From IMG/VR virus record IMGVR_UViG_3300037400_001962, positions 58,702 through 122,701 of that record: a stretch of DNA of 64,000 nt; one strand, given 5' to 3'. Under the pieces are notes generated by a model. It did no database searches and had not been told where the DNA came from. It saw only the letters and a program-made list of their open reading frames with translations. Below, piece by piece: positions 1 through 64,000 of the stretch (positions are counted from its first letter, which is position 1; the number at the start of each line of letters is the position of its first letter). This DNA comes from a virus (taxonomy: Duplodnaviria > Caudoviricetes). A program made the position numbers and the translations under genes.

Positions 1-2
1 TT

Positions 3-953
3 ATTGATCCAACATATGTCCGTAATCTAAAACTTTCTCCATCATATAATGAAACTACATTCGCGGCTGAGTATCTTGGTGTTTGGCTTGGTGGTAGTGA
101 TGAATCCTGGTTTGATTATTCTAAACTTACAAAATATCGAAAAATTAAAAATCCAGAATGGATTCAAAAATTTAGAGAAGAAAAAAATGTATTCTACTTA
201 ATATCAGTGGACGTAGGTAGATTACACGACTAGACTGTCGCATGTATATGGCGTGTGAATATTCGTGATAACAAATACTATGCAACTCTTGTAAATTTAT
301 TTGTCCTTGGCCGCCAAGCTCAAACAAAAACATTTATATAGCAGGCCGCAGATTTAAAAGGACTTATTGCGATTTATCGACCACGGGAAGTAGTTATAGA
401 TTGCAATGGCTTGGGTCTGGGTCTTGCTGATGAAATGATTAAAACTTAGTTAGATGAAAATGGTAACGAACTTCCTGCGTATGGATTTTTTAATAATGAT
501 GATTATAAAAAGATCTAGCCGAAAGACGCACCACAAATTCTCTATTCTTTGAAGGCCAATGGCCCTTTAAATTCAAAAATACATGGTAATGCCTACTCTC
601 GTATTAATAGTGGTATGGTTCGTTTTTTAATCAGCGAACAAGAAGCACGAACTGCATTACTTGCTACTAAAGTTGGTTAGAAAATGAAAACAGAAGAACG
701 TATAAAACGTCTTATGCCACATGAGCTTACTACAAAATTATTTGAAGAAATGTCTAATTTGCGGCTTAAGAAAAGTGGACTTGACATTGTACTTGAATAG
801 ATTAATCCTCGGTTCCCTAAAGATAAATATTCTGCTTTTGCCTATGGGTTATGGAGAATAAAAGAACTTGAAGAGGAAAACTATAAAAAAGTTGTTCGTC
901 GAGGAAATGGATAGAAGCGATAGTTAATTTTCTTTACTGGAGGACAAACTTAA
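3..953 (+). CDS. terL: Terminase large subunit, C-terminal nuclease part (5' end outside the window; TAG read as Gln)
   Basis: Frame from 3 is open to TAA 951-953 apart from TAGs (first at 231). Translation has RNase H-like terminase motifs (LISVDVGRLHDQT, VVIDCNGLG, KDKYSAFAYGL) and lies directly upstream of the portal. Confidence 0.85.
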
Positions 954-2446
954 TGGGAGAGACTAAACGAATTGATGATTTAAGCACTTTTAAGGCGATG
1001 ATCAAAGAAATGGTCGCAAAAAGTGAATAGTCTTGGAACGAGTCTTTAGGCTACTCTTTCCATTCTCAAAGGATAAGAGAATATACAAAGGAAGAAGTAG
1101 ATAATATCATTAATAGTAGTTCTTTACAGCAACAACAAGAGCTTTCTAGAAATTTCTTTTTTAAAGATGGTTTTTATAAACGTATTATTTTTTATTATGC
1201 TACGCTTTTGAAATACATAGGTATATTAATCCCTAATCCAAGTGCGGGTAATGAACTCTCCACCCCCTATGTACAAAAGCGATATAATAATGCCCTTGAT
1301 TATCTTGATAAGATAAATTTACCAGAATTATTAACAAGAATTTCAATGAAAGCACTTATAGATGGTTGCTATTATGGTGTGCTCCAGAATGTAAGTAGAA
1401 GCGATTTCGTAATTTTTGATTTACCAGCTAAATATTGTCGTTCTAATTTTCGTGACTTTCATGGTAATGATGTAATAGAATTTAATGTATTATATTTTAA
1501 TACAATTACAGATGAAAAAATAAGGCAACAAGCTTTGAAGATTTACCCAAAAGTTTTAGCAGACCATTATCGTAGATATAAAAAGTCTTAGGTAAAAACT
1601 CCTTGGGTAAAAGTACCAACTGATATTGGTTTTTGTTTCTCTTTCTCAGATGATAACAGACCATTATTTTTAGATGTAATTCCAGCTACAATGGATTATG
1701 ATGAAGCAGTAGATATTAATAGAGAGCGTGATTTAGAAGAAATTCGGAAGATTATTGTCCAAAAGATACCACATTTACAAGATGGTACGTTATTATTTGA
1801 GCCAAATGAAGCTCAAGTAATGCATGACGGCGCAGTCGGTATGATGCGTGGTAACAAAAATATAAGTGTCTTAACTACTTATGCTGATGTTGATTCTGTT
1901 GTATCAAATACTTCATCAGAAGCATCTACAAATGCGTTGGAAAAGAGTTTACAAAATATTTATTCTAATACTGGTGCTAGCGGGCAGCTTTTTGCGCCGA
2001 CCGGTAGTCAAGCTTTAATGATTTCTATTAAGAATGATATTGCGTTAATGATGGTATTAGGAAATAAATATTCTCGTTTCTTTACTTTTATTATTAATTC
2101 TCTTTTTGCAAATTCCAATGTAACATTTAAATACACATTATTACCGATTTCATATTATGATAGTAGTGATTATATTACTGATGCCTTTAAATTAGCACAA
2201 AGTGGTTATTCACTTTTATTACCATGTTTGGCTTTAGGCATTACACAAAAAGATTTGCTGAATTTGAAAGATTTAGAAAATAACGCTTTGAAATTAATTG
2301 ATAAACTAATACCGCCTGCTTCTGCATATACTGCGGGCACTGGAACTGGTAAAGTTGGTCGTCCAGAATTACCAGCAGATCAAAAGTCACAAAAGACCAT
2401 TTAGAACGAATAGGCTTTAGATAATAATGGAGGCTCAAATGAATAA
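953..2446 (+). CDS. Portal protein (TAG read as Gln)
   Basis: ATG overlaps the terL stop (TAATG) after GGAGG. Joins track ORFs 1208-1591 and 1691-2404 in one frame and ends at TAA 2444-2446. Size (~497 aa), position and C-terminal GRP motif fit a portal. Confidence 0.75.
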
Positions 2447-3800
2447 ACCATTATGCAAATTTACTGTACAAGTATATGGAGAATTAAATAAGTATAATGA
2501 AGTTTTGAGCAAGGCAAGATGCAGAATCTTTTATAAGTATGAAAATCGCAATGGTACTTATATTACTGATGAATTTGCAGAGAAGCTAATAAGTTCTCTT
2601 CCATATGTTCCAGTCAAAGGAATTTATTCCGATGAAGATTATACAGACCATGGTGTGCGGCGTGATCAGGGGCGTATTTATGGTATTGTCCCTGAAAACC
2701 CAAACGTAGCTTGGGAAGAATTTATTGATGACGATGGAATTACAAGAACTTATGCTTGTACAGATGTTTTGATTTTTACTGCTATATATGAAGAAGCAAA
2801 TGATATTATTGGTAAAAGTCAATCTATGGAATTATATCCACCTTCTTTAAAATATCATGAAGCTATTGTCCATAATAAGCGTTATATTGTTTTTGATGAT
2901 GGTTGTTTTTTAGGGCTTCAAGTATTAGGTGACAAAGTTGAACCTTGCTTTGAAGGAGCTTCATTTTATACTTTATAGAGTACAATAGAATATACTATTA
3001 ATTAGATAAAAAAATACGGAGGTACTAAAATGCCTAAAATTAATTTCAAACTCTCTGATGATGCTAAGTTTAGCGCATTATGGGCTTTACTAAATCCAGA
3101 GTTTAATGAAGAAGGCAACTGGACCATTAGTTATGGTATCTCAGCCGTTTATGATGATTATGCTTTAGCAGTTAATTATGAAACTGGTGAGATGAACCGT
3201 GTTTACTATTCTAAGAATGATGAAAATGATATGGTTGAACTCGGCGATATTGTTAAATGCTATATTGTTGATGTAACTGAGAATGAGAAATCTACTCTTG
3301 ATACACTTCGTTCTTTAAATGGTAATACTTATGAGTTAGTTAGTGATGTATTAACTAATGCTCAAGAGAATTTTGAAAAAGTTTCAGAATTTTCTACCAA
3401 AATTGAAGAGTTGAATGAAACCGTTTCTACTTTAACTACAGAGAGAGATAATGCTAATGCATCAATTGGTGAGTATACAACTCAACTTGAGACTGCAAAC
3501 GGCACAATCAATTCTTTAAATGAAGAATTAAATGCTTTAAAAGAGTTTAAGCTCAATATTGAGACTAAACAAAAAGAAGCTGTTATTGACGAGTATACTG
3601 AAAATCTGTCTGAGGAAATTATTGAGACTTATCGTGCCAAGATTTCTGAGTACAGCGTTGAAGAGCTTGACATGCGGCTGGCTTATGAGTTAAAGAAAAC
3701 TAATTCTTCTATTTTCACTAAGAATAGTGATGAGGGAATTGTCCCCAAAGATACTCAAACTGATGGAATAACCGCCATCTTATCAAAATATAAAAAGTAA
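2439..3800 (+). CDS. Prohead protease-like domain fused in frame (through two TAGs) to a coiled-coil scaffold domain; probable internal start at 3030
   Basis: Track ORFs 2427-2978 and 3030-3800 share a frame and are separated only by TAG codons. GGAGG precedes both ATG 2439 and ATG 3030. Lies between portal and capsid genes; the C-terminal half is an acidic coiled coil. Confidence 0.65.
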
Positions 3801-3816
3801 TTAGGAGGCTATTTAA

Positions 3817-4377
3817 ATGGCTAGAATGGTTATTGATGGTTTCGGCCAAGTTGAACTTAATAACGTAGCATTCCGTCGTGATGGCCGCATTGAGGCCCAG
3901 TGCGCTCTTGATACTGCTGCTTTTACTAGTAATGTTCCATGTGAAAATGGTATGATTCTTCGTGTTAAAAAAGCAGAGCATAAGATCACTTTCGCAGATG
4001 CTAGTGCCGCAAACCAACTTTATGCTTTAAATTATACTACTGAGCATATGTATGATGAGCGTAAACCCGGTCTGAAGAATTTCAGTCTGTCCGCTCAAAA
4101 GAATGAAAAGGGTCAGGATTTCTATCCTCGTGTAGGTTATCTTGCTGCTGGTGACCTTTGGACTACTAACTGCATTGATCTTGGTACTTATGCCAATACT
4201 TCTGCTGTTCAGTCTGCGCTTGCTTCCGGTACTGCTGTTTACGCTGCTGTTGGCACTCAGGGTGCTGTTGTCCTTGGCTCCGCCGCTCCTACTGTTGGTC
4301 CTGTGATTCAAGTTATTAAAAAGACTACTATGCCTGATGGACAAGAAGCTTTCCAACTTCAAGTTCTTTCAGTCTAA
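3817..4377 (+). CDS. Putative capsid decoration / head structural protein
   Basis: Intact TAG-free ORF with AGGAGG RBS and high-expression codon bias, immediately upstream of the major capsid gene. Confidence 0.55.
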   Translation: MARMVIDGFGQVELNNVAFRRDGRIEAQCALDTAAFTSNVPCENGMILRVKKAEHKITFADASAANQLYALNYTTEHMYDERKPGLKNFSLSAQKNEKGQDFYPRVGYLAAGDLWTTNCIDLGTYANTSAVQSALASGTAVYAAVGTQGAVVLGSAAPTVGPVIQVIKKTTMPDGQEAFQLQVLSV

Positions 4378-4396
4378 TTTAGGAGGGTAAATTATT

Positions 4397-5434
4397 ATGA
4401 CACTTAATGAATTAAAAGAACTTGCCCTTCATGCTGTTAGGGGTACTGCTCCTGATACCTTCACTGTTGAGAACGTTAATGACGCTTTCGCTGATGGCTT
4501 AAAGGAGTTTGCTGGTAGTTATAACCAGTTCATGAAGAATCGCTACGATCTGTATGATATTATTATTCAGTCTATTGACGAAATTCTTCCTCGTGATGTT
4601 ATGACCGCTATCGGTCAGTTTGCTGAAATCCAGTCCGTCGCCCAAGGACAAAAAGCTATGTTCCGTAAAAAGCTCGGCCGCGCCCGTGCTAAGAAATTCC
4701 TTACTCAGGTTGGTCTGAGTGGTGTTTATGAGACATTCCGTCTCGATAGCGAGACCTTCGAACTTGGTGCTCATGCCGTTGGTGGCGGTGCTACTATCGA
4801 CTTCGAGCGTATGCTTGATGGCGCTGAGTCTCTTGCAGAAGTTGTTGGTATTGTGACTGAGGGTCTGACCAATGCTGTGTATGTTGAGGTTCAGAAGGCT
4901 CTTGTTGCTGCTTATGCAGATATGCCTGCTACTAACCGTTATGCTGGCGCTTGGAACGCTGAGGAAATGGTTAAGCTGATGAATATTATCCGTGCTTACG
5001 GTCAGCCTGTTATCTTTGCTTGCCCTGAGTTCATCGCTGCTATGGGCCCTGATGCTATCGTTCCTGTGTCTACCGGTACTGGTCAAGGTGTTTACAGCCC
5101 CAAGGATATTGAAGCTATCCATGATACTGGTTTCATTAAAGTATTCCGTGGTGCTACTGTTGTTGAAATTCCTCAATCCTTTGTTGATGAGAATAACAAA
5201 GAGACTTACGTGAATCCTCGTTTCGCTTATGTTATGCCTGGTGGAGCTGAGAAGGTTGTTAAGGTTGTTCTTGAAGGCCAAACTCAGATTCGTGACCACG
5301 AGAATAAAGATAATTCTATGGAAGTTTACGCATGGAAAAAGATGGGATGCGCTATTCTGCATCACAACAACTGGGCTATCTATGAGAACACTTCTCTCAC
5401 CGATACCTCAGCTAAGGACATCTACGGTTTCTAA
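4397..5434 (+). CDS. Major capsid protein
   Basis: 345 aa, strong RBS, strong codon bias, TAG-free, followed by a terminator. Canonical position in the head module. Confidence 0.8.
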   Translation: MTLNELKELALHAVRGTAPDTFTVENVNDAFADGLKEFAGSYNQFMKNRYDLYDIIIQSIDEILPRDVMTAIGQFAEIQSVAQGQKAMFRKKLGRARAKKFLTQVGLSGVYETFRLDSETFELGAHAVGGGATIDFERMLDGAESLAEVVGIVTEGLTNAVYVEVQKALVAAYADMPATNRYAGAWNAEEMVKLMNIIRAYGQPVIFACPEFIAAMGPDAIVPVSTGTGQGVYSPKDIEAIHDTGFIKVFRGATVVEIPQSFVDENNKETYVNPRFAYVMPGGAEKVVKVVLEGQTQIRDHENKDNSMEVYAWKKMGCAILHHNNWAIYENTSLTDTSAKDIYGF

Positions 5435-5450
5435 TATAAACTAATATAAA

Positions 5451-5478
5451 GGGAAGGGATAATTCCCTTCCCTATTTT
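5451..5478 (+). terminator. Intrinsic terminator after the capsid gene
   Basis: GGGAAGGG-ataatt-CCCTTCCC followed by TATTTT. Confidence 0.7.
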
Positions 5479-5517
5479 AAAATACGCGCAAAGCGCAGGA
5501 GTAAAAGGAGAATAGTT

Positions 5518-5997
5518 ATGTCAGATAAAGTAAAAGTTATTAGTCAATATGATGGTCGTTGCGGTATTGACAATTCAGATCTTCGTATTTCCCGTCGGTG
5601 GCCCGCGCGCGGTTCACATGTGATGTTTGATAAAGAAGTTCTTGAAGAGCTTATGTATGACCAGGCCTTTAAAAACATGGTTGAAGAAGGTTATCTTTAT
5701 ATTGAAGATATGAATGTTAAAAAAGAGCTTGGTATTGAGAAAGAAGAAGCAACTACGCCAGCTATTATTTATTTAAGTGATAAAGAGTTAGAACGTTTTT
5801 GGAAAGTTATGCCATTAACGCAATTTAAAGTTGAAGTTAAAAAATTAACTAAAGTTCAACTTGATAGTCTTGCCGATTTTGCAATTAAACATGGCGATGA
5901 TGGTTCTATTCAAAAAGCGAATTATCTAACTGAGATTAGTGGTCGTAATATTCTTAAGGGGATTGAATTTTAGAAACAAATTGCTAAGGAGGGATAA
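5518..5997 (+). CDS. Hypothetical head/neck-region protein (TAG read as Gln)
   Basis: Track ORF extended through TAG 5971 to TAA 5995-5997, abutting the next start. Confidence 0.6.
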
Positions 5998-6000
5998 TAA

Positions 6001-6453
6001 ATGACCGACTTACAAGTAGTTTATGATGCTTTCTTAGCAAAACTTTTAGATGACGAATGGGGCGTATGGGAAGAAGAAGACATGCAAGAAGATTGGAAGT
6101 CTATCTTACACGGCGCGCTTCCATGGTTTAAATTTCCACGTGTTTCTCTTGAAATTGTTACCGATGAAGAAACTGGTGAAGAGAAGTTTGAAGAAGATTT
6201 AAATAACGAAGAAATTTAGATTTTAGCTACTTATATGAAATGTGAGTGGTTAAATCGTACTATACTAACATGGGAAAATGTGAAGCCACTTTATGATGAA
6301 AGAGATTTTTCACAGGCAAATTTAATTGATAAATTTAATTAGATGTTAGTATAGGAAAAGAAAAATGCGGCCAAGTTAGAGGCTGTATACTATAGATCTA
6401 TAAAGAGGAAGCCTTTTGATTATACTCAAATGGCAACTGCGATAGATGGCTGA
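6001..6453 (+). CDS. Putative head-tail adaptor (TAG read as Gln)
   Basis: Reads through 3 TAGs to TGA 6451-6453, overlapping the next start. Function inferred from position only. Confidence 0.5.
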
Positions 6454-6700
6454 AGTATTAGAAGGATATAATAATAATTTAAAAAATCGTTTATTTGGTT
6501 TACTTTGTGAATATGAAAAAGGCCGTGAATGGCAAAAGTTTTTAGATTCAATTTTAATTGAATTAATGTCATATCCAGAGGACTATAAAACGATAAATTA
6601 TTATAGATTATATACAAAAGTTTCTTCACTTCGTTATTTAAGTTATGAATACTTTAGAAGTACAGTTTTTGACTGTATGAGTTTATTATCAAAATTATGA
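6446..6700 (+). CDS. Hypothetical protein
   Basis: Intact 84 aa ORF, translationally coupled on both sides. Confidence 0.6.
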   Translation: MAEVLEGYNNNLKNRLFGLLCEYEKGREWQKFLDSILIELMSYPEDYKTINYYRLYTKVSSLRYLSYEYFRSTVFDCMSLLSKL

Positions 6701-7419
6701 GTTATTTTGATATTTATAAAATGCGGCTTAACCGTTTCGGTAATGATTATCAATCTCGTATTTAGGGAGAACGGGAACACTTATTTGATCTTTACTTATT
6801 AAAATCTATTTATAGAGTGGATTTTATGTATGAAGGCTAGCATTATGCTGGTAGTTTAGAAAGAAATAAACAAGATAATAGTGAAACAAGACAATATTTA
6901 TTAACTGATATAAATTTAAATATACCTAATGGGACTATTTTAATGATTCCTAATAAAGACAATATTAAAGTTCCATGGATGATTTATTATCTTGAGAATA
7001 TAAAAGCTAGTGGGTATAATAGATATATTGTACTAAAAATGACACATTTACTAAGATGGACTGCGCGCGATGGGTCAGAGCAAGAATCATATGCTTATAT
7101 GTATGGGCAAGAAGATAATATGCTTAAAAATGAAATTCGTTCGCGTTCGCGCATGGATACAATATATGAAGAGAATTTAAAACTTAGTTTTTTTGTTATA
7201 CCTACAAATAGTAATTTAAAAATCGATGATTATTTTATTATTGGCGAAAAGCCATTACAAGAATATTATCGTGTAACTGGTTTTGATATTTAGTCTACTC
7301 CTGGTGTTGAGTTTGTAAGCGTTGATCCTATTTATGAATTTGATTTAACACCGCCGCCAGAAAAACAATAGGAAGATGATTCAGAAGATTATTTCTGGTT
7401 TAATGGAGGTCAAGAGTAA
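6697..7419 (+). CDS. Putative head closure / neck protein (TAG read as Gln)
   Basis: ATGA overlap at 6697; in frame with track ORF 6943-7293; ends TAA 7417-7419. Confidence 0.55.
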
Positions 7420-7916
7420 TGGCTAACGGCACTAGAAATTTAAAAGATTTAGGACCTAATTTACAAAAGATAGTTTCTCGTTTATAGAGTAATCAAAATT
7501 TATTAAAACTTCTTTATTACACTGATAAAGATCCATTAAATAAAGAAGATTTAACTTCTGAGCAAATTAAAAATGATGTTTATGAGAAGTTAATAAAGGT
7601 TATCCCAAGAATTGGTAGCAAAGAAACTGCACAAAGTATGGTAACTATGCGTGTAGTGCGCGGTCGTAGTAATCCAGGTAATGAAGAATTTAGAGATTTT
7701 GAAATTGCTATTGAAGTTTTTGTACCATTGACGCAATGGTTTATAAAGGATTCAAATTTGCGGCCATTTGCTATTATGGGAGAAATTCATAAGTCTTTAA
7801 ATAATAAAACTATTAATGGTCTTGGTAAAATGTCTGGCGGAGATTTTTAGATTAACTTTTTAACTGATGAAATATGCAGTTATGAAATGGTATATTATAT
7901 AACTTCTTATGATTGA
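7419..7916 (+). CDS. Putative tail terminator / completion protein (TAG read as Gln)
   Basis: TAATG coupling with GGAGG RBS; contains track ORF 7638-7850; ends TGA 7914-7916. Confidence 0.5.
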
Positions 7917-8652
7917 TAGTTATTCTTTTTTAAGTATCCCTTTCCAATTTTAGAATGTTTGTAAAATCTATCCGCCGAAAATAAAAGAAATTTTATCTGA
8001 ATCTAATTATCCAGTTTATAAAAAACTTTTCTTTAGTAGTCAAGAAGATATTGAGGATGAATTCACTGAATAGAAATTACCTATGGATTCTGTTCCAACT
8101 CCTTTTGAATATTTATTTGAGTTAGCTAAAGATTATCGCATAAAAAAATACATTCTTGATGGATTAGAGTTTTTTATTAAAGAACCAGTAATTCTATTAT
8201 TAGATCAAAAATTAATTATTGTTGGTGATTTAAAAGAAACTCTTCCATAGTTAAAATCTATTGAAGATTTACGAATGATAAATAAAGATAATTATTTTGA
8301 TTTTCAAAATGCTCTGCGGCGCGCGGTTGGTGAAAAAGAAGCCGAACCATATAATCCAAATGAGAACCCAAAAGTAAAGTATTTTAAGGCAAAAGCTCGT
8401 TTACGTGATAGAGTAAAAGCAAAATCTAAAAATGCACTTACCTTAGGAGCTACTTTAGCATCAATTTGTTGTATGGGTATTGGAATAACTCCACTTAATG
8501 TCGGAGAGTTAAGCTAGGCCGCCATATCAGTTATTATGAGATACTATCAAGAGAAATAGAAATATGATATTGATATATAGTCTTTAATTGCTGGTGCGGA
8601 TAGCAAAAAAGTAAAACCGCAATTTTGGATTAGAAATATTGAAGATTTATAA
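7909..8652 (+). CDS. Hypothetical tail-module protein, possibly an assembly chaperone (TAG read as Gln)
   Basis: Open from ATG 7909 to TAA 8650-8652 when TAG is sense; contains track ORF 8275-8517. Confidence 0.55.
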
Positions 8653-8670
8653 TATAGGAGGTCATTTTAA

Positions 8671-9612
8671 ATGGCTAGTATTTTAGATCGTTACGGCATT
8701 AAAGAAGTTGCCGATGTAACATTCTATAAGATCAATTCTGATGGTACTCCTGGTGCTCCTGTACTATTTCTTGATACTTTGAAAGTATCTACAATCGAGC
8801 AAACTGCTGAACAAGTTGATGCTCGTGGTGGTAAAGGTAATCCCAAACTGATTACTTGGGACTATGGTAAGGAGATCACTCTTACTCTTGAAGATGCTCT
8901 ATTTAGCCCTAAGTCTATGGCCATTATGCTTGGTGATGGTACCGTTGCCCAAGGTACTGCTGGTTATATTCGTAAAACTGGTGTTGTTCGTTTAGGTAAT
9001 ACTGTTGGCACTGGTGCTAGTGCAAAAGTTAAATTCTTAAATGATTACATTACTGTTGACGTATATGATGCAAATGAAGGCAGTAAGCGTGTTAAATTAT
9101 ATCTTGGGAACGGCGATGCTCCAGCTGGAGAAGTGGCTTTTACTAATCAACTTGCTTTCTTAGTAAACGGTGAAACTGCAAAACTATATGATGAAGATGG
9201 TACGGTTCTTGAGAATGCTCTTACTATGGCAAAATTAAAGAGTTATTACACTACTGGTATTACTCCAAATGAAAACCAAATTCTTGATGGCCATAAAGTT
9301 ATGTTTACTTATTGGGTAAAGGCTACTACAAAGACTATTACTGTTTCTGGTGATACTTTCCCAGGTACATATTATATTCAAGGTGATACCTATTCTCGCT
9401 CCGATGTTGACGGACGTGATCAGTTCTTCCAGTTTATCGTTCCTAAAGCTAAGTTAACTGCTGAGCAAACAATTACTCTTGAGGCCGAGGGTGATCCTTC
9501 AACCTTTAATATGAATCTGACTGTTCTTCGTCCAGAATCTGGCGAAATGATGAAGTTAGTGCAGTATGACCTTGAAGTACCAGTAGGAACTGATGATGGT
9601 TCTGCGGGTTAA
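8671..9612 (+). CDS. Major tail (tube) protein
   Basis: 313 aa, TAG-free, strong RBS and codon bias, tube-like motifs (ARGGKGNPKLITWD; EGDPSTFNMNL), followed by a terminator and upstream of the tape measure gene. Confidence 0.75.
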   Translation: MASILDRYGIKEVADVTFYKINSDGTPGAPVLFLDTLKVSTIEQTAEQVDARGGKGNPKLITWDYGKEITLTLEDALFSPKSMAIMLGDGTVAQGTAGYIRKTGVVRLGNTVGTGASAKVKFLNDYITVDVYDANEGSKRVKLYLGNGDAPAGEVAFTNQLAFLVNGETAKLYDEDGTVLENALTMAKLKSYYTTGITPNENQILDGHKVMFTYWVKATTKTITVSGDTFPGTYYIQGDTYSRSDVDGRDQFFQFIVPKAKLTAEQTITLEAEGDPSTFNMNLTVLRPESGEMMKLVQYDLEVPVGTDDGSAG

Positions 9613-9631
9613 TTGAATATTTAAGATCACG

Positions 9632-9658
9632 GCGGAGGAGGTTTCTCTTCCGCTTTTC
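9632..9658 (+). terminator. Intrinsic terminator
   Basis: GCGGAGGAG-gttt-CTCTTCCGC followed by TTTT. Confidence 0.65.
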
Positions 9659-9675
9659 TATTAGGAGGAAAAAGG

Positions 9676-10461
9676 ATGGATGAAAATTTAAGCTCTTTTA
9701 AAACTTTAGAGCAAGTTCATATAAAAGCTACTTAGGATATAGAGATAAATGGTAGAACTTTTCAAGAAGGCGAAACTATTGCTTTTTTTGATAAGATTTA
9801 GGTTGCTGGATTGAATGAATTAAAAAATTATGTGGTGGCGCGCGGTGGCTATGATAATCGTGGGCTTGTGTATTGGGAAACAACAAAAGAATTAAGGTTA
9901 ACTTTTTCACAAGGTGTATTTTCTAATTTATAGTTTGGTCTTTTAAATAATGCTCAAATGATTTAGTATGGTGAAGATGAACCATTATTAATTACTAAAA
10001 CAGAAGAATTAGAAAGTAATGAAAATGGGGAAATCATAACTACAGAAGAAGCTGTTGATTAGATTTTTATATATGATAAAGATACTGGTGAAAGATTAAA
10101 TTCTTAGAAGGTTGGGCAAAATTTAAAAATAAATGAAGGATATAAAAATCTAGTTGTAAGATATAGATATAATTATACTGGTGGCGCGAGCGTGGCAAAA
10201 ATTGGTTAGCAATTCTTACGCGGGTTCTTAGAATTAGAGGGAAAAACGAGGGTAAAGGACGATACGTCTGGACTTATTACTACAGGAATTATTAAAATTC
10301 CAAAACTAAAATTAATGTCTGGCTTATCTATAAGATTGGGTACATAGGCGAACCCGGTAGTTGGTACTTTTGAAGCGGTCGGTGTACCTGTAGAAATGAG
10401 ACATAATAGCTATGTAGCTGAGTTTTGTTTCTTAAATAATGATATAGATAGTGATATGTAA
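9676..10461 (+). CDS. Tail tube paralogue / minor tail protein (TAG read as Gln; absent from the ORF track)
   Basis: AGGAGG, ATG 9676, open to TAA 10459-10461 apart from TAGs. VVARGGYDNRGLVYWETTKELRLTFSQGVFS aligns with VDARGGKGNPKLITWDYGKEITLTLEDALFS of the major tail protein. Confidence 0.7.
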
Positions 10462-10466
10462 GATTG

Positions 10467-10500
10467 TCAGCATTAGTTTTAGCTAATGCTGATTTTATTT
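10467..10500 (+). terminator. Intrinsic terminator / hairpin before the tape measure gene
   Basis: TCAGCATTAG-ttttag-CTAATGCTGA followed by TTTTATTT. Confidence 0.65.
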
Positions 10501-10516
10501 TATATGAGGTGTTAAA

Positions 10517-13500
10517 ATGGCGGGATAGAAATTTACATTAACATTTGATGCTAACTTAAATGTTAGTTAGATGAAAGGTGCCTTAAATTAGATTTAGAGT
10601 TCTCTTAATGGATTACATTTACCACAAAATATGGCAAAAGGGCTGTAGAGTACATTTGCTAATTTAGAAAAAGAGATATAGAATTTTGAAAATTTAACAA
10701 ATAAAGGTATTACTAAAGCTTCTGATATGTCTACACTTGAAAAATCAAGTGAAAAAATATTAAATTTTTATAATTTACTTTAGATTAAAATAAAAGACTT
10801 AGGGAATCTTGCGGGTAAGGATTTAAATAAGTTATTTCCATAGCAAGTAGTTGATTAGATTAATGCTGGACTTAATGCTTTAAAACAATATGAAACAGAA
10901 ATAAAAAATATTCAAGATAAAGTTAATAAATCTAAGAATAATGTTGATACAAGAAAAAATGAATTAGATGTATTATCACGGCAACGTCAATAGATGGAAT
11001 TGACTTTATAGACTCTTAAAAAACAAGAAGAATCTTATCGTAGTTTAGGTAATAAAGCAACCGAAGTTTTAAATAATCTATAGGCTAAAGCCTAGTCTTT
11101 ACAATAGATTATGGCTAATGCTGGAGTACGGAAAAATGTTGCATAGAGTATTAACGATTATTCCGAATTAGAAAAAGCATTAGAACAAGCTCGTTTAAAA
11201 TTAGAATAGTATTATAATAAAGTTCAAAATGGTAGAAAACCTAATCTTTTAACAGAAACTGGTCTTAAAAATAGAGTAGCTGAATTGGAGGCTGCACAAG
11301 CAGCATGGAATAAATAGGCCGCCGCGATTAATTATGCAGAAAATGCTGTGTAGAAATATACTACAAAAGCATAGAGTGCAAGTAGTACTATTAAGACTGT
11401 GACTTCGGATTTGACAAAATTAGAAGGTAAGATTAATACTGCATCAACTAATTTAAAAGTTGCAGAAGCTGCTTTTAAACAAATAAAAATTGCGGCTGGT
11501 ACTGATGCCACTACAGCGATAAATAACTTTTTTAGCACTCTTTAGAAAGCTGGATTTAATATATAGGGTTATGGTAGAACTGTAGATGAAGCAAAGCGTG
11601 CTTTAAAAGATTTTGAAAATGCGTAGAGATAGGCAGCAGTAAATGGTGTTTAGAAAGTATTAGCTGAACTTTAGGCATAGTCTGGCGCTTTACAGAATAA
11701 TAAAAATGATGTAGATAAGTGCACTGAATCATGGAAGCAATATATAAATCATGCTCAAGAAGTTGATGCACTTAAATCTCGTATTCAATATTTCTTTGGT
11801 TTAAATAATGCTATTCAATTAGTAAAGCGTACAATGCGCGAAGCTTACAATACAATTAAAGAGCTTGATAAAGCGATGACTGAGACAGCAGTTGTGACTG
11901 ATTTCTCAGTTGGTGATATGTGGGCATAGCTTCCCGATTATACTAGGCGCGCGAATGAACTTGGAGTTACAACAAAAGCGGCTTATGAAGCTGCAACTCT
12001 TTATTATCAGCAAGGTTTAAAAACTAATGAAGTCATGGCAATGTCTAATGAGACATTAAAGATGGCTCGTATTGCTGGCCTTGATGCTGCTGTTGCGACT
12101 GACCGTATGACAAATGCTATCCGTGGTTTTAATATGGAGATTAATACTACGAATGCATAGCGTATTGATGACGTATATTCAAGATTGGCTGCGATTTCTG
12201 CTTCTAATGTTGATGAAATTTCAACAGCTATGACTAAAGTTGCATCTTTGGCCCATAACGCAAATATGGAATTTGAAACAACAGCGGCTTTCTTAGCATA
12301 GATTATTGAAACTACTCGTGAATCTGCTGAAACTGCTGGTACTGCTTTAAAGACTGTTGTTGCAAGATTCTCAGAAGTTAAGAAGCTCGTAAGCGAAGGA
12401 GAGTTAAGTGGTTCTGATGAAGAAGGAGAACTTATTGATGTTAATAAAGTTTCTTCTGCACTTCGTGTTGCTGGAATTGACTTAAATAAATATTTTTTAG
12501 GCCAAGTTGGGCTTGATGATATATTTATGGAATTGGCTTCTAAATGGAACCAATTAACTACTTTACAACAAAGATATATAGCTACATAGGCTGCTGGTTC
12601 TCGTCAGCAATCTCGTTTTATTGCTTTAATGTCTGACTATGCTCGTACTCAAGAATTAGTTGGCGAAGCATATAAAGCAAATGGTGCATCTGCAAAGTAG
12701 TTTGAAAAAACACAAGAGTCGCTTGAATCAAAACTTGCTCGTTTAAAGAACGCCTGGAATGAATTTGCCATGGGTATTCTTAATAGTGATATTGTTAAAG
12801 CTGGCGTTGATATATTAACTAACTTATTAAATGGTGTTAATGCTTTAACTAGTGGTTTTGGGTCATTAAATTCTGGTGTTGGAAGTTTTATTAATACTTT
12901 TGCTAAACTTGCTTTATTAATAGGTGGATTAAAAGTTGGTAAAGGATTAACTGCTGGTTTGTTTGGTTCTATGCTTTCAGCCGTAACTGGTGGCAAAGTT
13001 GGTGGTGGATTTGCAAATATCGCTGCTGGCGCGATGGGAGTTAATCCGGGAAAAAATCTTTTAACTACTCTTGGTGCAGGAGCTATTAATCCGTTTAAGA
13101 ATATTGCAACTGGTATTGGTGGTAAATTATCTGGTATTGGTTTTAATGCAATAAATGCAAATTATGCAGGTAGTACTGCTTTATCTGGAAAATTAGCCGC
13201 TGGTGTTTTTGGTAAACTTACTGGAGCCGGCATGGCAACTGGTGCGGCGTAGGGTATCGCTGGCGCGGCGAGCTTATTACCAGTAATTGCAGGTATTACT
13301 GCCGCGGCTGGTGTTGCGTATGTGGCAATTAAAAAATTATATGATGCTTCTCCCGCTGGTCAAATTAAAATAGCTGAAAAATATGCAGCATCATTATCAG
13401 AAGTTGCAGATGCGGCGCGCGCAAGTTAGAGAGAATTTGAATCTATTCAAGAAGAATATAATCGTCTTGAAACAAATGTACAATAGGCTACTACTGCGGA

Positions 13501-16500
13501 AGAAAGAATAGAAGCTATTAAGTCTCGTACTGAATATATCTAGTCTTTACTTGAATAGAATTCTGCTTATGCTCAATATATAGATTAGTACGAAGTAAAG
13601 AATGGAGAGATTTATCTTACTTTAGATTCAGATAAGTTAGCTGAAACATGTAAAAAAATAGCTGAAACAGTTTTGAAAGTATAGAGCGGCGCGGATATAG
13701 CCAATGCTAATGTTGCATTTTAGAGGTATTAGGAAGCTCAAAATGATATAGCAAAACTAGAAATTTAGAAAGCTTTAATAGAAGCAGAATAGCCTGCTAA
13801 TTAGACTGAGGCAGAAGAAAAAGAATGGCGAGAATTTTCTGGACTTAATCAAATTGAAACTTCTTTAATCTAGGCTACAAATCGTATGCTTTAGTTTTAG
13901 CAAGAGTATCAAAATTTTGCTACTTCTGGGGCTATTAAAAATATTCAAAATAATAAAAATTTAGATGATGCGGCAAAGAGTGCTATAGCGAATGCTTTGG
14001 GCTATGCTTTTAATGGTGATGAAGTATAGAAAATTCTTGTAGATAATACCACTGATTTATTTGGTCTTATTCCAGATACTGTTTTTCACACATTAGAAGG
14101 CGCAAGAAAGCGTTGGATGGATGCATTTGAAACCACCGATATTCCAGATGATATTTATAATGATGAAAAGAAATTAATAGATGCTGCTGCATAGGAAGAA
14201 GTTAGAAAAACATTAGAAAAATCTAGTGACAAATTAATTGATGCTTATTCGGTTTTAAATGATGAATAGAAAAAGATTTTTATCAATTTAATAAATAATA
14301 ATGGGGAAAATCTTAATCTTACTACAGCTCAAAGTATTTCTAATAATTTACCACGAATTTTAGGAGATTTTTGGAATTTACTTGATAAAGAACTATAGGA
14401 AAAATTAGTTGAAAGTAGTAGTAACTTAAGTCCGATTGAAACTGCTTAGGATATAATATCAAAAACTTTTTTAGAAGGTTCGTCAGAAAATTCAAATCTA
14501 TTTTCTAAAATTTTTGATTTTATTTTTGATTTTAATTTAAGTGGAACGCAAACAGAAGTAATTTCAAAAGTATTTACTGATTTTGCAAAAGATAATTATA
14601 ATTCTTTAGATGATTTTAGTAAATTTATTAGAAATTTAATTGATACAATTTCTAAAACTGGTAATCCAGATGATTTAACTAATTTCTTTGACGCTCTTGC
14701 ATTATTAAAAACAGATAGTGTTTCAAGCATTGATACATTTTTTGGTCTACTTGATGGACTTGGAATTGATTTTAATAGTTTTGGTTATGATCTTAATGAT
14801 GCTGCAGAAGAACTTAAAAAACTGGCGAATGCGGCAAAAGCTTTTGATATTGAAGCTTTAAAAGGGAAAATTACTGATAATGTCTCCTTAATGAGGGATA
14901 TTAAAGATAGAAAATCTACATAGGCTGGATACAGAATTTTTGATGAAAGTGAATATTAGCTTCTACGTGAGGCTGGTGTTGATACTAATAGTTTTGTTTA
15001 CTCTGGCATTAAAAATAAAGAATGGACTTATACTGGTGATGATTTAAACGCTTTAGTTGAGGCTTTAATTTAGAATTTAACTACTGAAATTCAAGAACAA
15101 AGTGTTTAGTTAGACCAAGATATTGCAAAAGGTCAAGTAATTGATAATGCATCAAATGTTAATATAAACGGAGAAGAATTAAGTTTAGCAGATGCTTTAC
15201 AATAGATTGTTTCTAAAGAAATAAATATTGAAGATTATAGAAATGAAGATTGGCTTAAAAATATAATTAATTAGTTATATGGAGAATCTACTTTAAGTCT
15301 TACTCCTGATGCACTTTTAGCAAAAATTAAAGAGGCTCTTGATTATTATCATCAATTAGAAGCTAATACTTAGATAAAGGAAGATATTGGTTAGTATGCT
15401 TCTTAGCCAATGAATTATATTACTCCTATCAATGATTTTAAAAATGAAATAAGTGATGAAGAATATAATACTGCTGTTACTTCAAAATTTTATGTTGATG
15501 AGCACGCGGAAGATAGATATGAAAGTATTCTAAAAAGTATTCAATAGATTGATGCAGCAAATGCCAGCTGGAATAAAACATCTCAATAGCAAGAAACTAT
15601 TTCTCGCGCACTAGCTGTTAATTGGTCAGAAGAAGCATCTAATCTTGCTGAATTAACGGAAGTCCTTGATAAAAATGATAAAATTCTTTACGAGGGTTCT
15701 AAAGATTCATATGAATATAGTGGTGCAATTCATGCGGTCGGTGAAGCGATGCGCGCAGCTTATGGTGAGTAGGTAAGCGATGAATTCGTACAAGCTCATA
15801 TTCAATAGATTATGCTCGCGCGCGAGTCTAAAGAAGCTTATCAAGAATTATTAACACTTTTATAGCAAGATTTCTTTTCTGGCGCTATAGAAGGAGCAGA
15901 AGGTTTAGCTGGCACTTTGTGGAATGTATAGCAAGAAATGTTTAAATGTGCAGAAGCTGGGTATGCACTTGATGGTCTTGAAATAAATGGTGTAGCAGTT
16001 CTTGATGGCACTCCATGGATGAAAATTGTAGAAGAATTAATTAAGGCTGGAGTAGATGTAGCTGCTTTCTTTGATACTCTTGGATGGACTGTTGTATATG
16101 GGCCAAAAGATGAAAATGGTATCCCAACTTCTGCTTAGCTAGTTCGTAATCAACCAACTGGTTATGGTGGCTACCAGCCTTATACCGGTTCTAATTGGGG
16201 TAGAGGCTCTTCTGGCAGTAGCTCTTCTTCTTCAAAAGAAAACGAACCAAGAAAAGAAGAATGGAAATCTGATTTTGATTGGCTGTATAATCTAATGGAG
16301 GATATAGCCGAACTTCAACGTGAGCAAACTAAACTTCAAGAAGAACAAAATAAAATTTTAGAGTCCAATAATAAAGAAGATACTGGCAAAGATCTTTATG
16401 AAAATTTAGTAAAACAAATAGCTAATTTAACTATTCAGAAAGATTATTAGTCTGCTGTTCAAGGTTATCGTCAACGTGAAATGCAAGAGTTTATGGCAGT

Positions 16501-17983
16501 AAATTCTGGATATAGTGAATACTTTAGATTTAATGACCAAGACCAAACTCTTGAAATTGATTGGGATGCAATTAATAATATCGGTGATAAAGAAACTTAC
16601 GAAAAAGTTAAAGATCTAGTATCTGAGGCAGAAGCAATTCAAAAGAAAATGGATGAATCTGATGATGCTGTACGTGATATTGAAGCTTAGATTCGTCAAT
16701 TAGAAAATATTTGGCGTGAGCAATATGTAAGTTTTGAAAAACGAGTTTTAGATGCTTTAGTAAGTTCTTATTAGCGCGTGATTGATAACTATTCTGATTT
16801 AAATGATACTGTAACTAAAAGTAATAATGAAATTCTTGAAGCTCTCTAGTAGGAAATTGCATTAGAAAGATAGATAAGAGATAATACTGAAACAGAAAAT
16901 GCTATCGCTGATGCAGAAGCACGATTAGCATTTCTAAGACGTGATACTACTGGTGGTAATCAAGTTGCTATACTTGGCGCGCAGAAAGAGTTAGATGCAA
17001 GTCGTCAATAGTATGAAGATGCTTTAATAGATCAAGCAATTTCTCGTTTACAAGAAGATAATAATGACGCGGCGGAACAACGTGAAAAATAGATTGAGCT
17101 TATGCAAGCGCAATTAAATTATTCTAAAGAGAACGGGGAATTTAATGACGAGGTATCTGAATTAATTGCTAATGCCTTAGGAGGCAATGGTGAATTACTT
17201 ACTAACTCTGATTTATATGATTTATTGCGGCAAGAAGAGTCTTGGAATGCATTAAGTGACGCAAATAAAGAAATTTGGGAAGATGAATTAAATAATACTT
17301 TTAAAGAAGTTTCAGCGTATCTATTAAAAGAAAAAAGTGAAGCTGACGGTAGCTTTGCTGCGGCGATTTAGAGTTCAATTGAAAATTCTGCTTTTTAGTT
17401 AGGCGAAGCTATAATTGGTAGTGTAAGTTAGGCCATGTCGCATACTAATTATATTTATGATGACAATAGTAATATTGATGCAAATAATAATAATAATTCA
17501 GGATATAATTGGCCTGACGATTCATCTGAGCAAGAGCCAAAGCCAACTTATGGATTATAGACTTATTGGGGTGGTGGTTATACTGTTACTGAAAATAACG
17601 AACCAATTTGGACTGTCCATCAAGGTGGCAGGTATAATGAAGTTTTCGAAGATCTTAAAAAACTTCGTGGTTATAAAACTGGTGGCCTTGCTACAAAAAC
17701 CGGATTGGCATGGCTTGATGGCACGCCTTCTGAGCCAGAATATGTATTAAATGCTCGCCAAACTGATGCTTTCTTAAGATTGGCAGATGTTCTTCCGTCT
17801 ATTTTTGATAAAGGTTCGACAATAGCTAATAATACTAGTAACAATATGTATCTTGACTTTCATGTTAATGTTGAAAATATTAGTGATGATTATGATGTTG
17901 ATCAATTAGTTGAACGTGTAAAAGAAGACATTTATAACGCGGCCAGTTATAGAAATGTAAATGTTGTAAACTTCTTAAGATAA
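10517..17983 (+). CDS. Tail tape measure protein, ~2488 aa (many TAGs read as Gln)
   Basis: Track fragments at 12770, 15938, 16481, 17102 and 17705 are all in frame with ATG 10517. TP901-type TMP core (ELDKAMTETAVV, RESAETAGTALKT) and typical C-terminus (GYKTGGLA..WLDGT..PEYVLN). Spot-checked stretches show only TAG interruptions. Confidence 0.85.
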
Positions 17984-18045
17984 TATTACTTTATAATAGG
18001 AATAGAGGGGTCTAAATAGGCCCCTCTTATAAAAGGAGGAAATAT

Positions 18046-18843
18046 ATGAGTGTTTATGATGGGGACTTCCTTGGATTTTAGTTAGGAGATATTCATTCTT
18101 CTCAATTAAATATAACCAGAGTAAGTAATGGAGATAGATATACAGAAAACCTTACTCCAATTTTTAATGATGCAACTGAATAGGTTCCAGGAGCAGACGG
18201 GACATATTATTGGAATACCTACTATACTCAGCGGCCTTTTATTATTGATTTTGCTTTTGATGATCTTCGTGACGAAGATATTCATCGTTTAAAGTAGGTA
18301 TTAAATTTTAAAGGTGTACAACCATTAATCTTTGATGAAGCCTTGTATAAAAAATATTATGTGAAATGTAGTGCTTCGCCAATTTTAAAATATATTAGTT
18401 TTGATGAATAGGGTACTAGGCTTTATAAAGGAGAAGGTAATGCCAATCTTATAGCATATTACCCATATGCAATAAGTACGGCAAATATTAAATTTGAGAA
18501 TGGGACTAATTTTTTATTACCTAATTCGGGAGATATTGAAGCTCCATTGAAAATTTATTATAGATTAAATGATTTAATAAATAATAATTTAAATTTATAT
18601 TTAAATGGAGAGAAGAAATTAACTATTAAAATTAAAAAACAATTAAATAATAATGATATGTATATTTGTATTGATGGTAGAACTCATTTAATTGAAGGAT
18701 TAGATAGTGAATATCAAAAAACTAATACTTTATATAATCGTTATATAATTTCTGGTGATTTCTTTTCTTTACCTGTTGGGAAAAATACTTTTACTACAGA
18801 TCAAACATGCAATAAAATTACATATAATTATTTATACTATTAA
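18046..18843 (+). CDS. Distal tail (Dit)-like protein (TAG read as Gln)
   Basis: AGGAGG, ATG 18046, in frame with track ORF 18547-18843. Follows the TMP; C-terminal GDFFSLPVGKN motif is typical of Dit proteins. Confidence 0.7.
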
Positions 18844-18854
18844 GGGGTGAGTTA

Positions 18855-21800
18855 ATGGATAAATATGAAATAAGTTTGTGGGAAGATTATCCAGATCTTA
18901 CCTCAAATAATATTCCATTTTTAAACGAAGGTAAAATATGTGTTATAGGTTCTGATACAATGACAACCGCAGCCCGCGCCCTAGAACCAAAATTAATATC
19001 AAATGTTAATGGTACACATATCTTTACTTTTAGAATTTATTATAGATATAAAGACGAGATAACTGGCGAAGAAAAAATTAATCCATATCTTCCATATCTT
19101 ATAAATGAAAGAAAAGTTAAAGTCTTGTGGAAAAAGAAATGGTATGATTTAGTAATAAAGAAAATAGAAGAAGATACATAGAAGCGTTCTGTGTTGTGTA
19201 CTTGTGAAGACTTATTTATTACTGAATTAAGTAAGAATGGATATGAACTTGAATTTAATAGTGAATTATAGAATAATAGTGGTACGGCGCAAGAACTAAT
19301 GGGAAAAGTTCTTGATGGTAGTGGATGGCGGCCGGCCGCAGAGCAAGATAGAATAATTCAATACCAAGAAGAACCAGTTTATGAAGTTACTACTATAAAT
19401 AGTTTTATTGCAATTAAATAGTCTCCTTCTGGTTTAGATGAAAATATATCTATACCAAAAGATAAATTATGCTTATTATATTAGTCATGTTTGGATGAAT
19501 CTTGCATTAATATTTAGTTTCTTTATAGTGATGAAGGTTATGCCACAGAAGTTAATGATATGCTTGTACTAAATGGTGATTGTTGTACTTTTGTTGGTAA
19601 AATTGTATATAGTGGTAATTATGCTACTATTACTAATAATTCTGGAACTAAAATATTTGAATTTAATATTAATGATTCATATTCATCTAATTATCGTGCA
19701 AAGCGTTTAGTTAATAGTTAGGTAACTGTTTTTGATGAATTACTTGGACGATATGTTGACGTATACACTGATGGAAATGGAAATGATATTTATGGTTATG
19801 AAACTACCGAATATTCTGATCCAACTTTAGTAGTAAATTTAATTGCTAATTCAAAAGATTTTAAAGACACTAAAGGCTGGATTGGTAATGATATAACTTG
19901 GAAATTAAGTCCATCATTTACTTTAGATAGTTCTGGAAAACCGTATTATAATATTTATAGTAATGATGAATATATCATTGATGACGGCGTTCTTATTGAT
20001 GAAACATTGCCGACTTATGAAGCAAAAAGTTATTTATAGGTATCAAGTGGAAGTATTTATAATACAGCTTTTGTTTCAAATAGAAGTTTTTTAAATCCAA
20101 GTTCTATTGATATAAGAAATGGTAGACTTGGTGGTTTCTAGAAAGATGAAAAGTATATTTTTAGATATAAAGTTAAGAGTCAGTTGACAGGTAGTACGTA
20201 TATGCAATCTGGTATTACTGGTAATGTTTATAAATTCCAGATTAATGCTGGTAATTATGTAAAAACTGGTAATGCTTATTTTTCCTCTTCTGATCCAAGT
20301 TTTAAATCTAATGGTAATTGGGTTGAATATACTTTGACTTGTGTTGAAGCTTGCCCAGCTAACGAACTTGATTAGATTGGGTTTTTTATTGATGTTAATA
20401 ATTCATGTTATATTGAAGAAATTTAGTTTTTTAAATTAGCTTATGGTAAAACTCATTATAAACTTAAAGACACAGATCCAGAGCCAACGGAAGAACGTAT
20501 AAATCCAGGTGAAATTACACTTCAATCTATTGCTAATGTAGTTTATAGATATTATAATCCAGACCATGATGGTGTAAAAGATCCAAAAGATTTGAAATTT
20601 ATATATTAGGGGACAACAAAATCAAATAATTATACTCCTAAATATAATAATTATGAAAAGATTACTTCAATTGAAGTAAGTAAATCTAATAGATTTAATA
20701 TTCTTTAGTCTATTGCAGAAAAGTTTGAATGTTGGGTAAGATTTATTATTAATCATGATGAAGAAACTGGCCAGGTTCGTTATGATGAAGATGGTCTGCC
20801 GCAGAAATATGTGCAGTTAGTTGAATAGATTGGCAACGATACTGGTATTTCATTTGAATATGGAATTGATTTAAAGGGCGTAAAAAGATCTATTATATCA
20901 AATACAATAGCAACTAAAGCAATTATTATTCCTAATGAAAATGAATTTGGTAAACATGGATTCTGTACAATCGCGCGCAGTCAGTTAAATTATTGTAGAG
21001 AGAATTTTATTTTAAATTTTGATTATTATATTTAGCAAGGGCTTTTAGACAAAGATACTATTGAAGCAGATTTATATAAAACTAATAATGGGCATTTAGG
21101 TTATTATTTTTATTTAAATAAATGGAATAAAAGATATGATGCCTTAGCCGATGAAATTAATAATAAACAAACCGAGCTAATTAAACAAAGAGCTGAATAC
21201 AAAGTCCAAGTTGATAATTTGCGCGCGTCTGAAGAAAAATTAACAGATAGTATTTCTGATTTAATTTTATTAGCTGGCGTATCTACTCTAGCGGCCGCGC
21301 AACAATATGCCGTAAATCATGTAACTAATAGAAAAGTTCAATCATTAATGGGAGCTATAGGTAAATTAAGAGTTAGTATTCGTAATTTATCAAATAGTAT
21401 TAATAACTTAAAAAGATCTATTTAGGAATTAGAGAGATTTATTACTGCTACTAATGATGAAATGAATGGTCTTGTTGAAGACATTAATTTATTACATGAA
21501 AAGTTCTTTAGAAAATATTCTCGTTTTATTCAAGAAGGAACTTGGCAAGACTAGAATTATGTTTATGATGATGATTATTATTTAGATGCACTTGAAGTTG
21601 CTTATAGATCATCAAGACCACAAATTCAATATGATATTTCTTTACTGCGGTTGAGCGGTTTAGAAGATTTTAGTTCTAAAGTTTTTGATCTTGGTGATAT
21701 ATGTTATGTTCAAGATAAAGAGTTCTTTGGTTATGAAAAAGATGGAATTACTCCATATAAACAAAGAATTATTATTAGTTAGTTAACTTCTTTCTTTGAT

Positions 21801-24800
21801 ACTCCTGAAAAAGATATAATCAAAGTTCAAAATTATAAGACCCAATTTGATGATTTATTCCAAAGAATTACTACTGCAACTTAGGCACTTCAATTCTCCG
21901 AAGGTAGATTTGAGCGCGCGGCTGGTGTTATAAAACCAGATAAAACTTTAAGTTTTGGTTTATTACAAGACACTTTTGATTATAATAAAGACCTTGTTTT
22001 AAATTCTGCTAATCAATAGGTAACTTGGGATAATACTGGTATTACAGTTTCAGATGAAACTAATAGCGCATTAAAAGTAAAAATTATGGCCGGCGGCGTT
22101 TTTGCTAGTAGTGATGGCGGTTAGACTTGGAAGAATGCTTTGCGCGGCGATGGTATCAGTACTGATTTATTGACGGCTGGCCGCATAAATACAAGTGAGA
22201 TTTATATGTATGATGGAGATCATCCAAGCTTTAGATGGGACAGCCAAGGTATTAATGCTTATACTGAAAATTCAATTCCTTAGATAGATTCTAATGGTAA
22301 TATTAAAATAATAAATGGAGAAATCCAATATAATAAATACCCATTTAGTAAATACGTAAGATTTGATTAGTTTGGCCTTTATGGATATGCTGGGACAGAA
22401 GATTTTGTGCCAGAGAAAGAGGATGAAATTTGGAAAGCACCAGATACTAGATTTGGATTGACATGGAAAGGATTTTTCTTCCGCGGTGAATCTGATTCAG
22501 CTAGTTTGTAGATAATTAATGAGTCAGATATATATGGTAATGATTAGATTACTTTTAAAATGGGTAGTTCTGATTACGTTACGGCAGATGGGCAAACAAT
22601 AGCGTCTTCTATTGAAATCTCTACTGATAATGATATAATATTAAAAACTGGAGATATTAATCGAGTTCAAATTGGTAGATATAGATATCAAAGAGTTGAT
22701 GAAAATGGAATCCCACAATATTATATTGATTCAGATGAACCAATAATAGATACTGACTACGGTATTTTTGTCCGTGACAGCGAAGGTAATGATATTTTTA
22801 CTGTAAGTGCTGGTGGAGTGGATAGTATTGGTGGTTGGAATTTAACTGCGGATTCTTTTTATCATAGTGTAAATAAGTAGGGTACTGAAGATAAGTGGGG
22901 TACTGTTGGGTTTTATTCAAAAGGAAAACTATGGACTATTGATGGACCGGAGGAAACTAATCCAATTTATGATGCTACACATTAGGATAGTGGCCAAACT
23001 TAGCCAGATTAGCCAGATTAGCCAGTTGATGATGGTGATGAAATATAGTTAATTGATGAAGTAATTGGATCAGAGAATATAGATACTTCAGATGAGGTAG
23101 AAAAAGTACAGGGCCATAGAGATATATATTATATACTTGCTGGTAATAAATTTGGTGTAACACTTGATGGTAGAGTTTATTCTGCCGGCGGCCGCATTGG
23201 TGGTTGGGAAATTGGAGAGAATACTTTAACTGCTACTACGGAAAAGGGAGAAAGTATTACAATTGATTCATCTGGTAAGATTTATTCTACAATTACATAC
23301 GATGATAATGATCCAAATAAAATAGTTTCTGGATGGGAAATTAGAGCAGACGGAACGGCTAATTTTTATAATGTTATTGCTACTATTGGTGAAATTGCTG
23401 GCTGGCATATAACTAAAGATAGTATTACTAATGGAGAGACTACTCTTAGTTCTGCTACTGCTGCTCAATGGGCAGATGGTCATTATGATATTGTAACAAG
23501 TTCTATTGCAGCATATGGTGGTTATATTGGTGGATGTAAAATAACTGAAAATGGAATCCGTGGTGATGGCTGGTCATTAAGTGCCTCTGGCGGTTCTATT
23601 GGTGGATGGAATATAGCTAATGGTTATATATATTCATAGCCTTAGGGTGGATATTAGACTCTATTAAGTTCAAACGGCTTTTTACAATTTACAGATGGAG
23701 ATAATATAACAACAATATCTGAAAATAAGGGTGGCGGAGTCAGCATTGATCCTGATTTATATGTAACTAATGTTATATCTGCTGGTGGACAAATAAGATC
23801 AAATACTTCTTTATCAGCTCCTCAAATTACTTTTACTTCTTCTACTCCTTCTCAAGAAGGTACAGCGACAGTTACTTTGACACTAGTAGATGCAGATAAT
23901 ATTAAAAAATTAAATCATACAGTTGAAGGAGAAATAAATAATGATACTCATATTGAGTATTTAGAATGGTTACATAAAAATTGGAAACATATAACTCCTT
24001 CAGACGTTGGACTATAAGTTTAGATGTCTATAAACTTCTCTAATTGCTGGAAACTCCTAAAACTTATTTACTACAACGTAGGAGGTAACTCCAAGCGTGA
24101 ATGTTTAAAAAATAATAAGATATATGGACAATCAGCAGCGAAGCGGCCCGCTGTGTGGTCGAACGTTCAACGACTAGTCGAAAGACGTAGGCCCAAGCGG
24201 GCCGAAATGAGAAGCTCCAGAAATGGATGAAGATATAGTCTCATCTCATATGAAAGTATGAGCAGTTCATAAGAGAACGCGTATAGAATAGCAACCTATA
24301 CGGAAGGTAATGTAGGGGAATAATATTAATCTCAGTAATCTTACATTTGAACCACAGACAATAACTGGACCAACTCAAACTACACATATATCATTTACAA
24401 AGACTAATAATAAAGTTTATGCAAATGGAAAAACTGTTGAAGGCATACTAAATATTAGTGCTAATGGAAAAACAATAACAAAAAATATTAGTATGAGTGC
24501 TGTAGATGTTTATGACAAAGGTTGGGATGATGGTTTAACTAGTGCAACAGTTAGTGGTTTAGGAGTAACAAAAAAAGATGGAGCTAACCCACAATATTAT
24601 AATGTCACTACCGGTGGTGTTAAACGTTGGCTTATACCGGTTACTATTTATGGTCGTGTAACTGGGAAAAAAGCAGATAATACAAATTATCAATCTGAAT
24701 ATTATTATGGTTCCGACACGACCACATTAGATTTTACTACTATTTATAATGATATAATTGAAAACAGTGGTAGTTCACGTACAATTACTAATTTAAGTTG

Positions 24801-26574
24801 GGCTGGTAATGATTATACAAAAGTAAATGCTTCTTTTGATAAAGGAGATCTATAGAATAATATTGACTTACCAATGGTTGGTGATAAAACATTATATTCG
24901 TATGCTTATGGTTTAGGTGCAAATGACGCGAAAGCAAATCATATTACATGGACTCCTATAACTCCCGCTTCTTATAGCAATATTATTGCTACACACGGCG
25001 ATGTACAAACATATGGAAATAGCAATAATAAATACATACAAGTTCAATTTACTCTTACTGCTGATCATCTAAATAGCAATAATGAATCAACTTATCCGTA
25101 TACCATACCTAACGATGACATTGCTCCCGCTACATTTAATATAGACGTTACTGATTTGGTAAGCAGCGGCAGCGGCGATATATCCACTCTGTCTATTGTA
25201 AGCACGGGCAATTTTACCGGGGACGTTCTCGTTTCTCGCGTAGATTCCAATTATTCGGGTTATAACACCAACTCCATCACAACCGATGCGAGCATCAAGG
25301 TGAACGGCACGGCGGTTTCAGGGATGATCCCGATCGACATAACGGGTATCACGAATCAGCTCCGATTGTACAGATACAGTCAGGGAATCAATACCGGTAA
25401 AACCGATACGAACAGCGGGTATGACAGTAAAACGGGTAACTTGTATCTCAGCACAAACTATGAATTGAGATTAGGGACCAAAACAATCATAGACTGGAGA
25501 GATAAATCGTCCAATAACTATGTGAACATTTCCAACTATGTAAGCGGCAGTAGTGGAATTGATATTAATGACGTAAGGCTTTCTATAACGCAAGCGTCTA
25601 ATGCATCTGATTCTTATAATACGGGTGTTACTATGACTGCCGAGTATTTGACCTATGATTCTACTAACGATAGACTCATAGGTTATGCAAATGCTTTTCT
25701 TGACACTGGAACAAACACTGAGCAAGCCAGCAAGCGCGTAAAAATTATCATGAGTGCGTCTAAAAAACCGAGCAGCGGAAGCGCAAGTCATTCAATTACT
25801 AAAGCAACCGGCAACGATTGGACAAATACTACAAAACAATATAACTTTACCGTCAATAATACTGATGCTGGAAGTGTTCGTTTGTATGTGGATGGCAACG
25901 CTATAATGGGCGCGTACGCAAATAGCCAAAACGAATTGTACTCATACGAAACACTGTTTACTATCAGCAGTGGGAGCGTAGGGCAATGGCGATACAACAT
26001 TATGGATAAATCATACGCCGACCCTTTCCTGGTGTGGACTGATGAGGACCCACCTGGAACATTAGACTTCGGATCTAATGTAGACTATATTGATAACAGT
26101 TATCTTCGCGGTATTGTAAGAATACACCACGGATCATATGAACAAAAATATATCGTAAAGATGAATACAGATAGTGTAACGACAGGTGGAGATACGCCGA
26201 GCGGTGGTTCTTACACAAGGACTGGTCAAAACTTCTATGTAGATGAACAATCTTATGACTATGGTTATGATTATAACCGCTCAAACAGTAAAGTAGCTAT
26301 TACTGGTTACGTCGAGGTTGATGGACATAAGGTCTGGGTAAATTCATTTGACATTGGTGTAGGAAGTATTTGGTATGATGGCTATCAAACTGGCGGCGGT
26401 GGAAGCAGTGAAGGAGTAACTATTATTGATGCAAACGGTAACGAGCGAACTTATTATGGCGGTACAGTATATTTAAGTGAAATCGTAAAATCTTCAACGC
26501 AATATGGTACGACATATGCTTACCAATGGGGTGCTAATGGCGAAACACCATACGTTGTAAGCAGATACGCTTAA
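18855..26574 (+). CDS. Large tail tip / Tal-like plus receptor-binding protein, ~2470 aa; exons 18855-24008 and 24313-26574 (TAG read as Gln, group I intron)
   Basis: Track fragments at 18855, 20184, 21219 and 22560 share a frame. Fragments at 24493 and 24874 share a second frame offset by +1, which a 304 nt intron corrects exactly. Tail endopeptidase-like N-terminal half; GRIGGWEI/SIGGWNI repeats. Confidence 0.75.
23001..23027 (+). repeat. In-frame tandem repeat TAGCCAGAT x~3 (QPD QPD QPV)
   Basis: tagccagat tagccagat tagccagtt in the reading frame of the tail tip gene. Confidence 0.85.
24009..24312 (+). ncRNA. ORF-less group I self-splicing intron in the tail tip gene
   Basis: Core motifs AATTGCTGGAAACTCC, GGACAATCAGCAGCGAAGC, GTTCAACGACTAG and GAAGATATAGTCT in order. 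P1 GACGUU/GAUGUC with a U.G pair at 24008, terminal G at 24312, and removal restores the frame. Confidence 0.85.
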
Positions 26575-26644
26575 TTATATTAGGAGGACACCATGAACAT
26601 TACACTTTCAGGCCAACTCATTACTCACATTATCTAAATAAAAT

Positions 26645-26676
26645 AAAAACACAGAGCATAAGCTCTGTGTTTTTTA
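26645..26676. terminator. Bidirectional terminator between the convergent late (+) and early (-) arms
   Basis: AAAAACACAGAGC-ataa-GCTCTGTGTTTTT. Confidence 0.8.
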
Positions 26677-26683
26677 TATCTTA

Positions 26684-27055
26684 TTAAATTCTCTCCGTTA
26701 ATATATCCATCAATCCATCCATAATATTAAAATCAATATCTATATCACCAAATTCATCAATATCAATAGGGTCAATTTCAATATTATTGTTTATCTTCAT
26801 TAGCTCTTCAAATTCTTCTGCAAATTCTTTTGTCTTTTCTGGAGGAATTCTAATTCTACCGTCTTCTTCAGATTCACCATACTTCCGATATAATTCCATC
26901 TGTTCTTGCTGAATTGTATCTGTAAAAGATTGAATAATTTTTTTAATCCTTGCTAATTTATAACTTGCTTTAATGTTTAAAATAACTTTGCTTTCTCGCA
27001 AATTATTTATACTTTGATTTATAGAGAGAATTTGTTGATTTGTTAATTCTATCAT
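26684..27055 (-). CDS. Hypothetical phage protein (DUF1617-like)
   Basis: Intact 123 aa ORF with an SYKLAR-type motif and acidic C-terminus; family call from memory. Confidence 0.5.
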   Translation of the reverse strand: MIELTNQQILSINQSINNLRESKVILNIKASYKLARIKKIIQSFTDTIQQEQMELYRKYGESEEDGRIRIPPEKTKEFAEEFEELMKINNNIEIDPIDIDEFGDIDIDFNIMDGLMDILTERI

Positions 27056-27904
27056 TTAATTTCCTTCTGCCTCCCAATCAATTATCTCCACTTTTGGAGA
27101 CTATATATCACTAAAATATTTCCCGATGCCAATTGCATTAAATCTGTTTAATAAATATAACTCATTTAATTTATTATAATCTTTATAAGATATTTCAATT
27201 AAAGGTATAGAATTTTTCTTACAGTATTCACGTTTTAATTCATCTTTTCTTTGACAGTCTATTAATCTTTCTTCAGTGAATATCCAACCAGTTTTATAAT
27301 GTTGTTTCCCTTGATATTCAATTAAACATATTAATTCATTGCTATCATTAAAGATAGCAAAATCAAAACGCAAATAACTTTTATCTTTTAAATCATTAAA
27401 TTTATACTAAGTTTGAAATTTAATATTTAATTCTCTAAGTAACACACCAACTTTTTCTTCTCCATGAGACTATATACATCCACAAGAAGTGGTAGTCCCA
27501 TCTCGCAAAGAAGTGCCACGAATTATTGCAATATTTCCACACTCACATTGACACTACCAGTAAACTTGCCGTGATTTAGATTTTTTATCTGCTAATTTTA
27601 TTACTGTTAAACGGCCATATTTGTTTCCTGTTTCATCAATAAATTCATTAGAACTTACTCTTTCTTTTTGGTAGCATCCACATGATTTAGTATGCCCAGT
27701 TTTTAATGAATTTGCAGTAGTTACTGCATAATTCCCACAATCACATTTACAAAGCCAAGAACCAATACTGCCATGATTATTAGGATTTGTAACTCTATAT
27801 AAAGGAGTTAATTTATAAAATTTTATTCCAGTTATATCTTTTGCTCTACCTAGTGGGCATTTCTAATATTCAGGATGCTATTTTAAAAAATCTATTTCAT
27901 TCAT
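27056..27904 (-). CDS. Free-standing putative homing endonuclease: two CxCxCG..SCGC zinc-ribbon repeats plus a Vsr/DUF559-like nuclease domain (TAG read as Gln)
   Basis: WLCKCDCGN...KSCGC, WQCQCECGN...TSCGC, LRFDFAIF..LIEYQGKQHY..DELKREYC. Starts overlapping the ruvC stop and ends TAA 27058-27056. Confidence 0.75.
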
Positions 27905-28622
27905 TTTCCCAATCAACTATTTCAGTTTGTGGATACATAGTATCTACAAAATATTTCCCTATACCTATTGAATCTGCAATATCATCAGTTACATTTAAAT
28001 TAAACCATTCTTTAACTAATAACTACATACTGCGTTTCTTATCTGGTCTAGTACGACCTTTTACACCACAATGTAAGCGCCAAGTATTGGTAGGTACAAT
28101 TTTATAATGTACTTTTTCTTCTACACAAGTCGCGGCCAGTATACCTTGAAGGCGCGCGAGCGTTTCAAAAGTAGTGACACCAGCAGTTGACTAATACTAG
28201 ATGCCTTCAAGCCCAACGAAATCTATTTCGTACTAATCAATTAAAGAAATCATCCACTACTTTACATCTATACTTCTTTCAATATCATCATCACCAGAAG
28301 CTATATGACTTCCATAATCAATTAGATTTTTATTATTGAAGACTGCATAGCCACTTGTATGTGTTGCCTAATCAAGCGCGAGAATACGATACTCGCCTTT
28401 TTTCTTTTTAGTATTCCGGAATTCTTTTGTCTTTAGGCGCTCACGCATACAAATTGGGCATATGCGATTTCCTCGGATTTTTTTCCAAGGCGCAATTATA
28501 GTGTGTCCTTTATCGCATTTAAACTCCAAATTAGAATCAAGATTCTAGTATGTTTCACTTATTAGTATCCATTTATCTGGCGCGATTTCAGTTTTTATAT
28601 CTTCGATTGATATGCGGGCCAC
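27897..28622 (-). CDS. ruvC: RuvC-like Holliday junction resolvase with an N-terminal zinc ribbon (TAG read as Gln; absent from the ORF track)
   Basis: GTG 28622 to TGA 27897. Motifs ILALDQATHTSGYAVF, VGLEGIQY, TLARLQG, WRLHCGVKG, DDIADSIGIG; N-terminal CDKGH...CPIC. Confidence 0.75.
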
Positions 28623-28623
28623 A

Positions 28624-29514
28624 TTAGTTCACCCCAGTACTCCCAAAGCCGGCGCCGTGGTCATCTTTAAAATCACCGAGGTCTTCAATTTGACGCCATC
28701 TTACTCGTGGAATTTCGACTAGGCGCATCTGTGCAAAACGCTCGCCTTTACCGATAGTGATTGGGCTTCCATACTTTTTAACAAGTTCTAGATGATCCGA
28801 TGGTTCATAAATATCTACATCTTTTACTCGTTGGTCAGTATTCTCCACGATGACTCCAATCTCTTTATGAAAATCTTCATCAATAAGACCAGGAGTATTA
28901 GCAACACGTAGCTTTATGCGAGAACTTAAACCAGAACGTGGCTGAATAAGTAAACCATATCCATGGGGAATTGCGACTTTAATACCAATAGGAATAATAA
29001 CTGTTTCGCCGCACTCAATTGTATACTCTTCTGGTGAATAAATGTCCATTGCACCCGCGTCGTTAGTTTCATAAGTAGGAAGTTTCGCGTTTTCTCTACA
29101 AAGTACAACTGGAATTTCAACCACATGCGCTGGGTTAATTGTTGAAGAAGAAATTGAATTGGCCGCGCTTGTAAATAGGAACTTGATGAAGTCTTTTTTC
29201 GGCTGACTCAGCTCGACTCCTTGATTGAACAGTTCATCAATAACTTCATCGCTACGATTAACAATATCATCAATAGAAATACCAGACTGAGCGAACATTT
29301 TTACCATCATCATTTGGGCTTGTGGATCTTCATAAGCTTTTGCCATTTCCTCTTGAAAGAGTGGACGAATGATTTCAAAGTCTTTATCAGGCATAGCAAG
29401 AAGGACTCCAAGAATATCAAGACCAGTTGCTTCTGGATTATCAAGTATGTCACCGACAGCTTCAATTGAACTGTCGCTCATTTTCATCATCTGCTCAATT
29501 TTCTCTTCATTCAT
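28624..29514 (-). CDS. dut: Trimeric dUTPase with an N-terminal extension
   Basis: Motifs AGAMDI, QPRSGLS, NTPGLIDEDF, GERFAQM, GFGSTG. Start placed at the second Met (MNEEK). Confidence 0.85.
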   Translation of the reverse strand: MNEEKIEQMMKMSDSSIEAVGDILDNPEATGLDILGVLLAMPDKDFEIIRPLFQEEMAKAYEDPQAQMMMVKMFAQSGISIDDIVNRSDEVIDELFNQGVELSQPKKDFIKFLFTSAANSISSSTINPAHVVEIPVVLCRENAKLPTYETNDAGAMDIYSPEEYTIECGETVIIPIGIKVAIPHGYGLLIQPRSGLSSRIKLRVANTPGLIDEDFHKEIGVIVENTDQRVKDVDIYEPSDHLELVKKYGSPITIGKGERFAQMRLVEIPRVRWRQIEDLGDFKDDHGAGFGSTGVN

Positions 29515-29725
29515 CTTCCCATACCTCACCATAAATCTTTGTTGCAGTTACAATCCAAGCCTCAGCTACAACTTCGCCTTTTGCTTTCTTTGTCTTATAT
29601 TTATATCCATTGGCGCCGAGTGTATAGCCTTCTTTATTTTGATTCGCGCGCAGGTCATTTAGGGCTTGAATTGCTTCTTCTTCTGTATATGCTTTAAATT
29701 CTTCTGTAATTTTAAGCTTCCTCAT
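29507..29725 (-). CDS. Hypothetical protein
   Basis: 72 aa ORF with AGGAG RBS. Confidence 0.6.
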   Translation of the reverse strand: MRKLKITEEFKAYTEEEAIQALNDLRANQNKEGYTLGANGYKYKTKKAKGEVVAEAWIVTATKIYGEVWEDE

Positions 29726-29726
29726 A

Positions 29727-30041
29727 TTAGTCTCCTACACTGTTAAATAGATTAGATATAATATCATTTGCTGTTGTTGATTTTTTACTATTATTATTAT
29801 CACAAGTTATTGTAATTGGATTAGGTTCTGTTGATGGTGAAGCAGTACCATATCTAATTTCACTAGTTGTTATTTGTGGACTATTCCACCAACCTGAATA
29901 TGAACGACCTTGGACGAGACCTTTATTATATCCTTCATCATAGCCCTACTCATATGCTTCTTTTAAGAATTTTTCAAATTCTTTTTTAGACAAAGTAATT
30001 TCATCTGTATTAACATCTATATAAACTACAAAAGGTTTCAT
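29727..30041 (-). CDS. Hypothetical protein (one TAG read as Gln)
   Basis: ATG overlaps the permease stop; MKPFVVYIDV...EAYEQGYDEGY...; TAA 29729-29727. Confidence 0.55.
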
Positions 30042-31261
30042 ATTCTCTCCTTATCTTTTAAAATTAAATTAAATATAATTCCTAACACAACTGCTAAAGC
30101 GGTTCCACTAAGACTAAAAGTTTCTCCGCCAAGAACAATGCCGCTAATTCCAACACTTAGTACAATACCAGAAATTAATAAGTTTTTATTATTATTAAAA
30201 TCTACTAATTGTAATTGTTTAATACCGCTATTAGCAATATAAGAATATAAAATAATTGCTGAGCCACCGCCCATAACACAAGACGGGATTGACGCAATAA
30301 AAGCTTGAACTGGCCCAATAAAACCTAATAAAATCATTAAGATTGCGCATCCAATGGTAGAATAGATACTTGCGCATTTACTAAATCCTATAGTAGCAAT
30401 ACCTTCACCATAACTGGTCGCGCCCAGGCCACCAAAACTACTACTAACTATGTTAGCAATTCCTTCTCCAATTAAAATTTTAGAAATTCCTGGTTCACGA
30501 TATAGATCTATTCCGATAATATTACTTAATGCAGCGTGATCACTAAGAACTTCCATCATACAACTAATACTAAATGCAATATATGTTATAATAATTGGTA
30601 TTACATTAAAATCAATAGAAGTCCATTTCGTAAAAGCAAAATGTGGTAAAACAAAGAACTTAGTATTGTAAAAGCTATTAAAATCAACAAGCCCTAGTGG
30701 TATTGAAATAATATAACCAGCTAGAATACCAATTAAAAAAGGAAATAAAGATAAAGTTCCCTTTAAATAATGTGAAGCCAAAGCTATTACTAACACTGTA
30801 AATAATGCAACTATTAAATTAATTTGAGTATCTCCAATATAACCAGGGATAAAACTCATTAAGTTAATTCCAATTACTATTGTAATAGAGCCAATAAGAA
30901 CTTTAGGGAAAATTTTATAAATATTTTCTACAGATATCTTTGAAAAAATTAACCCAAAAAGAGTATAAACAATAGCCGAAACTGCCCCACCAATAGCTAC
31001 AGCTGTATAACCGCCAACGGCGAGTGCCATAATTACTGGGGTAACGTATGCTCCACTATTTGAAATATACATAGGCGACTTAAAATTTGTAAGTAAAGCA
31101 TAAGTTAAGGTTGATAATCCCGCACCAACGAGAGCCCCGGATACTTCGACTCCACATACTTGAGCTATTAATGTAGTTGCTACAAAACAACTAAGTAGCA
31201 TCTAAAAACTAAACAAAATTAATTGCTTAAAAGGTGGTTTTTCTTTTACGTTATATATCAT
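30038..31261 (-). CDS. uraA: Uracil/xanthine permease, NCS2 (UraA/PyrP) family (one TAG at codon 20)
   Basis: Multi-TM protein. N-terminus MIYNVKEKPPFKQLILFSFQ recovered through TAG 31204-31202; NCS2-like TSYGEGI and IPSCVMGG segments. Confidence 0.8.
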
Positions 31262-31264
31262 TTA

Positions 31265-31786
31265 TTATTCCTCTCTAATATATTTATTTATTTCTTCTAT
31301 TAGTTCATCAATAGTATAAACTATTGTTCCATATCGCTTTAATGCACCAACTAAAAGAAGGTTAAGATAAGAATATTGCGATTCGGCAAATTCATTTAAT
31401 TTTTCATTTTTTAATTGATTAACGGTGTGCGAACATTCGCGGCTATCTGTATAAAGGGCTATAATTTTTTTATTAGTATATCCTTGCTTTTCAATTTCTT
31501 CTTGGCACATTCTTGAAAAATATCCAATTTCAAGAGTAGTACCAATACCGGGGGTATCGCCGTCAACAATTGCTATTACTAAATCATCATGGTCTAGATT
31601 ATTAGTAAAATCTCCTTCTGCGATTTGTTCTGCTGTAGCACATTTAGTTTTATCATTAATAGCTTTATTGCGCTATGGGACATATAATTCAAGATTTGGA
31701 AAATTTTGTTCAATTTGAGTTGCAACTTTTTCATTATAATCTCGCCAACATTCAGCGAAAATTTGTGATGCTAAATAAGCTTTCAT
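31265..31786 (-). CDS. Nucleoside 2-deoxyribosyltransferase-family protein (one TAG at codon 38)
   Basis: MKAYLASQIF...YVPQRNKAIND...DGDTPGIGTTLEIGY...TDSR...NLLLVG matches the NDT family motif order. Confidence 0.75.
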
Positions 31787-32502
31787 TTATTATCTCCTAT
31801 ATTTATATTTTCATATAATTGATATGACCATTTATATCCATATGCATATTTACGTTTGCCTAAGCAAACTGATGATATATTTTTATTTGCACCTTTAATA
31901 TTTAAATAACGTTCTGCTTCTGCTAATGAATTAAAACATGTTAAATATTCTCCGGTATTTAAATCATACTAATAAACAGTTTTTCCACCATTTCGGCCTG
32001 CATTTGGTTTAATTACTTCTATCTTTGGTTCATGTCCCCATGCCCATAACATATCATAAGCAGTTTTATTATTATACTATTTATTTGCAACTCCAGTAAT
32101 GGATTGGCGACAATAACCGGCTCTATCTGCTTCATGTGTAGATGGATAGGTTTTAATTAGAAGTCCAGTTTTTAAATCGTAACAAGAAATTTCTTTATCA
32201 TTTTTGGGATTATGAAAAGTCTCTCCACATTTATTAATATTATACCCATTTGGAGCATATGAATTATATAAGTCTGCATAATATGCTTCCAATTCATTTA
32301 ACTATTCTTTTGGGCATTCAATTAATATATTAAAAGAAAAATTTTCTTCACCATATTTTTGAATAGCCAAATCTATAGCTGAATTATGATTTATACCATA
32401 ACCTGCTTTATGGTCTTGAAATCTATTCGCTATATTTACTGCTTGACCAATATAAACTTTACCATTTATTTTGTTCTATATTATATAAATTCCACAAGCC
32501 AT
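31783..32502 (-). CDS. Free-standing GIY-YIG homing endonuclease with NUMOD1-like repeats (TAG read as Gln)
   Basis: MACGIYIIQNKINGKVYIGQA..R..H, PNGYN, VYQYDLNTGEYL..F.SLAEAER. Confidence 0.8.
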
Positions 32503-32541
32503 AATCTCACCTTATAATAAATCTCTTCCATTTATATATAT

Positions 32542-32570
32542 ATTATATCACAAACGGAAGAGAAAGTCAA
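32542..32570 (-). promoter_or_regulatory. Sigma-A/70-type promoter
   Basis: TTGACT-17 nt-TATAAT with extended -10 TG. Confidence 0.75.
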
Positions 32571-32572
32571 AT

Positions 32573-33082
32573 TTACGATTCTAAATATGTAATTTTTTTA
32601 CCGAGTTCTTCTGCCCATTCAATCTCACTTTTAGTTGATTCGCCAATGTAACCATCTTTATTTATAATAAAAATTTCATCAGCGTCCGCGATTTTTGCTT
32701 TATGAATTTCATCCAGGCGTTCTTTATCTTTTTCATCTATGGTATCGCCGCGGTGGACAAATACTTCTGGCATAGTAACAATATATCCTTTTAAAGTAAA
32801 CTCTTTTGCAACATCAAAAAATATTTCTTTAAAGCGAGTGCTTCCACATAGGCATACTTTGGGAGTTTTAAGAACTTTATAATATCTACCACAATGGCAA
32901 AAACCAAAGTGAACTTGTTCTCTAAAATCTTTGCAAATACATTTTGTATCGTCACTTTTTTCAAATGCACAGCAACAATATCCATCATTTGCTTTTATTG
33001 CTTCTTCAATTTCTTTACGATGAATAAAATCTGGATTTAATTTAATTTCATAATCATTAGAACGCATTTTTATTTTCTCCAA
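32573..33082 (-). CDS. Fusion of a ferredoxin-thioredoxin reductase catalytic-chain-like domain and an NDT/DUF4406-like domain
   Basis: GYCCC...KCIC...CHCGRY cysteine pattern, followed by CLCGSTRF...AKIADADEIFIINKDGYIGEST.SEIEWA. Confidence 0.6.
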   Translation of the reverse strand: MEKIKMRSNDYEIKLNPDFIHRKEIEEAIKANDGYCCCAFEKSDDTKCICKDFREQVHFGFCHCGRYYKVLKTPKVCLCGSTRFKEIFFDVAKEFTLKGYIVTMPEVFVHRGDTIDEKDKERLDEIHKAKIADADEIFIINKDGYIGESTKSEIEWAEELGKKITYLES

Positions 33083-33112
33083 TATCTATTGTTGAATATT
33101 CAAAATATCGCC

Positions 33113-33586
33113 TCAACATATATATTTTGCATACTGGTTATTAGAAGCAAGTTCTACCCCTAAAACCGTATCAAATATATGTGGAGAATTTGGGATAAAT
33201 CTTCCAAACTTTACGATAATATTATTTACTTGAGATAAGAAATTTATTTTATCTTGGGCTTCTTCTTCTTTATAGCCAGTATAAATTATAATTGGGTCTT
33301 TTGAAAAAGCACGGAATACACAAATAAAGTTCCATAACTCTTCCCAACTATCTAACGGTTCAAGGCCGCCGCAAACAATTGCATGGGTTAATGGATTAGC
33401 CATATAGCGATGTATTAAATCAAGATCTTTTACTTCAATTTCTTTTTCGCGCGCGAGTGCGGAATTTTGGCAGATTTGGGAGCCATTTTCCTTATCGCAC
33501 TTAAAAGTGCAATAAGGAAAGATTAAAAACATTGAAGGTTCTTTATAATTACATATATCATATTCGTTTAAACCTTTTAATTTCAT
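33113..33586 (-). CDS. nrdG: Anaerobic ribonucleotide reductase activase
   Basis: CTFKC...CQN and GGLEP, IYTGY, KFGRF, LASNNQ motifs; coupled (ATGA) to nrdD exon 2. Confidence 0.8.
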   Translation of the reverse strand: MKLKGLNEYDICNYKEPSMFLIFPYCTFKCDKENGSQICQNSALAREKEIEVKDLDLIHRYMANPLTHAIVCGGLEPLDSWEELWNFICVFRAFSKDPIIIYTGYKEEEAQDKINFLSQVNNIIVKFGRFIPNSPHIFDTVLGVELASNNQYAKYIC

Positions 33587-36449
33587 GCGTCGGCTCCTTT
33601 TTCATTTAATGGCATCCATTCGCGCAGTTTAAATTCAGCTTTGCGCTCCTTAGAATAAGTCTTGGTTGGAGTGTAAACAATTATACCGTCCCTTTCAGGA
33701 TATTTTATCATATACATAAACCTCTATATTTTTCTTTTGTTCTATTGTTAATTTATCTATATATTGTTTAGCAAGTGGATTTTTAGAAAGAGTTTCAATA
33801 CCAAAATATTCTTCTACTATTTTTCTACAATATACTGCTTCTTCACAAGTCTTCCAATCTTTAAAATAAAAACGTTTTCCATGATAACTAAAATCACATT
33901 TATATAAATGATTTTTACCGCTCACGCCGCGAATACCTATTTTATTATCTATTCTTACTTTAGTATTGTCAATATTAATTTGACGAGATACCAAACGTAA
34001 ATTTGATTTTCGATTATTACAAGAATTACCATCTATATGATCAATTTCTTGTTGAGGAATGGGGATATAATTCATTATATAATTATGTAAATACATTAAA
34101 TTTTTATTTTTAGATTGGCCAGTTACTATATAGATTTTATTCTTTTTATGGCTTGTGCGCCAGTTATATTTTTGTACTTTTTCTAAATCATCTTTATCAA
34201 TATAAACTGGAATAAATTCTTGTTTATATTGAATATTAATTAAATAACAATCATCTTGCTCAATATATTCATTTTTCATAAAAGGTCTACTCATATTCGG
34301 TTTAGACTATACAATCATCCGATTTGGATGTCTCTTGGTAGTCGTTAGAACCTCCTCATAATAATAATTTATTTTAGAGTTGTGTCAATGGATAATCCAA
34401 TCTTTATTCTTATTACGTTCTCTAAGTGATTAACTTAGCCCCAGCGTAGGTTTCCCATTCTGGTTCGTAAATAAAGCTCTAAGGACTTCCCCATTTATTC
34501 GAGATTTCTTATTTTATATCGCGTTAATATGTTACCATATTATTGGGCTTCACTTTATTTGCTTACCCTACGATTCTTGTATACTCAGTTTCAACTGGTT
34601 CTCCACATACAGGGCACACTTTGCCATAAAAGCTATGATAATTCTTGCATTGTGCAACTTTACCATTGAAAGCAAAATATGTGACACCTTGCGCAGCCAC
34701 CCAGTTCAGCATTTCCCAAGCACTTTTAAAACTGGAGAATGGTCTATCAATATTAATATGTTCAATTGATCCACCGTTACAATATGAGTCAAATGCCGCG
34801 CAAATCTTTGTACGTTCAAGAACAGTTGCTTTAATACCAAGAGGAATCCATTGATTACCATAGAGAGGTAAATCTTCAACTACTTTATCAGGATATAAAT
34901 ACTTATCTGCTGATTGCATCTTTGCAGCAGCTTGCTCAGCTGGGACTTGTTCAATATTAAACTTATAATCTTTATCAAGCGAGAAATTATCAATGCAATT
35001 ACGAATCACTTGAAACACACGACGGCCAAGTGAATAGGCTTCATCCGTATAAGAAGTATTACCAAATTCATCAACTTTGAGATAGCCAAAGGTTTTAATT
35101 GCTTCATAAATACCATTCACGCCAATAGTTGAATATAAATGTTCAAAATCAACTAAGCCAGAGGAAAAACTTGGCAAAAGTCCTTTCTCTACGTTTCTCT
35201 TTATAATTTCACGTTGTGTATCAAGAATTTTTAGATCAAGTTCAGTGAGATTTTTTAGGCGCACTAAGAAGTCTTGCTCAGATGTAGCTTGGTATGCTAA
35301 GCGCGCGATATTAAGTGTGGCTACTTTTACGGAGCCAACTTTAAGCGCGGTGCCACCGATAGAGTTAAAATATAGATCAGTAACATCGGATTTAAGCCTG
35401 CAACAATTAGAAAGACTGTTAACCGTACTATCAGTAAAGAAATTGAAAAGGTTCCATTTACGGCTGGCTTCACATGCCCAGCGCGCGAAGTCCTTATCGA
35501 CAAAACCATATTCACCCATTTGTTCTTCCCAATCTTCTTCTTTAAATTTAATTTGATTTAATGGGCCTTTAAAAAGAAGTGAAGCAGTAAGAACTGGGAA
35601 TGTAAATACATTTTCTTCTCTAATTTCATTTACAACATCAATAAAATCTTTTTGGAATTGGATAATTTCTTCTTCTTCATCAATCATTAATTCGCCATCT
35701 GGGAATATTGAGCCGCCAAAAATGGCTTCAAAGTATGGATGGTCGAATACGCTTACGTTTGTAAAAGCGGCTTGGTCAGTACGCACCCATGGTTGATTAA
35801 GACGATAAATTAAAGCTTGGAGTTGTTGATGTTTATATGTCTCTGGGTCTTTTGTGTAGTAACCAGCACGTACATCACGGCTCCAGAAATAATATAGATA
35901 AGGAATTAGATTGGGTAAGCCAACAGCTCCACTTTGCCGCCTACTAAGCCATGCGATTCCTTCCATAAGAATCTGAATAAATGAATCCAAATGCTTTGCT
36001 GGCCGCGCATTATAATTCTCAATAAAAAATAGCCCTTTTTCTACAATATCTTTAATATCATAAGCAAAACAATAGTGGTAGAAAGTGGAAGTATTAAAAT
36101 CGTGCATATAAATAGCATAATTCCACATAGCTTCCATAGCTTCATTTGCAATCTTGAAGCCATACTTCTTATTCATTTCATAATAAAGTTTATTAAAAGC
36201 TAAAAGTTTTTGATGTGGCTTTGACATTTCACTCATAAGAGTTACTATATCTTTTTGCGCAATATTTGCATTTGCATCAACAGAAGCATTTGCTACATTA
36301 TCACTATCAATAAAGTTATCAATAAAATCAGTAAGACTTAATTTATCTTCATCTAAACCTTGAAGGGCTAAAAATTCTTCTCCATACTTTTCAGCCATCT
36401 TATTAAATTGAGTCTAAAAATTTTTCTTTGTTCTAATATTTATATTCAT
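33583..36449 (-). CDS. nrdD: Anaerobic ribonucleoside-triphosphate reductase; exons 36449-34565 and 33677-33583; one TAG at codon 12
   Basis: Class III RNR motifs (NCCRL, EQVPAE, CPVCG). Splicing restores the glycyl-radical motif TRIVGFYTP. Confidence 0.9.
33678..34564 (-). mobile_element. Group I intron in nrdD
   Basis: 5' exon ends in U (GGG T), intron ends in G, P7 elements AACGACTA and GTATAGTC present, and the joined exons are in frame. Confidence 0.85.
33695..34294 (-). CDS. Intron-encoded HNH endonuclease with an AP2-like C-terminal domain
   Basis: EIDHIDGNSCNNRKSNLR motif followed by GIRGVS..F...EEAV..R. Confidence 0.8.
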   Translation of the reverse strand: MSRPFMKNEYIEQDDCYLINIQYKQEFIPVYIDKDDLEKVQKYNWRTSHKKNKIYIVTGQSKNKNLMYLHNYIMNYIPIPQQEIDHIDGNSCNNRKSNLRLVSRQINIDNTKVRIDNKIGIRGVSGKNHLYKCDFSYHGKRFYFKDWKTCEEAVYCRKIVEEYFGIETLSKNPLAKQYIDKLTIEQKKNIEVYVYDKIS

Positions 36450-36646
36450 TGCGCGTTCACCCATTTAACTGCTTCTGAGAAGCTATAATATTTATCATCA
36501 ACTTGAAGAATCGGTGCGGCTGCAAAGCCAAGCTTTTTCATTTCTTCTATATTGTCATTTGTAGTATATTCAATAGATTTCTTATTAAGCTTCATTTCTA
36601 AAGCTTTGCATTGTGGGCAATGCGTAGTATATAGTTTAATCGTCAT
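36446..36646 (-). CDS. nrdH: Glutaredoxin-like NrdH redoxin
   Basis: MTIKLYTTHCPQC...APILQVD; RBS AAGGAG before ATG 36646. Confidence 0.75.
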   Translation of the reverse strand: MTIKLYTTHCPQCKALEMKLNKKSIEYTTNDNIEEMKKLGFAAAPILQVDDKYYSFSEAVKWVNAQ

Positions 36647-36836
36647 AAATCGCTCCTTCAAAACCATCGCAATATTCACAAACACCATCAATAAAAGAAT
36701 GATTACATTGCGCGCGGATTTTATCATTTTCTTTCATTAGTTCTCGGATTTCTTCATTTAAAACGAATCTATCAAGCGCGGCTTGAATACGTGCATTATT
36801 CTCATTGATTCTTTCACGAATCTCGATTCCACTCAT
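36636..36836 (-). CDS. Small hypothetical protein with a CxH..CxxC motif
   Basis: 66 aa ORF with AGGAGG RBS, overlapping both neighbours. Confidence 0.55.
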   Translation of the reverse strand: MSGIEIRERINENNARIQAALDRFVLNEEIRELMKENDKIRAQCNHSFIDGVCEYCDGFEGAIYDD

Positions 36837-37947
36837 TTACTAGTTTTCCTCCTTGTAAAATTACATTTGGCATACTATAAAACATATCAAATACTTCATA
36901 ATTGTTTTTCCGTATATATTGAAAACTTTCCCGTATTTCTTGAAGACTTACGGCAAAGTGGCTCCATGGCATTACTTCAAGATAAGCTCGTTTCTTTGCG
37001 GCACACCACTTATACAATGTTTCTTTATGTGGTAAAATATGCTCACAATATGACCTACCATAAAAACAATTAAAAAGTTTCATAAGATTTAAAAGTTCTG
37101 GAGTTTTAAAAAACTCGTTACTAATGTTAAGTAAAATTTTTGTATTATGGCTTCGTAAAAATAATAACTGCTTATAAAATTCTCCTAAACAGTTTTCCAA
37201 AAAATAGTTCTCGTCGGAGCACCCATAGGTGAAATTATAAACCATTTGCCGCAAGCCAAGGATTGGTTTTTCACATAAGGCCACTAATTCATCATTCGTG
37301 AACATTCCATTATATTGAAGATAAAATACTGTCCCCATTGGCGGTAATTTAAGCCATTTCATAAGTTCATCAAAGTTATACACATTTATTGGGTATTTAT
37401 TCCCAATCCTATACGGCAGACCGCTTGGCCGCCGTCTACTTACATCTTCTAATAGTTCAAATGCACCAGGTATAGAAGATAAATCATAGTCATGTAAAAT
37501 AACTGATGGATGATATGGTTGAAGTCTTTCATAAGGAAAAGGTTCAAGCGTTTTTCCATCCAAAGACAATCGTACATGAGTGGCATTGAGAATTGTTCTA
37601 ATTTCTTCTCTGCGCGCTTTTACAGTGCCATAATTATCTTTATACTTTTTATAAATGTCAAAATCTGGAATTATATGCTCCATCTCTAAATTAAATGGTT
37701 TATATTGCTCTGAGAATGCGCGGCCGCCATATTCAACATTAGGGAGTAAAATTTTATTATCAAAAATTCCATCATCATATTCTTTTCTAAAAAAAACAGA
37801 CGTATATTGGCTAGGCTCAAAGTTAGGCCCAAATACAATTATATCTCGTTTACTCTTACGCCAGGCCGCGTATTTTGCACATTCCAAATTTGGAATAACG
37901 CTGGGATAATGGAAGTAATCTGAATCATAAACTAAAATTACTGCCAT
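36814..37947 (-). CDS. Hypothetical protein resembling a degenerate radical-SAM protein
   Basis: N-terminus (PNLECAKYAAWRKSKRD...GG...EHIIPDFDIY) resembles phage radical-SAM proteins, but there is no CxxxCxxC. Confidence 0.5.
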   Translation of the reverse strand: MAVILVYDSDYFHYPSVIPNLECAKYAAWRKSKRDIIVFGPNFEPSQYTSVFFRKEYDDGIFDNKILLPNVEYGGRAFSEQYKPFNLEMEHIIPDFDIYKKYKDNYGTVKARREEIRTILNATHVRLSLDGKTLEPFPYERLQPYHPSVILHDYDLSSIPGAFELLEDVSRRRPSGLPYRIGNKYPINVYNFDELMKWLKLPPMGTVFYLQYNGMFTNDELVALCEKPILGLRQMVYNFTYGCSDENYFLENCLGEFYKQLLFLRSHNTKILLNISNEFFKTPELLNLMKLFNCFYGRSYCEHILPHKETLYKWCAAKKRAYLEVMPWSHFAVSLQEIRESFQYIRKNNYEVFDMFYSMPNVILQGGKLVNEWNRDS

Positions 37948-40900
37948 TATCCTTCATCCGCCCTTTCTGTTTTAATTACTAATCTTCCATTTTCGATACC
38001 AGTTATTTGTTCTACTCTATGCCAAGGTGTAGTTTTATATACTTTCGCAACAAAACTTTCTTCTTGACGAATACCAGTAACAATAATTTTATTACCACGA
38101 GTGAATGTTGATTTCTCAATCACATGTTTTCGACCATCTGGCCCTTTTACAGAGATTTGCTTATCATACGCTTCAAACGCTCCATAAATCTTTACTGAAA
38201 CTACACCAGTTGGTGTTAATAATTGTACTGTCTTTTTAGCTTTATCTCTGTCCAAAACTGTGCCAGCAATACGATGAAGCCTAAAGATCGGAACTTGTTT
38301 GCCTTTAATTGGAATAACTCTTTCCACTTCTGCTTGTTCACTAAGGTCAAAGAAATCTTCGATCATATAAATACTCAAATCAACATTTGCTAATTCATGA
38401 TCGTGAGAATAGAATGAAACAGAATCCATTTCCCATTTACTAAAATCTCCGAGACAATATTTGTTCCAAACATCAGAAGTTAGTTTATCATTCACAGCTT
38501 TAAGAAGTTCTTCATTATGCTCTTTTACAAACGGTCTGATAATATCCATTTGTTTTTTATAAATACTATCCCATACTGTTTGCTTAATACAAAAACCGCT
38601 TTCTGTGAATCTATTAGGTTCAGTTTTATCTATATCAAAATAAGTTTCAAGAAACTTAAAAGCTGGATTGTCAAGACCATAATAACCTTGATCCATTTTC
38701 ATTTTTTTAATATACTTATTAAAATTATACACGCGGCGCTGTAAATCATATTTATCTGGAATTAAACCAAAATCAATTAACATTTTCATATTTTGAAGAG
38801 TGATACGTTTCTTAGTATCACTTATCATATTAACATACTCATGCATAAGTTTTGTTCTATCTCCAAAACTATCAAATGCACCAGATTTAATAAGATTTAT
38901 CATTTGAACTTTATTAACCTTTACTTTTGAAAGAAAATCAGTTATTGAAGTATATGGACGATTCATGATGATTGCTTTTACGAGTTCTTCACCCACGCGC
39001 GTAATACCACTAATACCATAACGAATAATATTAAGTTTTGCATCTGGAGAAAACGTATAGGTTGATTTATTAATGTCTGGAGGTTCAACGACGATCCCAC
39101 TCATTCTCATTTTTCCAATTGCAGTTGCAATCTTACCATAGTTTACACTTGAAGTTTTCTTTTTCTTTTTTACACCAGCTTCAACTTCTTCATCTTCATC
39201 GTCATCTTCTTCATCGTCTTGTGTAAACTCTTCAATCTCATTATTATATACTTCTTCTACTATTTCAATTTCTTCATCTTCTTGCTCTTTTTCATCGCCA
39301 CCCGCGTCTGTAATTAAACACGCGCAGTTCCAAAAGATAATTGGATAATGATATGCAAGATTCATTTCTTGAAGTGCAATTAAACTATATGCAAGAGTAT
39401 GAGACTGATTAAATCCATACCCACGGCTCATTGCAATCAGAACATTCCATACATAGTTTGTGAGTTTTTGATCTATTCCTTTTTCTTTTGTGACTTCAAA
39501 AAATTCTTTGGTCAATGCATCATAATCTTTTGGGTTCTTCTTCGCAATTGATTTACGAAGTTTATCTGCCCAAGTCAAACTAAAACCACCAAGTTCTGGA
39601 AGTTGAACTAACTCCATAAATTGCTCTTGTGCGATACAAAGACCATATGACATACCAAGAACTGGTTCAAGAATTTTTCTTTCTTTTTCTCCAAGCCCAT
39701 ATCGTTCCATCTCTTTTTCCCATTCATTTGGATTTGCTTTGAAGCGCGCGAGCTTATCGGTTGGCATTTCTCCGCCTTTTTCTTGCGCCATAAGACGAAT
39801 TGTAGAGTTAAGAATTGCAAGGTCATCAACAGAAGTTGGCTTTAGAGTTGCTATACCATTAATACCAGATTGCTTTTCCATTTGAAACAGAGATTGAATC
39901 TCATGATTCCAAACCATTTTCCACATCTCTGGATTATCGCGCTCAAGATTATATACACCAATTATATTTTCATAAGTTTCTTTTAGTGTGCGCTCACGCT
40001 CAACTAAACCAGCATCACACAAAAGATCAATACAATTATGAATCTTATCCATCGCTTCAACCGATAACGCGTCATATTTAATAAGACTTACATCTTCTGC
40101 ATCATGAAGCTCAAACTGTGTACAAATTGTACCATCAGGCGCACGCATTAATGCAGTTGATTCAGTAAATGGTTCATCAACAAAGATAACACCACCGGCA
40201 TGAATACCAGAACCACAAATTAATCCTTCAATTTTTTGTGCCACATTCCATAGCTCTGGATAGTTATTCATTTCAACAATGAACTGCTTTATTGGCGCAA
40301 AATCATTTTCAGTATCACCATTATAACACTGGCTCAATGTTCTTAACATACCACGATCTGCCGGAATCAAACTTGCAATATATTGAGCTATATCTACATC
40401 AATACCTAAGCCGCGCGCGGCTGTAAGAATTGCAGATTTAGATTTTTCTGTACGGAATGTCGCAACGTTTGCTACTCTATCTTCTCCATAATATTTACGA
40501 AACGCATTTAAAACTTGAGCACGCCGGCCGCCCTCAATATCGAAGTCAACATCAAGGACAGACACACGATCGGGATTCAAAAACCTCCAACGGAAACATT
40601 TAGTTGTTTCTCTGAGTGGATTAATTTGAGTAATATCAAGGCAATACAGAAGTATAAAACCAACACCAGAACCGCGTCCAGGTCCAACAAGACTGCCAGC
40701 TTCCCAACAAATATCAATAATATTTTGAAGGTTTAAATAATATGCACTCCATCGTGCTTTATTAACTTCGGAAGAAACCCATGTATCTTCGAGACAGGCA
40801 TTGATTTCATCATATGCTTCTTTATTTTGAAGGTCTGGATGTGTATCAATACCATGCACAACTGCTTTCACCAAATATCTATCAGATTCATATGGAGACT

Positions 40901-41918
40901 CTGCAAAAGTCCAAAGCATTGGAATTTTCATACACATTTCTTCATATCCCCAAGCATCTGGTTCTTTTTCAATTGGTTTCCACTTTAAATTCGGAATCTT
41001 AAGCGGCCGCAGTAAACTAAAATCTTCAATACTATCTCTAATCTTTAAAATATTTTTATATGCTTCTTGAAGAATATCGGAACTAAAGTATGGAAAGTAA
41101 CTTTCCAATTCCTTTGTTCCCATCATGTAAGTTGTTGCATAAAAATCATCAACTTCGCGTTCGCCATTCTGTGCATTAAGATACGCTTTATGAACAACTC
41201 TATCTTCTTTACGAAGATAATGGCTATCTGTCGTAATAATATAAGGAATATCAAAATAAATCGAATGTTTTAAAAGCGTCTTATTAACTAAGATTTGGTC
41301 TTTATTTTTTGATGGCTGCATCTCAAAATAAAAATTGCCATGCCCAAAAAGTTTATCCATCTGCTGAATCCACATATCAATCTTTGGTAGAAGCTCAGGA
41401 TTACTTTGCGCGCGAAGAATTTGAGTTGGAAGCGCGCCGCCAAGGCAAGCTGTTGAACCAATTACATGACCAGGATTCTTCCCAATAATTTCAAATAAAT
41501 CATTATAATATGTTGGAACTCTACGCATGCCGCGTGCCATATAACTACGCATCCATGCACGAGTTGAAATTTCTCGAATCTGCTGGGCACCCACTTGGTC
41601 GCGCGCCAATAATATGAAATGGAAATACCTATCAACTTCTTTATTATAATTCTGCGCATTTAATCCATTTCTACAAAGATAAATCTCATTACCAAGAATT
41701 ACTTTTAATTCTGGATATTTCTCTTTTAATTTTTTTGCAGCCTTTTCAGCCTTAACCCAACCACTAATACTTTCGTGGTCAGTTAAGGCTACTACTTTAT
41801 GTCCGAGCGCGCCTGCATAATTAAATAAATCATCGAGTTTGTTTATGCAATCACGCAAACGAATATTTGAATAATCTGAATGATTATGTAAGCTCCCTGG
41901 GTAATTCAGTTTCTCCAT
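37947..41918 (-). CDS. dnaE: DNA polymerase III alpha subunit
   Basis: PHP domain (LHNHSDYS, TDHE, DSHY), GPGRGS, DVDFD, GIHAGG and GYGFNQSH motifs; 1323 aa with no TAG. Confidence 0.95.
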   Translation of the reverse strand: MEKLNYPGSLHNHSDYSNIRLRDCINKLDDLFNYAGALGHKVVALTDHESISGWVKAEKAAKKLKEKYPELKVILGNEIYLCRNGLNAQNYNKEVDRYFHFILLARDQVGAQQIREISTRAWMRSYMARGMRRVPTYYNDLFEIIGKNPGHVIGSTACLGGALPTQILRAQSNPELLPKIDMWIQQMDKLFGHGNFYFEMQPSKNKDQILVNKTLLKHSIYFDIPYIITTDSHYLRKEDRVVHKAYLNAQNGEREVDDFYATTYMMGTKELESYFPYFSSDILQEAYKNILKIRDSIEDFSLLRPLKIPNLKWKPIEKEPDAWGYEEMCMKIPMLWTFAESPYESDRYLVKAVVHGIDTHPDLQNKEAYDEINACLEDTWVSSEVNKARWSAYYLNLQNIIDICWEAGSLVGPGRGSGVGFILLYCLDITQINPLRETTKCFRWRFLNPDRVSVLDVDFDIEGGRRAQVLNAFRKYYGEDRVANVATFRTEKSKSAILTAARGLGIDVDIAQYIASLIPADRGMLRTLSQCYNGDTENDFAPIKQFIVEMNNYPELWNVAQKIEGLICGSGIHAGGVIFVDEPFTESTALMRAPDGTICTQFELHDAEDVSLIKYDALSVEAMDKIHNCIDLLCDAGLVERERTLKETYENIIGVYNLERDNPEMWKMVWNHEIQSLFQMEKQSGINGIATLKPTSVDDLAILNSTIRLMAQEKGGEMPTDKLARFKANPNEWEKEMERYGLGEKERKILEPVLGMSYGLCIAQEQFMELVQLPELGGFSLTWADKLRKSIAKKNPKDYDALTKEFFEVTKEKGIDQKLTNYVWNVLIAMSRGYGFNQSHTLAYSLIALQEMNLAYHYPIIFWNCACLITDAGGDEKEQEDEEIEIVEEVYNNEIEEFTQDDEEDDDEDEEVEAGVKKKKKTSSVNYGKIATAIGKMRMSGIVVEPPDINKSTYTFSPDAKLNIIRYGISGITRVGEELVKAIIMNRPYTSITDFLSKVKVNKVQMINLIKSGAFDSFGDRTKLMHEYVNMISDTKKRITLQNMKMLIDFGLIPDKYDLQRRVYNFNKYIKKMKMDQGYYGLDNPAFKFLETYFDIDKTEPNRFTESGFCIKQTVWDSIYKKQMDIIRPFVKEHNEELLKAVNDKLTSDVWNKYCLGDFSKWEMDSVSFYSHDHELANVDLSIYMIEDFFDLSEQAEVERVIPIKGKQVPIFRLHRIAGTVLDRDKAKKTVQLLTPTGVVSVKIYGAFEAYDKQISVKGPDGRKHVIEKSTFTRGNKIIVTGIRQEESFVAKVYKTTPWHRVEQITGIENGRLVIKTERADEG

Positions 41919-41950
41919 TCAACCACTCTCCATTTCTATTTTCTATAATA

Positions 41951-41979
41951 ATTATACCATAAATTCTTTTAATTTTCAA
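41951..41979 (-). promoter_or_regulatory. Sigma-A-type promoter upstream of dnaE
   Basis: TTGAAA-17 nt-TATAAT with TG. Confidence 0.65.
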
Positions 41980-42781
41980 GTTTATATCGTCCAAGGCGCT
42001 CTACCGCTTTAAAATTATTAGTTTTATCCATCGTGCGTCGTACTTCTTTTTCCCAAATAATTTCAAAATCATCAGGAAAAGTTTGCTCGCTACAAATTAC
42101 TATATGGTGTTTACTCATTTCACGAACCCAATTCCAATATTTATCATAATCAAATTCAGTTTCAAATTTATATCCATATGGTTTTGTTCCTTGATACGGC
42201 GGATCACAATAAATTAAAGTTTTAATTTCTTCTGGCCATTTTAATTCAGTATAATCGCACCATTCAAATTCAATATCTTTATATTTAGGATTTTTAATTT
42301 GCTCCATAAAATTTTTATAAGCGTCATAATAATAATCTTTTTTATCTGTATCTTTTGCATAGCCACGACTAAAACCACCACGATTAAAACTCCCAAAGAA
42401 TTGGATAGCTCCAATTCGCCAACCTTCCATTTCTTCTTCCATTGACGGCGCGCCAAGATGACGACGATAAATGTCTTTTGCTTCATACCACCATTCTGGA
42501 TTACCGTGTGCTGGAATTAATTCTGGTGCTATTTGTCCTTGTTGGTGAAGTTTAATAAGTGAATAACATTTATCTAAACCTATTTTGCGTTTGCAATCAA
42601 TTTTATCTATTACGTTGGCGCCACCAACGAACGGTTCAAGATAACATTCTATATGCTCTTTATCAATTATACGCTGGAGAATTGGGACAATATCTCCAAC
42701 GTACTTACTTTTACTTCCTTGATATACTATAAAACTCCTTAATGGATATTCATTATCCAATAAATATTTATTAAAATCCAA
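41969..42781 (-). CDS. Dam-like (D12 class) DNA adenine methyltransferase
   Basis: YQGSKSK, EPFVGGAN and YCDPPY motifs. Confidence 0.85.
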   Translation of the reverse strand: MDFNKYLLDNEYPLRSFIVYQGSKSKYVGDIVPILQRIIDKEHIECYLEPFVGGANVIDKIDCKRKIGLDKCYSLIKLHQQGQIAPELIPAHGNPEWWYEAKDIYRRHLGAPSMEEEMEGWRIGAIQFFGSFNRGGFSRGYAKDTDKKDYYYDAYKNFMEQIKNPKYKDIEFEWCDYTELKWPEEIKTLIYCDPPYQGTKPYGYKFETEFDYDKYWNWVREMSKHHIVICSEQTFPDDFEIIWEKEVRRTMDKTNNFKAVERLGRYKLEN

Positions 42782-42795
42782 ATTATAAAAATCAT

Positions 42796-44535
42796 TTAAA
42801 ATGTAAGGAGGTTATCAATAACCTCATAGTCCTCTATAAGTAATTGTGCTGATTGTGTATTCATCCATTTGTTAATATTTGGTTTACCAACGACACTAAT
42901 TTTAATTTCATTACACTTTCCTAACTGCTCAATCAAATCAGAAGCATGAAATTTAATAAAAATAACCCCATTCTTTTCAAAACGTACAGTATCTTTATTA
43001 GTCCCAATAACTTTATAATCTGTACTATCTAAATAAATATTTGGAACAAAAATTAATGCTTCGGGGTTTCCTTGCCCCCAAATATTTGTATTAGAAGCTA
43101 AATCATAAATTAAATCTTCTAAATCAGAAGCATTTGGTTCTCTAATAAAGTTTACATCGTACATACCTTCATTAAAGTTAATATCTTTAAGTGCTTTATT
43201 TGCATATTCATGAAAAGCTCTTAAATTACTATCGAGAATACTCGCGCCCGCCGCGTTGGCATGACCTTGTACCCATTCAAAATACCCACTGTCATTTAAA
43301 AACTTTTTAAGGTCTTGTAATTCACAATCTGCTACATTACGAATTGAACCGCGGTCGTATCCTTCCTCATTCAAGCGCGCGAGTATAGTTGGGCGCTTAT
43401 ACTTGGCCGCGAGTTTCATAGCTGTAAGACCAGTCACTTCTGAGGGATATTCGTCATCATCATTTAAACGAATAAATAAAATTTTATTTTCAAGCAGGTC
43501 ATATTTAAAAATCTTTTGCTCCAATTCGCTAACCATTTGGTCTGTTAAGCGATTTTGTTTTGCTTTTGCATTAGTGCATTCACGCAAAGATTCAATAGCT
43601 ACTTCTTCCATTGTGCCTTTGGCTCCGCGCTTATTGCATGGAACTTGTCTATGCCCATCAATAAGGCCAAGAAAAAGACGCTCTTTTTCTTCCATACTAC
43701 CCATGCGAATCATCGCGTTCATCATAGGGACAATATAAAAGGCAACGCTAATAGGAGTTACTTCATTATTCATTGAATATGCTTGTTTTTCAATCGCACA
43801 TCTAAAGAAATAGTTTTTTACATGATTAAACCCATAAAGCATAATATAACGGTTTTCCAAATTTAATACCGACCCCATATCTCCACATACACCAAGCGCG
43901 GCCAGGTCAATTAAATCATTAACAACTTTTTTTGAAGAAGTATTTAAGCTTTCGTGACAACGACAAAATTGCCAAGTTACTCCAGCACCAGTTAATTCTT
44001 TATTTAAATACTTTGGTGAAAGTTGATTATTAATTATACAAGCATTATCACTAATAGGTTGATCATCATCAATTTCGTGATGATCTAATACAAGACAACG
44101 CATACCATGCTCTTTTAATGCTTCGTGATATTCATAATCATTACTTGAACTATCTGGCAAAATAATTAAATCATAAAACTCATTACTATCAATAATAGTT
44201 TGAGTATGGTCTTGCAACCCATGTTCTTTGTGTTCATGTAACATATATGAAATCTTTTGATTTGGAGATATGGCTTTAATATAATTATACATAATCGCAC
44301 TTGAAGTAAAGCCATCAACGTCACAGTCTATAATTAATAGAATGTGTGAGTTTTCTTTATTAAGAGTTTCTTCAAGCCAAATTGCGCCTTGTTTAATATT
44401 ATTTAAATTTAGCGGGTCATTTAAACAAGAAGCATCTGGATGTAAATACTTTTCAATATCCGTTACACCGCGCGCGGTGAGCAGTTGTTTTAAATAGTTA
44501 GATTGAAAATTTTCATTTACTAAATTTACTTTCAT
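42796..44535 (-). CDS. recJ: RecJ-like ssDNA exonuclease (DHH family)
   Basis: DCDVDG, LDHH, RGSIR and GHANAAG motifs. Confidence 0.9.
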   Translation of the reverse strand: MKVNLVNENFQSNYLKQLLTARGVTDIEKYLHPDASCLNDPLNLNNIKQGAIWLEETLNKENSHILLIIDCDVDGFTSSAIMYNYIKAISPNQKISYMLHEHKEHGLQDHTQTIIDSNEFYDLIILPDSSSNDYEYHEALKEHGMRCLVLDHHEIDDDQPISDNACIINNQLSPKYLNKELTGAGVTWQFCRCHESLNTSSKKVVNDLIDLAALGVCGDMGSVLNLENRYIMLYGFNHVKNYFFRCAIEKQAYSMNNEVTPISVAFYIVPMMNAMIRMGSMEEKERLFLGLIDGHRQVPCNKRGAKGTMEEVAIESLRECTNAKAKQNRLTDQMVSELEQKIFKYDLLENKILFIRLNDDDEYPSEVTGLTAMKLAAKYKRPTILARLNEEGYDRGSIRNVADCELQDLKKFLNDSGYFEWVQGHANAAGASILDSNLRAFHEYANKALKDINFNEGMYDVNFIREPNASDLEDLIYDLASNTNIWGQGNPEALIFVPNIYLDSTDYKVIGTNKDTVRFEKNGVIFIKFHASDLIEQLGKCNEIKISVVGKPNINKWMNTQSAQLLIEDYEVIDNLLTF

Positions 44536-44723
44536 ATTTTATCTACCTTCTTATTCTTTAAAGTAATAGCAAAAGCTGCTTTTGGAAGTGTTGAATATGA
44601 AAGTTCAATAGGAAAATGCTCAATCATATCAAATGTGTATCCTTTTTTAATATCTTCTGCAATTTCAAGTATTGCTGAATCTGCGTCTATAAAATTTATT
44701 TCATAAATCTTTTTTAAAACCAT
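44532..44723 (-). CDS. Hypothetical protein
   Basis: 63 aa ORF coupled to recJ. Confidence 0.5.
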   Translation of the reverse strand: MVLKKIYEINFIDADSAILEIAEDIKKGYTFDMIEHFPIELSYSTLPKAAFAITLKNKKVDKI

Positions 44724-44734
44724 TTTAGCCTTCC

Positions 44735-44902
44735 TTATTTTATATCGTATCTTTTTTTAATATAATCTATAATAAAGTCTCTTTGCCCATTACTTCCATT
44801 ATCGGCTCTAAATTTAATATAAGCCTTACTAAAACATACTTCTTCAATTACTGATAATATATCTCTTGCAGCTTGGCGCTGAAAAAGTTCTTTATCTTCC
44901 AT
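44735..44902 (-). CDS. Small hypothetical protein (~55 aa)
   Basis: TAATG coupling to the primase stop; MEDKELFQRQ...; fills the gap. Confidence 0.45.
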   Translation of the reverse strand: MEDKELFQRQAARDILSVIEEVCFSKAYIKFRADNGSNGQRDFIIDYIKKRYDIK

Positions 44903-47133
44903 TATATTTTCACTCTTTTCTTTAATAATTTAATAAATACTTCTTCACCTTTATCAGTTGGTGAATCTTTTAAATCTAACAAATTTTCTTTATCATATAT
45001 AAAACTAAAGTTCGCATATACTTGATATTTCTTACACAATTCATAAAGATGATTAAAGTATTTATCTTCATGTGGTAATTCTTCTTTATCAAAGCATATC
45101 ACAATTTCTTGCGGATGACAAGTTCGCACCAATATATCAAGCGCATATTTATTTAATTTTGACCCGCACACAGCGGCCGCGTAGTTAGGAATTGAAAATG
45201 ACTCCATTTGAAGTACACTTTTTTCCAGTTATTCCATTGTTTCCAATGGCCTTGACTATATCTTCTAACAATGTTAGTCTACCATTTCAAATGACGTATC
45301 AATAGTCATCTTACTCCGCGACAAAGCGGATAGTCGATACAAGTTATTTACGTAATGGATAAGTATATATATCATTTTTACGAGAAGTTCCTTTGTTAAT
45401 ATTATAAACTGTTGTTTGGCTAATATTATATTTAATTGCTAACTGGCTAAAAGAGATGCCAGTATTTATAATATCATTACATAATTCACTCAGTTCTTCT
45501 GCTGTTAATGTATGTTTTTTATGTGGTGTGATTCTTGTTCTAATAGGATAAATAATATTTTCTTGCTTCTGGTTTGACCCTTCATTAATTCGTTGAATTG
45601 CTGCGCCAGAAACACTATATTTTTCCCCTATTTCTGCACAAGTCATTTGAGTAGTTTGTAATAGTTTGATGATTTCTTGAAGTTGTTCAGAATTAATTTT
45701 ACGTCCTCGCGTCATTTCATTAATAGGATATGTCCTATTTTTATCTCTTCTACGTTTACCAGTATTGATTTCTGAAATATGAGATATAGATACTCCAGTT
45801 CTATCTTTTATTGTTTCATAATCAATTTGTTGTTCTAATAAACTTTTTACTTCTTCAACAACTTCGTCTTCAAACTTCGCGGTTGTAAAACTTAATTCAC
45901 CACCAGGAGTATAATTATATTTACTTGGGTCATTAAAAGTATCGTAATATTTAATCCAATATTTTTCTTGTTTTAACGAATCTTCATAAGTAAATACTTC
46001 TTCTATAATTTCACATTTGTAAGCGTCTACCCCATATTTGCGGATGCCTCGACTCAATGGATAATTATAATGTGGCCTATTAACTTCTGCTGGTTCATAT
46101 ATTTCATGTTCGCGCCGCCTGCGTTCTAAATTATTAGTACGCCCTACATAAACTACTTTATCTTCATCTATTTTAATATATTTATAAATTATATAGTGTT
46201 CCATATTACTTCCTCCATCTTCTATATATAAGTAGAATTGTAATACGGACTCTCTACAAAAATAAATCCATTTTGTAAATCTTCCCACGGTATTACCATA
46301 TCCTTTAAAGGACTTAGGCTCTCTTACCACTTTAATCTTACGATTTAGTTGACCGTTAGCCGCATAATGCGACCCCGCTGATGAGACGGAAAGATAGATA
46401 AGGCCGATTATTCAGCCTCAAATAAATATGCAATACCAGTTGCTTTTATATTTTCTTTTGTTTTATTAAGCCCATAAAGATTAAGACTTAATGGGTGACT
46501 ATACCATTTCCCTTCTATTTGAACTGGCATATATTTTCCCCACGTATCTATATCTTCCTGATTGAGCGCGCGCCCTCTAATTCCAATAAGTCTCCCATTC
46601 ACATCATAATGCGGAATAATAATTTTATTTTGAGATGGAGAATATCGAATATTAAACTTATCCATAGCTTCGCGGCTAATTCCGTCATTAAGCCATTCGA
46701 TTGGATAATACTTAGTAAAACATTCCATAATCTTATCAGAATAAGCCGGAAGTTCTTGTCTTTCTTTCTTTAATGTATAATCATTACGAATTGATTTATA
46801 TGAAGTAGTATTTTGATGCTCGTTAAAATATGAGCAACCGCGTATAACTTCATATATATCAGTAAACCAATCATAATCTATATCTCTTGCTTCATAAAAA
46901 TGTTTCAAGAAAGAAAATATAGACATCGCGCCATCTTCTGTGTAGCAATAAAAGATATGTGTATTCTTATAATAATAAAGTTTCATTGAAGCGTCATCAA
47001 TATTACTATGATGACACACAGTTGGCATAACTAAATAACTTTCTCTATCCTCATATGGAATTTCTAATCTATCCAACATACCTTTAACTTTATTATCATC
47101 TAATTCATCAATAATAGCTTGATAGTCTATCAT
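44902..47133 (-). CDS. dnaG: DNA primase; exons 47133-46414 and 45225-44902
   Basis: Zinc-binding CHH...CYT, IIIPH, GIRGR, LYGL. Splicing restores TOPRIM LFEAEKSV, followed by ICFD and DSPTD. Confidence 0.85.
45226..46413 (-). mobile_element. Group I intron in the primase gene
   Basis: P1 GAGGCU|GA-auaa-UCGGCCUU with U.G at the splice site, TCGACTA / AAGATATAGTC P7 pair, terminal G, in-frame join. Confidence 0.85.
45344..46204 (-). CDS. Intron-encoded GIY-YIG endonuclease with HTH repeats
   Basis: YIIYKY...VYVGRT..L.RR..EH, EKYWI, YNYTPGG; GGAGG before ATG 46204. Confidence 0.8.
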   Translation of the reverse strand: MEHYIIYKYIKIDEDKVVYVGRTNNLERRRREHEIYEPAEVNRPHYNYPLSRGIRKYGVDAYKCEIIEEVFTYEDSLKQEKYWIKYYDTFNDPSKYNYTPGGELSFTTAKFEDEVVEEVKSLLEQQIDYETIKDRTGVSISHISEINTGKRRRDKNRTYPINEMTRGRKINSEQLQEIIKLLQTTQMTCAEIGEKYSVSGAAIQRINEGSNQKQENIIYPIRTRITPHKKHTLTAEELSELCNDIINTGISFSQLAIKYNISQTTVYNINKGTSRKNDIYTYPLRK

Positions 47134-48671
47134 TTAATCTCATTCACTTTCTGTAAAATTTCATTATAATTAGAACCTTCCCAATCTATCTCATATATAA
47201 AATGTCTTTCAAAGTCTTTAATAATTTCTAATCTTGCATCAGTCATATATAAATCTTGCTTTTGAAGAGTACCTAAATCAATCGAACTCCAAATTCGAAC
47301 TTGTGTCCATGAACCGCTTCGTACTTTATATATATCTGTTACCAAATTTGGAATTGGTTGCCCCATACTTGCGAAGAAATCAATTTCTTCTTTAGTTGGC
47401 CGCGCGCATACCATACCAATATCTGCTTTATTTATAACTGCGCGTGAGCCAGCGATTGAACTTTCATTTCTAATAGTTGTATTTGAATCAGCTTGCGCGT
47501 TAACTTGTGTTGAAGTAAAAACACAAACATTTAATTCAACTGCTAACTCTTTTAGAGCAGTTGAGAACATAAGTAAGATTTCATCATTACGTAATGCTAC
47601 ACCTTTAAATTCCCCTAGTAAACTTGGACAAATAAAAATATAGTCAAAAAATACATACTCAATCTGATGAAGAATAACTTGTTCTCTTACTAAATTTTTT
47701 ACTAAATCAATTCTAGGCGCTGGCATTTGAACAATAAAAAAATTATCTTTATATTGTTCCATTACCCAAACTGCTTGACGAATAATTCTATTTTCTTTTT
47801 CTGTAAAGTTGCCATATCTAAACTTAGATTCATTAAAACCAGTAAGATATGCAAGAATCATTTTTTGAATCTCTGGAATTGTTTGCTCTGTTGCAATAAA
47901 CATTACAGGGCGGCCAGATCCATTTTTGACCCATTTGTCTTGTGTAGAATCATAACTAAAAGGATATGCAATAAGACATGCATCACCTACAGCTTGACGA
48001 GTCTTACCAGTACCACTGGCCGCGCTTCTAATAACCAAAGTACCCAGCCGCGCGCCAGAGATAACTTCACTTAAAATCTCTCCCTGTACTGGCACGCCAA
48101 TATCACTTTTATTATTTGCATCTTCAATAATACTCCAAATATCAGACGCGGCGCTTTCAGTTTGAGTTACTTCATTCTGAGTAAACTCATTTTCAAAACC
48201 AAGAACTTTTTGTTTTATCTTTGTAAGAATGTCATCAATCTCAAGCTTTTCAAAGTTTTTATTTATATCCAATGCTTTTGGATTTGTTAAATCCTCAATA
48301 TAAAACTCGCTAATATCAAAACCATCATCTTTAAGTTTTGTAAGCAAATTAATCTTTTTTAATCTCTTATAATAAAAATCAAAGTTCTGAGTCTCAGATA
48401 AATATTCTGCATCTTGAAGGTATTCAATACCATTGTTCTGTTTAAATATTACGGCGGCCGCTCCATTAGTTTGAAGATAGTTTTCAATATCAACTGGTTG
48501 AATTTTATTAGCGCCGCCACGATATAAGTTTTCAATCGCCGCAAAAATATATTTATCAAACTTATAATAGAAATCGTCAAGACTTAACTTATATCTATCT
48601 GTTTCACTTAAAAACTGCGGATGCTTCATTAAGGAGCCAAAGATTTGGATAATACTTGTTTTATCAACCAA
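47130..48671 (-). CDS. dnaB: DnaB-like replicative helicase
   Basis: Walker A SGTGKT, FIATEQ, VFFDYI, STQVN and KVRSG motifs; adjacent to primase. Confidence 0.85.
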   Translation of the reverse strand: MVDKTSIIQIFGSLMKHPQFLSETDRYKLSLDDFYYKFDKYIFAAIENLYRGGANKIQPVDIENYLQTNGAAAVIFKQNNGIEYLQDAEYLSETQNFDFYYKRLKKINLLTKLKDDGFDISEFYIEDLTNPKALDINKNFEKLEIDDILTKIKQKVLGFENEFTQNEVTQTESAASDIWSIIEDANNKSDIGVPVQGEILSEVISGARLGTLVIRSAASGTGKTRQAVGDACLIAYPFSYDSTQDKWVKNGSGRPVMFIATEQTIPEIQKMILAYLTGFNESKFRYGNFTEKENRIIRQAVWVMEQYKDNFFIVQMPAPRIDLVKNLVREQVILHQIEYVFFDYIFICPSLLGEFKGVALRNDEILLMFSTALKELAVELNVCVFTSTQVNAQADSNTTIRNESSIAGSRAVINKADIGMVCARPTKEEIDFFASMGQPIPNLVTDIYKVRSGSWTQVRIWSSIDLGTLQKQDLYMTDARLEIIKDFERHFIYEIDWEGSNYNEILQKVNEIK

Positions 48672-49181
48672 TTATTCTTCGCCTCCTATGTCATCTAAAT
48701 TATATTTTTCTCTTGATTTTTCTTTACGAGTTAATCTTATAATCGAACGCGTTTTTGCTTGCTGCTCTAACTCTTTCACGAATCCTCGTTTCTTTCTTTC
48801 CTGTTCAATCCAGTAAGCTTTTGCATCAGAAAAAACATATGGGACTATGCCAAGCCCACCATGCCCTTTCTCCCATGAGTTATGCTTTATTTCATAGAAA
48901 TATTTAAGTGTAAAATAAATACCTTTTGGATTGATTTTATTTTCTTTCCAAAACTTCTTTATTTGTGCTTCACATAAAAAGTAATCATAAGAAACTTTCA
49001 TATCTCGCGCGAGAAAGTCATAAATCATTTTAATCCAATCATCATCTGATGTAGGTTGCGCGCGCCAAGTCTCATAACAGCTCTTATGATAATAATAATT
49101 CCGTGATGGCATTATCCAATCAACATTTTCTTTTTCTTTTGTTTTGTCAATTTGGACATGACATAATCTACATTCCGGCAT
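48672..49181 (-). CDS. Hypothetical protein with an N-terminal CxxC..HxxC motif (possible helicase loader/partner)
   Basis: Start moved to MPECRLCH because the longer track start lies inside the promoter. Confidence 0.55.
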   Translation of the reverse strand: MPECRLCHVQIDKTKEKENVDWIMPSRNYYYHKSCYETWRAQPTSDDDWIKMIYDFLARDMKVSYDYFLCEAQIKKFWKENKINPKGIYFTLKYFYEIKHNSWEKGHGGLGIVPYVFSDAKAYWIEQERKKRGFVKELEQQAKTRSIIRLTRKEKSREKYNLDDIGGEE

Positions 49182-49212
49182 CCCATCACCTTCCAATCTT
49201 ATTTCTATATAT

Positions 49213-49241
49213 ATTATATCACAGAATCCGGAATTTGTCAA
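49213..49241 (-). promoter_or_regulatory. Consensus sigma-A promoter
   Basis: TTGACA-17 nt-TATAAT with TG. Confidence 0.8.
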
Positions 49242-49245
49242 ATTT

Positions 49246-49272
49246 AAAAGACACAGGTCAAGCCTGTGTCTT
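49246..49272 (-). terminator. Intrinsic terminator overlapping the ATPase stop
   Basis: AAGACACAGG-cttga-CCTGTGTCTT followed by TT on the - strand. Confidence 0.65.
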
Positions 49273-50241
49273 CATCATATCTTCCATATCAACTACTACC
49301 AATTGAAGTAAATCTACTTGATCCTCTGTAAATTCACTCAATTTCATTCGACGACCCATCGTCATTTCGATTTTCTTTAAAATTTCATTAGCTATTTCTG
49401 GCTTTGCATTATCGCCTTCCCCGACTAGTTGTTTCCAAAGGCTTTGGGCTTTTTCTCTGACTTCCTTAAAATCAAGTCTTGTTTCGCTTTTTGTCTTAAT
49501 AGTATTTACTACTGTTGCGCCATCTTTCTGCTCTGCCATTTCAATAGCATCAGCAATAGCATTTACTAGTTCATCATAACCAAATGGGATCTTATCAGGC
49601 ATATACTTGAATCGACTACCAGCAAATAGAGTAGGAGTTTCTCTTGTATAGAGCCACCGCTTTCTCTCACCATTTACCCACTCATTTCCAATATAGCCAA
49701 TAATATCAACAATGCCATTACAAATCTCGCTCGCGCGCTTTGGTAGATCAGGAGAAATGATTTCTACATCGCTACCATCCGCAGTTTTTTCTACACGAGA
49801 GGCACTGTGTGCAATCAATACAACACCATATCCAAGACGGGTAATTTCTCTCAAAGAATTTTCAAATTCTTTCTTACATGCTGTATATCCAGCGCCCCAA
49901 GGAATATCACTAATCTTCTGTACGCCGTTTTGCTGGCATACAAATTTTTCACACATATCCCAACAAATAGATACAGTATCAATAATAACTGTTTTAAAAC
50001 GATCTTTAGATCTTTGGTCTGCAAGATCTCGAAGAGCCATTTTGTAATCAGACCATTTATTTATATCAAAAGGATAGGCTTCGCCAATTGCATTATATCC
50101 TTTTTCAAAAGCAAGTAGAACTGCATCAGGAAATGAGCAAGCCGCGGTAGTTTTACCGCTTTTTGGCTTGCCGTACAAAAGCACATATTTCCCTTTGAGA
50201 TCTCTTGAAATTACATTCTTTTCAACTTCCCAAAGATGCAT
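49258..50241 (-). CDS. AAA_24 / Sak4-like ATPase
   Basis: GKPKSGKTT, VIIDT, LIAH, DIIGY and AGSR motifs; adjacent to the SSB-like gene. Confidence 0.75.
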   Translation of the reverse strand: MHLWEVEKNVISRDLKGKYVLLYGKPKSGKTTAACSFPDAVLLAFEKGYNAIGEAYPFDINKWSDYKMALRDLADQRSKDRFKTVIIDTVSICWDMCEKFVCQQNGVQKISDIPWGAGYTACKKEFENSLREITRLGYGVVLIAHSASRVEKTADGSDVEIISPDLPKRASEICNGIVDIIGYIGNEWVNGERKRWLYTRETPTLFAGSRFKYMPDKIPFGYDELVNAIADAIEMAEQKDGATVVNTIKTKSETRLDFKEVREKAQSLWKQLVGEGDNAKPEIANEILKKIEMTMGRRMKLSEFTEDQVDLLQLVVVDMEDMMKTQA

Positions 50242-50252
50242 ATGGCACCTCC

Positions 50253-51170
50253 TTAGAAGCCAAGATCAAAGTCCTGATTTGAACTTGTAGGTGCAGGAGT
50301 AGAATGGGGCTTTGTATTAGTCTTATCCTTCAAAGTTTCCAGATAAGCCTTATGCTCCTTAAGAGCGGTAGACAGATCTGCAGGTGCGAAAGCCATATCA
50401 TCTTCCAACGGAGACTGAGTACCACTAGTAACAATCAGCTCGCTGACACTTACGGTCTGGTGGCGAACTTCAGGCTCACCAAAATCCATTTCCTCAATAA
50501 TTTCCTTAGTAGTGCTGGTGAAGTTAAGACGACCCTTTGCGCTATAAGTCTTACCATTTTCCCAATAAGAGCTAATTGCATCAATCACACGAGGATTGGT
50601 TGCATAAAACTCCATTGTATCAACCTTACCACCATACTGCGGAACAATTGTTTTAATACGAAGTTTCTTAGGCTCTACTTCAACGCCATCATCGTCAGTT
50701 ACAAAATCCATTGAAGAAACAGCGAACTCAAGATTCCAAGATGCTTCAGGTCTAAACTCGCCAGTTGCCTTAGAAATAAAAGATGCATTAATACGCGGGA
50801 AAGATACCAACTGCTTCTGAGGATTATAATATTCATTCATACGAATGTTGCCGCTAGTAATACGGATCTTATCCGCACCAGCTTCACCTGCACCAGAAGC
50901 AATAGAAGTGAACTCAGTCATAACCTTCTCAATAGATTCGTATGCGGGATTGGGCTTACCAGCATTAGTCAGCTTAGTTGCGAACATATACACAGGAATC
51001 TCCAAAGAGACTTCCTCATTATTAATAACCTGATTTACGAGAACTTTAATATTACCGCCGATATTATCAACGGTCGCGCCAGTACTTTTATTAACAAAAG
51101 AACCATACTTTAGATTAATTTCTGAAAGGATGCCTTCAATTCTCACAACATTTTTAGCTTGTCTCAACAT
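50253..51170 (-). CDS. Putative single-stranded DNA-binding protein
   Basis: OB-fold-like N-terminus (NVVRIEGIL), acidic-aromatic tail QDFDLGF, high-expression codon bias. Confidence 0.6.
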   Translation of the reverse strand: MLRQAKNVVRIEGILSEINLKYGSFVNKSTGATVDNIGGNIKVLVNQVINNEEVSLEIPVYMFATKLTNAGKPNPAYESIEKVMTEFTSIASGAGEAGADKIRITSGNIRMNEYYNPQKQLVSFPRINASFISKATGEFRPEASWNLEFAVSSMDFVTDDDGVEVEPKKLRIKTIVPQYGGKVDTMEFYATNPRVIDAISSYWENGKTYSAKGRLNFTSTTKEIIEEMDFGEPEVRHQTVSVSELIVTSGTQSPLEDDMAFAPADLSTALKEHKAYLETLKDKTNTKPHSTPAPTSSNQDFDLGF

Positions 51171-51230
51171 AATTTTATTTACCTCAATTTTATTTTTATA
51201 GTTTTATTTTATAGTTCTTTTAGGCAAAAT

Positions 51231-51249
51231 GGGAGTCAATATGACTCCC
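51231..51249 (-). terminator. Hairpin / terminator
   Basis: GGGAGTCA-ata-TGACTCCC with T-rich flanks. Confidence 0.5.
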
Positions 51250-51260
51250 TTATATTTTTA

Positions 51261-51512
51261 TTACTCGTCCTCGCCCTGAACGAAATTAATACCAGCATCA
51301 GTCAGCTGTACATAGGTCAGAGGCTTCTCCTCACCCTCAACAGCGACCTTCTCACGATAAGCCAGCTCATTCTTCACGAGGGAGTTCACACGGCCAGTAA
51401 TAGAGGCGATCTTCTCGCAATTTAGAGCGGTCTTCATCTCTTCTGTCGTTGCACGACCACCATGGGCCTGCAGATACTCAAGTGCTTCAAAAGTCTTCTC
51501 AGTTAAACGCAT
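51261..51512 (-). CDS. Small winged-helix-like DNA-binding protein
   Basis: RBS AGGAG before MRLTEK; HTH and LTDAG wing pattern; has its own promoter. Confidence 0.55.
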   Translation of the reverse strand: MRLTEKTFEALEYLQAHGGRATTEEMKTALNCEKIASITGRVNSLVKNELAYREKVAVEGEEKPLTYVQLTDAGINFVQGEDE

Positions 51513-51574
51513 AATTTTCATTCTCCTATAATTTAAAATATTTATTTAATTAAGTCTTCCTTAATTATGTATTT

Positions 51575-51603
51575 ATTATATCAAAAATTTACTCATTTTG
51601 CAA
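51575..51603 (-). promoter_or_regulatory. Sigma-A-type promoter
   Basis: TTGCAA-17 nt-TATAAT with TG. Confidence 0.65.
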
Positions 51604-52338
51604 ATTTTGATTAACAATGATTTTTAATATTTCTTCTTCTAGAGAATCTATTTTTGTATATGGAATCTCATATAAAGGAATATTATTTTCTTTACACATA
51701 TCTCTTTTCTACTAATCTCGATATTGTGTCCGTTCAAAGTTTTCTTGATTATTCCAAGTCGTTTTATGATTATAATACTTATAATGCTATTCACCTTGAA
51801 ATTCAATTAAACAATTTAATATGCCATTTTTAAATATACCAAAATCAAAATATGGACAATTACCATTTAAGAAACGCCAACCTTCAGGAGTAAATTGAGT
51901 AACATAAATAATACCATATTTATCTAATAAATTTTGTATATTGGCTTCACCAGATGATACAAGACAACCGCATGATTTAACCCGGCCTTGTAATAAATTA
52001 GTAGCAGAAACATAATGAATATTATGTTTTTCACATTGGCATTCACATTTCCAAATTACACCATTTTTATTAGAATCTATTGGTTCTATCGCTAAGAGTC
52101 TTCCAAATAACTATCCAGTTAAATTTTTCGCATTATTCTTCCCTACTTGACACCCTCTTACGGTAGCCTAACATCCACATGATGTTTGTGCTCCGCGGCG
52201 TAATTCATCACCAGTAATTACTTTAGTATTGCCGCAGTCACACTAACATAACCAAGTAGCTTTACCATTTTTACTTCCAGCACGCTAAAGAACTGTTAAA
52301 TGTCCATAAATATGACCAGTTTCATCTTTAACTCCCAT
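51589..52338 (-). CDS. Second zinc-ribbon plus Vsr-like putative homing endonuclease (TAG read as Gln; absent from the ORF track)
   Basis: WLCQCDCGN...TSCGC, WKCECQC...KSCGC, YFDFGIF..LIEFQGEQHY; paralogue of 27056-27904. Confidence 0.75.
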
Positions 52339-52440
52339 ATACATTTCCTCCGTTTAAGAAATATTAAAGATTAGCTTAATGAAACGGCATTATTATCTCA
52401 AGAGTTTGCAAATCTCTCGCTCCCTAACCTTTCTGTATAT

Positions 52441-52469
52441 ATTATACTACGAATTTCTTAAAATATCAA
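52441..52469 (-). promoter_or_regulatory. Sigma-A-type promoter
   Basis: TTGATA-17 nt-TATAAT. Confidence 0.65.
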
Positions 52470-52473
52470 ATTT

Positions 52474-54813
52474 TTACAGTGAAGAAATTCCGATAACATA
52501 ATTATTAGTTAATTTAATAAGTTTTGTCCCTTGCGCGCCGCGGGAAAGGTTTGGAATATCACTATATTTAATTCTAATTTGAGTTGTATTAGAGTTAATA
52601 AGTATATCAGACTGCGACACTACAGGGATAAAATCACACATGCTTTCTGCTTTCTGAATCTTTACACCTTTAGTATTTGTACCAGTTACATTAAATTCAC
52701 TGATAGAAGTATTTTTGCCATAACCATCAATCGAAATACTAAAGAGTTGAGTTGTGTTTACTGGAATTGCACGGGCCGCCACAACTGTATCACCGGCCGC
52801 GAGCTTCATACCAATAATACCACGAGTTACTCGACCAATAGCTTTAATAGACGAGGTTGCCACCATAATAAACTGGCCGCTTTTTGACATAATGCCGATC
52901 TTTTCATCTTCGAGTATAAGAATTGAAACAATTTCATCATTACTATCAAGCTTTATTGCAAGCGCGCCGACATTGCGTTTCATATTATACTCACTAAGTT
53001 TGCTCTTTTTGATAAGCCCATTCTTAGTTACAAATACAATATTTTTCGCGGCATTATTAGGATTAACTCCTACTGCTGCTGTAAGAGCTTCATTATCTCC
53101 TACAGAAAAATAATTTGATAGATATTGTTTTTCTCCAATTATAAACTCTCCCATCTTCATATGGTAGTAATTGCCTTTATTAGTAAAGAACAAAATCGTT
53201 TCTGTGTTCTCACCAATTATATTATCTACCAAAATCTCATCTTTTTCAAGTTTTAGTTTTGTCCCAATTCCATTACGGCGCTGAGAATAAAGTGAAGAAG
53301 TCTCTGTTACGAATACTGCACCTTTATTGGTGAAAGAAAGAGAAAGCTGTTTCTTTTCAGTCGGTTCATCAGACTCATTTTCGATATTGAGAATCTGAGT
53401 ACGGCGCGCGTCTCCAAATTTCTGTGCGATTTCACGCCAACCATTTATAAGTTCCTGATTGAAAAGTTCTTCACTTTCAAGAATTGCATGGATGCGTGCG
53501 GCTTCAATTTGAAGTTTTTCTTTTTCATTTTCAAGTTTCTTTACTTCAAGACTTGCCAGACGAGAAAGTTTCATATCCAGAACTGCTTTCGCCTGTTCAC
53601 CATCCAAAAGAAAACGCTTCTGTAGTTCTGATGAAGCAGCCGCAGTAGATGTAGAAGTCTTAATTACTTTTACTACTTCATCAATATTTGCAATACAAAT
53701 TAGAAGTCCATCCAAAATATGAATACGCTTTTCTATTTTTGCAAGATCAAATTCAAAACCACGGCGATAAACTATTTTCTCGTGGTCAATATGTGCTTGA
53801 AGTGCAGCCTTCCAACCAAATACTTTTGGATAGCGACCATCATCAAGCATTGTCATATTAATACCGAAGTGGCTTTGGAGTGAAGTATTTTTGTAAAGAT
53901 ATTTAAGAACTCGGTCTGGATTTGCTTTTTTTGTGAGATAGATTTTAATAAGAGGGTCAACACCAGTGAGGTCATTAAAACGCTCAATACCAGGATTGTT
54001 TAAATCATCATTTAGAATTGCTTCGAGTTCTTCACAGATTGTGTTGGTGTACACAGAATAAGGGATTTGAGATACAATAAAACTTCTCTCTGAGGAGTCC
54101 CACTCCACAACAGATCTAAGCTTGCACGCTGACCCCTGACCGGTTTTGAGGGCTTCTTTAACTTCTTTCTCATTAAGAAGTATCGCGCCCGTAGCAAAAT
54201 CAGGCGCACAGTAAATATCATCGAATGTAGCGTCTGGATTAAGTAGTAATACTTCTAATGCATGATTTACCTCTTTAATATTAAATTGTGGAATAGAGCT
54301 GGCCGCACCAATACCAATACCCATAGTACCATTTACTATATTATAAAATCCTTTTGTAGGAAGTACAGATGGGTATTGCTCTGTGTCATCATAGTTATCT
54401 CGCCATTCTTTAATAGTATTCTTATCAATATCATTAAAGAGACGAACAGAGAACTCGCTAAGACGTGAAGCTGTATAACGGGGCGCCGCCCAGTTACCGC
54501 TTGACATTAAGTTACCTTCGTTACCTTCGACCTCAATAAGAGGATAACGCATAGCAAAAGGTTGGCCTGCGCGCATAATAACGCCTTCGCAAGAAGCGTC
54601 GCCATGAATATACATGCGCGCGGCGCTACCAATAGCTTTCAAAGTCTTTTTAAAAGGCTTTGAAGGCAAAAATTTATCTGTGTAAAGACAATAAAAAATC
54701 TGACGAGCAGATGGCTTTAAACAATCCCTTACATCAACGAGAGCACGTGATTGGAGAACTGCGCCACTGTATTGAGTAAAAGATTCTTCGATTACTTGCT
54801 TTAAATTACTCAT
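52474..54813 (-). CDS. gyrA: Type IIA topoisomerase subunit A (GyrA/ParC family)
   Basis: DCLKPSAR, YIHGD, AAPRYT and PDFATG motifs, plus beta-pinwheel C-terminal repeats. Confidence 0.9.
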   Translation of the reverse strand: MSNLKQVIEESFTQYSGAVLQSRALVDVRDCLKPSARQIFYCLYTDKFLPSKPFKKTLKAIGSAARMYIHGDASCEGVIMRAGQPFAMRYPLIEVEGNEGNLMSSGNWAAPRYTASRLSEFSVRLFNDIDKNTIKEWRDNYDDTEQYPSVLPTKGFYNIVNGTMGIGIGAASSIPQFNIKEVNHALEVLLLNPDATFDDIYCAPDFATGAILLNEKEVKEALKTGQGSACKLRSVVEWDSSERSFIVSQIPYSVYTNTICEELEAILNDDLNNPGIERFNDLTGVDPLIKIYLTKKANPDRVLKYLYKNTSLQSHFGINMTMLDDGRYPKVFGWKAALQAHIDHEKIVYRRGFEFDLAKIEKRIHILDGLLICIANIDEVVKVIKTSTSTAAASSELQKRFLLDGEQAKAVLDMKLSRLASLEVKKLENEKEKLQIEAARIHAILESEELFNQELINGWREIAQKFGDARRTQILNIENESDEPTEKKQLSLSFTNKGAVFVTETSSLYSQRRNGIGTKLKLEKDEILVDNIIGENTETILFFTNKGNYYHMKMGEFIIGEKQYLSNYFSVGDNEALTAAVGVNPNNAAKNIVFVTKNGLIKKSKLSEYNMKRNVGALAIKLDSNDEIVSILILEDEKIGIMSKSGQFIMVATSSIKAIGRVTRGIIGMKLAAGDTVVAARAIPVNTTQLFSISIDGYGKNTSISEFNVTGTNTKGVKIQKAESMCDFIPVVSQSDILINSNTTQIRIKYSDIPNLSRGAQGTKLIKLTNNYVIGISSL

Positions 54814-55001
54814 TTATCCTCCTTAAAGTATATATCAAAAGGAGTATTAAGTCCTGTTTCCTTATTCATCTTCATTAATTCATTAAAACAATCATCTAAA
54901 TTATCAAATTCAAAAATTTTTTTTGAAAATGGATGCTCAAAAAAATAAATTGGTGTTGCAATATTAAAAGCAATTTTCAAAATTTTTTCATCAATTGTCA
55001 T
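54810..55001 (-). CDS. Hypothetical protein
   Basis: 63 aa ORF coupled to gyrA, downstream of a promoter. Confidence 0.5.
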   Translation of the reverse strand: MTIDEKILKIAFNIATPIYFFEHPFSKKIFEFDNLDDCFNELMKMNKETGLNTPFDIYFKEDK

Positions 55002-55028
55002 AATATCAACCTTTCATTTTATATAAAT

Positions 55029-55057
55029 ATTGTACCATAAAATTAAAGAGAAGTCAA
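55029..55057 (-). promoter_or_regulatory. Sigma-A-type promoter whose -35 box lies in a hairpin
   Basis: TTGACT-17 nt-TACAAT; inverted repeat AGAGAAGTC..GACTTCTCT. Confidence 0.65.
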
Positions 55058-55058
55058 A

Positions 55059-55223
55059 TTAAGACTTCTCTCCATAAGGACAATTATAATGAAAAGGCTC
55101 CCAAGGTTCAATTTTTATATTTTCACATTCTGGTGTGATTTCTATACTAATTGCAATTTTCTTTTCTACTACCGCTTTAATAGATTCATTAAAAATTTCA
55201 CTTAAATATTTACTTATTTCCAT
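55059..55223 (-). CDS. Small hypothetical protein (~54 aa)
   Basis: TAATG coupling to the gyrB stop; MEISKYLSE... Confidence 0.4.
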   Translation of the reverse strand: MEISKYLSEIFNESIKAVVEKKIAISIEITPECENIKIEPWEPFHYNCPYGEKS

Positions 55224-58113
55224 TATTCTCTTACCTCCGAAAAATCAATTTTATTAAAGATAAATTCTTTTCTAGGTTCAACGTCGCTCCCCATTAGTTC
55301 TTCCAACATATATAAACTATCTGGATCTGGTTCAAGAACATCCATACGTTGAAATTCAGGAGTAAACATAGACTTATGTGCTTGCTCTACGCTTAGAGCG
55401 CCCAGGCCTTTCGCGCGCTGAACTTCACCTTTAAGCTTACCGCGCACCTTATTAAATTCTTCATCTGTAAAGTAATAAGATTCATTTTTTCCATTCTTTA
55501 CGATATAAAGTGGAGAGCGGAGCCAACAAAGACGTTTTTCATTTAAAAACTCTGGTGCAAGGTATCGAAGTGCCGCCATTATAAGAAGTCCTATATGGTA
55601 ACCCAACCAATTCCAATGTTTCCATTGGGGCAGACTATATGTTACTCACCAATGTGAGAATACTCTTTCCACTTACGTACCAATAGTAAGTGTACTCTCC
55701 TTCCGGGAGATAGTCGTTACAGGCTTCATTTATTAACCCAAGTCTTTTGTTTCTTTTTGTATACTGGAAGGTCTTTATAGGTGCGGCCCCACAGTATTTG
55801 TTGTAGTGTTTGATAGCTACATCTATTTTGATAGTCTTTATAAATAGATCGTGCATCTTCATTTACATAGCGCTCGCGCATTTGAAGTACTTCATCAGAT
55901 GTGAATTTAGCCATTTCTGATTTACTTCCATCTGTTGCGTGTTGCATATAGTAGAGTTTATTTTCTTTGGTATAAACTTCCGGTTTAATATCTTTCCAAG
56001 TTGTGCCATCCCAAATTCTAGCAAATGAATCAAAAGCTATTTTATTTTTAAACTTCTCATATACTTCTTTACGTCTTAAATGTGCATCATAACATTCACG
56101 TATATAAGCCACATCATCATTTGTTAATTTGGTTCGACCGTTATGTTCTCCTCTACTATTTCCACCGCCAGGGTTGCAATTATAACCAAATCCTTTATAT
56201 GTGTTATAATATGCAATCCAATAAATTTCTCTTTCATCAAGCTATTCTAATGAACATTCCTCAATGATTTCAAATTTAAATGCGGTCGCGCCGTATTTTT
56301 GTATTGCTATTTCAATTGGAAGATCAATTTTATATTTATGTTCTTTAAAACGGCGTTCAATATCATTACTCTATCCGATATAGGACTTACCATTTTCAAT
56401 TTTTGTTATCTTATAAATGCCTATCATTGCGGCACCTCCACAATTATTAGGCTTGGGTTAATTCTGATTCCCACGGGATCTGCATGCCCACAAGGGGTTT
56501 AGCTTCTCTTACCACCATAACCTTTCGGTTTAGTTGCCCGTTAGCCTTCTAATTATAAGTAGAATATGTAAACCATCACTATATAATTTTGAAGACCCCG
56601 CTGGTTAGCGGTAAAGTATTTACAGACAGTTTTATTTATCTGAGTCGGCATCAGTACAGATTCCAATACGCCCATATCTAAGTTTTGAACTATTATACTT
56701 CCCCGGCACAATATTCATCGCGCTACAAAGTAATTTAATCTCTTCATTCTGAAAAATCTTTTCTTCCGGATGCGCAAGGCAATTCAAAATTTTTCCTCGA
56801 ATAGCCAAGATTCCGTAATTCTTATAATCACGCGCCTTCGCAATACCACCGGCCGCGGAGTCGCCTTCGACAATAAGTAGAGTTGCATTTTGTCCAAGAA
56901 ACTCTGCATCTTTGAGTTTATCAGATGAAAATACTTTTTTCTTTTGGTTCTTTTCGATGTCTTTTGTTGCTTCGAGGACTTGCTTGCGCGCGCGTTCAGC
57001 TGCAGCTTCTGCTTTAGCAATTTTTTTTAATAGCTCAACAATACTTTCAAATTCATCACTATATTTGCTTTTCATTTGCTTTAGTGCATTACTAAAACAA
57101 TTCGATGCAAGAGTACGGAGATTCGTATTATTGATTTTGGATTTGGTTTGATTTGCAAAAGAAGGCTGAGAAACTGAACAGTTAATCACATAGAACAATC
57201 CGCCGCGAATTGCATCACCATCAAAATTTTGTTTTGAAAGTGAATTAAATGTGCGCGTGATTGAAGTCTTTGCTCCGGTGATAGGGCTGCCGCCCTCGGG
57301 ACAAAGCAAACCATTTACAAAAACGTATGACTGCTCTTTTCCACTACCCCACTGAAAAGCAATTTCAAGTTTATCACCATTTGTATCGGTTACTGAATCA
57401 TAGATGATATGTTTATGAAGTGGCTTGGAATTATTATCTTTTACAAAATCAATAATACCATTCTTTGCACAATAAGTCTGTACTTCTTTTGTATTTTGAT
57501 TTGTAATAGTAAAAGTAATACCACTATAAAGATAACTAATATTTTTTATATCATCACAAATCTTTTGATATGAATATCCAATTTCTCCAGTTTTAAACAC
57601 TTCTGGATCTGGAATGAACCATACTTCTGTACCATTGGGTTCAAGTGTTTTATGAGTATCATTATAGTATTGGAGTTCACCTTTTGTAAATTCCGCGCGC
57701 GCTTCAATTCCATCGCGGAAGCTTCGAACTTGAAATTCGAGCGCGCTTAAACATACACACTTAGCTCCAATGCCATTGAGACCGCTGGCATTCTTGTATG
57801 CGCCTTCTTCAAATTTACCGCCAGTATGAGATTTAGAGTAGATAGAAACAAGGACATTTTCTCCGTCATCTCTTACTCCGAAAGGGACACCACGCCCGTA
57901 ATCTCGAACTGCAATAGCATTAAGTTCTTCATCTACTGAAATTTCAATTTTATCACCATATCCAGCAATAGCTTCGTCGGTAGAATTATTTATGATTTCT
58001 TTAAAAGCTTGATATGTACCTTCGAGGTCATCAGAACCGAGATACATCTGAATACGTGATCTTACTCCATCTTTAAAAGAAAGAGATTGAATATCATTTA
58101 TTCCATAACTCAT
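55223..58113 (-). CDS. gyrB: Type IIA topoisomerase subunit B; exons 58113-56638 and 55603-55223
   Basis: GHKL motifs (EIINNS, DYGRG, HTGGKF, GLNGIG), VEGDSA and IRGKILN. Splicing restores TDADSDGYHI. Confidence 0.9.
55604..56637 (-). mobile_element. Group I intron in gyrB
   Basis: P1 CAGAU|...GUCUG with U.G, AACGACTA / ATATAGTC P7 pair, terminal G, in-frame join. Confidence 0.85.
55726..56427 (-). CDS. Intron-encoded GIY-YIG endonuclease (two TAGs read as Gln)
   Basis: GGAGG, then MIGIYKITKIENGKSYIGQSNDIERRFKEH...EIYWI...GYNCNPGG; in frame with track ORF 55726-56112. Confidence 0.8.
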
Positions 58114-58145
58114 TTATTTATCTCCTACTGTTTCATTATATAAAT

Positions 58146-58174
58146 ATTATAACATAAAAATAATCAGAAGTCAA
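58146..58174 (-). promoter_or_regulatory. Sigma-A-type promoter for gyrB
   Basis: TTGACT-17 nt-TATAAT with TG; -35 box lies within the inverted repeat ATCAGAAG..CTTCTGAT. Confidence 0.75.
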
Positions 58175-58263
58175 ATTCGGCTTCTGATACATTATTATAT
58201 TTTTAAAGGCTCCGCCTATTTTTCTGATTTTAGTTTATCATAAAATTTAAATTAATTCAAATC

Positions 58264-58292
58264 TTGAATTTATATTATATTTATGATATTAT
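58264..58292 (+). promoter_or_regulatory. Divergent sigma-A-type promoter
   Basis: TTGAAT-17 nt-TATTAT with TG. Confidence 0.5.
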
Positions 58293-58311
58293 ATTTATAG
58301 AAGGTGATAAA

Positions 58312-58494
58312 ATGTTTAAAGTAAAAAGAATTAAAACAGATGAAATTATTCAAGTGCTTGACGCTTATTGTGATGAATATAGTAAAACTTGGTTTCTTAT
58401 TTGGGAGAATGATGGATGGAGATGGCGGCCGGCTAATGATTTTTGTCCGCCAAATTATATATCATCAGAATGTAAATGTAAAACGGCTCAATAA
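58312..58494 (+). CDS. Small hypothetical protein
   Basis: AAGGTG RBS, MFKVKRIK..., own promoter and terminator. Confidence 0.55.
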   Translation: MFKVKRIKTDEIIQVLDAYCDEYSKTWFLIWENDGWRWRPANDFCPPNYISSECKCKTAQ

Positions 58495-58506
58495 ATGAGC
58501 CGTTTT
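58480..58506. terminator. Bidirectional terminator
   Basis: AAAACGGCTCA-ataaa-TGAGCCGTTTT. Confidence 0.75.
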
Positions 58507-58512
58507 AACTAT

Positions 58513-58635
58513 TTAATTTGAATTTGGTGGGTCAGGTATATTCGGTGTTACCACTTCATAATCAAGAGATAATGCAATCTTCACCGCAGTATCTATTTGT
58601 AAACCAGTATAACTTGAATTATAATCTTCTTCCAT
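58513..58635 (-). CDS. ~40 aa ORF with a YNSSYTG.QID motif seen at the start of phage fibre proteins (possible remnant)
   Basis: GAGGTG RBS; MEEDYNSSYTGLQIDTAV. Confidence 0.4.
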   Translation of the reverse strand: MEEDYNSSYTGLQIDTAVKIALSLDYEVVTPNIPDPPNSN

Positions 58636-58639
58636 ATTA

Positions 58640-59017
58640 TCACCTCATACAAAGAAATTTTTTACTATCTTTTGTAGTAAGTCCAGTTGAATTTAATGGT
58701 ATAAAAGCATAATTATCGTTCCAACTACCATCTTCACTTTGAGCGTAAAGGCTAATTCGGTATTCTCCTTCTCCATTTATAAGTTTATTATCATAAATTT
58801 CAAAAGTACGTTGTACTCCCGCGGGAGTAGTAGTAAAGAAACTAAAAATAAGTTCCCCTATCCCGCGGCCGTAAGATTGACCTAATTTAGTGGCTCTGCA
58901 TTCAAATGCTTGATAAGGAATATCAGAAGAAAAAGAAACACTAATATGATTATAACCTGAGACTGAGCTAATCTTGTTACCTCCAGTAACGGAAAAAGTT
59001 AATTGTGGTGCTGGCAT
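58640..59017 (-). CDS. Putative Ig-like virion accessory protein
   Basis: MPAPQLTFSV...; similar to the C-terminal half of the upstream gene (KISSVSGYN vs KMSKVNGYN; DGSWN vs NGNWS). Confidence 0.55.
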   Translation of the reverse strand: MPAPQLTFSVTGGNKISSVSGYNHISVSFSSDIPYQAFECRATKLGQSYGRGIGELIFSFFTTTPAGVQRTFEIYDNKLINGEGEYRISLYAQSEDGSWNDNYAFIPLNSTGLTTKDSKKFLCMR

Positions 59018-59018
59018 A

Positions 59019-59681
59019 TTAGAGACTCCAGTTACCGTTAGAATCTTTAACAAAAACTTTGATAAGTTTTGCGCCGTCACCAGAGGAAGCTGCTTCAAGA
59101 TCTGCACCATAAATTGTACAATTAATAATAGAATTAGCTTCAGTTGTCGTAGTGCCAGTCATATTTATAGAACCACCAGTAGTAGGAATTACTTTTTGAG
59201 AGTCATAAGGATTATCAGCATCACTAACATCGTCGAAAGCACATACAGCCCATTCAACAAATGCATCATCCGCGCTAAACTTAAATGTACAAGTATTATA
59301 TCCGTTAACTTTAGACATTTTAGTTCTACTCCAATTTGAAACAGTAACTATTGGACCAGCAGTATCAAGAGTAATAGTTGTAAAAGTAGAAGTAGATACA
59401 TTTCCAACATCATCTATAAATTTGATATAAATAGTTTTAGTTCCGTCAACATCATCAGAAAGGGTAAGATTATAACTGTTACTATAATTTACCCAACTAG
59501 CTGTTCCTTCAGTAACTGTCTAGTTATTAACTACAATATCACCCCAAATTTTCATTTGGACAGCACCATCTGCACTAATGTTTGCAGTTATATTTTTAGT
59601 ATTTGTAATTTGATTATTAAATGATATACTACCATTAAGCGGCGCAGTAGTATCTAATGTTAAATTAAAATAAGATGCCAT
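59019..59681 (-). CDS. Ig-like domain virion protein (one TAG read as Gln)
   Basis: GGAGG; MASYFNLTLDTTAP...DGTKTIYIKFIDDVGN...ITLDTAGP. Confidence 0.65.
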
Positions 59682-59886
59682 ATTATTGCCTCCAATATCA
59701 TATTTATTAAATAATATTATTTATTTCTTCATTAGAAGAATTTGTAATAGGCAGAGTAGGCTGTGTTTGAAGAACAAGATAAAAATAATTTTTCCTTCTC
59801 ATAGATCTATCATAATATATCTTCTCATCTTTTATCATTTTCCCAAAATCAAGTGGATAATACTCTTTTCCATTTTTAATTATCAA

Positions 59887-60465
59887 TTATGTGCCCTCCT
59901 CAATACAATAACATATGTTTGGATCTTTCTAAGAAATAGCATTATATTCTGCTCGTGTGCCAAACCAAAAATTTGCATTGCCGCCAGAGCCTGATGACCC
60001 GCCAGCCGCGATAATTTCTAAACCACGATCTACAAATTGTTTTAATGCTAAAAATTCATCTGAAGAAAAAGTGTCTGGATTGCTCATGCTATTTGGAGAG
60101 GCCTATACATTAATTATAAAAGAAGCTGTAGATATTACTTTACCAGTAGTATTTACTCCATCAAATTCAACTAAATCAGCGTATACTCGTCCAGCAACAG
60201 CAAGACACTACTTTGTTAATGTTATACTTACAGTTCCATTAGAATTAACTTCTCCTTGTATTTCTCCAGTATGTTTGTCTGGTTTACAATACCTTAACCA
60301 TACAACGTTTCCTCTTGGAATTGAATATTTTTCATTATTTTTAATAAGCTGTACTACTAAAACGCGAGAATCTACATCATTCTACTTAGCATTTATGACT
60401 GGGTAGGCTGAATTAGGATCTACGTCAAGTATTATTTCTTGTGTATATTCAAAATTCTAACTCAT
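59887..60465 (-). CDS. BppU-like (upper baseplate N-terminal domain) protein (TAG read as Gln; absent from the ORF track)
   Basis: AKQNDVDSR, KPD, LTKQCLAVAG and SSDEFLAL motifs; open from ATG 60465 to TAA 59887 apart from TAGs. Confidence 0.65.
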
Positions 60466-60544
60466 AATTACCATCCTCTAACTATTAGTGATGTGCTATT
60501 GTCCTATAATATAAAGTAAAATAAATTTAAAATAAATATAAAAA

Positions 60545-60577
60545 AATAAACCCTCAGATAATTCTGAGGGTTTTTAT
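60545..60577 (-). terminator. Intrinsic terminator
   Basis: AAACCCTCAGA-taat-TCTGAGGGTTT with A/T tails. Confidence 0.7.
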
Positions 60578-60855
60578 TAACCAAATAGTGCATTTACCAT
60601 CTTTGAAAGTGAATCCCACTCTTCTTTAGTGTCTTCTGCTTTAAAGGTTTTGTGATACGCACCGTGCTTCTTGCAAAAATCACTAAGTGCTTTTTCATAA
60701 GCTACTCGCGCACCCACACATGCTTTATATGCGGCATCAACTTTCTCTGCGTCAATTTTGCGTGCGTTAATTTTGTTAGTGACTTCAGTTTCTGCTTCCT
60801 TAAGCTCATTTACTGTATCATATACTTTGCCAGTTACTTCGCTAAAATACTTCAT
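60577..60855 (-). CDS. Hypothetical early protein
   Basis: 92 aa, AAGGAG RBS, own promoter and terminator, TAG-free. Confidence 0.65.
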   Translation of the reverse strand: MKYFSEVTGKVYDTVNELKEAETEVTNKINARKIDAEKVDAAYKACVGARVAYEKALSDFCKKHGAYHKTFKAEDTKEEWDSLSKMVNALFG

Positions 60856-60913
60856 AATAAATATCTCCTTTTATATTTATTTATAAACGTGTTCCTATCC
60901 ACGTTTATAAGTT

Positions 60914-60942
60914 ATTATAACATAAATTTTCTTAAAAATCAA
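60914..60942 (-). promoter_or_regulatory. Sigma-A-type promoter
   Basis: TTGATT-17 nt-TATAAT with TG. Confidence 0.65.
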
Positions 60943-61021
60943 ATTTTTATATAGTATTCAAATTTAAAGAGGAATGTTTTTATTTGCTTACTTAATTAAT
61001 AGAATACTGGAGGTGATCGTT

Positions 61022-61336
61022 TTGATAATTGGGACAACTCCAACTTTTACTCTTACAATTCCAAACAAAGGAAATTTAAATTTAAACGATGCAGAAAAAA
61101 TTTATTTTACAATACGGTAGGGGAGTCTAGTAATTACAAAAACTGGAGAAAATGTTAATATAATAGATGAACATACTGTTTAGGTTTCTTTTACATAGCA
61201 AGAAACTCTTCAATTTAGATATAATGCTCCTGCAAAGATTCAATTGAACTGGATTTATATTAATGGCGCGCGAGCAGCAAGTAAAATTAGAACTATTTAG
61301 CTTTCAGAAAATTTAATTCATGAGGTGCTTGAATAA
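61022..61336 (+). CDS. Putative virion structural protein (four TAGs read as Gln; absent from the ORF track)
   Basis: GGAGGTG plus TTG start; MIIGTTPTFTL...FTQQETL; TAATG coupling to the next gene. Confidence 0.6.
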
Positions 61337-61662
61337 TGGAAACTAAATATGGTATAATTTTAGATAATAATAGTAATATTGAATTAGAATTAGAAGATGA
61401 TTCATATAATTTAGATATAGAAGAATCAATAAATCCAGGAGAGCCTTCTGGCGGGCAAAATTATGAAGTTTTAAGAAATAAACCTTCAATTAATTCAGTA
61501 GAACTTGTAGGAAATTTAACAACAGAAGATTTAAAATTAGATTATAATTCAATACCAAATAAGCCCACAATAAATTCTAAACTAATTCAAGGTAATATTA
61601 CTTTAGAAGATTTAGGGTTAGGTGTTAGTGACATAGCCAGTATTAATAAATTATTTAATTAA
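61336..61662 (+). CDS. Putative fibre-associated protein with two NKP(S/T)IN repeats
   Basis: Y..L.NKPSINSVELVGN..EDL unit repeated twice. Confidence 0.55.
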   Translation: METKYGIILDNNSNIELELEDDSYNLDIEESINPGEPSGGQNYEVLRNKPSINSVELVGNLTTEDLKLDYNSIPNKPTINSKLIQGNITLEDLGLGVSDIASINKLFN

Positions 61663-61676
61663 TGGAGGAAATATAC

Positions 61677-62561
61677 ATGTCAATAGATTTATCAAAATTA
61701 ATAGATTATGATTTATTGGCCTATTTTAAATCAAAATTAGATACTTTGTTCGCGAATAAAGTAGATAAAGAAACTGGTAAGGGTTTGTCATCCAATGATT
61801 ATACTAGCGAAGAAAAAGCTAAGCTTGCCAATATTGCCGCAGGCGCACAGGTTAACGTGCTTGAGGGCATCCAAAAGAATGGGCAGACTATTACGCCTGT
61901 GAATAAGATTGCCAACATCCCTGTTCCGACAAAAACAAGTGACCTGACCAATGACAGCGGGTTTATTACCGCTGAAGATGTACCGGACGGTTCTGCCGCG
62001 TCTACTACCGTGCCTCTAATGGATGGTACTGCATCTACTGGTACTGAGACAACCTTCGCCCGTGGCGATCATAGACACCCAAGTGATACCAGTAAGGCTG
62101 ATTTGGCAAGTCCTGAATTTACTGGGACTCCGAAAGCGCCTACCGCTGCTGCAGGAACAAACACCACGCAGATTGCCACGACCGCTTTTGTCAACAGCGC
62201 GGTCAGTAGTAAGGCCAACAGTGCAGACGTGTATACCAAAACTGAGATTGATAACAAGCTCAGTTCAACATTCAAACCAGGTGGCTCTGTGGCATTTCAA
62301 AACCTCCCTGCGCTGTCTGCGGGGAACCTTGGCAAAATCCTCAACGTGACAGATTCTTTTACTACCACGGCAGATTTTGTTGAAGGCGCTGATAAGACTT
62401 ATCCCGCAGGGACAAATGTTGCCATTGTTGATGTTGGTACTTCCGGTTCTCCATCCTATAAATATGATGTTCAGGGCAGTTTCTTTGATTTGAGTGGTTA
62501 CGCCGAGGACAGTGATTTCGGGCTTGCCACTACGGGCGAAATTGATGAACTTTTTACTTAA
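61677..62561 (+). CDS. Putative head/tail fibre protein
   Basis: KVDKETGKGLSSNDYT, KTSDLTNDSGF, ARGDHRHP and FTGTPKAPT..TQIATTAFV fibre motifs; GGAGG before ATG 61677. Confidence 0.65.
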   Translation: MSIDLSKLIDYDLLAYFKSKLDTLFANKVDKETGKGLSSNDYTSEEKAKLANIAAGAQVNVLEGIQKNGQTITPVNKIANIPVPTKTSDLTNDSGFITAEDVPDGSAASTTVPLMDGTASTGTETTFARGDHRHPSDTSKADLASPEFTGTPKAPTAAAGTNTTQIATTAFVNSAVSSKANSADVYTKTEIDNKLSSTFKPGGSVAFQNLPALSAGNLGKILNVTDSFTTTADFVEGADKTYPAGTNVAIVDVGTSGSPSYKYDVQGSFFDLSGYAEDSDFGLATTGEIDELFT

Positions 62562-62581
62562 TCAAGAAGGAGGTGTGCCGA

Positions 62582-63730
62582 ATGGCACAGTATGAAAAAC
62601 TAATCAACCTCGGCCTACTCAGTCAGTTCCTGACAAAGGCCAAAACAATCTTCGCGCCCAAGATCACCGCCTCCGGCATCCTAAAGGGTGACGGGCAGGG
62701 CGGTGTGTCAGCAGCAGTAGCGGGAACGGACTACGCAACGCCAGGCCTCGGCCTCACCGGAGCCTCCGTAGGCGACCTTGTGAGGGTCAATGCTGTTGAT
62801 GCAAATGGTAAACCTACATCGTGGAATCGAGTAGCGCTGAATGAAATCAAGACTAATACGAATTTGCTCGACAACTGGTACTTTGTCGGCGGCGGGTCTC
62901 AGCTCGGTGATGGTGTGTTCCCTATAAATCAGAGGGGACAGACGGTATACAGCGGCATAGGGTATGGGATTGATAGATGGAAAAACACCACTATGCCTGT
63001 TGCAATTTCCAGTAATAATGTAGCACTTACAAATTCAAATAGTACAAATCAAGAGTTTTTTGAAATCATAAGTAGTAATTTTAATGTTTTCTCTGGAAGA
63101 ACTTTGACTATTAGCATTCTTACCAGTAGTGGTGTTTTGTATTCCAGTGCAGGTACTATTGCAGTAGCACAGCCATCTTCGACTACAGCGTATATAACGG
63201 CGAACATACCGAATGTTGGTACAGTTCAGTTATCGTGGTCAAAACCAAATCAATATTATTTTTATAATATTAGAATTCAGCCTGGTAAAGCTCTGGAAAT
63301 TGTTGCTGTCAAACTCGAACTAGGCTCCGAGCAAACTCTTGCACATAACGAAGGCACTGAGCAAAACCCCCTTTGGGTATTGAACGAAGTGCCCGATTAC
63401 AGTGAGGAATTGTTCAAATGCGTCACATCGACCGCTGATTCTGCTGACCCATATGCCAACAAAACGTATAATAAAGTTTTTTCAGCGAAAAACAGAATTG
63501 AAGCGTCTGAAGACTTTGATAATTATCGCGGTATAAATGCGATTGGATTCTATACTGTAAACGGCACGCCTACTAATGCCCCAGCAAGTTTTGGCACGTT
63601 ACTTGTATTTCAATCGGCGTCATCCACTGGATGTACACAGATGTATCTAGCGCAAGGCAAAATATTTTTACGACAATATGGTGGAAATCCGTCCTCTTGG
63701 GGTTCTTGGAAGAGTATTTCACTTTCATAA
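62582..63730 (+). CDS. Putative tail fibre / receptor-binding protein
   Basis: GILKGDG, NLLDNWYF..PINQRG..IDRW and VKLELG motifs, with a knob-like C-terminus ending WGSWK. Confidence 0.65.
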   Translation: MAQYEKLINLGLLSQFLTKAKTIFAPKITASGILKGDGQGGVSAAVAGTDYATPGLGLTGASVGDLVRVNAVDANGKPTSWNRVALNEIKTNTNLLDNWYFVGGGSQLGDGVFPINQRGQTVYSGIGYGIDRWKNTTMPVAISSNNVALTNSNSTNQEFFEIISSNFNVFSGRTLTISILTSSGVLYSSAGTIAVAQPSSTTAYITANIPNVGTVQLSWSKPNQYYFYNIRIQPGKALEIVAVKLELGSEQTLAHNEGTEQNPLWVLNEVPDYSEELFKCVTSTADSADPYANKTYNKVFSAKNRIEASEDFDNYRGINAIGFYTVNGTPTNAPASFGTLLVFQSASSTGCTQMYLAQGKIFLRQYGGNPSSWGSWKSISLS

Positions 63731-63751
63731 TAGTTAAAGGAGGAAAAACAA

Positions 63752-63970
63752 ATGTACATTATTCAGGAGATCCAAACAAACGGCAACAATACTGCCCTTC
63801 TCCCCGCAATCACCAAGACCGATAAGAACGAAATGGAGTCCACCGTGCACTCTATCCTCGCCTCTGCCGCCATCAGCACCGTGCAGGTGCACGCGGTCGT
63901 GGTGTATGACGAGCACGGAAATCAGGTGGTTCATAAGTACTATGAGCACATCCCGGAGGCTCAGGCGTGA
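63752..63970 (+). CDS. Small hypothetical protein downstream of the fibre gene
   Basis: AGGAGG RBS; 72 aa. Confidence 0.6.
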   Translation: MYIIQEIQTNGNNTALLPAITKTDKNEMESTVHSILASAAISTVQVHAVVVYDEHGNQVVHKYYEHIPEAQA

Positions 63971-64000
63971 TATGGACGAGCCGACAGTTGAGGTCATAGA

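What the first reader, a model, noticed from the sequence alone, without database searches (positions are those of the whole stretch)
1..64000. TAG is reassigned to a sense codon, and its use is split by gene function
Seen: terminase, portal, neck, TMP, Dit and tail tip genes become full length, with TAATG/ATGA coupling, once TAG is read through. Every gene I could delimit ends in TAA or TGA. dnaE, recJ, dnaB, dnaG, gyrA and gyrB (about 14 kb) have no in-frame TAG and so read correctly in either code. Established: code-15 gut phages exist, and recoding has been proposed to time late genes. Inference: this phage infects a standard-code host and switches code during infection.
Basis: partly seen in the sequence, partly recalled or inferred. 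Interest (0 to 1): 0.85.

Follow-up and report, generated by a model that had tools for sequence, protein, structure and literature searches.

The report
Phage that reads TAG as glutamine
This complete 122.6 kb gut or rumen phage reads the stop codon TAG as glutamine in about half of its genes but keeps it out of its DNA-replication genes and its most abundant virion proteins; this is a known kind of phage recoding, unusual here because the genome carries no tRNA able to read TAG.

Summary
The window is the right half of a circularly closed 122,574 bp phage genome. Reading TAG as sense raises ORF coverage of the window from 0.69 to 0.93. It also yields a 2,488-aa tape measure protein (79 TAG, no TAA or TGA) and a 1,720-aa tail-tip exon (33 TAG).

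In 80 related phage loci, our TAG positions align mostly with CAA/CAG (932) or TAG (385), so TAG = Gln (code 15).

Usage is partitioned, but not simply early versus late:
- TAG is 40% of Gln-type codons in terminase, portal, neck, tape measure, Dit, tail tip and the RuvC-like resolvase.
- It is 41% in homing endonucleases, including those sitting among replication genes.
- It is 1.6% in replication and nucleotide-metabolism genes.
- It is 0 of 59 in major capsid, scaffold-like, tail-tube-like, protease and fibre-like genes.

The same pattern holds across the clade, which contains both standard-code and TAG-sense members (at least two switches).

Sister genomes do carry Gln-type tRNA(CUA), twice next to a GIY-YIG homing endonuclease.

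This is a new member of a known kind. The code-switch idea is plausible but unproven here.

The parts
3..953 (+). 3' part of the large terminase gene. The whole gene is genome 57855-59654, 599 aa, 13 in-frame TAG, 8 of them in the window.
   Evidence: phrog_2, phrog_9 and phrog_38, terminase large subunit; TAG counts
953..2446 (+). Portal protein, 497 aa, 4 TAG (codons 26, 213, 484, 487). TAATG overlap with terminase.
   Evidence: phrog_2739 E = 3e-55, profile 41-499 of 501
2427..3800 (+). Head-associated protein (phrog_3313) with 2 TAG in the linker. Table 11 splits it into 2427-2978 and 3030-3800.
   Evidence: One PHROG profile (6-443 of 480) spans both halves
3817..5434 (+). Scaffold- or decoration-like gene (3817-4377) and major capsid protein (4397-5434). 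Both are TAG-free, and CAG is about half of CAA+CAG.
   Evidence: 0 TAG. Atlas features 0.99 to major capsid clusters, PF27364 YonB. Clade-wide TAG share 0.003-0.005.
5518..8652 (+). Six head-tail connector or neck genes: 5518-5997, 6001-6453, 6416-6700, 6697-7419, 7419-7916, 7909-8652. They carry 1, 3, 1, 4, 2 and 6 TAG.
   Evidence: ATGA/TAATG overlaps
8671..9612 (+). Major tail (tube)-like protein, 313 aa, TAG-free.
   Evidence: phrog_2729 virion structural protein; weak match to tail tube protein 8k98, E = 0.015; clade TAG share 0.012
9676..10461 (+). Paralogue of the tail-tube-like gene, 261 aa, 8 TAG.
   Evidence: phrog_2729 E = 2e-10
10517..17983 (+). Tape measure protein, 2,488 aa, 79 in-frame TAG (the first at codon 4), no TAA or TGA.
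   Evidence: 11 TMP PHROG families
18046..18843 (+). Distal tail protein Dit, 4 TAG.
   Evidence: phrog_33 and phrog_202
18855..24008 (+). Tail-tip / minor tail protein, exon 1, 33 TAG. The unspliced frame stops at TAA 24015-24017.
   Evidence: phrog_6211; P1 pairing puts the U.G splice-site pair at 24008/24023 (read)
24009..24312 (+). Group I intron, 304 nt (length = 1 mod 3, so the two exons join in frame).
   Evidence: Rfam RF00028, 90 bits against a gathering score of 50; boundaries inferred from the sequence, not tested with RNA
24313..26574 (+). Probable exon 2 of the tail-tip gene, about 753 aa, 2 TAG. Its first codon is TAG.
   Evidence: no PHROG or Pfam hit
27056..28622 (-). HNH homing endonuclease (27056-27985, 10 TAG) and RuvC-like resolvase (27897-28622, 7 TAG).
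   Evidence: phrog_374/559 and phrog_159/827; clade-wide RuvC TAG share 0.30
28624..36464 (-). Nucleotide-metabolism block: dUTPase (0 TAG), phrog_20031 (1, codon 20), nucleoside deoxyribosyltransferase (1), GIY-YIG endonuclease 31783-32502 (4), NrdG (0), HNH endonuclease 33695-34318 (1), NrdD (1, codon 17).
36446..51170 (-). A 14.7 kb replication block with no in-frame TAG in 14 ORFs: DnaE-type polymerase 37947-41918, methyltransferase, RecJ, GIY-YIG endonuclease 45344-46330, primase, DnaB, Sak4-like protein and unknowns.
   Evidence: clade-wide avoidance
51589..52344 (-). HNH homing endonuclease with 7 TAG, sitting between TAG-free replication genes.
   Evidence: phrog_374/559
52474..58113 (-). 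GyrA/topoisomerase II subunit (52474-54813, 0 TAG). GyrB is split into an N-terminal part (56632-58113) and a C-terminal part (55223-55606), both TAG-free, by a GIY-YIG endonuclease gene (55726-56427, 2 TAG).
   Evidence: phrog_543 positions 26-520 and 521-644 of 661; no group I signal in the gap
59887..61336 (.). Small TAG-using genes: minor-tail-like 59887-60474 (-, 5 TAG), 60652-60999 (+, 1), 60974-61336 (+, 4).
61662..63730 (+). Tail-fibre-like protein (61662-62561) and a 385-aa protein (62573-63730), both TAG-free and relatively GC-rich.
   Evidence: Tail fibre PHROGs

Best explanation
Shown. The phage translates UAG as glutamine (NCBI code 15) and terminates only at TAA or TGA.

Shown. 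TAG use is under selection that differs by gene.
- It drifts freely, to about 40% of Gln-type codons and largely at the expense of CAG, in low-copy assembly genes (terminase, portal, neck, tape measure, Dit, tail tip, resolvase) and in selfish homing endonucleases.
- It is purged from the core replisome and nucleotide-metabolism genes.
- It is purged from the highest-copy virion proteins.

Inferred mechanism. The host has the standard code with RF1. TAG-free genes can be made at any time. TAG-bearing genes, many with a TAG in the first 25 codons, yield product only once UAG is suppressed by a Gln-accepting tRNA(CUA). Suppression stays limiting, which is why bulk virion proteins avoid the codon.

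Inferred source of the suppressor. This assembled genome does not encode one. The most likely source is a tRNA(CUA) supplied in trans, or one carried by a mobile tRNA-plus-homing-endonuclease cassette that is present in sister genomes and may be polymorphic in this population.
For: Sense reading:
- ORF coverage rises from 0.685 to 0.927.
- The TMP frame is 2,488 codons with 79 TAG and no other stop.
- Profiles span the TAG positions.

Gln identity:
- Relatives' codons at our TAG positions are Q 932 (CAA 699), TAG 385, E 373, K 281. In the reverse direction, relatives' TAG aligns with our Q 395 times.
- The tRNA(CUA) genes of relatives look like tRNA-Gln.

Partition:
- TAG share is 0.405 (virion genes that use it), 0.411 (endonucleases), 0.016 (replication) and 0/59 (abundant virion proteins). 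Fisher p = 2.5e-41 and 7.8e-13.
- Off-frame TAG density is similar in all classes, 9-13 per kb.
- The pattern is conserved across the clade.

Limiting suppression:
- TAG-free virion genes have a distinct codon bias: GC3 0.33 against 0.20, and CAG/(CAG+CAA) 0.51 against 0.12.

Standard-code background:
- 33 related loci have no in-frame TAG and use TAG as a stop.
- The TAG-sense state needs at least 2-3 changes on the capsid tree.

Suppressor in sisters:
- G007, G008 and G009 (own subclade) and G002 and G003 carry tRNA(CUA).
- In G002 and G008 it lies directly upstream of a GIY-YIG endonuclease.

Literature:
- The same partition and the same hypothesis are in bioRxiv 10.1101/2021.08.26.457843. 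That study detected TAG suppressor tRNAs in only 40% of TAG-recoded genomes.
Against: - The complete genome has no tRNA(CUA). ARAGORN was run at default and at 80% threshold and with introns allowed. Rfam tRNA was run to E = 10. An anticodon-arm pattern scan and a split-tRNA scan were also run.
- It has no RF-1/PCRF domain and no GlnRS.
- The closest complete relative, G001, also lacks tRNA(CUA). A stable lineage therefore seems to manage without its own suppressor.
- Timing of expression is not observable from DNA.
- TAG-free capsid and tail-tube genes show that TAG is not needed to delay late genes in general.
- The host is unknown. Relatives binned with Faecalibacillus, Erysipelothrix and Bacteroidaceae MAGs give only weak hints.
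- The base after TAG differs only weakly from the base after CAA/CAG (p = 0.026), so there is no clear signature of competition with RF1.
Confidence: 0.6

Rival explanations
1. There is no timed switch. UAG is decoded as Gln throughout infection by a suppressor from the host or from a co-resident element. The partition only reflects translation efficiency: UAG is a slow or leaky codon, purged from genes where speed or yield matters (replisome, bulk virion proteins) and tolerated elsewhere.
For: - Abundant late proteins avoid TAG as strictly as the replisome does: 0/59, and clade share at or below 0.012.
- They also show stronger codon bias.
- No phage-encoded suppressor, RF or synthetase is present.
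- Some replication-module genes carry TAG in relatives: p377 share 0.22, methyltransferase 0.17, RecJ 0.045.
Against: - The near-absolute absence in DnaE, DnaB and GyrA across 55 loci (3 TAG in about 106,000 codons) is stricter than ordinary codon bias. These are not high-copy proteins.
- Relatives do encode their own tRNA(CUA), as expected if the host does not supply one.
Confidence: 0.25
2. The phage switches the code without any suppressor tRNA. A phage product neutralises host RF1, and UAG is then read by near-cognate host tRNA-Gln(CUG) through a first-position U.G pair.
For: - No CUA tRNA in two complete sister genomes.
- TAG replaces CAG rather than CAA in TAG-using genes: CAG share 0.05-0.12 against 0.26-0.51.
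- Avoidance in high-copy genes fits slow near-cognate decoding.
- From my own knowledge, not checked here: RF1-deleted E. coli reads UAG partly as Gln.
Against: - No candidate RF1 inhibitor was identified.
- 79 UAG codons in one gene would be very costly with near-cognate decoding.
- Other subclade members carry tRNA(CUA), so the ordinary route is available to the lineage.
- CAG loss is also what C-to-T drift in an AT-rich genome would give.
Confidence: 0.08
3. The host itself uses TAG = Gln, so the phage simply shares its host's code.
For: No phage suppressor tRNA is needed in that case.
Against: - About half of the ORFs of at least 100 aa (56 of 114) have no TAG, and the replisome avoids it completely. 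A host-matched code would not require that.
- Close relatives are standard-code and use TAG stops.
- Relatives encode their own tRNA(CUA).
- To my knowledge no bacterium with TAG = Gln is known.
Confidence: 0.04
4. TAG is a true stop and the structural genes are decayed or misassembled, or TAG encodes another residue such as Pyl, Ser, Leu or Tyr.
For: One relative (G003) has an 88-nt tRNA(CUA) with a long variable arm.
Against: - 175 TAG but no TAA or TGA inside about 8,800 codons of conserved virion genes.
- 385 TAG-TAG and 932 TAG-Gln alignments against Y 102, L 68, S 157 and W 13.
- The most frequent partner is CAA, which is two mutations away from TAG. The match is therefore at the amino-acid level.
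Confidence: 0.03

Closest known systems
Alternatively coded (code 15) gut and rumen phages of Borges et al. (bioRxiv 10.1101/2021.08.26.457843; Lak, crAss-like, Agate, Garnet, Amethyst, Topaz clades)
   Same: - TAG is read as Gln.
- Structural and lysis-associated genes are recoded while the replication machinery stays standard-compatible.
- Standard-code and recoded genomes are close relatives.
- The habitat is animal gut or rumen.
- Only 40% of their TAG-recoded genomes had a detectable suppressor tRNA.
   Different: - Membership in a named clade (for example Agate, 154 +/- 27 kb) was not tested, because no reference terminases were at hand.
- Here, and across the clade, the highest-copy virion genes are TAG-free and homing endonucleases are TAG-rich. 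I did not find this in the passages I read.
- A complete genome lacks the suppressor while sisters carry it.
phAss-1 / proposed Phassvirus (PMC10607447; GenBank OQ749652)
   Same: - A siphovirus-like gut phage of 130-140 kb with TAG in terminase, portal, TMP and fibre genes.
- 28% of its ORFs are recoded, and it has no aminoacyl-tRNA synthetase.
- The predicted host is in Bacillota.
- It is among the two closest phage-record matches to our portal.
   Different: - Portal identity is only 30.5% over 85% of the length, so this is not the same genus.
- phAss-1 has three tRNA(CUA) genes and 36 tRNAs. This genome has 13 tRNAs and no CUA.
crAss-like phages with experimentally validated code 15 (PMC9523058)
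   Same: TAG is read as Gln in late genes. [quoted passage not shown]
   Different: An unrelated podovirus-like lineage infecting Bacteroidota. There is no proteomic evidence for this genome.
Theta (HDV-like) ribozymes next to phage tRNAs (PMC10879173)
   Same: An HDV/CPEB3-like ribozyme lies in the tRNA region (L002:2991-3078, 40.3 bits against a gathering score of 35). In that paper, 20% of tRNA-associated theta ribozymes sit next to suppressor tRNAs.
   Different: Here the ribozyme follows a tRNA-like element (T-arm, closed acceptor hairpin, D-arm) rather than a complete tRNA, and no suppressor tRNA is present.

Membership tests
Code 15 (TAG = Gln) recoded phage | Conserved genes are broken by in-frame TAG only, and become full length when TAG is read as sense | tested here: met
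   TMP has 79 TAG and tail tip 33, with no TAA or TGA. PHROG profiles span the TAGs.
Code 15 (TAG = Gln) recoded phage | Coding density rises by more than 5% (contigs of at least 100 kb) under code 15 compared with code 11 (criterion of 10.1101/2021.08.26.457843) | tested here: met
   ORF-coverage proxy, not Prodigal: genome 0.678 to 0.884, window 0.685 to 0.927.
Code 15 (TAG = Gln) recoded phage | TAG positions correspond to Gln in homologues | tested here: met
   Q 932, TAG 385, E 373, K 281 at our TAG positions; the reverse comparison gives Q 395.
Code 15 (TAG = Gln) recoded phage | Phage-encoded suppressor tRNA with anticodon CUA (common but not universal: 40% in the survey) | tested here: not met
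   None found by ARAGORN, Rfam, anticodon-arm or split-tRNA scans. It is present in relatives G002, G003, G007, G008 and G009.
Code 15 (TAG = Gln) recoded phage | Accessory code-change proteins (RF2, GlnRS); occasional, not defining | tested here: not met
   PF00472, PF03462 and PF00749 gave no match in six frames of the genome.
Code 15 (TAG = Gln) recoded phage | Peptides that span TAG with Gln | not testable with these tools
   No proteomic data.
Stop-codon recoding as a late-gene or lysis gate | Late and lysis genes are recoded while early and replication genes are standard-compatible | tested here: inconclusive
   The replisome is TAG-free and the assembly genes are TAG-rich. However, capsid, scaffold-like, tail-tube-like, protease and fibre-like genes are TAG-free, the endolysin has a single TAG at codon 247 of 269, and endonucleases within the early block are TAG-rich.
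Phassvirus (phAss-1 group) | Genus-level nucleotide or protein similarity to phAss-1 | tested here: not met
   Portal identity is 30.5%. This is only a distant relative.
SPbeta-like capsid lineage (YonB major capsid family, PF27364) | The major capsid protein belongs to the YonB family | tested here: inconclusive
   Atlas feature score 0.99 to clusters where 91-100% of members carry PF27364. The held Pfam copy gave no hit. No structure could be predicted.

The most novel reading that the evidence does not exclude
A stable lineage of TAG = Gln phages (this genome and its closest complete relative) carries about 280 in-frame TAG codons but no suppressor tRNA of its own. The code change would then be supplied from outside the genome. 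One route is a mobile tRNA(CUA)-plus-GIY-YIG cassette shared in the phage population or resident in the host. Another is neutralisation of RF1 with near-cognate reading by tRNA-Gln. On this reading the ability to read the phage's own late genes is a tradable accessory trait.
Probability: 0.2. Interest if true: 0.7.

Novelty: new member of a known kind. Interest (0 to 1): 0.4.

Why it matters
Standard gene callers would shred the virion module of this phage, so the code assignment matters for annotation.

The clade is a compact natural series. It holds standard-code and TAG-sense genomes of the same architecture, with at least two transitions, and with or without their own tRNA(CUA). That makes it a good system for asking how a stop codon is captured and what keeps it out of particular genes.

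Bulk virion proteins avoid TAG, and selfish endonucleases are rich in it. This argues that suppression is limiting and that the early-versus-late picture is incomplete.

Tried and rejected
1. Hidden suppressor tRNA.
- ARAGORN at 80% threshold and with introns found no CUA tRNA. A weak 'tRNA-Stop(tta)' call at genome 20868-20939 has mismatched stems.
- A perfect CUA anticodon-like hairpin at genome 34115 turned out to be part of a 17-nt leader (TTATGTNTCTNGTATAT) that precedes tRNA-Val, tRNA-Pro and tRNA-Gln.
- Two 'permuted tRNA' arrangements (L002:2885-2990 and 16005-16130) would give anticodon AGU, or none. They fit Y-RNA-like tRNA mimics better: weak YrlA hits of 22 and 29 bits, and fold z-scores of -0.07 and -3.6.
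- A tRNA 3'-half-like element after tRNA-Leu(UAG), containing CUCUAGC, has no 5' partner and is absent from G001.
- The split-tRNA scan recovered only tRNA-Leu(UAA), which carries a group I intron.
- BLAST of relatives' suppressor tRNAs against the genome matched only T-arms.

2. A scan of IMG/VR for the suppressor anticodon arm found at least 109 contigs, none nearly identical to this genome.

3. The base after TAG, as a signature of competition with RF1, gave only a weak difference (p = 0.026).

4. A group I intron in the gyrB gap: no signal.

5. An intron-less homologue of the tail-tip junction in five complete relatives: the region is too divergent.

6. Structure prediction of the capsid protein was not available. 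A PDB profile search gave nothing meaningful.

8. The Nature Microbiology version of the Borges paper was not held. The preprint was used instead.

Full report
**What the sequence is.** The window is bases 58702-122701 of a single 122,701-bp contig whose first and last 127 bases are identical. It is therefore a closed circle of about 122,574 bp, 35% G+C, and is classed as a complete virus record.
- The plus-strand half of the window is a virion module: terminase, portal, head, neck, tail tube, tape measure, Dit and tail tip.
- The minus-strand half carries nucleotide metabolism and a replisome: NrdDG, dUTPase, DnaE-type polymerase, RecJ, primase, DnaB, a Sak4-like protein and gyrase-like topoisomerase II.
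- The major capsid protein resembles the YonB family of SPbeta-like phages.
- The nearest cultured or deposited relatives by portal are phAss-1 and phages of Enterococcus, Bacillus and Brevibacillus, at 23-31% identity.

**Is TAG a sense codon?** Yes.
- Greedy coverage of the window by ORFs of at least 60 aa is 0.685 under table 11 and 0.927 when TAG is sense. The TGA-sense and TAA-sense controls give 0.712 and 0.822.
- The decisive observation is qualitative. The tape measure frame 10517-17983 runs 2,488 codons with 79 TAG and not one TAA or TGA. The tail-tip frame 18855-24017 has 33 TAG in 1,720 codons.
- PHROG profiles for portal, phrog_3313 and the TMP families align across the TAG positions over nearly their full length.
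- All 114 ORFs of at least 100 aa end in TAA (93) or TGA (21).

**Which amino acid?** I aligned 17 proteins of the virion region against 80 related IMG/VR loci and read the codon opposite each of our in-frame TAGs.
- Gln 932 (CAA 699, CAG 233), TAG 385, Glu 373, Lys 281, Ser 157, Tyr 102, Leu 68, Trp 13.
- CAA is two substitutions from TAG, so the match is at the amino-acid level.
- In reverse, relatives' TAGs face our Gln 395 times.
- The tRNA(CUA) genes found in relatives share the D-arm and acceptor features of tRNA-Gln.
- TAG = Gln, NCBI code 15.

**How is TAG distributed?** Figures below are the TAG share of Gln-type codons (TAG+CAA+CAG) in curated genes of the whole genome.

| Gene class | TAG share | Counts |
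|---|---|---|
| Terminase, portal, neck, TMP, Dit, tail tip, resolvase, endolysin and similar | 0.405 | 175 TAG |
| Nine homing endonucleases (eight carry TAG) | 0.411 | 51 TAG |
| 28 replication, nucleotide- and RNA-metabolism genes | 0.016 | 5 of 305 |
| Capsid, scaffold-like, tail-tube-like, head protease and two fibre-like genes | 0 | 0 of 59 |

- Fisher tests give 2.5e-41 (virion genes that use TAG against replication) and 7.8e-13 (against the TAG-free virion genes).
- The last class was defined after seeing the data. Even so, the capsid gene alone has 13 Gln codons and no TAG.
- Off-frame TAG is equally common in all classes (9-13 per kb), so the avoidance is specific to the reading frame.
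- TAG-using genes have lost CAG: CAG/(CAG+CAA) is 0.05-0.12, against 0.26 in replication genes and 0.51 in the TAG-free virion genes.
- The TAG-free virion genes have a higher GC3 (0.33 against 0.20), as expected for highly expressed genes.

**Is the pattern conserved?** Yes.
- Among relatives that use TAG, terminase, portal and neck genes have TAG shares of 0.13-0.19. Capsid, scaffold-like, tail-tube-like and p159 genes have 0.003-0.012.
- In 55 loci around the polymerase gene, DnaE has 1 TAG in 67,672 codons, DnaB 2, GyrA 0 and primase 4.
- In the same loci RuvC has a share of 0.30, p377 0.22, the methyltransferase 0.17 and endonucleases about 0.15.
It is better described as three groups: core replisome and bulk virion proteins (TAG-free), low-copy assembly and accessory genes, and selfish endonucleases (both TAG-rich).

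**The clade.**
- Of 67 loci with enough aligned codons, all 21 with at least 68% capsid identity to ours are TAG-sense.
- At 64-67% identity both states occur; below 64% nearly all are TAG-free.
- The TAG-free relatives use TAG as an ordinary stop in 29 of 408 ORFs.
- A capsid tree needs three changes of state, at least two of them forced by well-supported branches.
- This repeats, in another family, the rapid code turnover reported for Agate phages.

**What decodes TAG here?** This is the open point.
- The genome has 13 tRNA genes, all between 20 and 34 kb: Asp, Glu, Val, Ile-UAU, Asn, Leu-UAG, Leu-UAA (split by a group I intron), Ser x2, Thr, Lys, Pro and Gln-UUG. None has anticodon CUA.
- There is no release-factor domain and no GlnRS.
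- The closest complete relative, G001, also lacks tRNA(CUA).
- Three other members of the same subclade (G007, G008, G009) and two of the second TAG-sense group (G002, G003) do have one.
- In G002 and G008 the suppressor gene lies directly upstream of a GIY-YIG homing endonuclease gene. In G008 the cassette sits at a site syntenic with genome 39,965-41,755, where our genome has no tRNA.
- The published survey detected TAG suppressors in only 40% of TAG-recoded genomes, so the absence is not unprecedented. Here it is shown in a closed genome whose sisters carry the gene.
- Possible readings: the cassette is polymorphic and the assembler took the path without it; the suppressor comes from the host or a co-resident element; or RF1 is neutralised and near-cognate tRNA-Gln reads UAG. 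I cannot separate these.

**Verdict on the interpretation.** Reassignment to Gln and non-random use by gene class are established. A standard-code host with a switch during infection remains the best-supported model.
- For it: a strictly TAG-free replisome, TAGs within the first 25 codons of many assembly genes, standard-code sisters, and phage-borne suppressors in relatives.
- Against it, or untested: it rests on inference; this genome shows no switch device; and the TAG-free bulk virion genes show that limiting suppression, not only timing, shapes the pattern.

**Earlier notes of this scan.** Notes on this same window had already recorded three related points: that high-copy virion genes avoid TAG, that paralogues point to Gln, and that the tail-tip gene holds a group I intron. 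My tests were made independently, and the first two agree. For the intron I checked only the Rfam match, the P1 pairing and the frame arithmetic.

**Novelty.** This is a new member of a known kind: code-15 gut and rumen phages (Borges et al. preprint; phAss-1, PMC10607447; crAss-like phages, PMC9523058).

Noticed in passing
window 23949-24315 (intron most likely 24009-24312): A group I intron (Rfam 90 bits) interrupts the tail-tip gene. P1 puts the U.G splice-site pair at 24008/24023. A 304-nt intron ending at G24312 joins GTT|TAG in frame, so the distal roughly 753 aa (24313-26574) would start with a TAG codon.
   Followed up: partly
window 55223-58113 (-): The GyrB-like gene is split exactly at PHROG profile position 520/521 into 56632-58113 and 55223-55606. 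A GIY-YIG endonuclease gene with 2 TAG lies between the pieces. The gap gives no group I intron signal at E <= 1.
   Followed up: partly
L002:12494-13293 (genome 30494-31293, +): tRNA-Leu(UAA) is split in its anticodon loop (CU U|AA AA) by a group I intron of about 720 nt (two weak RF00028 hits, 29 and 24 bits). The intron carries an HNH endonuclease ORF with one in-frame TAG. In relative G001 the gene has no intron.
   Followed up: partly
L002:2885-3078 and L002:16005-16130 (genome 20885-21078 and 34005-34130): Two tRNA-like elements have the order T-arm, closed acceptor hairpin, D-arm (weak YrlA hits). The first is followed directly by an HDV/CPEB3-like ribozyme (40.3 bits against a gathering score of 35) that would cut at its 3' end. 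The second folds with z = -3.6 and sits just upstream of tRNA-Gln. Genes for an RNA ligase, a polynucleotide-kinase-like protein, three phosphoesterases and a DUF2828/DUF7788 'RNA-binding' protein lie nearby.
   Followed up: partly
genome 22129, 33799, 34114 (+): A 17-nt motif, TTATGTNTCTNGTATAT, abuts the 5' end of tRNA-Val, tRNA-Pro and tRNA-Gln. It may be a shared leader or promoter element.
   Followed up: no
L118:2172-3239 (G002) and L183:3398-4142 (G008): In two relatives from different TAG-sense groups, the Gln-type tRNA(CUA) gene lies immediately upstream of a GIY-YIG homing endonuclease gene. This suggests that the suppressor travels as a mobile cassette. The same anticodon arm (GGAGG-CUCUAAC-CCUCY) occurs in at least 109 IMG/VR contigs.
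   Followed up: partly
L116:3854-4001 (G001): tRNA-Ile(UAU) of the closest relative carries a 71-nt insertion in the anticodon loop, and the insertion itself scores as a tRNA (31 bits). Our copy is uninterrupted.
   Followed up: no
L180:4659-5271, L118:14151-14758, L117:4593-5187(-), L115:6612-6723: Relatives carry ROOL RNA (258-334 bits) and drum RNA (73 bits) next to their tRNA arrays. Neither was found in this genome at the gathering score.
   Followed up: no
whole genome, TAG-using genes: TAG-using genes have about 50 Gln-type codons per 1000, against 33 in TAG-free genes. Without TAG they have about 30. TAG therefore adds Gln at tolerant sites (often E or K in relatives) rather than only replacing CAA/CAG.
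   Followed up: partly
L026:10001-11044: One TAG-sense relative (77% capsid identity, TAG share 0.52) has 4 TAG in its major capsid gene. It is the only exception to capsid TAG avoidance among 80 loci.
   Followed up: no
L004:5295-6638 (genome 55295-56638, +): A 447-aa ORF just upstream of the packaging genes matches a 'sigma factor' PHROG (E = 7e-16, residues 268-427) and carries 9 TAG. If it is a late transcription factor, its own synthesis would depend on TAG read-through.
   Followed up: no

Follow-up and report, generated by a model that had tools for sequence, protein, structure and literature searches.

A diffuse, clade-specific excess of G/C-only words in the genome of an AT-rich phage

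Among genomic words that recur far beyond expectation, the highly iterated palindrome of cyanobacteria, HIP1 (GCGATCGC), has been described together with its alternates (Elhai 2015, PMC4390886; PMC5861425). Phages avoid the palindromes that serve as restriction sites (PMC6286503), and alternating G–C hexamers are generally suppressed in prokaryotes (PMC4060949). The phAss-1-like code-15 phages, Enterococcus phage EF1 and VPE25 have large siphovirus-type genomes, some of which use TAG as a sense codon (PMC10607447).

Here we analyse an AT-rich phage genome (122.7 kb, about 34–35% GC) through a stretch of 64,000 nucleotides, hereafter the window. Its putative capsid protein is 32–35% identical to the counterparts of phAss-1 and EF1, and it has a DnaE–DnaB–RecJ–gyrase replication module in common with VPE25. 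In this phage and its uncultured relatives, words such as GCGCGC occur in 4–7-fold excess. The bias behind them is real, unusual and specific to the clade, yet diffuse rather than a set of discrete sites.

Excess of G/C-only words

Word counts in the window were compared with a shuffle in which synonymous codons were permuted within each gene, so that protein and codon usage were kept (300–400 replicates), and with a stricter one that also kept every dinucleotide. Under the first shuffle, CGCG occurs 194 times versus 89.5 expected (z = 13.5), GCGC 211 versus 106 (z = 12.8), GCGCGC 49 versus 7.5 (z = 18), CGCGCG 42 versus 5.7 (z = 19) and GGCCGC with its reverse complement GCGGCC 46 versus 8.3 (z = 14). 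Under the second, the excess persists for GCGCGC (49 versus 13.0, z = 11), for CGCGCG (42 versus 9.3) and for G/C-only runs of at least 10 nt (29 versus 5.6, z = 11). Run lengths are shifted, with runs of 2–4 nt depleted and those of 8 nt (31 versus 11.5), 9 nt (14 versus 3.6) and 10 nt or more (29 versus 4.6) in excess. The initial annotation had claimed an excess of CGCG, GCGCGC and GGCCGC in an AT-rich genome, and this is borne out with z of 11–19 across both shuffles; because the excess survives the codon-preserving shuffle, the loss of enrichment named beforehand as its refutation was not seen. Nor is the excess limited to the window, as the whole genome holds 98 copies of GCGCGC. The 122.7 kb of 35% GC DNA also contain 13 NotI sites, and many rare-cutter sites result from the bias.

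The enrichment extends to 10 or more different G/C hexamers. The words are over-represented in each of the three codon phases, and the non-palindromic ones in either orientation. A Chi-like, oriented and strand-biased word was looked for, and GGCCGC and GCGGCC proved equally enriched on the coding strand (19 and 26, with about 4 expected of each); their whole-genome counts are 54 and 44. Slippage of microsatellites finds no counterpart in (AT)3, (TA)3, (AC)3 and (AG)3, which stand at expectation, with (CG)n alone raised. In Markov analysis the excess begins at the level of 3–4-mers (CGCG 1.56), and the maximal-order ratios are 1.10 for GCGCGC, 1.02 for CGCGCG and 0.84 for GCGGCCGC. The shorter words account for the longer, GCGCGC being only 1.10-fold above its 5-mers.

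In the window there are 95 alternating C/G runs of at least 5 nt and 74 G/C-only runs of at least 8 nt. The bias and representative runs and genes are located as follows.

4670..61275, no strand: span of the diffuse bias, with nearly all window runs inside it; the bias goes on through the other half of the genome
4397..5434, + strand: putative capsid gene (virion), TAG-free, 45% GC, without the effect
5600..5612, + strand: 13-nt G/C-only run GGCCCGCGCGCGG, codons W-P-A-R-G
8671..9612, + strand: putative tail gene (virion), TAG-free, without the effect
10517–17983: TAG-rich late gene of 2488 aa; CGCG plus GCGC 41 versus 16.2 expected
13412..13422, + strand: 11-nt run GCGGCGCGCGC, codons A-A-R-A, within the 2488-aa late gene
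19327..19339, + strand: 13-nt run GGCGGCCGGCCGC, codons W-R-P-A-A, within a 1720-aa late gene
37947..41918, − strand: DnaE gene, typical of strongly affected genes; CGCG plus GCGC 42 versus 18.3
40410..40421, − strand: 12-nt run GCCGCGCGCGGC, A-A-R-G, in the DnaE polymerase gene
46566..46575, − strand: 10-nt run with core GCGCGCGC, kept in most of the relatives listed
56986..56994, − strand: CGCGCGCGC, read CGC GCG CGC (R-A-R), in the GyrB gene; quoted as an example in the initial annotation
57693..57702, − strand: GCGCGCGCGG (A-R-A-E), in the GyrB gene

All 13 positions named earlier as examples bear alternating C/G runs, of 7–9 nt, and both quoted codon strings are present: CTC GCG CGC GAG at 15817 and, on the reverse strand, at 33448, and GAA CGC GCG CGC AAG on the reverse strand at 56986. 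The codon usage claimed was also right (Ala GCT 0.38, GCA 0.34 and GCG 0.17; Arg CGT 0.33, AGA 0.31 and CGC 0.16). Tracing the words to Ala–Arg pairs written GCG CGC is a correct description but too narrow, as they cover any string of Ala, Arg, Gly or Pro codons in all phases.

A context rule at wobble positions

At four-fold wobble positions in the context SS[N]SS (S = G or C), the frequency of G/C is 0.50, compared with 0.16–0.32 in other contexts. The fixed G/C dinucleotides come from Ala GCN, Arg CGN, Gly GGN and Pro CCN. The base favoured is usually the one that continues the alternation of C and G, with GGG and CCC avoided: G reaches 0.57 in GC[N]CG and C 0.54 in CG[N]GC, so that the effect is alike in both orientations, whereas G in GG[N]GG stands at 0.00. 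Within the DnaE gene, wobble G/C is 0.44 when fully flanked by G/C and 0.19 elsewhere; the corresponding values are 0.28 and 0.20 in the putative capsid gene (words 5 versus 4.1 expected) and 0.07 and 0.15 in the putative tail gene (words 0 versus 1.3 expected).

Neighbouring codons are coupled. A wobble base is G/C in 48% of cases following a G/C wobble and in 23% otherwise (odds ratio 3.1, P = 7e-11, with between-gene GC3 differences not controlled). The coupling extends to first positions, where Arg is written CGN in 85% of cases following two G/C bases and in 59% otherwise (odds ratio 3.9). Isolated CpG in A/T context is depleted (TCGA 71 versus 107, TCGCGA 1 versus 8.6 and ATCGAT 1 versus 14). 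The underlying rule is a clustering of G/C, not one motif.

Distribution among relatives

Expressed as an odds ratio, that of G/C at G/C-flanked wobble positions, the bias is 3.7 in this phage and 2.5–7 in nearly all scored relatives with at least 60% DnaE identity, the exceptions being L015 (2.0) and L020 (1.6). Distant relatives give 1.6–2.7, the cultured or described phages 0.99 (T4), 1.29 (VPE25), 1.32 (EF1) and 1.26 (phAss-1), and 11 loci from cellular genomes 0.5–1.1. The bias is absent from 17 controls, comprising 2 distant-relative records (5 loci), the 4 phages and the 11 cellular-genome loci. It is specific to the phage's own clade; sharing by related phages, proposed earlier as a check, is found in the closer relatives and not in distant ones or controls. 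The Arg CGN/AGR coupling has an odds ratio of 4.4 in one relative (G011), 1.18 in a distant relative, 1.07 in VPE25 and 2.2 in T4 (not significant, n = 41).

The enriched words vary by lineage. GCGC is missing entirely from 62.6 kb of one relative and GGCC nearly so from another, G/C runs being in excess in both; by record, GCGC numbers 0 versus 34 expected in G016, which has 30 runs of 8 nt or more (17.8 expected) and 20 GCCGGC (3.5 expected), and G011 combines 9 GGCC versus 85 expected with 188 GCGCGC versus 51. The DnaE run GCCGCGCGCGGC has variant spellings in many relatives, and the GCGC-free L015 has a broken form, CACGTGCC; the run with core GCGCGCGC is identical in L022, L008 and L012, and L015 has ATGCTCGT there. 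The differences in word use between lineages are explained by avoidance. The same genomes avoid GATC, CTAG, GCWGC, ATCGAT and GATATC, with GCGC or GGCC avoided in relatives, and against the codon-preserving null GATC occurs 99 times versus 159 and CTAG 64 versus 112, alongside the depleted ATCGAT. Ordinary restriction-site avoidance thus filters the words in each lineage, so that no word is itself a signal; for G/C-only words as such, the sign expected from avoidance is reversed.

Substitution patterns

Substitutions at four-fold sites were polarised in 10 lineages by parsimony, which is biased at the 10–25% divergence involved, and on this basis A/T-to-G/C changes occur at 0.150 per site in fully G/C-flanked context versus 0.076 (odds ratio 2.1, P = 8e-6). 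The transitions among them are significantly raised (odds ratio 2.15, P = 3e-5); transversions (1.82, P = 0.12) and G/C-to-A/T loss (0.77, P = 0.10) lie in the direction predicted for a process akin to GC-biased gene conversion (gBGC) but are not significant, and the A/T-to-A/T control is flat (1.22, not significant). Change to the alternating base is favoured (0.175 versus 0.088, P = 0.02). A motif-level test gave no preferential creation of CGCG or GCGC (15/327 versus 492/13780) and slightly faster loss of these words (P = 0.02). Across the genome the pressure is towards A/T, with G/C-to-A/T transitions at 0.17–0.23 per site versus 0.06–0.13 for the reverse. Because the rise in A/T-to-G/C transitions alone is individually significant, mutation by itself may be the source of the A:T-to-G:C transitions seen in G/C context.

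Alternative explanations

Selection for discrete functional sites, be it for binding, packaging, cleavage by gyrase or formation of Z-DNA, is an improbable source of the words, even though they are very strongly enriched to the same degree on the two strands, alternating C/G is favoured, several runs are common to distant relatives and the phage encodes both GyrA and GyrB. No word is indispensable: the run excess is kept in a relative with zero GCGC and in another with almost no GGCC, and the longer words follow from the shorter. Of 755 possible sites, a random 27% are realised, and the spacing analysis revealed no pattern, neither regularity nor pairing, the gap coefficient of variation being that of random subsets of possible sites. 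In 24-kb alignments of close relatives, conservation of wobble G/C is no higher inside the words than outside them. GyrA is also present in the unbiased relatives G023–G025, and a gyrase B is annotated in VPE25, whose odds ratio is 1.29; the effect is missing from the putative capsid and tail genes. Just 12 runs in the window attain 8 alternating bases (the longest are 8–9 nt), most runs are 6–9 bp, which is short for Z-DNA, and non-alternating runs such as GGCCGC are enriched as well. The selected DNA signal proposed in the initial annotation is accordingly not upheld as a discrete signal. Its other proposal, a context shielded from C-to-T change, survives at best as a minor part. Under shielding alone, deamination would strike breathing, AT-flanked DNA, and G/C in a stable context would decay more slowly. 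GC and CG, the favoured steps, are the most stable stacking steps by nearest-neighbour energies, and the genomic A/T pressure and the depletion of isolated CpG fit this reading. However, loss in SS_SS context is reduced only 0.77-fold, without significance, and the significant signal lies in the 2.1-fold gain; the effect is not seen in T4, VPE25, EF1 or the AT-rich cellular genomes tested, so the cause is not generic physical chemistry, and we regard shielding as a doubtful sole explanation.

Comparably doubtful is a HIP-like origin, in which a cytosine methyltransferase acting on GCGC, CGCG or GGCC, with methylation-linked or very-short-patch repair, would make and keep its own sites. GC-rich palindromes are in excess whichever reading frame is taken, as with HIP1 (PMC4390886), and lineages use different words; these differences, however, are accounted for by avoidance, many G/C words (at least 10 hexamers) are enriched rather than one that dominates beyond its sub-words, and the distribution is not quasi-periodic. 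A search of this genome and of 27 relatives, 10 of which CheckV rates as at least 90% complete (8 of those with terminal repeats), turned up no C5-methylase (PF00145), and neither a PF01555 methylase nor Vsr (PF03852) was found; the sole methylase detected is a D12-class adenine enzyme. Searches for phage genes for mismatch repair (MutS), HhH-GPD glycosylase and UDG/Mug found none, many open reading frames having no Pfam match. A very-short-patch footprint is likewise not apparent, as the T-containing one-step transition neighbours are not clearly depleted (GTGC/GCAC 0.90, ACGC/GCGT 0.91, TGCG/CGCA 0.98 and CACG/CGTG 1.01). A host enzyme may possibly lie behind the words. Least probable of all is an origin in translation, through codon-pair or tRNA effects at the codons for Ala, Arg, Gly and Pro. 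The bias is seen at coding wobble positions, non-coding DNA amounting to just 1.8 kb, but it is equal in both coding-strand orientations, is tied to a choice at the first codon position (Arg CGN or AGR), and is missing from the two virion genes with putatively the highest expression, in which translational selection ought to peak.

Possible origin of the bias

We put at roughly 60% the probability that the excess words are the visible sign of a DNA-level bias, dependent on neighbouring bases, which extends G/C-only runs through a weak, stability-dependent force. Such a force would be weak per site, at about the strength of drift, as well as diffuse and dependent on local duplex stability. It could consist of G/C-biased mismatch correction that is more effective inside a stable G/C context, or of weak selection that favours short and very stable GC clamps against an AT-rich background. 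The most likely cause is repair or selection with a weak bias that is sensitive to stability, although its mechanism is inferred. The bias may also be host-imposed. More tentatively, the clade might carry, or exploit in its host, a hitherto undescribed DNA-level system that reads local G/C context. This could be a repair or recombination activity turning mismatches to G:C specifically within stable G/C runs, or genuine selection for short, super-stable GC clamps that would restrain the separation of strands in an AT-rich genome that the phage's own gyrase supercoils.

If context-specific repair bias or duplex-stability selection is at work, viral genomes would be shaped by a force not recognised before, and a system reading G/C context, in either form, would add a new factor to those that determine the composition of phage genomes. 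Palindromes can become over-represented without having any site-specific function, with restriction avoidance then selecting the surviving words, which calls for caution in reading enriched motifs as binding or methylation sites. The signature could aid the binning and classification of clade members.

Comparison with known systems

The likeness to HIP1 lies in GC-rich, mostly self-complementary words that are many-fold in excess within genes, in every frame, and that vary by lineage. HIP systems, however, have one dominant 8-mer, cognate orphan methyltransferases and a quasi-periodic distribution, whereas this phage has a family of G/C-only words under a low-order context rule, spaced at random, with no cognate methylase found here or in the 27 relatives and with word differences that stem from restriction avoidance. 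Biased mismatch correction of the gBGC type offers another parallel, in that A/T-to-G/C change is favoured at otherwise neutral sites and the effect is diffuse, position-free and overridden in some genes. Classical gBGC does not need flanking G/C and raises GC everywhere; this genome remains at 34% GC, and its bias acts solely inside G/C context. The described phages to which it is related by capsid or replication module, phAss-1, EF1 and VPE25, lack the G/C-run bias (odds ratios 1.26–1.32). Compared with the palindrome avoidance of other phages, the G/C-only words here go the opposite way while other words are avoided classically, so that the clade reverses the usual suppression of GC-rich palindromes and alternating G–C hexamers through one simple, measurable rule.

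Genome and gene content

The viral record is complete (122.7 kb, with a 127-bp terminal repeat and 35% GC), and the window is its second half (58702-122701). In many late genes TAG is a sense codon, and the long frames are open only when TAG is read as glutamine. The minus-strand arm is a replication module of bacterial type that encodes DnaE, DnaB, RecJ, NrdD, dUTPase, a nucleobase permease, GyrA, GyrB and a D12 adenine methylase. CHAP and PG_binding_1 are the domains of the lysin. The putative capsid protein is 32-35% identical to those of phAss-1 and the Enterococcus phages EF1 and VPE25, which are the nearest described phages; the predicted hosts of phAss-1 are Clostridia (PMC10607447).

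Features in the window
10517-17983: late gene of 2488 aa with 79 in-frame TAGs
30038-31261, minus strand: xanthine/uracil permease gene
41969-42781, minus strand: D12-class adenine methyltransferase gene
55223-55606, minus strand: 127-aa frame
55726-56427, minus strand: GIY-YIG endonuclease gene
56632-58113, minus strand: GyrB frame with the ATPase, GyrB and start of the Toprim domains
61662-64000: GC-rich block

The arrangement at 55223-58113 (minus strand) suggests that a homing endonuclease splits gyrB. ARAGORN predicted ten tRNA genes in the first half of the genome (positions 20291-34205; loci L056-L057), among them Gln(UUG) and Leu(UAG); a CUA anticodon is absent from all ten, despite about 200 sense uses of TAG in the window alone. 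Matches of the permease in the genome collection lie at 29-37% identity, and the closest of them (32-37%) are mostly in Methanobrevibacter MAGs from the rumen or gut. These MAGs strongly avoid CGCG (for example, 1 occurrence versus 21.7 expected), lack the context bias described below and say nothing about the host.

Excess of G/C-only words

The initial annotation had reported, from counts by eye, an excess of CGCG, GCGCGC and GGCCGC words, and an alternating C/G run is present at every position where it had placed one. This anomaly is real and strong: it withstands the shuffling of synonymous codons within genes that had been proposed as a check (z of 13-19), and it extends over the whole genome, beyond the window.

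Word counts under a per-gene synonymous-codon shuffle (word: observed, expected)
CGCG: 194, 89.5
GCGC: 211, 106
GCGCGC: 49, 7.5
CGCGCG: 42, 5.7
GGCCGC and reverse complement: 46, 8.3

In a stricter shuffle, third bases were swapped only among codons alike in amino acid, first two bases and following base, which keeps every dinucleotide count. The excess persists (GCGCGC, 49 versus 13.0 expected; G/C-only runs of at least 10 nt, 29 versus 5.6), ruling out a dinucleotide artefact. Enrichment of the words in all three codon phases likewise rules out an artefact of Ala-Arg dipeptides. Slippage is excluded because other dinucleotide repeats occur at expectation.

The excess starts at CGCG, which is 1.56-fold over its trinucleotides, and 6- to 8-mers are accounted for by their sub-words in a maximal-order Markov model. 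The 122.7 kb of 35% GC DNA contain 13 NotI sites (GCGGCCGC), where base composition predicts about 0.1. These sites follow from the rule for G/C runs as a side effect: given the counts of its 7-mers, the 8-mer shows no excess.

Under the codon shuffle, GGGCCC, CCCGGG and GGCGCC are at expectation, and TCGCGA (1 versus 8.6) and AGCGCT (2 versus 7.3) are depleted. Alongside the excess of G/C runs, the window shows avoidance of the classical kind for words including GATC (99 versus 159, or 0.62 of expectation, in a genome with a D12-class methyltransferase gene), CTAG (64 versus 112) and GCWGC (52 versus 82). Further depleted are ATCGAT (1 versus 14), GATATC (2 versus 14.5), CTGAAG/CTTCAG (17 versus 41) and A6/T6 (132 versus 226), and the Shine-Dalgarno-like words AGGA, GAGG and AGGT are likewise low.

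Context dependence at the wobble base

The distribution of G/C run lengths is shifted, with runs of 2-4 depleted and those of at least 6 enriched. Long runs overlie successive codons for Ala, Arg, Gly and Pro, all with G or C as the wobble base. At fourfold sites the G/C fraction is 0.50 if both flanking dinucleotides are G/C and 0.16-0.32 otherwise. At such wobble positions the alternating base is favoured, with G in 0.57 of GC[N]CG sites and C in 0.54 of CG[N]GC sites, and the triplets GGG and CCC are avoided. A wobble base is more often G/C after a G/C wobble than otherwise (0.48 versus 0.23; odds ratio 3.1), a correlation to which differences in GC3 between genes may contribute.

A translational reading is disfavoured. 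The choice between CGN and AGR codons for arginine obeys the same G/C-context rule (0.85 versus 0.59; odds ratio 3.9), and the coding strand is enriched for GGCCGC and GCGGCC to the same degree. From this first-position coupling and strand symmetry, the effect acts on duplex DNA and not on decoding. Strings of at least three Ala, Gly, Pro or Arg residues are modestly over-represented in genomes of the clade. A distant relative, T4 and VPE25 show no such over-representation, a hint that the force reaches the amino-acid sequence.

The effect occurs in most long genes of both arms and is strongest in replication genes; DNA free of long frames amounts to just 1.8 kb. Two TAG-free virion genes (putative major capsid and putative major tail) lack it, as do the distal tail gene and most GC-rich blocks. 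These blocks (GC of 0.44-0.55, mostly unannotated genes) lie at genome positions 44000-53300 (4000-13300 of locus L058) and at 61662-64000 in the window. In most of their genes CGCG and GCGC do not exceed the genes' own codon usage, with the exception of 61662-62561 (8 versus 2.9), and the blocks may be foreign or differently constrained DNA.

Relatives and controls

A DnaE search yielded 55 related viral contigs. By simple counts, almost every contig whose DnaE is about 60% or more identical shows the excess. Codon shuffles and the context odds ratio (G/C at fully G/C-flanked wobble positions relative to other contexts) were computed on the 42 loci that reach 15 kb.

Context odds ratios
This genome: 3.7
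Closer relatives: 2.5-7 (exceptions: loci L015, 2.0, and L020, 1.6)
Distant relatives (about 50% DnaE identity): 1.6-2.7
T4: 0.99
VPE25: 1.29
EF1: 1.32
phAss-1: 1.26
Eleven cellular loci (Methanobrevibacter, Bacillales and others): 0.5-1.1

Relatives differ in their favoured word, GGCCGC being high in some and GGCGCC in others. G016, the record that contains L015 (loci L076-L079), has no GCGC in 62.6 kb (34 expected) and 15 GGCC (40 expected); its G/C runs are still in excess (30 versus 17.8), spelled with GCCGGC (20 versus 3.5) and GCSGC. G011, which contains L024 (loci L080-L084), has 9 GGCC against 85 expected and no excess of GGCCGC, yet 188 GCGCGC against 51; ACGT (47 versus 147), CATG (66 versus 157) and CCGG (45 versus 86) are also low. 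These depletions are strong footprints of restriction avoidance, and they vary from lineage to lineage within a single clade. The lineage differences are therefore ordinary restriction avoidance on top of a shared run-building force. Lineage-specific, sequence-specific enzymes are ruled out by these genome-scale counts, in which the run excess persists where GCGC or GGCC has been purged by avoidance.

Substitution patterns

Relatives at 82-91% nucleotide identity keep wobble G/C about equally inside the words (0.45-0.62) and outside them (0.37-0.61), which speaks against positional conservation. Orthologous sites differ chiefly by transitions of CpG to TpG or CpA, and parallel change is frequent. 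We polarised fourfold-site substitutions by parsimony in ten lineages and compared them by context class. Changes from A/T to G/C occur at 0.150 per site in the fully G/C-flanked context and 0.076 elsewhere (odds ratio 2.1, p = 8e-6), the alternating base being gained twice as often as its G/C alternative (p = 0.02). Transversions from A/T to A/T do not differ between contexts. Loss of G/C is 0.77-fold in the fully flanked context, which is not significant, and shielding of these contexts from C-to-T change is disfavoured as the only cause. The pattern resembles a weak bias in fixation; A:T-to-G:C transitions could also have a context-specific source, because the transition gain is the sole individually significant class.

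Interpretation

The anomaly is a neighbour-dependent bias at the DNA level. It is specific to this clade, lengthens G/C-only runs and is filtered by restriction avoidance. A discrete functional DNA signal, one of the two readings offered by the initial annotation, is disfavoured, and we find a diffuse run bias instead of a set of sites. CGCGC or GCGCG is realised at 27% of 755 protein-permitted places, and the realised sites do not differ from a random subset of these in gap variance or short-range pairing. Neither hairpin pairing nor regular spacing gave a signal in this analysis. Gyrase is rejected as the cause: GyrA also occurs in unbiased distant relatives, and VPE25 lacks the bias despite its annotated gyrase B. 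Most likely, the bias arises from mismatch correction that favours G/C, or from weak selection, either of which would depend on local duplex stability. Vsr, HhH-GPD, UDG/Mug-family glycosylase, MutS and PF01555-type N4/N6 methylase were not found among the phage genes.

A likeness to the highly iterated palindromes of cyanobacteria, which are tied to cognate methyltransferases, is also disfavoured; this genome and 27 relatives, of which 10 are at least 90% complete, yielded no C5 methylase. Literature searches turned up no description of such a bias in phages, and a published survey reports that alternating G-C hexamers are generally suppressed across prokaryotes (PMC4060949).

Follow-up and report, generated by a model that had tools for sequence, protein, structure and literature searches.

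The Tal (tail-tip) gene of a 123-kb phage, contained in the 64,000-nt stretch of DNA analysed here (the window), carries what its sequence identifies as a genuine group I intron of the self-splicing type. The reading that we favour, with a probability of roughly 85%, is that of one Tal gene, in a siphovirus recoded to read TAG as Gln, which an ORF-less group I intron divides into two exons that splicing would ligate. The genes and signals concerned are as follows:

10517-17983, + strand: tape measure protein (TMP) gene; 2488 aa if TAG is read as Gln, with 79 in-frame TAG codons; matches PF10145 (83.7 bits) and several TMP PHROGs
18046-18843, + strand: distal tail protein (Dit) gene; 265 aa, with 4 in-frame TAG codons; matches phrog_33 and PF05709
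18855-24008, + strand: Tal exon 1; 1718 codons, 33 of them in-frame TAG; matches PF06605 and phrog_6211; ends in the motif YLEWLHKNWKHITPSDV
24002-24029, + strand: P1 hairpin; exon AGACGUU (24002-24008) with the internal guide GAUGUCU (24023-24029), 7 pairs
24009-24312, + strand: ORF-less group I intron, 304 nt, with G24312 as omega-G; identified by Rfam, homologous copies and fold
24015-24017, + strand: in-frame TAA, which ends the unspliced reading two codons into the intron (...DV-GL*)
24313-26574, + strand: Tal exon 2; 753 codons plus TAA; first codon TAG (Gln), 2 TAG in all; 38.2% GC
26645-26674, no strand assigned: bidirectional terminator-like hairpin after exon 2

Identification of the intron and its host gene

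The host gene is identified by its sequence as Tal: it matched PF06605 (Prophage_tail) with 38.1 bits vs. a cut-off of 31.3 as well as phrog_6211, and the TMP and Dit genes lie directly upstream, in the order TMP-Dit-Tal. No relative was found in the PDB by a sequence search with the Tal profile.

A scan of the window with the Rfam group I model RF00028 gave a sole match at 23949-24262, with 90 bits (cut-off 50) and an E-value of 1e-21; the introns of two relatives scored 84.7 and 80.5 bits. The placement of P1/P2 by Rfam at 23953-23990 was rejected, as it falls within the exon and is not kept in relatives. From the sequence and three homologous copies, the intron ends lie at U24008|G24009 (5') and G24312|T24313 (3'). 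The 5' exon thus ends with ...GAC GTT at U24008, and exon 2 runs from 24313. No endonuclease ORF was found inside the 304-nt intron, in which an ORF of 68 aa (24024-24230) is the only one. Since this frame is disrupted in the other copies by indels whose lengths are not multiples of three, we regard the intron as ORF-less. The first-pass annotation, which had called an ORF-less group I intron in a Tal-like tail-tip gene, was thereby borne out by the Rfam match, the three homologous copies and the broken 68-aa ORF.

The unspliced frame stops at the TAA at 24015, as had been read earlier. The same GL* ending is present in P0003, P0010, L001 and L034, and the proteins of P0003 and P0010 end in ...DVGL by reading through into the intron. 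Unspliced RNA from the window phage would therefore encode only Tal residues 1-1718 plus Gly-Leu.

Further copies were sought with short sequences from the intron. A 20-mer from its 5' end matched two IMG/VR contigs, and a single 17-mer scan of metagenomes gave 33 matches, three of them with the intron (L034, which was new, and two on contigs already found), while the other 30 look like chance. The P5 pattern gave only chance matches in IMG/VR and GTDB genomes. The intron core matched 599 phage records, and a 19-mer of the core was common to more than 100 unrelated phage introns on IMG/VR contigs. No paralogous intron was found by blastn elsewhere in the phage genome.

Fold and covariation

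The intron has a conserved P3-P9 core with a P3/P7 pseudoknot, kept by covariation among four sequences. In the hand-drawn P1-P10 structure, which was compared over these four copies only, 84 pairs were scored; 97.9% of the cells were paired and 11 pairs showed compensatory changes. None of 500 shuffles reached these values, and slid controls were paired at 34-45%. P3 is formed by 24035-40/24209-14 and P7 by 24172-76/24236-40; the further helices are P4-P6a, P7.1 (GUC GAAA GAC), P7.2 (GGCCC AAGC GGGCC, compensatory in L001), P8, P9, P9.1 and P9.2. Two extra helices proposed by RNAalifold, 2-4/312-314 and 236-251, are incompatible with P7 and were left out. This P7.1/P7.2 architecture would be that of phage subgroup IA; nevertheless, the gap between P1 and P3 is only 5 nt and leaves no P2 helix, so that the subgroup assignment is not clean.

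With its U24008.G24023 pair at the 5' splice site, P1 is invariant in all four copies, which upholds the helix that the first-pass annotation had drawn. By pairing GACGUU with GAUGUC, it would set the 5' splice site after U24008, with G24312 as the 3' terminal G. The P10 drawn at the same time, UUUA (24019-24022) with UAGG (24313-24316), can form but is weak, since G.U makes up half of its four pairs and the copies do not preserve the helix.

Relatives with and without the intron

The same intron, 80-89% identical and at the same codon, is present in three other metagenomic phage contigs (L001/L146, L003/L147 and L034). Twelve intron-less relatives (P0004, 5, 7, 8, 9, 11, 12, 14, 15, 16, 18 and L159) read through the site as ...TPxxV|R.... 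A further protein, P0006, ends in ...TPQEV-YNSLP and might reflect a second type of intron at this site. Across the junction, exon 2 of the intron-bearing contigs is colinear with the contiguous proteins: V|KAEG..NNVINGATG in L034 vs. V|RAEGRNQVINGATG in the intron-less P0008, V|YTSGANSV in L001 vs. V|RTGGANSV in P0012, and V|YEQGRTQGQQESQV in L147 vs. V|REEGKQQGRNQV in P0014.

The presence of the intron is strictly linked to the exon codons GAC GTT. The intron lies directly 3' of the last conserved motif, YLxWLxxNWxxxTPxDV, and before a C-terminal module of 42 to 753 aa; W1705, T1714, P1715 and V1718 of Tal are invariant in 14 homologues. It had been considered unusual for such an intron to occupy a variable region of a structural gene. 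The region is indeed hypervariable, but the intron sits at the single conserved motif within it, and an invariant protein motif is a typical conserved target. A structural gene as host is not unusual either, since published ORF-less group I introns occupy genes for minor tail, tape-measure, tail tube and capsid proteins (PMC3706429, PMC2504315). In the favoured reading, the intron lineage is specialised on the DNA for the invariant ...TPxDV motif and may be, or may recently have been, mobile among related phages.

An additional role for the intron was considered. Splicing might be deliberately incomplete or timed, which would yield a short (1-1718 plus GL) and a long (2471 aa) Tal, and/or the intron might serve as a recombination anchor for distal host-range modules. 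It would then act as a frame-independent 300-bp homology block for module swaps, a natural form of exon shuffling in which isoforms may arise and the junction TAG is tolerated for a better P10. We consider both the role and this picture of it unlikely, although several observations are in line with them. The intron is 80-89% identical in four phages, whereas identity is only 41-52% over the final 300 nt of exon 1 and the exon 2 sequences are unrelated. Between L147 and L034, which are near-identical, identity is 94% at first, falls to 42-54%, rises to 92-98% in the intron, falls again to 36-41% and then returns to 83%. Exon 2 lengths in the four copies are 42, 51, 86 and 753 aa, and exon 2 of the window looks foreign: TAG makes up 9% (2/22) of its Gln codons vs. 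43% in exon 1 (p = 0.0045), and its GC content is 38% vs. 31%.

However, the C-termini of intron-less alleles vary equally, so that this variability needs no intron. No exon 2 occurs in two phages with different exon 1 tails, and the informative sites within the intron (6 vs. 2 vs. 0) give no clear mosaic. As to the isoforms, a separate short product seems pointless where exon 2 has only 42-86 aa, and an early in-frame stop is normal in phage group I introns.

The predicted splice junction

For a single Tal gene split by the intron, ligation would give GAC GTT|TAG GGG, within ...CCTTCAGACGTT|TAGGGGAATAAT..., and a Tal protein of 2471 aa (1718 + 753 aa) with the peptide ...PSDV-QGNNIN.... This junction, which the first-pass annotation had also predicted, is supported by the homology of G24312 to the corresponding G of L001, L034 and L147, confirmed there by exon colinearity. 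The window's own junction, in contrast to those of its three relatives, has no intron-less homologue that aligns across it; the choice between 24312 and 24315 is therefore made by intron homology and P10.

A 3' splice after G24315, which would remove the TAG and give ...DV|GNNIN..., had been named as an alternative, and the intron had been delimited as 24009-24315. The G at 24315 does exist in frame. Nevertheless, the three homologous introns end in ATG| and lack a G at +3; their ATG| site is confirmed by homology, because their short exon 2s align across the junction to intron-less proteins. Moreover, GGGA could not pair with UUUA as P10, and the QG with which exon 2 of the window would begin matches EG/QG/SG at positions 3-4 of exon 2 in the relatives. 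The later site is thus quite improbable: the start of the earlier span holds, while its end at 24315 takes in the first codon of exon 2.

In the spliced gene, the TAG at the junction may be there because UAGG is the best stop-free partner for P10; the perfect partner, UAAA, would create an in-frame TAA.

Expression and origin of exon 2

For exon 2, neither a Pfam nor a PHROGs family match was found, and a scan of IMG/VR with exon 2 gave no relatives, nor did a search with the 21-mer at its start. Its domains recur at the C-terminus of P0026, another phrog_6211 tail protein. The distal third of Tal would appear to be a swapped-in, TAG-poor and GC-richer module, and this module probably determines host range.

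The composition gap between the exons would also suit a separately acquired gene. If the intron were dead and the gene split, Tal would end in ...DVGL, and the 753-aa ORF would either be a fibre protein in its own right, starting at ATG 24310, or remain unexpressed. Consistent with this, ATG 24310-24312 stands in frame directly before exon 2 and is kept in all intron copies, the composition of exon 2 is foreign and no homologue bridges the junction for the window's exon 2. The start codon itself does not fit, however: a GGAAGG lies only 2 nt upstream, adjoining P9.2, whereas real genes of the phage have GGAGG 6-9 nt upstream, and an independent start at ATG 24310 was rejected for this wrong Shine-Dalgarno spacing. 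No Shine-Dalgarno sequence was found at the candidate starts 24493 and 24874, no promoter or + strand terminator was found between the exons, and no stand-alone protein that begins like exon 2 was found. In the relatives, the 42-86 aa of exon 2 correspond to the conserved C-terminal part of contiguous homologues, and make no gene by themselves; further, the core and peripheral helices of the intron are preserved through compensatory changes. A dead intron is accordingly very unlikely.

Exon 2 has no ribosome-binding site that could serve it, and neither a promoter nor a terminator in front of it; the distal 753 aa would depend on splicing, as had been proposed. For a single Tal gene, the sequences themselves show how the intron folds and where it ends, its colinearity with homologues that lack it and the general use of TAG, while we infer splicing activity and splicing efficiency as well as mobility of the intron; a late transcript would cover exon 1, the intron and exon 2 and end at the terminator at 26645-26674.

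TAG recoding

The late genes of the phage use TAG generally as a Gln codon: in-frame occurrences number 79 in TMP, 33 in Tal exon 1 and 4 in Dit, and the TAG at the splice junction is an ordinary one. At TAG positions, 197 of the 489 aligned residues in homologues are Gln (40%) vs. a background of 4%, although these homologues may themselves be recoded. Neither ARAGORN (default, introns allowed and relaxed scoring) nor a stem-loop scan detected a suppressor tRNA(CUA) in the 122.7-kb genome.

The first-pass annotation had seen in the junction TAG a dedicated second gate, whereby the distal half would need amber suppression in addition to splicing. It is true that TAG is the first codon of exon 2 and one of only two in that exon, but the ribosome must already decode 33 TAGs in the same frame (and 79 in TMP), so that a 34th adds no gate, TAG positions align with Gln in homologues and the other three intron copies open exon 2 with TAT, AAA and TAT; this idea can be set aside.

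Comparison with known introns and recoded phages

The intron presumably resembles the phage subgroup IA2 introns (T4 td, nrdB and nrdD; Twort; SPO1), with which its core shows blastn similarity. Common to both are the helix order P7-P7.1-P7.2-P3', the R (GUUCAACGACUA) and S (AAGAUAUAGUC) elements and the early in-frame stop. Unlike the introns of T4, Twort and SPO1, that of the window has no P2 and no endonuclease ORF and lies in a structural gene.

ORF-less group I introns are already documented in phage tail genes, both in Cluster J mycobacteriophages and in Bacillus cereus prophages. In the Cluster J phages BAKA and Optimus, a 265-bp group I intron interrupts a minor tail protein gene and its splicing was verified by RT-PCR (Pope et al. 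2013, PMC3706429), whereas the window intron is known from its sequence. Both introns are small, lack a homing endonuclease gene, follow an exon 1 that ends in U and end in G themselves, and both are present in some relatives and absent from others. The host is a siphovirus in both cases, of roughly 110 kb in Cluster J. In contrast to the recoded window phage, however, the Cluster J host has high GC and the standard code; the intron sequences are unrelated, and a position at a boundary between conserved and variable modules is not reported for the Cluster J intron (PMC3706429).

Prophages of the Bacillus cereus group carry TMP-IVS1/2/3 and a tail tube intron, which belong to IA1/IA2 and are mostly without homing endonuclease genes (Tourasse and Kolsto 2008, PMC2504315). 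As in the present case, tail structural genes are the hosts, homologous introns occupy one site in different phages and the P1/IGS is conserved by site. There, however, the hosts are tape measure or tail tube genes with the standard code and conserved flanking exons, while here Tal is recoded and its flanks cannot be aligned. The spread of such 'immobile' introns between B. cereus-group phages was called unexplained (PMC2504315).

Among gut phages that recode TAG to Gln, only 40% of the genomes had a suppressor tRNA that could be detected (Borges et al., bioRxiv 10.1101/2021.08.26.457843), and the lack of a tRNA(CUA) in the window phage fits their result that such a tRNA is not a strict requirement. 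As in those phages, in-frame TAG occurs mainly in structural and late genes, and the replication arm uses the standard code. No intron in a recoded tail gene was described by Borges et al., who mention introns only once, for an early-gene intron with a recoded endonuclease ORF.

The Tal intron is thus a further group I intron without an endonuclease that is found in a tail gene, in this case of a phage with a recoded stop codon, and shows no new regulatory principle. Taken together, the conserved island between unalignable flanks and the link to GAC GTT form a small natural data set, which bears on the spread of ORF-less introns and on their possible part in module exchange. In addition, gene callers stop Tal at ...DVGL and drop or mislabel the distal part of 753 aa; truncated Tal entries of this kind are already present in public protein sets (P0003 and P0010).

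Host gene and boundaries of the intron

The window covers the final 64 kb of a virus record that is 122,701 bp long and carries direct terminal repeats. Under translation table 11, the + strand between 10.5 and 26.6 kb was fragmented into short ORFs, which resolved into four long frames once TAG was read as an amino acid:

10517-17983, +, tape measure protein (TMP) gene, 2488 aa; PF10145 and TMP PHROGs
18046-18843, +, distal tail protein (Dit); PF05709 and phrog_33
18855-24017, +, tail-tip protein (Tal) frame, exon 1 plus read-through, 1720 aa; PF06605 (Prophage_tail, 38.1 bits, cut-off 31.3) and phrog_6211 (minor tail protein)
24310-26574, +, downstream frame, 754 aa; no family match

With TMP and Dit upstream and matches to PF06605 and phrog_6211, the interrupted gene is therefore of the Tal type and belongs to a long-tailed phage, as the first-pass annotation had proposed. 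That annotation had also claimed an ORF-less group I intron here, and a covariance-model scan of the window with Rfam returned a single group I intron (90 bits, E 1e-21). The model's own placement of P1 and P2 was forced into the exon and was discarded, the true ends being taken from the sequence. Exon 1 terminates in ...CCT TCA GAC GTT with U24008 as its last base, the intron extends from G24009 to G24312 (304 nt), and exon 2 opens with TAG GGG AAT at 24313. Unspliced RNA reads GGA CTA TAA and stops at 24015-24017, in line with the earlier prediction. Elsewhere in the window, a weak match to cow-rumen-4 RNA (RF02948) was detected at 60858-60910 on the - strand (36.4 bits against a gathering score of 48.5).

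The same intron was carried at the identical codon by three further metagenomic phage contigs:

L001/L146, intron copy, 294 nt
L003/L147, intron copy, 306 nt
L034, intron copy, 300 nt

Full-length matches to the intron were limited to these three Tal copies, and this phage genome contained no paralogous intron. Two database proteins, P0003 and P0010, terminate in ...DVGL, which corresponds to read-through into the intron.

P1, P3-P6a, P7, P7.1, P7.2, P8, P9, P9.1, P9.2 and P10 were drawn on the four-copy alignment, with P7 pseudoknotted with P3; the intron has no space for a P2 helix. Across these four DNA copies, on which the structural support rests, 97.9% of alignment cells were paired and 11 pairs showed compensatory changes, values matched by 0 of 500 shuffles; slid controls were 34-45% paired. 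Covariation was seen in P7.2 (GGCCC/GGGCC in the window vs. GCAUU/GAUGC in L001) and in P8 (UCCA/UGGA, CCCA/UGGG and CCUA/UAGG). The order P7-P7.1-P7.2-P3', together with R and S elements, corresponds to that of phage subgroup IA introns. In the other copies, indels of 1, 2 and 7 nt disrupt an internal 68-aa ORF, and the intron therefore carries no endonuclease gene, as claimed. Judged by its sequence, the element is a real group I intron, and self-splicing is predicted.

Splice junction

When the C-terminal third of exon 1 was used as query, 22 homologues were retrieved, of which 11, as well as the IMG/VR locus L159, are contiguous across the intron site and read YLxWLxxNWxxxTPx(Q/E/T)V^R(A/V/T/E)(E/A/G)G... 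(^, splice junction). In a 14-sequence alignment W1705, T1714, P1715 and V1718 were invariant; thus, the intron directly follows the residue with which the protein's last conserved motif ends. In the three relatives, exon 2 is short and aligns with intron-less proteins through the junction: L034 V^KAEGITVGQNNVINGATG with P0008 V^RAEGRNQVINGATG, L001 V^YTSGANSV with P0012 V^RTGGANSV, and L147 V^YEQGRTQGQQESQV with P0014 V^REEGKQQGRNQV. Further, the end of L001, ...YDPDGDVDGVRA...GWFWI before the stop, matches the C-termini of P0004 and P0007.

All four copies of the intron end in ...ATG^, so the 3' site in the window was set at G24312. This upholds the junction originally predicted, GAC GTT^TAG GGG, giving ...PSDV^QGNNIN... 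in a 2471-aa protein. The other in-frame site suggested at that stage, G24315, was not retained: the relatives have no counterpart (TAT, AAA, TAT) and GGGA cannot form P10. Hence by homology, the predicted splice junction was confirmed.

The Tal homologue P0006 ends in ...TTPQEV-YNSLP, five residues past the conserved Val, and its terminus may come from read-through into another intron that occupies this site.

TAG codons

TAG accounts for 79 of 160 Gln codons in TMP, 4 of 10 in Dit and 33 of 77 in Tal exon 1. At exon 1 TAG positions, Gln made up 197 of 489 aligned homologue residues (4% background), although some of these homologues may themselves be recoded; several of the columns are invariant Gln in the homologues. 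The late genes thus use TAG generally as a sense codon, which is the known TAG-to-Gln late-gene recoding of gut phages (bioRxiv 10.1101/2021.08.26.457843). Despite pervasive in-frame TAG, no tRNA(CUA) was detectable in the whole genome, where 10 ordinary tRNAs are grouped at 20-34 kb; it was likewise undetectable in 60% of the genomes studied in that work.

The first-pass annotation had envisaged a two-step lock, with the distal part of Tal needing both splicing and suppression of the TAG at 24313. This does not hold: the ribosome has already decoded 33 TAGs in exon 1 before the junction, and TAG 24313 therefore gates nothing extra. We infer that P10 pairing is the more likely explanation for this codon. 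The first exon-2 bases would pair with UUUA, for which UAAA would be the perfect partner, yet it is an in-frame stop. UAGG would form four P10 pairs (two G.U), the best P10 among the four copies, and would be usable at the junction only because TAG is sense here.

Exon 2 as part of Tal

Start-signal spacing, the missing promoter and terminator, and the position of its domains in relatives all speak against exon 2 as an independent gene. True genes of the region have GGAGG or AGGAG 6-9 nt ahead of ATG; at ATG 24310, a GGAAGG adjoining P9.2 lies just 2 nt upstream, and ATGs 24493 and 24874 lack a Shine-Dalgarno sequence. Neither a promoter nor a + strand terminator was found between exon 1 and exon 2, and a terminator lies downstream of exon 2:

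26645-26674, both strands, bidirectional terminator

When exon 2 was searched exhaustively without a profile, eight relatives were recovered, in which its domains are internal to, or C-terminal in, long proteins; none was a stand-alone protein starting like exon 2. One of them, P0026 (1974 aa), also hits phrog_6211, and its own C-terminus corresponds to exon-2 residues 492-753. The label "receptor-binding half" formerly given to exon 2 derives solely from its position and from domains common to other tail proteins.

Conservation and exchange around the intron

The intron is conserved between divergent flanks. The four loci were 80-89% identical in the intron vs. 41-52% in the final 300 nt of exon 1, while exon 2 was unrelated; the 12 exon bases 5' of the splice site were identical at 9-12 positions. 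A closely related pair of phages, with identity of 90% or more across 2 kb, was compared in these segments:

L147:12600-13400
L034:900-1800, -

Their identity was ~94% over 2 kb, fell to 42-54% across the final ~250 nt of exon 1, returned to 92-98% within the intron, dropped to 36-41% for exon 2 and recovered to 83% further downstream.

At the site, all 5 intron-bearing alleles encode Asp-Val (GAC GTT, the P1 partner) and none has Arg at +1, whereas position -2 is Gln, Glu or Thr and +1 is Arg in all 12 intron-less alleles. This linkage fits a P1 constraint or co-conversion at homing, and the data fit an intron lineage that is mobile, or recently was, and specialised on a TPxDV-coding site.

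Exon 2 differs between the phages in length (753 aa in the window vs. 42, 51 and 86 aa in the relatives) and from exon 1 in TAG share of Gln codons (2/22 vs. 33/77, Fisher p = 0.0045) and GC content (38.2% vs. 31.0%). It looks recently acquired:

24313-26571, compositionally foreign exon 2 segment

A further role of the intron as a crossover point for module exchange is a less likely possibility. Module variability needs no intron, as intron-less alleles are equally variable; no exon 2 common to phages was found, and informative sites within the intron (6 vs. 2 vs. 0) form no clear mosaic pattern.

Related introns

Group I introns without an ORF have been published for tail genes (PMC3706429, PMC2504315). 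They include an RT-PCR-verified intron in a BAKA/Optimus minor tail gene (PMC3706429) and introns of Bacillus cereus-group prophages in TMP and tail tube genes, some of them ORF-less and common to different phages, whose spread was "puzzling" to the authors (PMC2504315); a similarity table in that study also lists matching introns for the major head protein gene of Tuc2009 and for the TMP gene of JCL1032. Like these phages, the window phage has an ORF-less group I intron in a tail gene, and the Tal intron is a new example of this published kind. Its core was matched in 599 INPHARED records and >100 IMG/VR contigs and, by sequence similarity, belongs to a very large phage family.

In the uncultured crAss-like phage cr118_1 (MT774379.1; L041:2588-4414), the major capsid gene is annotated as two CDS separated by a 477-nt gap that contains a related group I core and probably represents an intron missed in the annotation.

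Outside the window, the AT-rich genome contains a GC-rich block of ~500 nt (G000:C1:20427-20939) with a tRNA-like T-arm and ACCA at its end; ARAGORN -i called this block as tRNA-Pro(UGG) with a 416-nt intron, and it had no RF00028 match. At G000:C1:30494-31292 (L038), ARAGORN with introns allowed detected a tRNA-Leu(UAA) with a 717-nt intron in its anticodon loop; the intron contains an HNH-type ORF (HHKDGDRTNN...CPNCH) flanked by two sub-threshold RF00028 matches (29 and 24 bits).

Follow-up and report, generated by a model that had tools for sequence, protein, structure and literature searches.

The closest described counterparts of the locus reported here are the mORFs of fungal mitochondria, endonuclease ORFs which make gene hybrids in atp6 of Allomyces macrogynus and in atp6, atp9, cox2 and nad3 of Glomus sp. 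(PMC3630166 and its reference 48). In these systems, as in the phage locus, the endonuclease ORF lies within the 3' part of the host gene, the host reading frame continues into a foreign and diverged C-terminal piece brought along by the ORF, the native counterpart has been moved downstream and is closest to that of insert-free relatives, and the insertion varies among close relatives; in some of the Glomus cases the parts are mutually in phase, as they are here (PMC3630166). An earlier note on this DNA had pointed to such a fungal mitochondrial precedent, and the published cases bear it out. The present locus differs in that it belongs to a tailed phage of the cattle gut which appears to read TAG as glutamine and not to a mitochondrion, in that the nuclease is of the Vsr-like/DUF2726 type with zinc-ribbon modules, in that the start of the ORF overlaps the stop of the rebuilt gene while its end reads through the displaced native end, and in that several independent target backbones are on record, together with an empty site from the same sample.

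In phages, intronless homing is described for the free-standing endonucleases SegF, SegG, SegB and MobE of the T-even group (PMC2988022, PMC2330249, PMC2790892). The locus shares with these a promoter-less, free-standing endonuclease gene which rides an existing phage operon, and by analogy it would also share the presumed cutting of the endonuclease-free allele of a conserved neighbour and the spread with short co-converted flanks. The T4 genes, however, lie between genes and have no duplicated gene end (the word stem 'duplicat' is absent from the T4 mobile-element review), whereas here the gene lies inside its target, comes with a spare end and has the native end fused to it as a remnant. 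As the case of Aeh1 nrdA (Friedrich et al. 2007) is described in PMC8351571 and PMC2988022, mobE is likewise a free-standing endonuclease gene inside an essential phage gene that still works, but nrdA is split into two polypeptides while ruvC stays one by means of the carried end.

For the nuclease itself a comparison is offered by I-Bth0305I (PDB 3R3P, PMC3239194), a phage-borne EDxHD/Vsr-like enzyme that is encoded by a group I intron and targets the recombination gene recA. The candidate nuclease described below shares the fold of the catalytic domain with it and with E. coli Vsr (PDB 1CW0), and is likewise phage-borne and apparently aimed at a recombination gene. It differs from I-Bth0305I in being a free-standing member of the DUF2726 family and not intron-encoded, and from both enzymes in its predicted DNA-binding part, two Cys-rich zinc-ribbon-like modules. 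In the phage literature reached by full-text search and in the T4 mobile-element review we found no description of a carried gene end, subscription journals being mostly outside this coverage. The carried-gene-end lifestyle has thus far been documented in fungal mitochondria, and the phage case seems new to the literature searched. We propose, with a probability of roughly 85%, that the element is a free-standing homing-endonuclease cassette lodged inside ruvC.

Layout of the locus and edges of the cassette

The source record of the window (the whole 64-kb stretch of DNA analysed) is a 122,701-bp virus genome with terminal repeats, and the phage is a tailed phage of the cattle gut. All genes of the region lie on the minus strand in the order dUTPase-domain gene, ruvC, endonuclease, 123-aa gene and hairpin (Table 1). 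The ATG of the endonuclease overlaps the ruvC stop, and the start codon thus sits within the imported ruvC end. Scanning for promoter- and terminator-like sites gave none between ruvC, the endonuclease and the 123-aa gene, and inside the cassette no signal over shuffled background. The product of the 123-aa gene is 82% identical in amino acids to that of L093 and 54% to that of L001. Some relatives hold an extra Cys-rich ORF of 58-60 aa between the stop of ruvC or of the remnant and the 123-aa gene (L124:1318-1500, L129:4846-5022 and L002 about 4726-4900), which is missing in the window, L093 and L127.

Table 1. Features of the ruvC region, with their positions in the window
Feature	Position	Strand	Remarks
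dUTPase-domain gene, 302 aa	28624..29532	(-)	1 nt 5' of ruvC; Pfam dUTPase on the L127 orthologue
ruvC, 241 aa, TAG read as Gln	27897..28622	(-)	N-terminal zinc ribbon and RuvC-fold resolvase; from ORF and translation
Imported ruvC end, from the third base of codon 210 to codon 241 and stop	27897..27993	(-)	
Mobile cassette, 854 nt (855 with G>A at 27139)	27140..27993	(-)	Comparison of filled and empty sites
Endonuclease ORF, 282 aa, 6 in-frame TAG	27056..27904	(-)	ORF call with TAG read as Gln
Endonuclease proper, codons 1-255	27140..27904	(-)	Two Cys-rich zinc-ribbon-like modules, then a Vsr-like/DUF2726 PD-(D/E)XK nuclease domain
Junction codon	27137..27139	(-)	AAT (Asn) in the window; GAT (Asp217) in native alleles, L129 and L130
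Displaced native ruvC tail, endonuclease residues 257-282	27056..27136	(-)	Native codons 218 to the end and native stop
123-aa gene, 3' of the endonuclease	26684..27055	(-)	Directly 3' of ruvC in insert-free relatives
Two-way terminator-like hairpin	26645..26674	.	3' of the 123-aa gene

These reading frames depend on the genetic code. In the whole genome 41 of 86 long ORFs hold an in-frame TAG, and ruvC orthologues have CAA or CAG where this gene has TAG, which supports the reading of TAG as glutamine in this phage. ARAGORN detected 10 tRNAs in the complete genome, none of them with the suppressor anticodon CUA. The use of TAG is uneven over 26684-29532 (-) of the window, with seven in ruvC, six in the endonuclease and none in the 302 codons of the dUTPase gene or in the 123-aa gene.

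The edges of the cassette were set by comparing filled and empty sites. Native alleles have 19-20 nt where the cassette stands, and the native ruvC letters lost are those of codons 210-216, directly before the codon of the last catalytic Asp, D217; the site occupied is accordingly codons 210-217 of 241. The filled/empty pairs L127/L093, whose flanks are about 96% identical, and L129/L002 have identical junctions: filled and empty sequences diverge from the third base of ruvC codon 210 and converge again at codon 217, for which L129 and L130 have GAT and the remaining four backbones AAT. An empty-site contig from the public run X8 joins the equivalents of 27138 and 27994 with exactly 20 native letters between them. 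This run, a gut metagenome of a separate study, holds both forms, the filled one at a depth of 18 and the empty one at 6.7. The left flank is backbone-specific up to 8 nt from the junction, and on the right the markers AAT and GGG, within the first 18 nt of the remnant, accompany the cassette in four of the five backbones. Both pairs and the X8 contig agree with the earlier note in placing the insertion in ruvC at the motif with the two C-terminal catalytic Asp residues. Its edges had to be corrected: the site does lie in the catalytic motif, but the left junction lies seven codons 5' of the duplicated part, and 19-20 nt were replaced.

In the cassette a diverged version of ruvC codons 211-241 comes first, and the Vsr-like endonuclease gene comes after it. 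As it replaces 19-20 nt and brings a replacement end, the reading frames show RuvC to be still encoded whole, by native codons 1-210 plus the imported end. The insert leaves ruvC at 241 codons, a length shared by insert-free alleles, and retains D214 and D217.

The duplicated ruvC end and the two gene products

No gaps are needed to align the final 25 codons of ruvC (27900-27974) with the final 27 of the endonuclease (27059-27139), and 16 of 27 residues (59%) are identical. A tblastn search of the whole window gave an E-value of 6.8e-6 for this match, and the DNA is alignable too; the similarity of the two ends is well beyond chance. The segments at about 27072-27138 and 27907-27973 which the earlier note took as two copies of one tail both fall within the aligned copies, and the refuting case it named, a similarity no better than chance, is not borne out.

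To tell the two copies apart we turned to IMG/VR and JGI metagenome contigs, which yielded 21 different ruvC alleles without the insert, 62-88% identical to the window protein. The 123-aa gene comes after ruvC in every case, in some with a small extra ORF between, and all 21 end in the downstream-type tail at 72-92% amino acid identity, the outcome proposed beforehand for relatives without the insert. Most insert-free tails have an in-frame TAG at the same codon, which is also kept in the remnant, and the first 24 residues of the remnant are identical in amino acids to the native tail of L108. The endonuclease has no stop codon of its own; its frame continues into the native ruvC tail and stops at the native ruvC stop. 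The native end, pushed downstream, is thus shown by its reading frame to add the predicted last 26 residues and the stop of the endonuclease, as had been claimed, and this holds in all five backbones compared below.

The window's own ruvC end, on the other hand, is unlike every native allele. Codons 1-210 are native to the backbone of the window and codons 211-241 are imported: at ruvC nt 631 the match to the nearest allele without the insert falls from about 90% identity to 60-73%. Between the imported end and native tails pN is 0.26-0.28 and pS 0.52-0.76, while pN between native ends is 0.01-0.10 (0.04-0.10 between native alleles at similar pS), and the imported end differs from native ends at many otherwise fixed residues. 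A VTDD variant in its left part is shared with the distant alleles L112 and L018 only and not with the local clade, which suggests that the end came from elsewhere or that a changed site was selected. All insert-bearing contigs have this same imported end. Searched across IMG/VR and JGI metagenome contigs, its peptide pattern was found only beside the endonuclease, and these contigs gave no lineage with the imported end as its natural ruvC end. The import of a ruvC 3' end by the element, part of the original interpretation, is in line with an end that accompanies the endonuclease in five backbones and matches no native allele.

The ruvC product matches the RuvC-like family PHROG 159 (E 7.6e-21) and lies under the Pfam RuvC cut-off (PF02075, 20.8 bits against 22.2), hence we take it to be a diverged phage RuvC-like resolvase by its sequence. 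An AlphaFold (AF2) model reached a pLDDT of 81.9, and the best Foldseek matches of this model were the RuvC of phage bIL67 (4ktw) and E. coli RuvC (1hjr). The matches agree with an RNase H-like RuvC fold (4ktw_A, E 1.7e-7; 1hjr_A, target-normalised TM 0.81 and rmsd 2.4). D84, E139, D214 and D217 are invariant in 13 of 13 ruvC alleles, and from the acidic pattern we assume that they correspond to D7, E66, D138 and D141 of E. coli. D214 and D217 lie at the start of the last helix of the model (213-228). DNA and protein searches of GenBank phages gave no close relative of the window ruvC, the best being 37% identical in amino acids. A TetR match to the ruvC profile among solved structures was discarded as a chance hit.

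Two further features of RuvC were observed. Residues 1-75 (28398-28622, (-)) form a conserved N-terminal zinc-ribbon domain in 22 of 22 alleles, which matches the N-terminal modules of phage 'HNH endonuclease' families (PHROG 559, 9.5e-7; PHROG 681, 7.9e-5) and is an unusual addition to a resolvase. At the extreme C-terminus, native and imported ends alike (27900-27926 and 27065-27091, (-)) have a nearly fixed Pro...Glu-Ile-(Ile/Val)-(Asp/Asn)-Trp-Glu peptide. For this short acidic Trp peptide the model predicts disorder (pLDDT 40-51), and it may serve to bind a partner.

The endonuclease matches Pfam DUF2726 (PF10881) over residues 177-248 with 30.9 bits against a cut-off of 24.7, and also the homing endonucleases of PHROG 374/559/9084. 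Invariant in the family are Cys residues together with D181, E196, Q201, H202, D221 and K224; set against 41 relatives the window protein is of full length and keeps every invariant Cys and acidic/His residue. By sequence no match was found among solved structures. The model (pLDDT 87.9) is Vsr-like over residues 145-262, with Z-scores of 10.8 to 1cw0_A, 10.7 to 3r3p_A, 9.9 to 1vsr and 8.8 to 3hrl, and with rmsd values of 2.6 over 105 residues to 1cw0_A and 2.8 over 95/97 to 3r3p_A. The two Cys-rich zinc-ribbon-like modules and the Vsr-like fold agree with the type of nuclease suggested earlier. By family and fold we suggest the candidate nuclease to be a free-standing homing endonuclease. The gene is under purifying selection (pN/pS 0.06-0.12), which together with the intact conserved residues speaks for its predicted activity.

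The ruvC-derived extension stands apart from this protein. More than 900 relatives of the endonuclease were found, and their coverage extends only over about residues 20-255; in GenBank phages, DNA and protein searches gave distant matches only. The confidence of the model falls over the last 26 residues (block means of 79, 47 and 44), with pLDDT under 50 at residues 271-276 and 280-282. An alignment of L012-L015 to residue 280 proved to be an artefact of reading through TAG in a standard-code phage.

Other members of the family occur nearby. A second one lies in the window at 51589-52344 (-); it has 251 aa and 7 in-frame TAG, is 38% identical and has a gyrA-like gene on one side and an 86-aa gene on the other. 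At L003:2287-3018 (also in L097, L098 and L099) a 243-aa paralogue, 40% identical, lies between a 71-aa gene and the dUTPase gene; the site is empty in the window and is hence a second polymorphic endonuclease site, 1 kb from ruvC. A host-gene tail was considered for both paralogues and rejected, as both are free-standing and end without a duplicated tail. A third copy lies outside the window (G000:C1:16700-17491 (+)), is 36-42% identical and, with its frame broken by TGA and TAA, looks like a homing-endonuclease gene in decay.

Spread of the cassette among phage backbones

Five backbones were compared, those of the window, L001, L124-126, L127/128 and L129/130, giving at least five diverged backbones with this cassette in this position. 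The cassette is 95-99.6% identical in nucleotides across the five, whose ruvC bodies are 88-92% identical, and each of them has the imported end, the endonuclease and the read-through into the native tail and stop. The window and L001 are about 97% identical over 28017-27074, while their flanks are 67-89% identical. Synonymous divergence is 0.09-0.20 in the cassette against 0.41-0.46 in the ruvC body, and for the endonuclease it is 0.09-0.16 between the window and the other carriers.

The remnants, in contrast to the cassette, are backbone-specific. The remnant of L127 corresponds to the tail of L093 and that of L129 to the tail of L002, and in both pairs the match extends to the variable last residues and the following gene. 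None of the remnants has a frameshift or stop, which would fit a recent arrival of the cassette in each backbone. Between remnant and sister native tail all differences are synonymous except at the junction codon. Selection on the remnant was considered as a reading of these differences and set aside, since it is indistinguishable from recency and the differences may predate the insertion.

In a tree of the ruvC bodies six insert-bearing rows are interleaved with three insert-free rows in a 9-row clade. A single insert-bearing clade is rejected (AU p 0.00014), and the tree calls for at least three gains or losses. All carriers belong to this clade and more distant alleles have a very similar site, which shows what is probably either limited spread or limited sampling. 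One metagenome holds the insert-bearing L091 together with the insert-free L093, L098 and L100. The endonuclease cluster comprises 19 sequence variants on many contigs, and the holders listed are mostly from bovine gut metagenomes, from 18 studies, with no RNA run among them. Decayed or lost copies of the cassette, as the usual homing cycle predicts, were not seen.

A proposed homing cycle, its alternatives and its meaning

Judged from the position of the insertion, the endonuclease would in a mixed infection cut ruvC alleles that lack the insert, in or close to codons 210-217, and repair would then copy from the cassette-bearing genome, with the ruvC body as left homology arm and the displaced tail and the downstream gene as right arm. 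Indirect traces of such inheritance are the short right-flank markers shared among carriers and the presence of both forms in a single sample. The cassette-bearing genome would itself be spared, since roughly one in three positions around the site is changed in the upstream copy and the left half of the site is missing from the downstream copy. As the cassette ends without a stop, the fused tail is most simply explained as a by-product, and most likely the ruvC-derived extension of the endonuclease is such a by-product that doubles as repair homology. We consider it rather unlikely, but not negligible, that the read-through into the displaced end is selected and not incidental, the shared C-terminal peptide recruiting the endonuclease to a RuvC partner or to recombination intermediates. 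If true, this would couple cutting by the endonuclease to repair via a RuvC-type C-terminal peptide and, with the rescue copy carried along, turn the cassette into a natural 'cut and rescue' gene drive that targets a recombination gene within a population of phages.

The cassette might also be passive cargo, its endonuclease inactive or cutting elsewhere and the block moved by ordinary homologous recombination. These phages are mosaic, the identity of the flanks ranging from 54% (amino acids) to 89% (nucleotides) between the same two genomes, and a block of 0.85 kb is movable by general recombination between them; the spread is moreover limited to one clade, and both the candidate target site and the predicted resistance of the imported end are read from position. 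Against this, the edges are equal within a few bases in five backbones, selection on the endonuclease is strongly purifying, the imported end includes the start codon of the nuclease gene, and the cassette sits on the most conserved, catalytic stretch of ruvC, as is typical of homing endonucleases. Taken together, we find passive transfer improbable.

Still less credit is due to a local origin, by which the ruvC end was copied in place, the endonuclease landed between the copies and the upstream copy diverged, with nothing imported. The two copies are indeed colinear and of equal length, and Beaudet et al. weighed this less parsimonious option for two mitochondrial cases (PMC3630166). Yet the upstream copy is near-constant (97%) across backbones with ruvC bodies 8-12% apart while the downstream copy varies by backbone, and codons 210-216 are replaced, not duplicated. 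Nor would local divergence account for a VTDD shared with L112 and L018 outside the local clade, or for a pN of 0.27 in the upstream copy, far above the 0.04-0.10 of native alleles at similar pS.

A chimeric contig joining two ruvC alleles around an unrelated gene, as mixed-strain metagenome assemblies can yield, is hardly conceivable, for the same layout is found in the 122.7-kb genome with terminal repeats and in eight other, separately assembled contigs (ENA, JGI, Logan), and contigs of further runs also cover the junctions.

On the favoured reading of a homing cassette that brings its own ruvC end, free-standing homing endonucleases of phages can enter an essential gene without intron or intein by way of a spare gene end, which would be a third route. 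For annotation, this route yields chimeric gene ends, odd C-terminal extensions of nucleases and short 'orphan' gene tails, all of which mislead gene calling and phylogenies. The zinc-ribbon modules joined to the Vsr-like domain would provide a new sequence-specific nuclease scaffold with a defined candidate target. As a natural system the locus offers five backbones with the insert, empty sites to match them, a sample in which the two forms occur together and a nuclease gene under purifying selection, and it permits direct tests of target choice, of immunity by recoding and of the minimal homology for homing.
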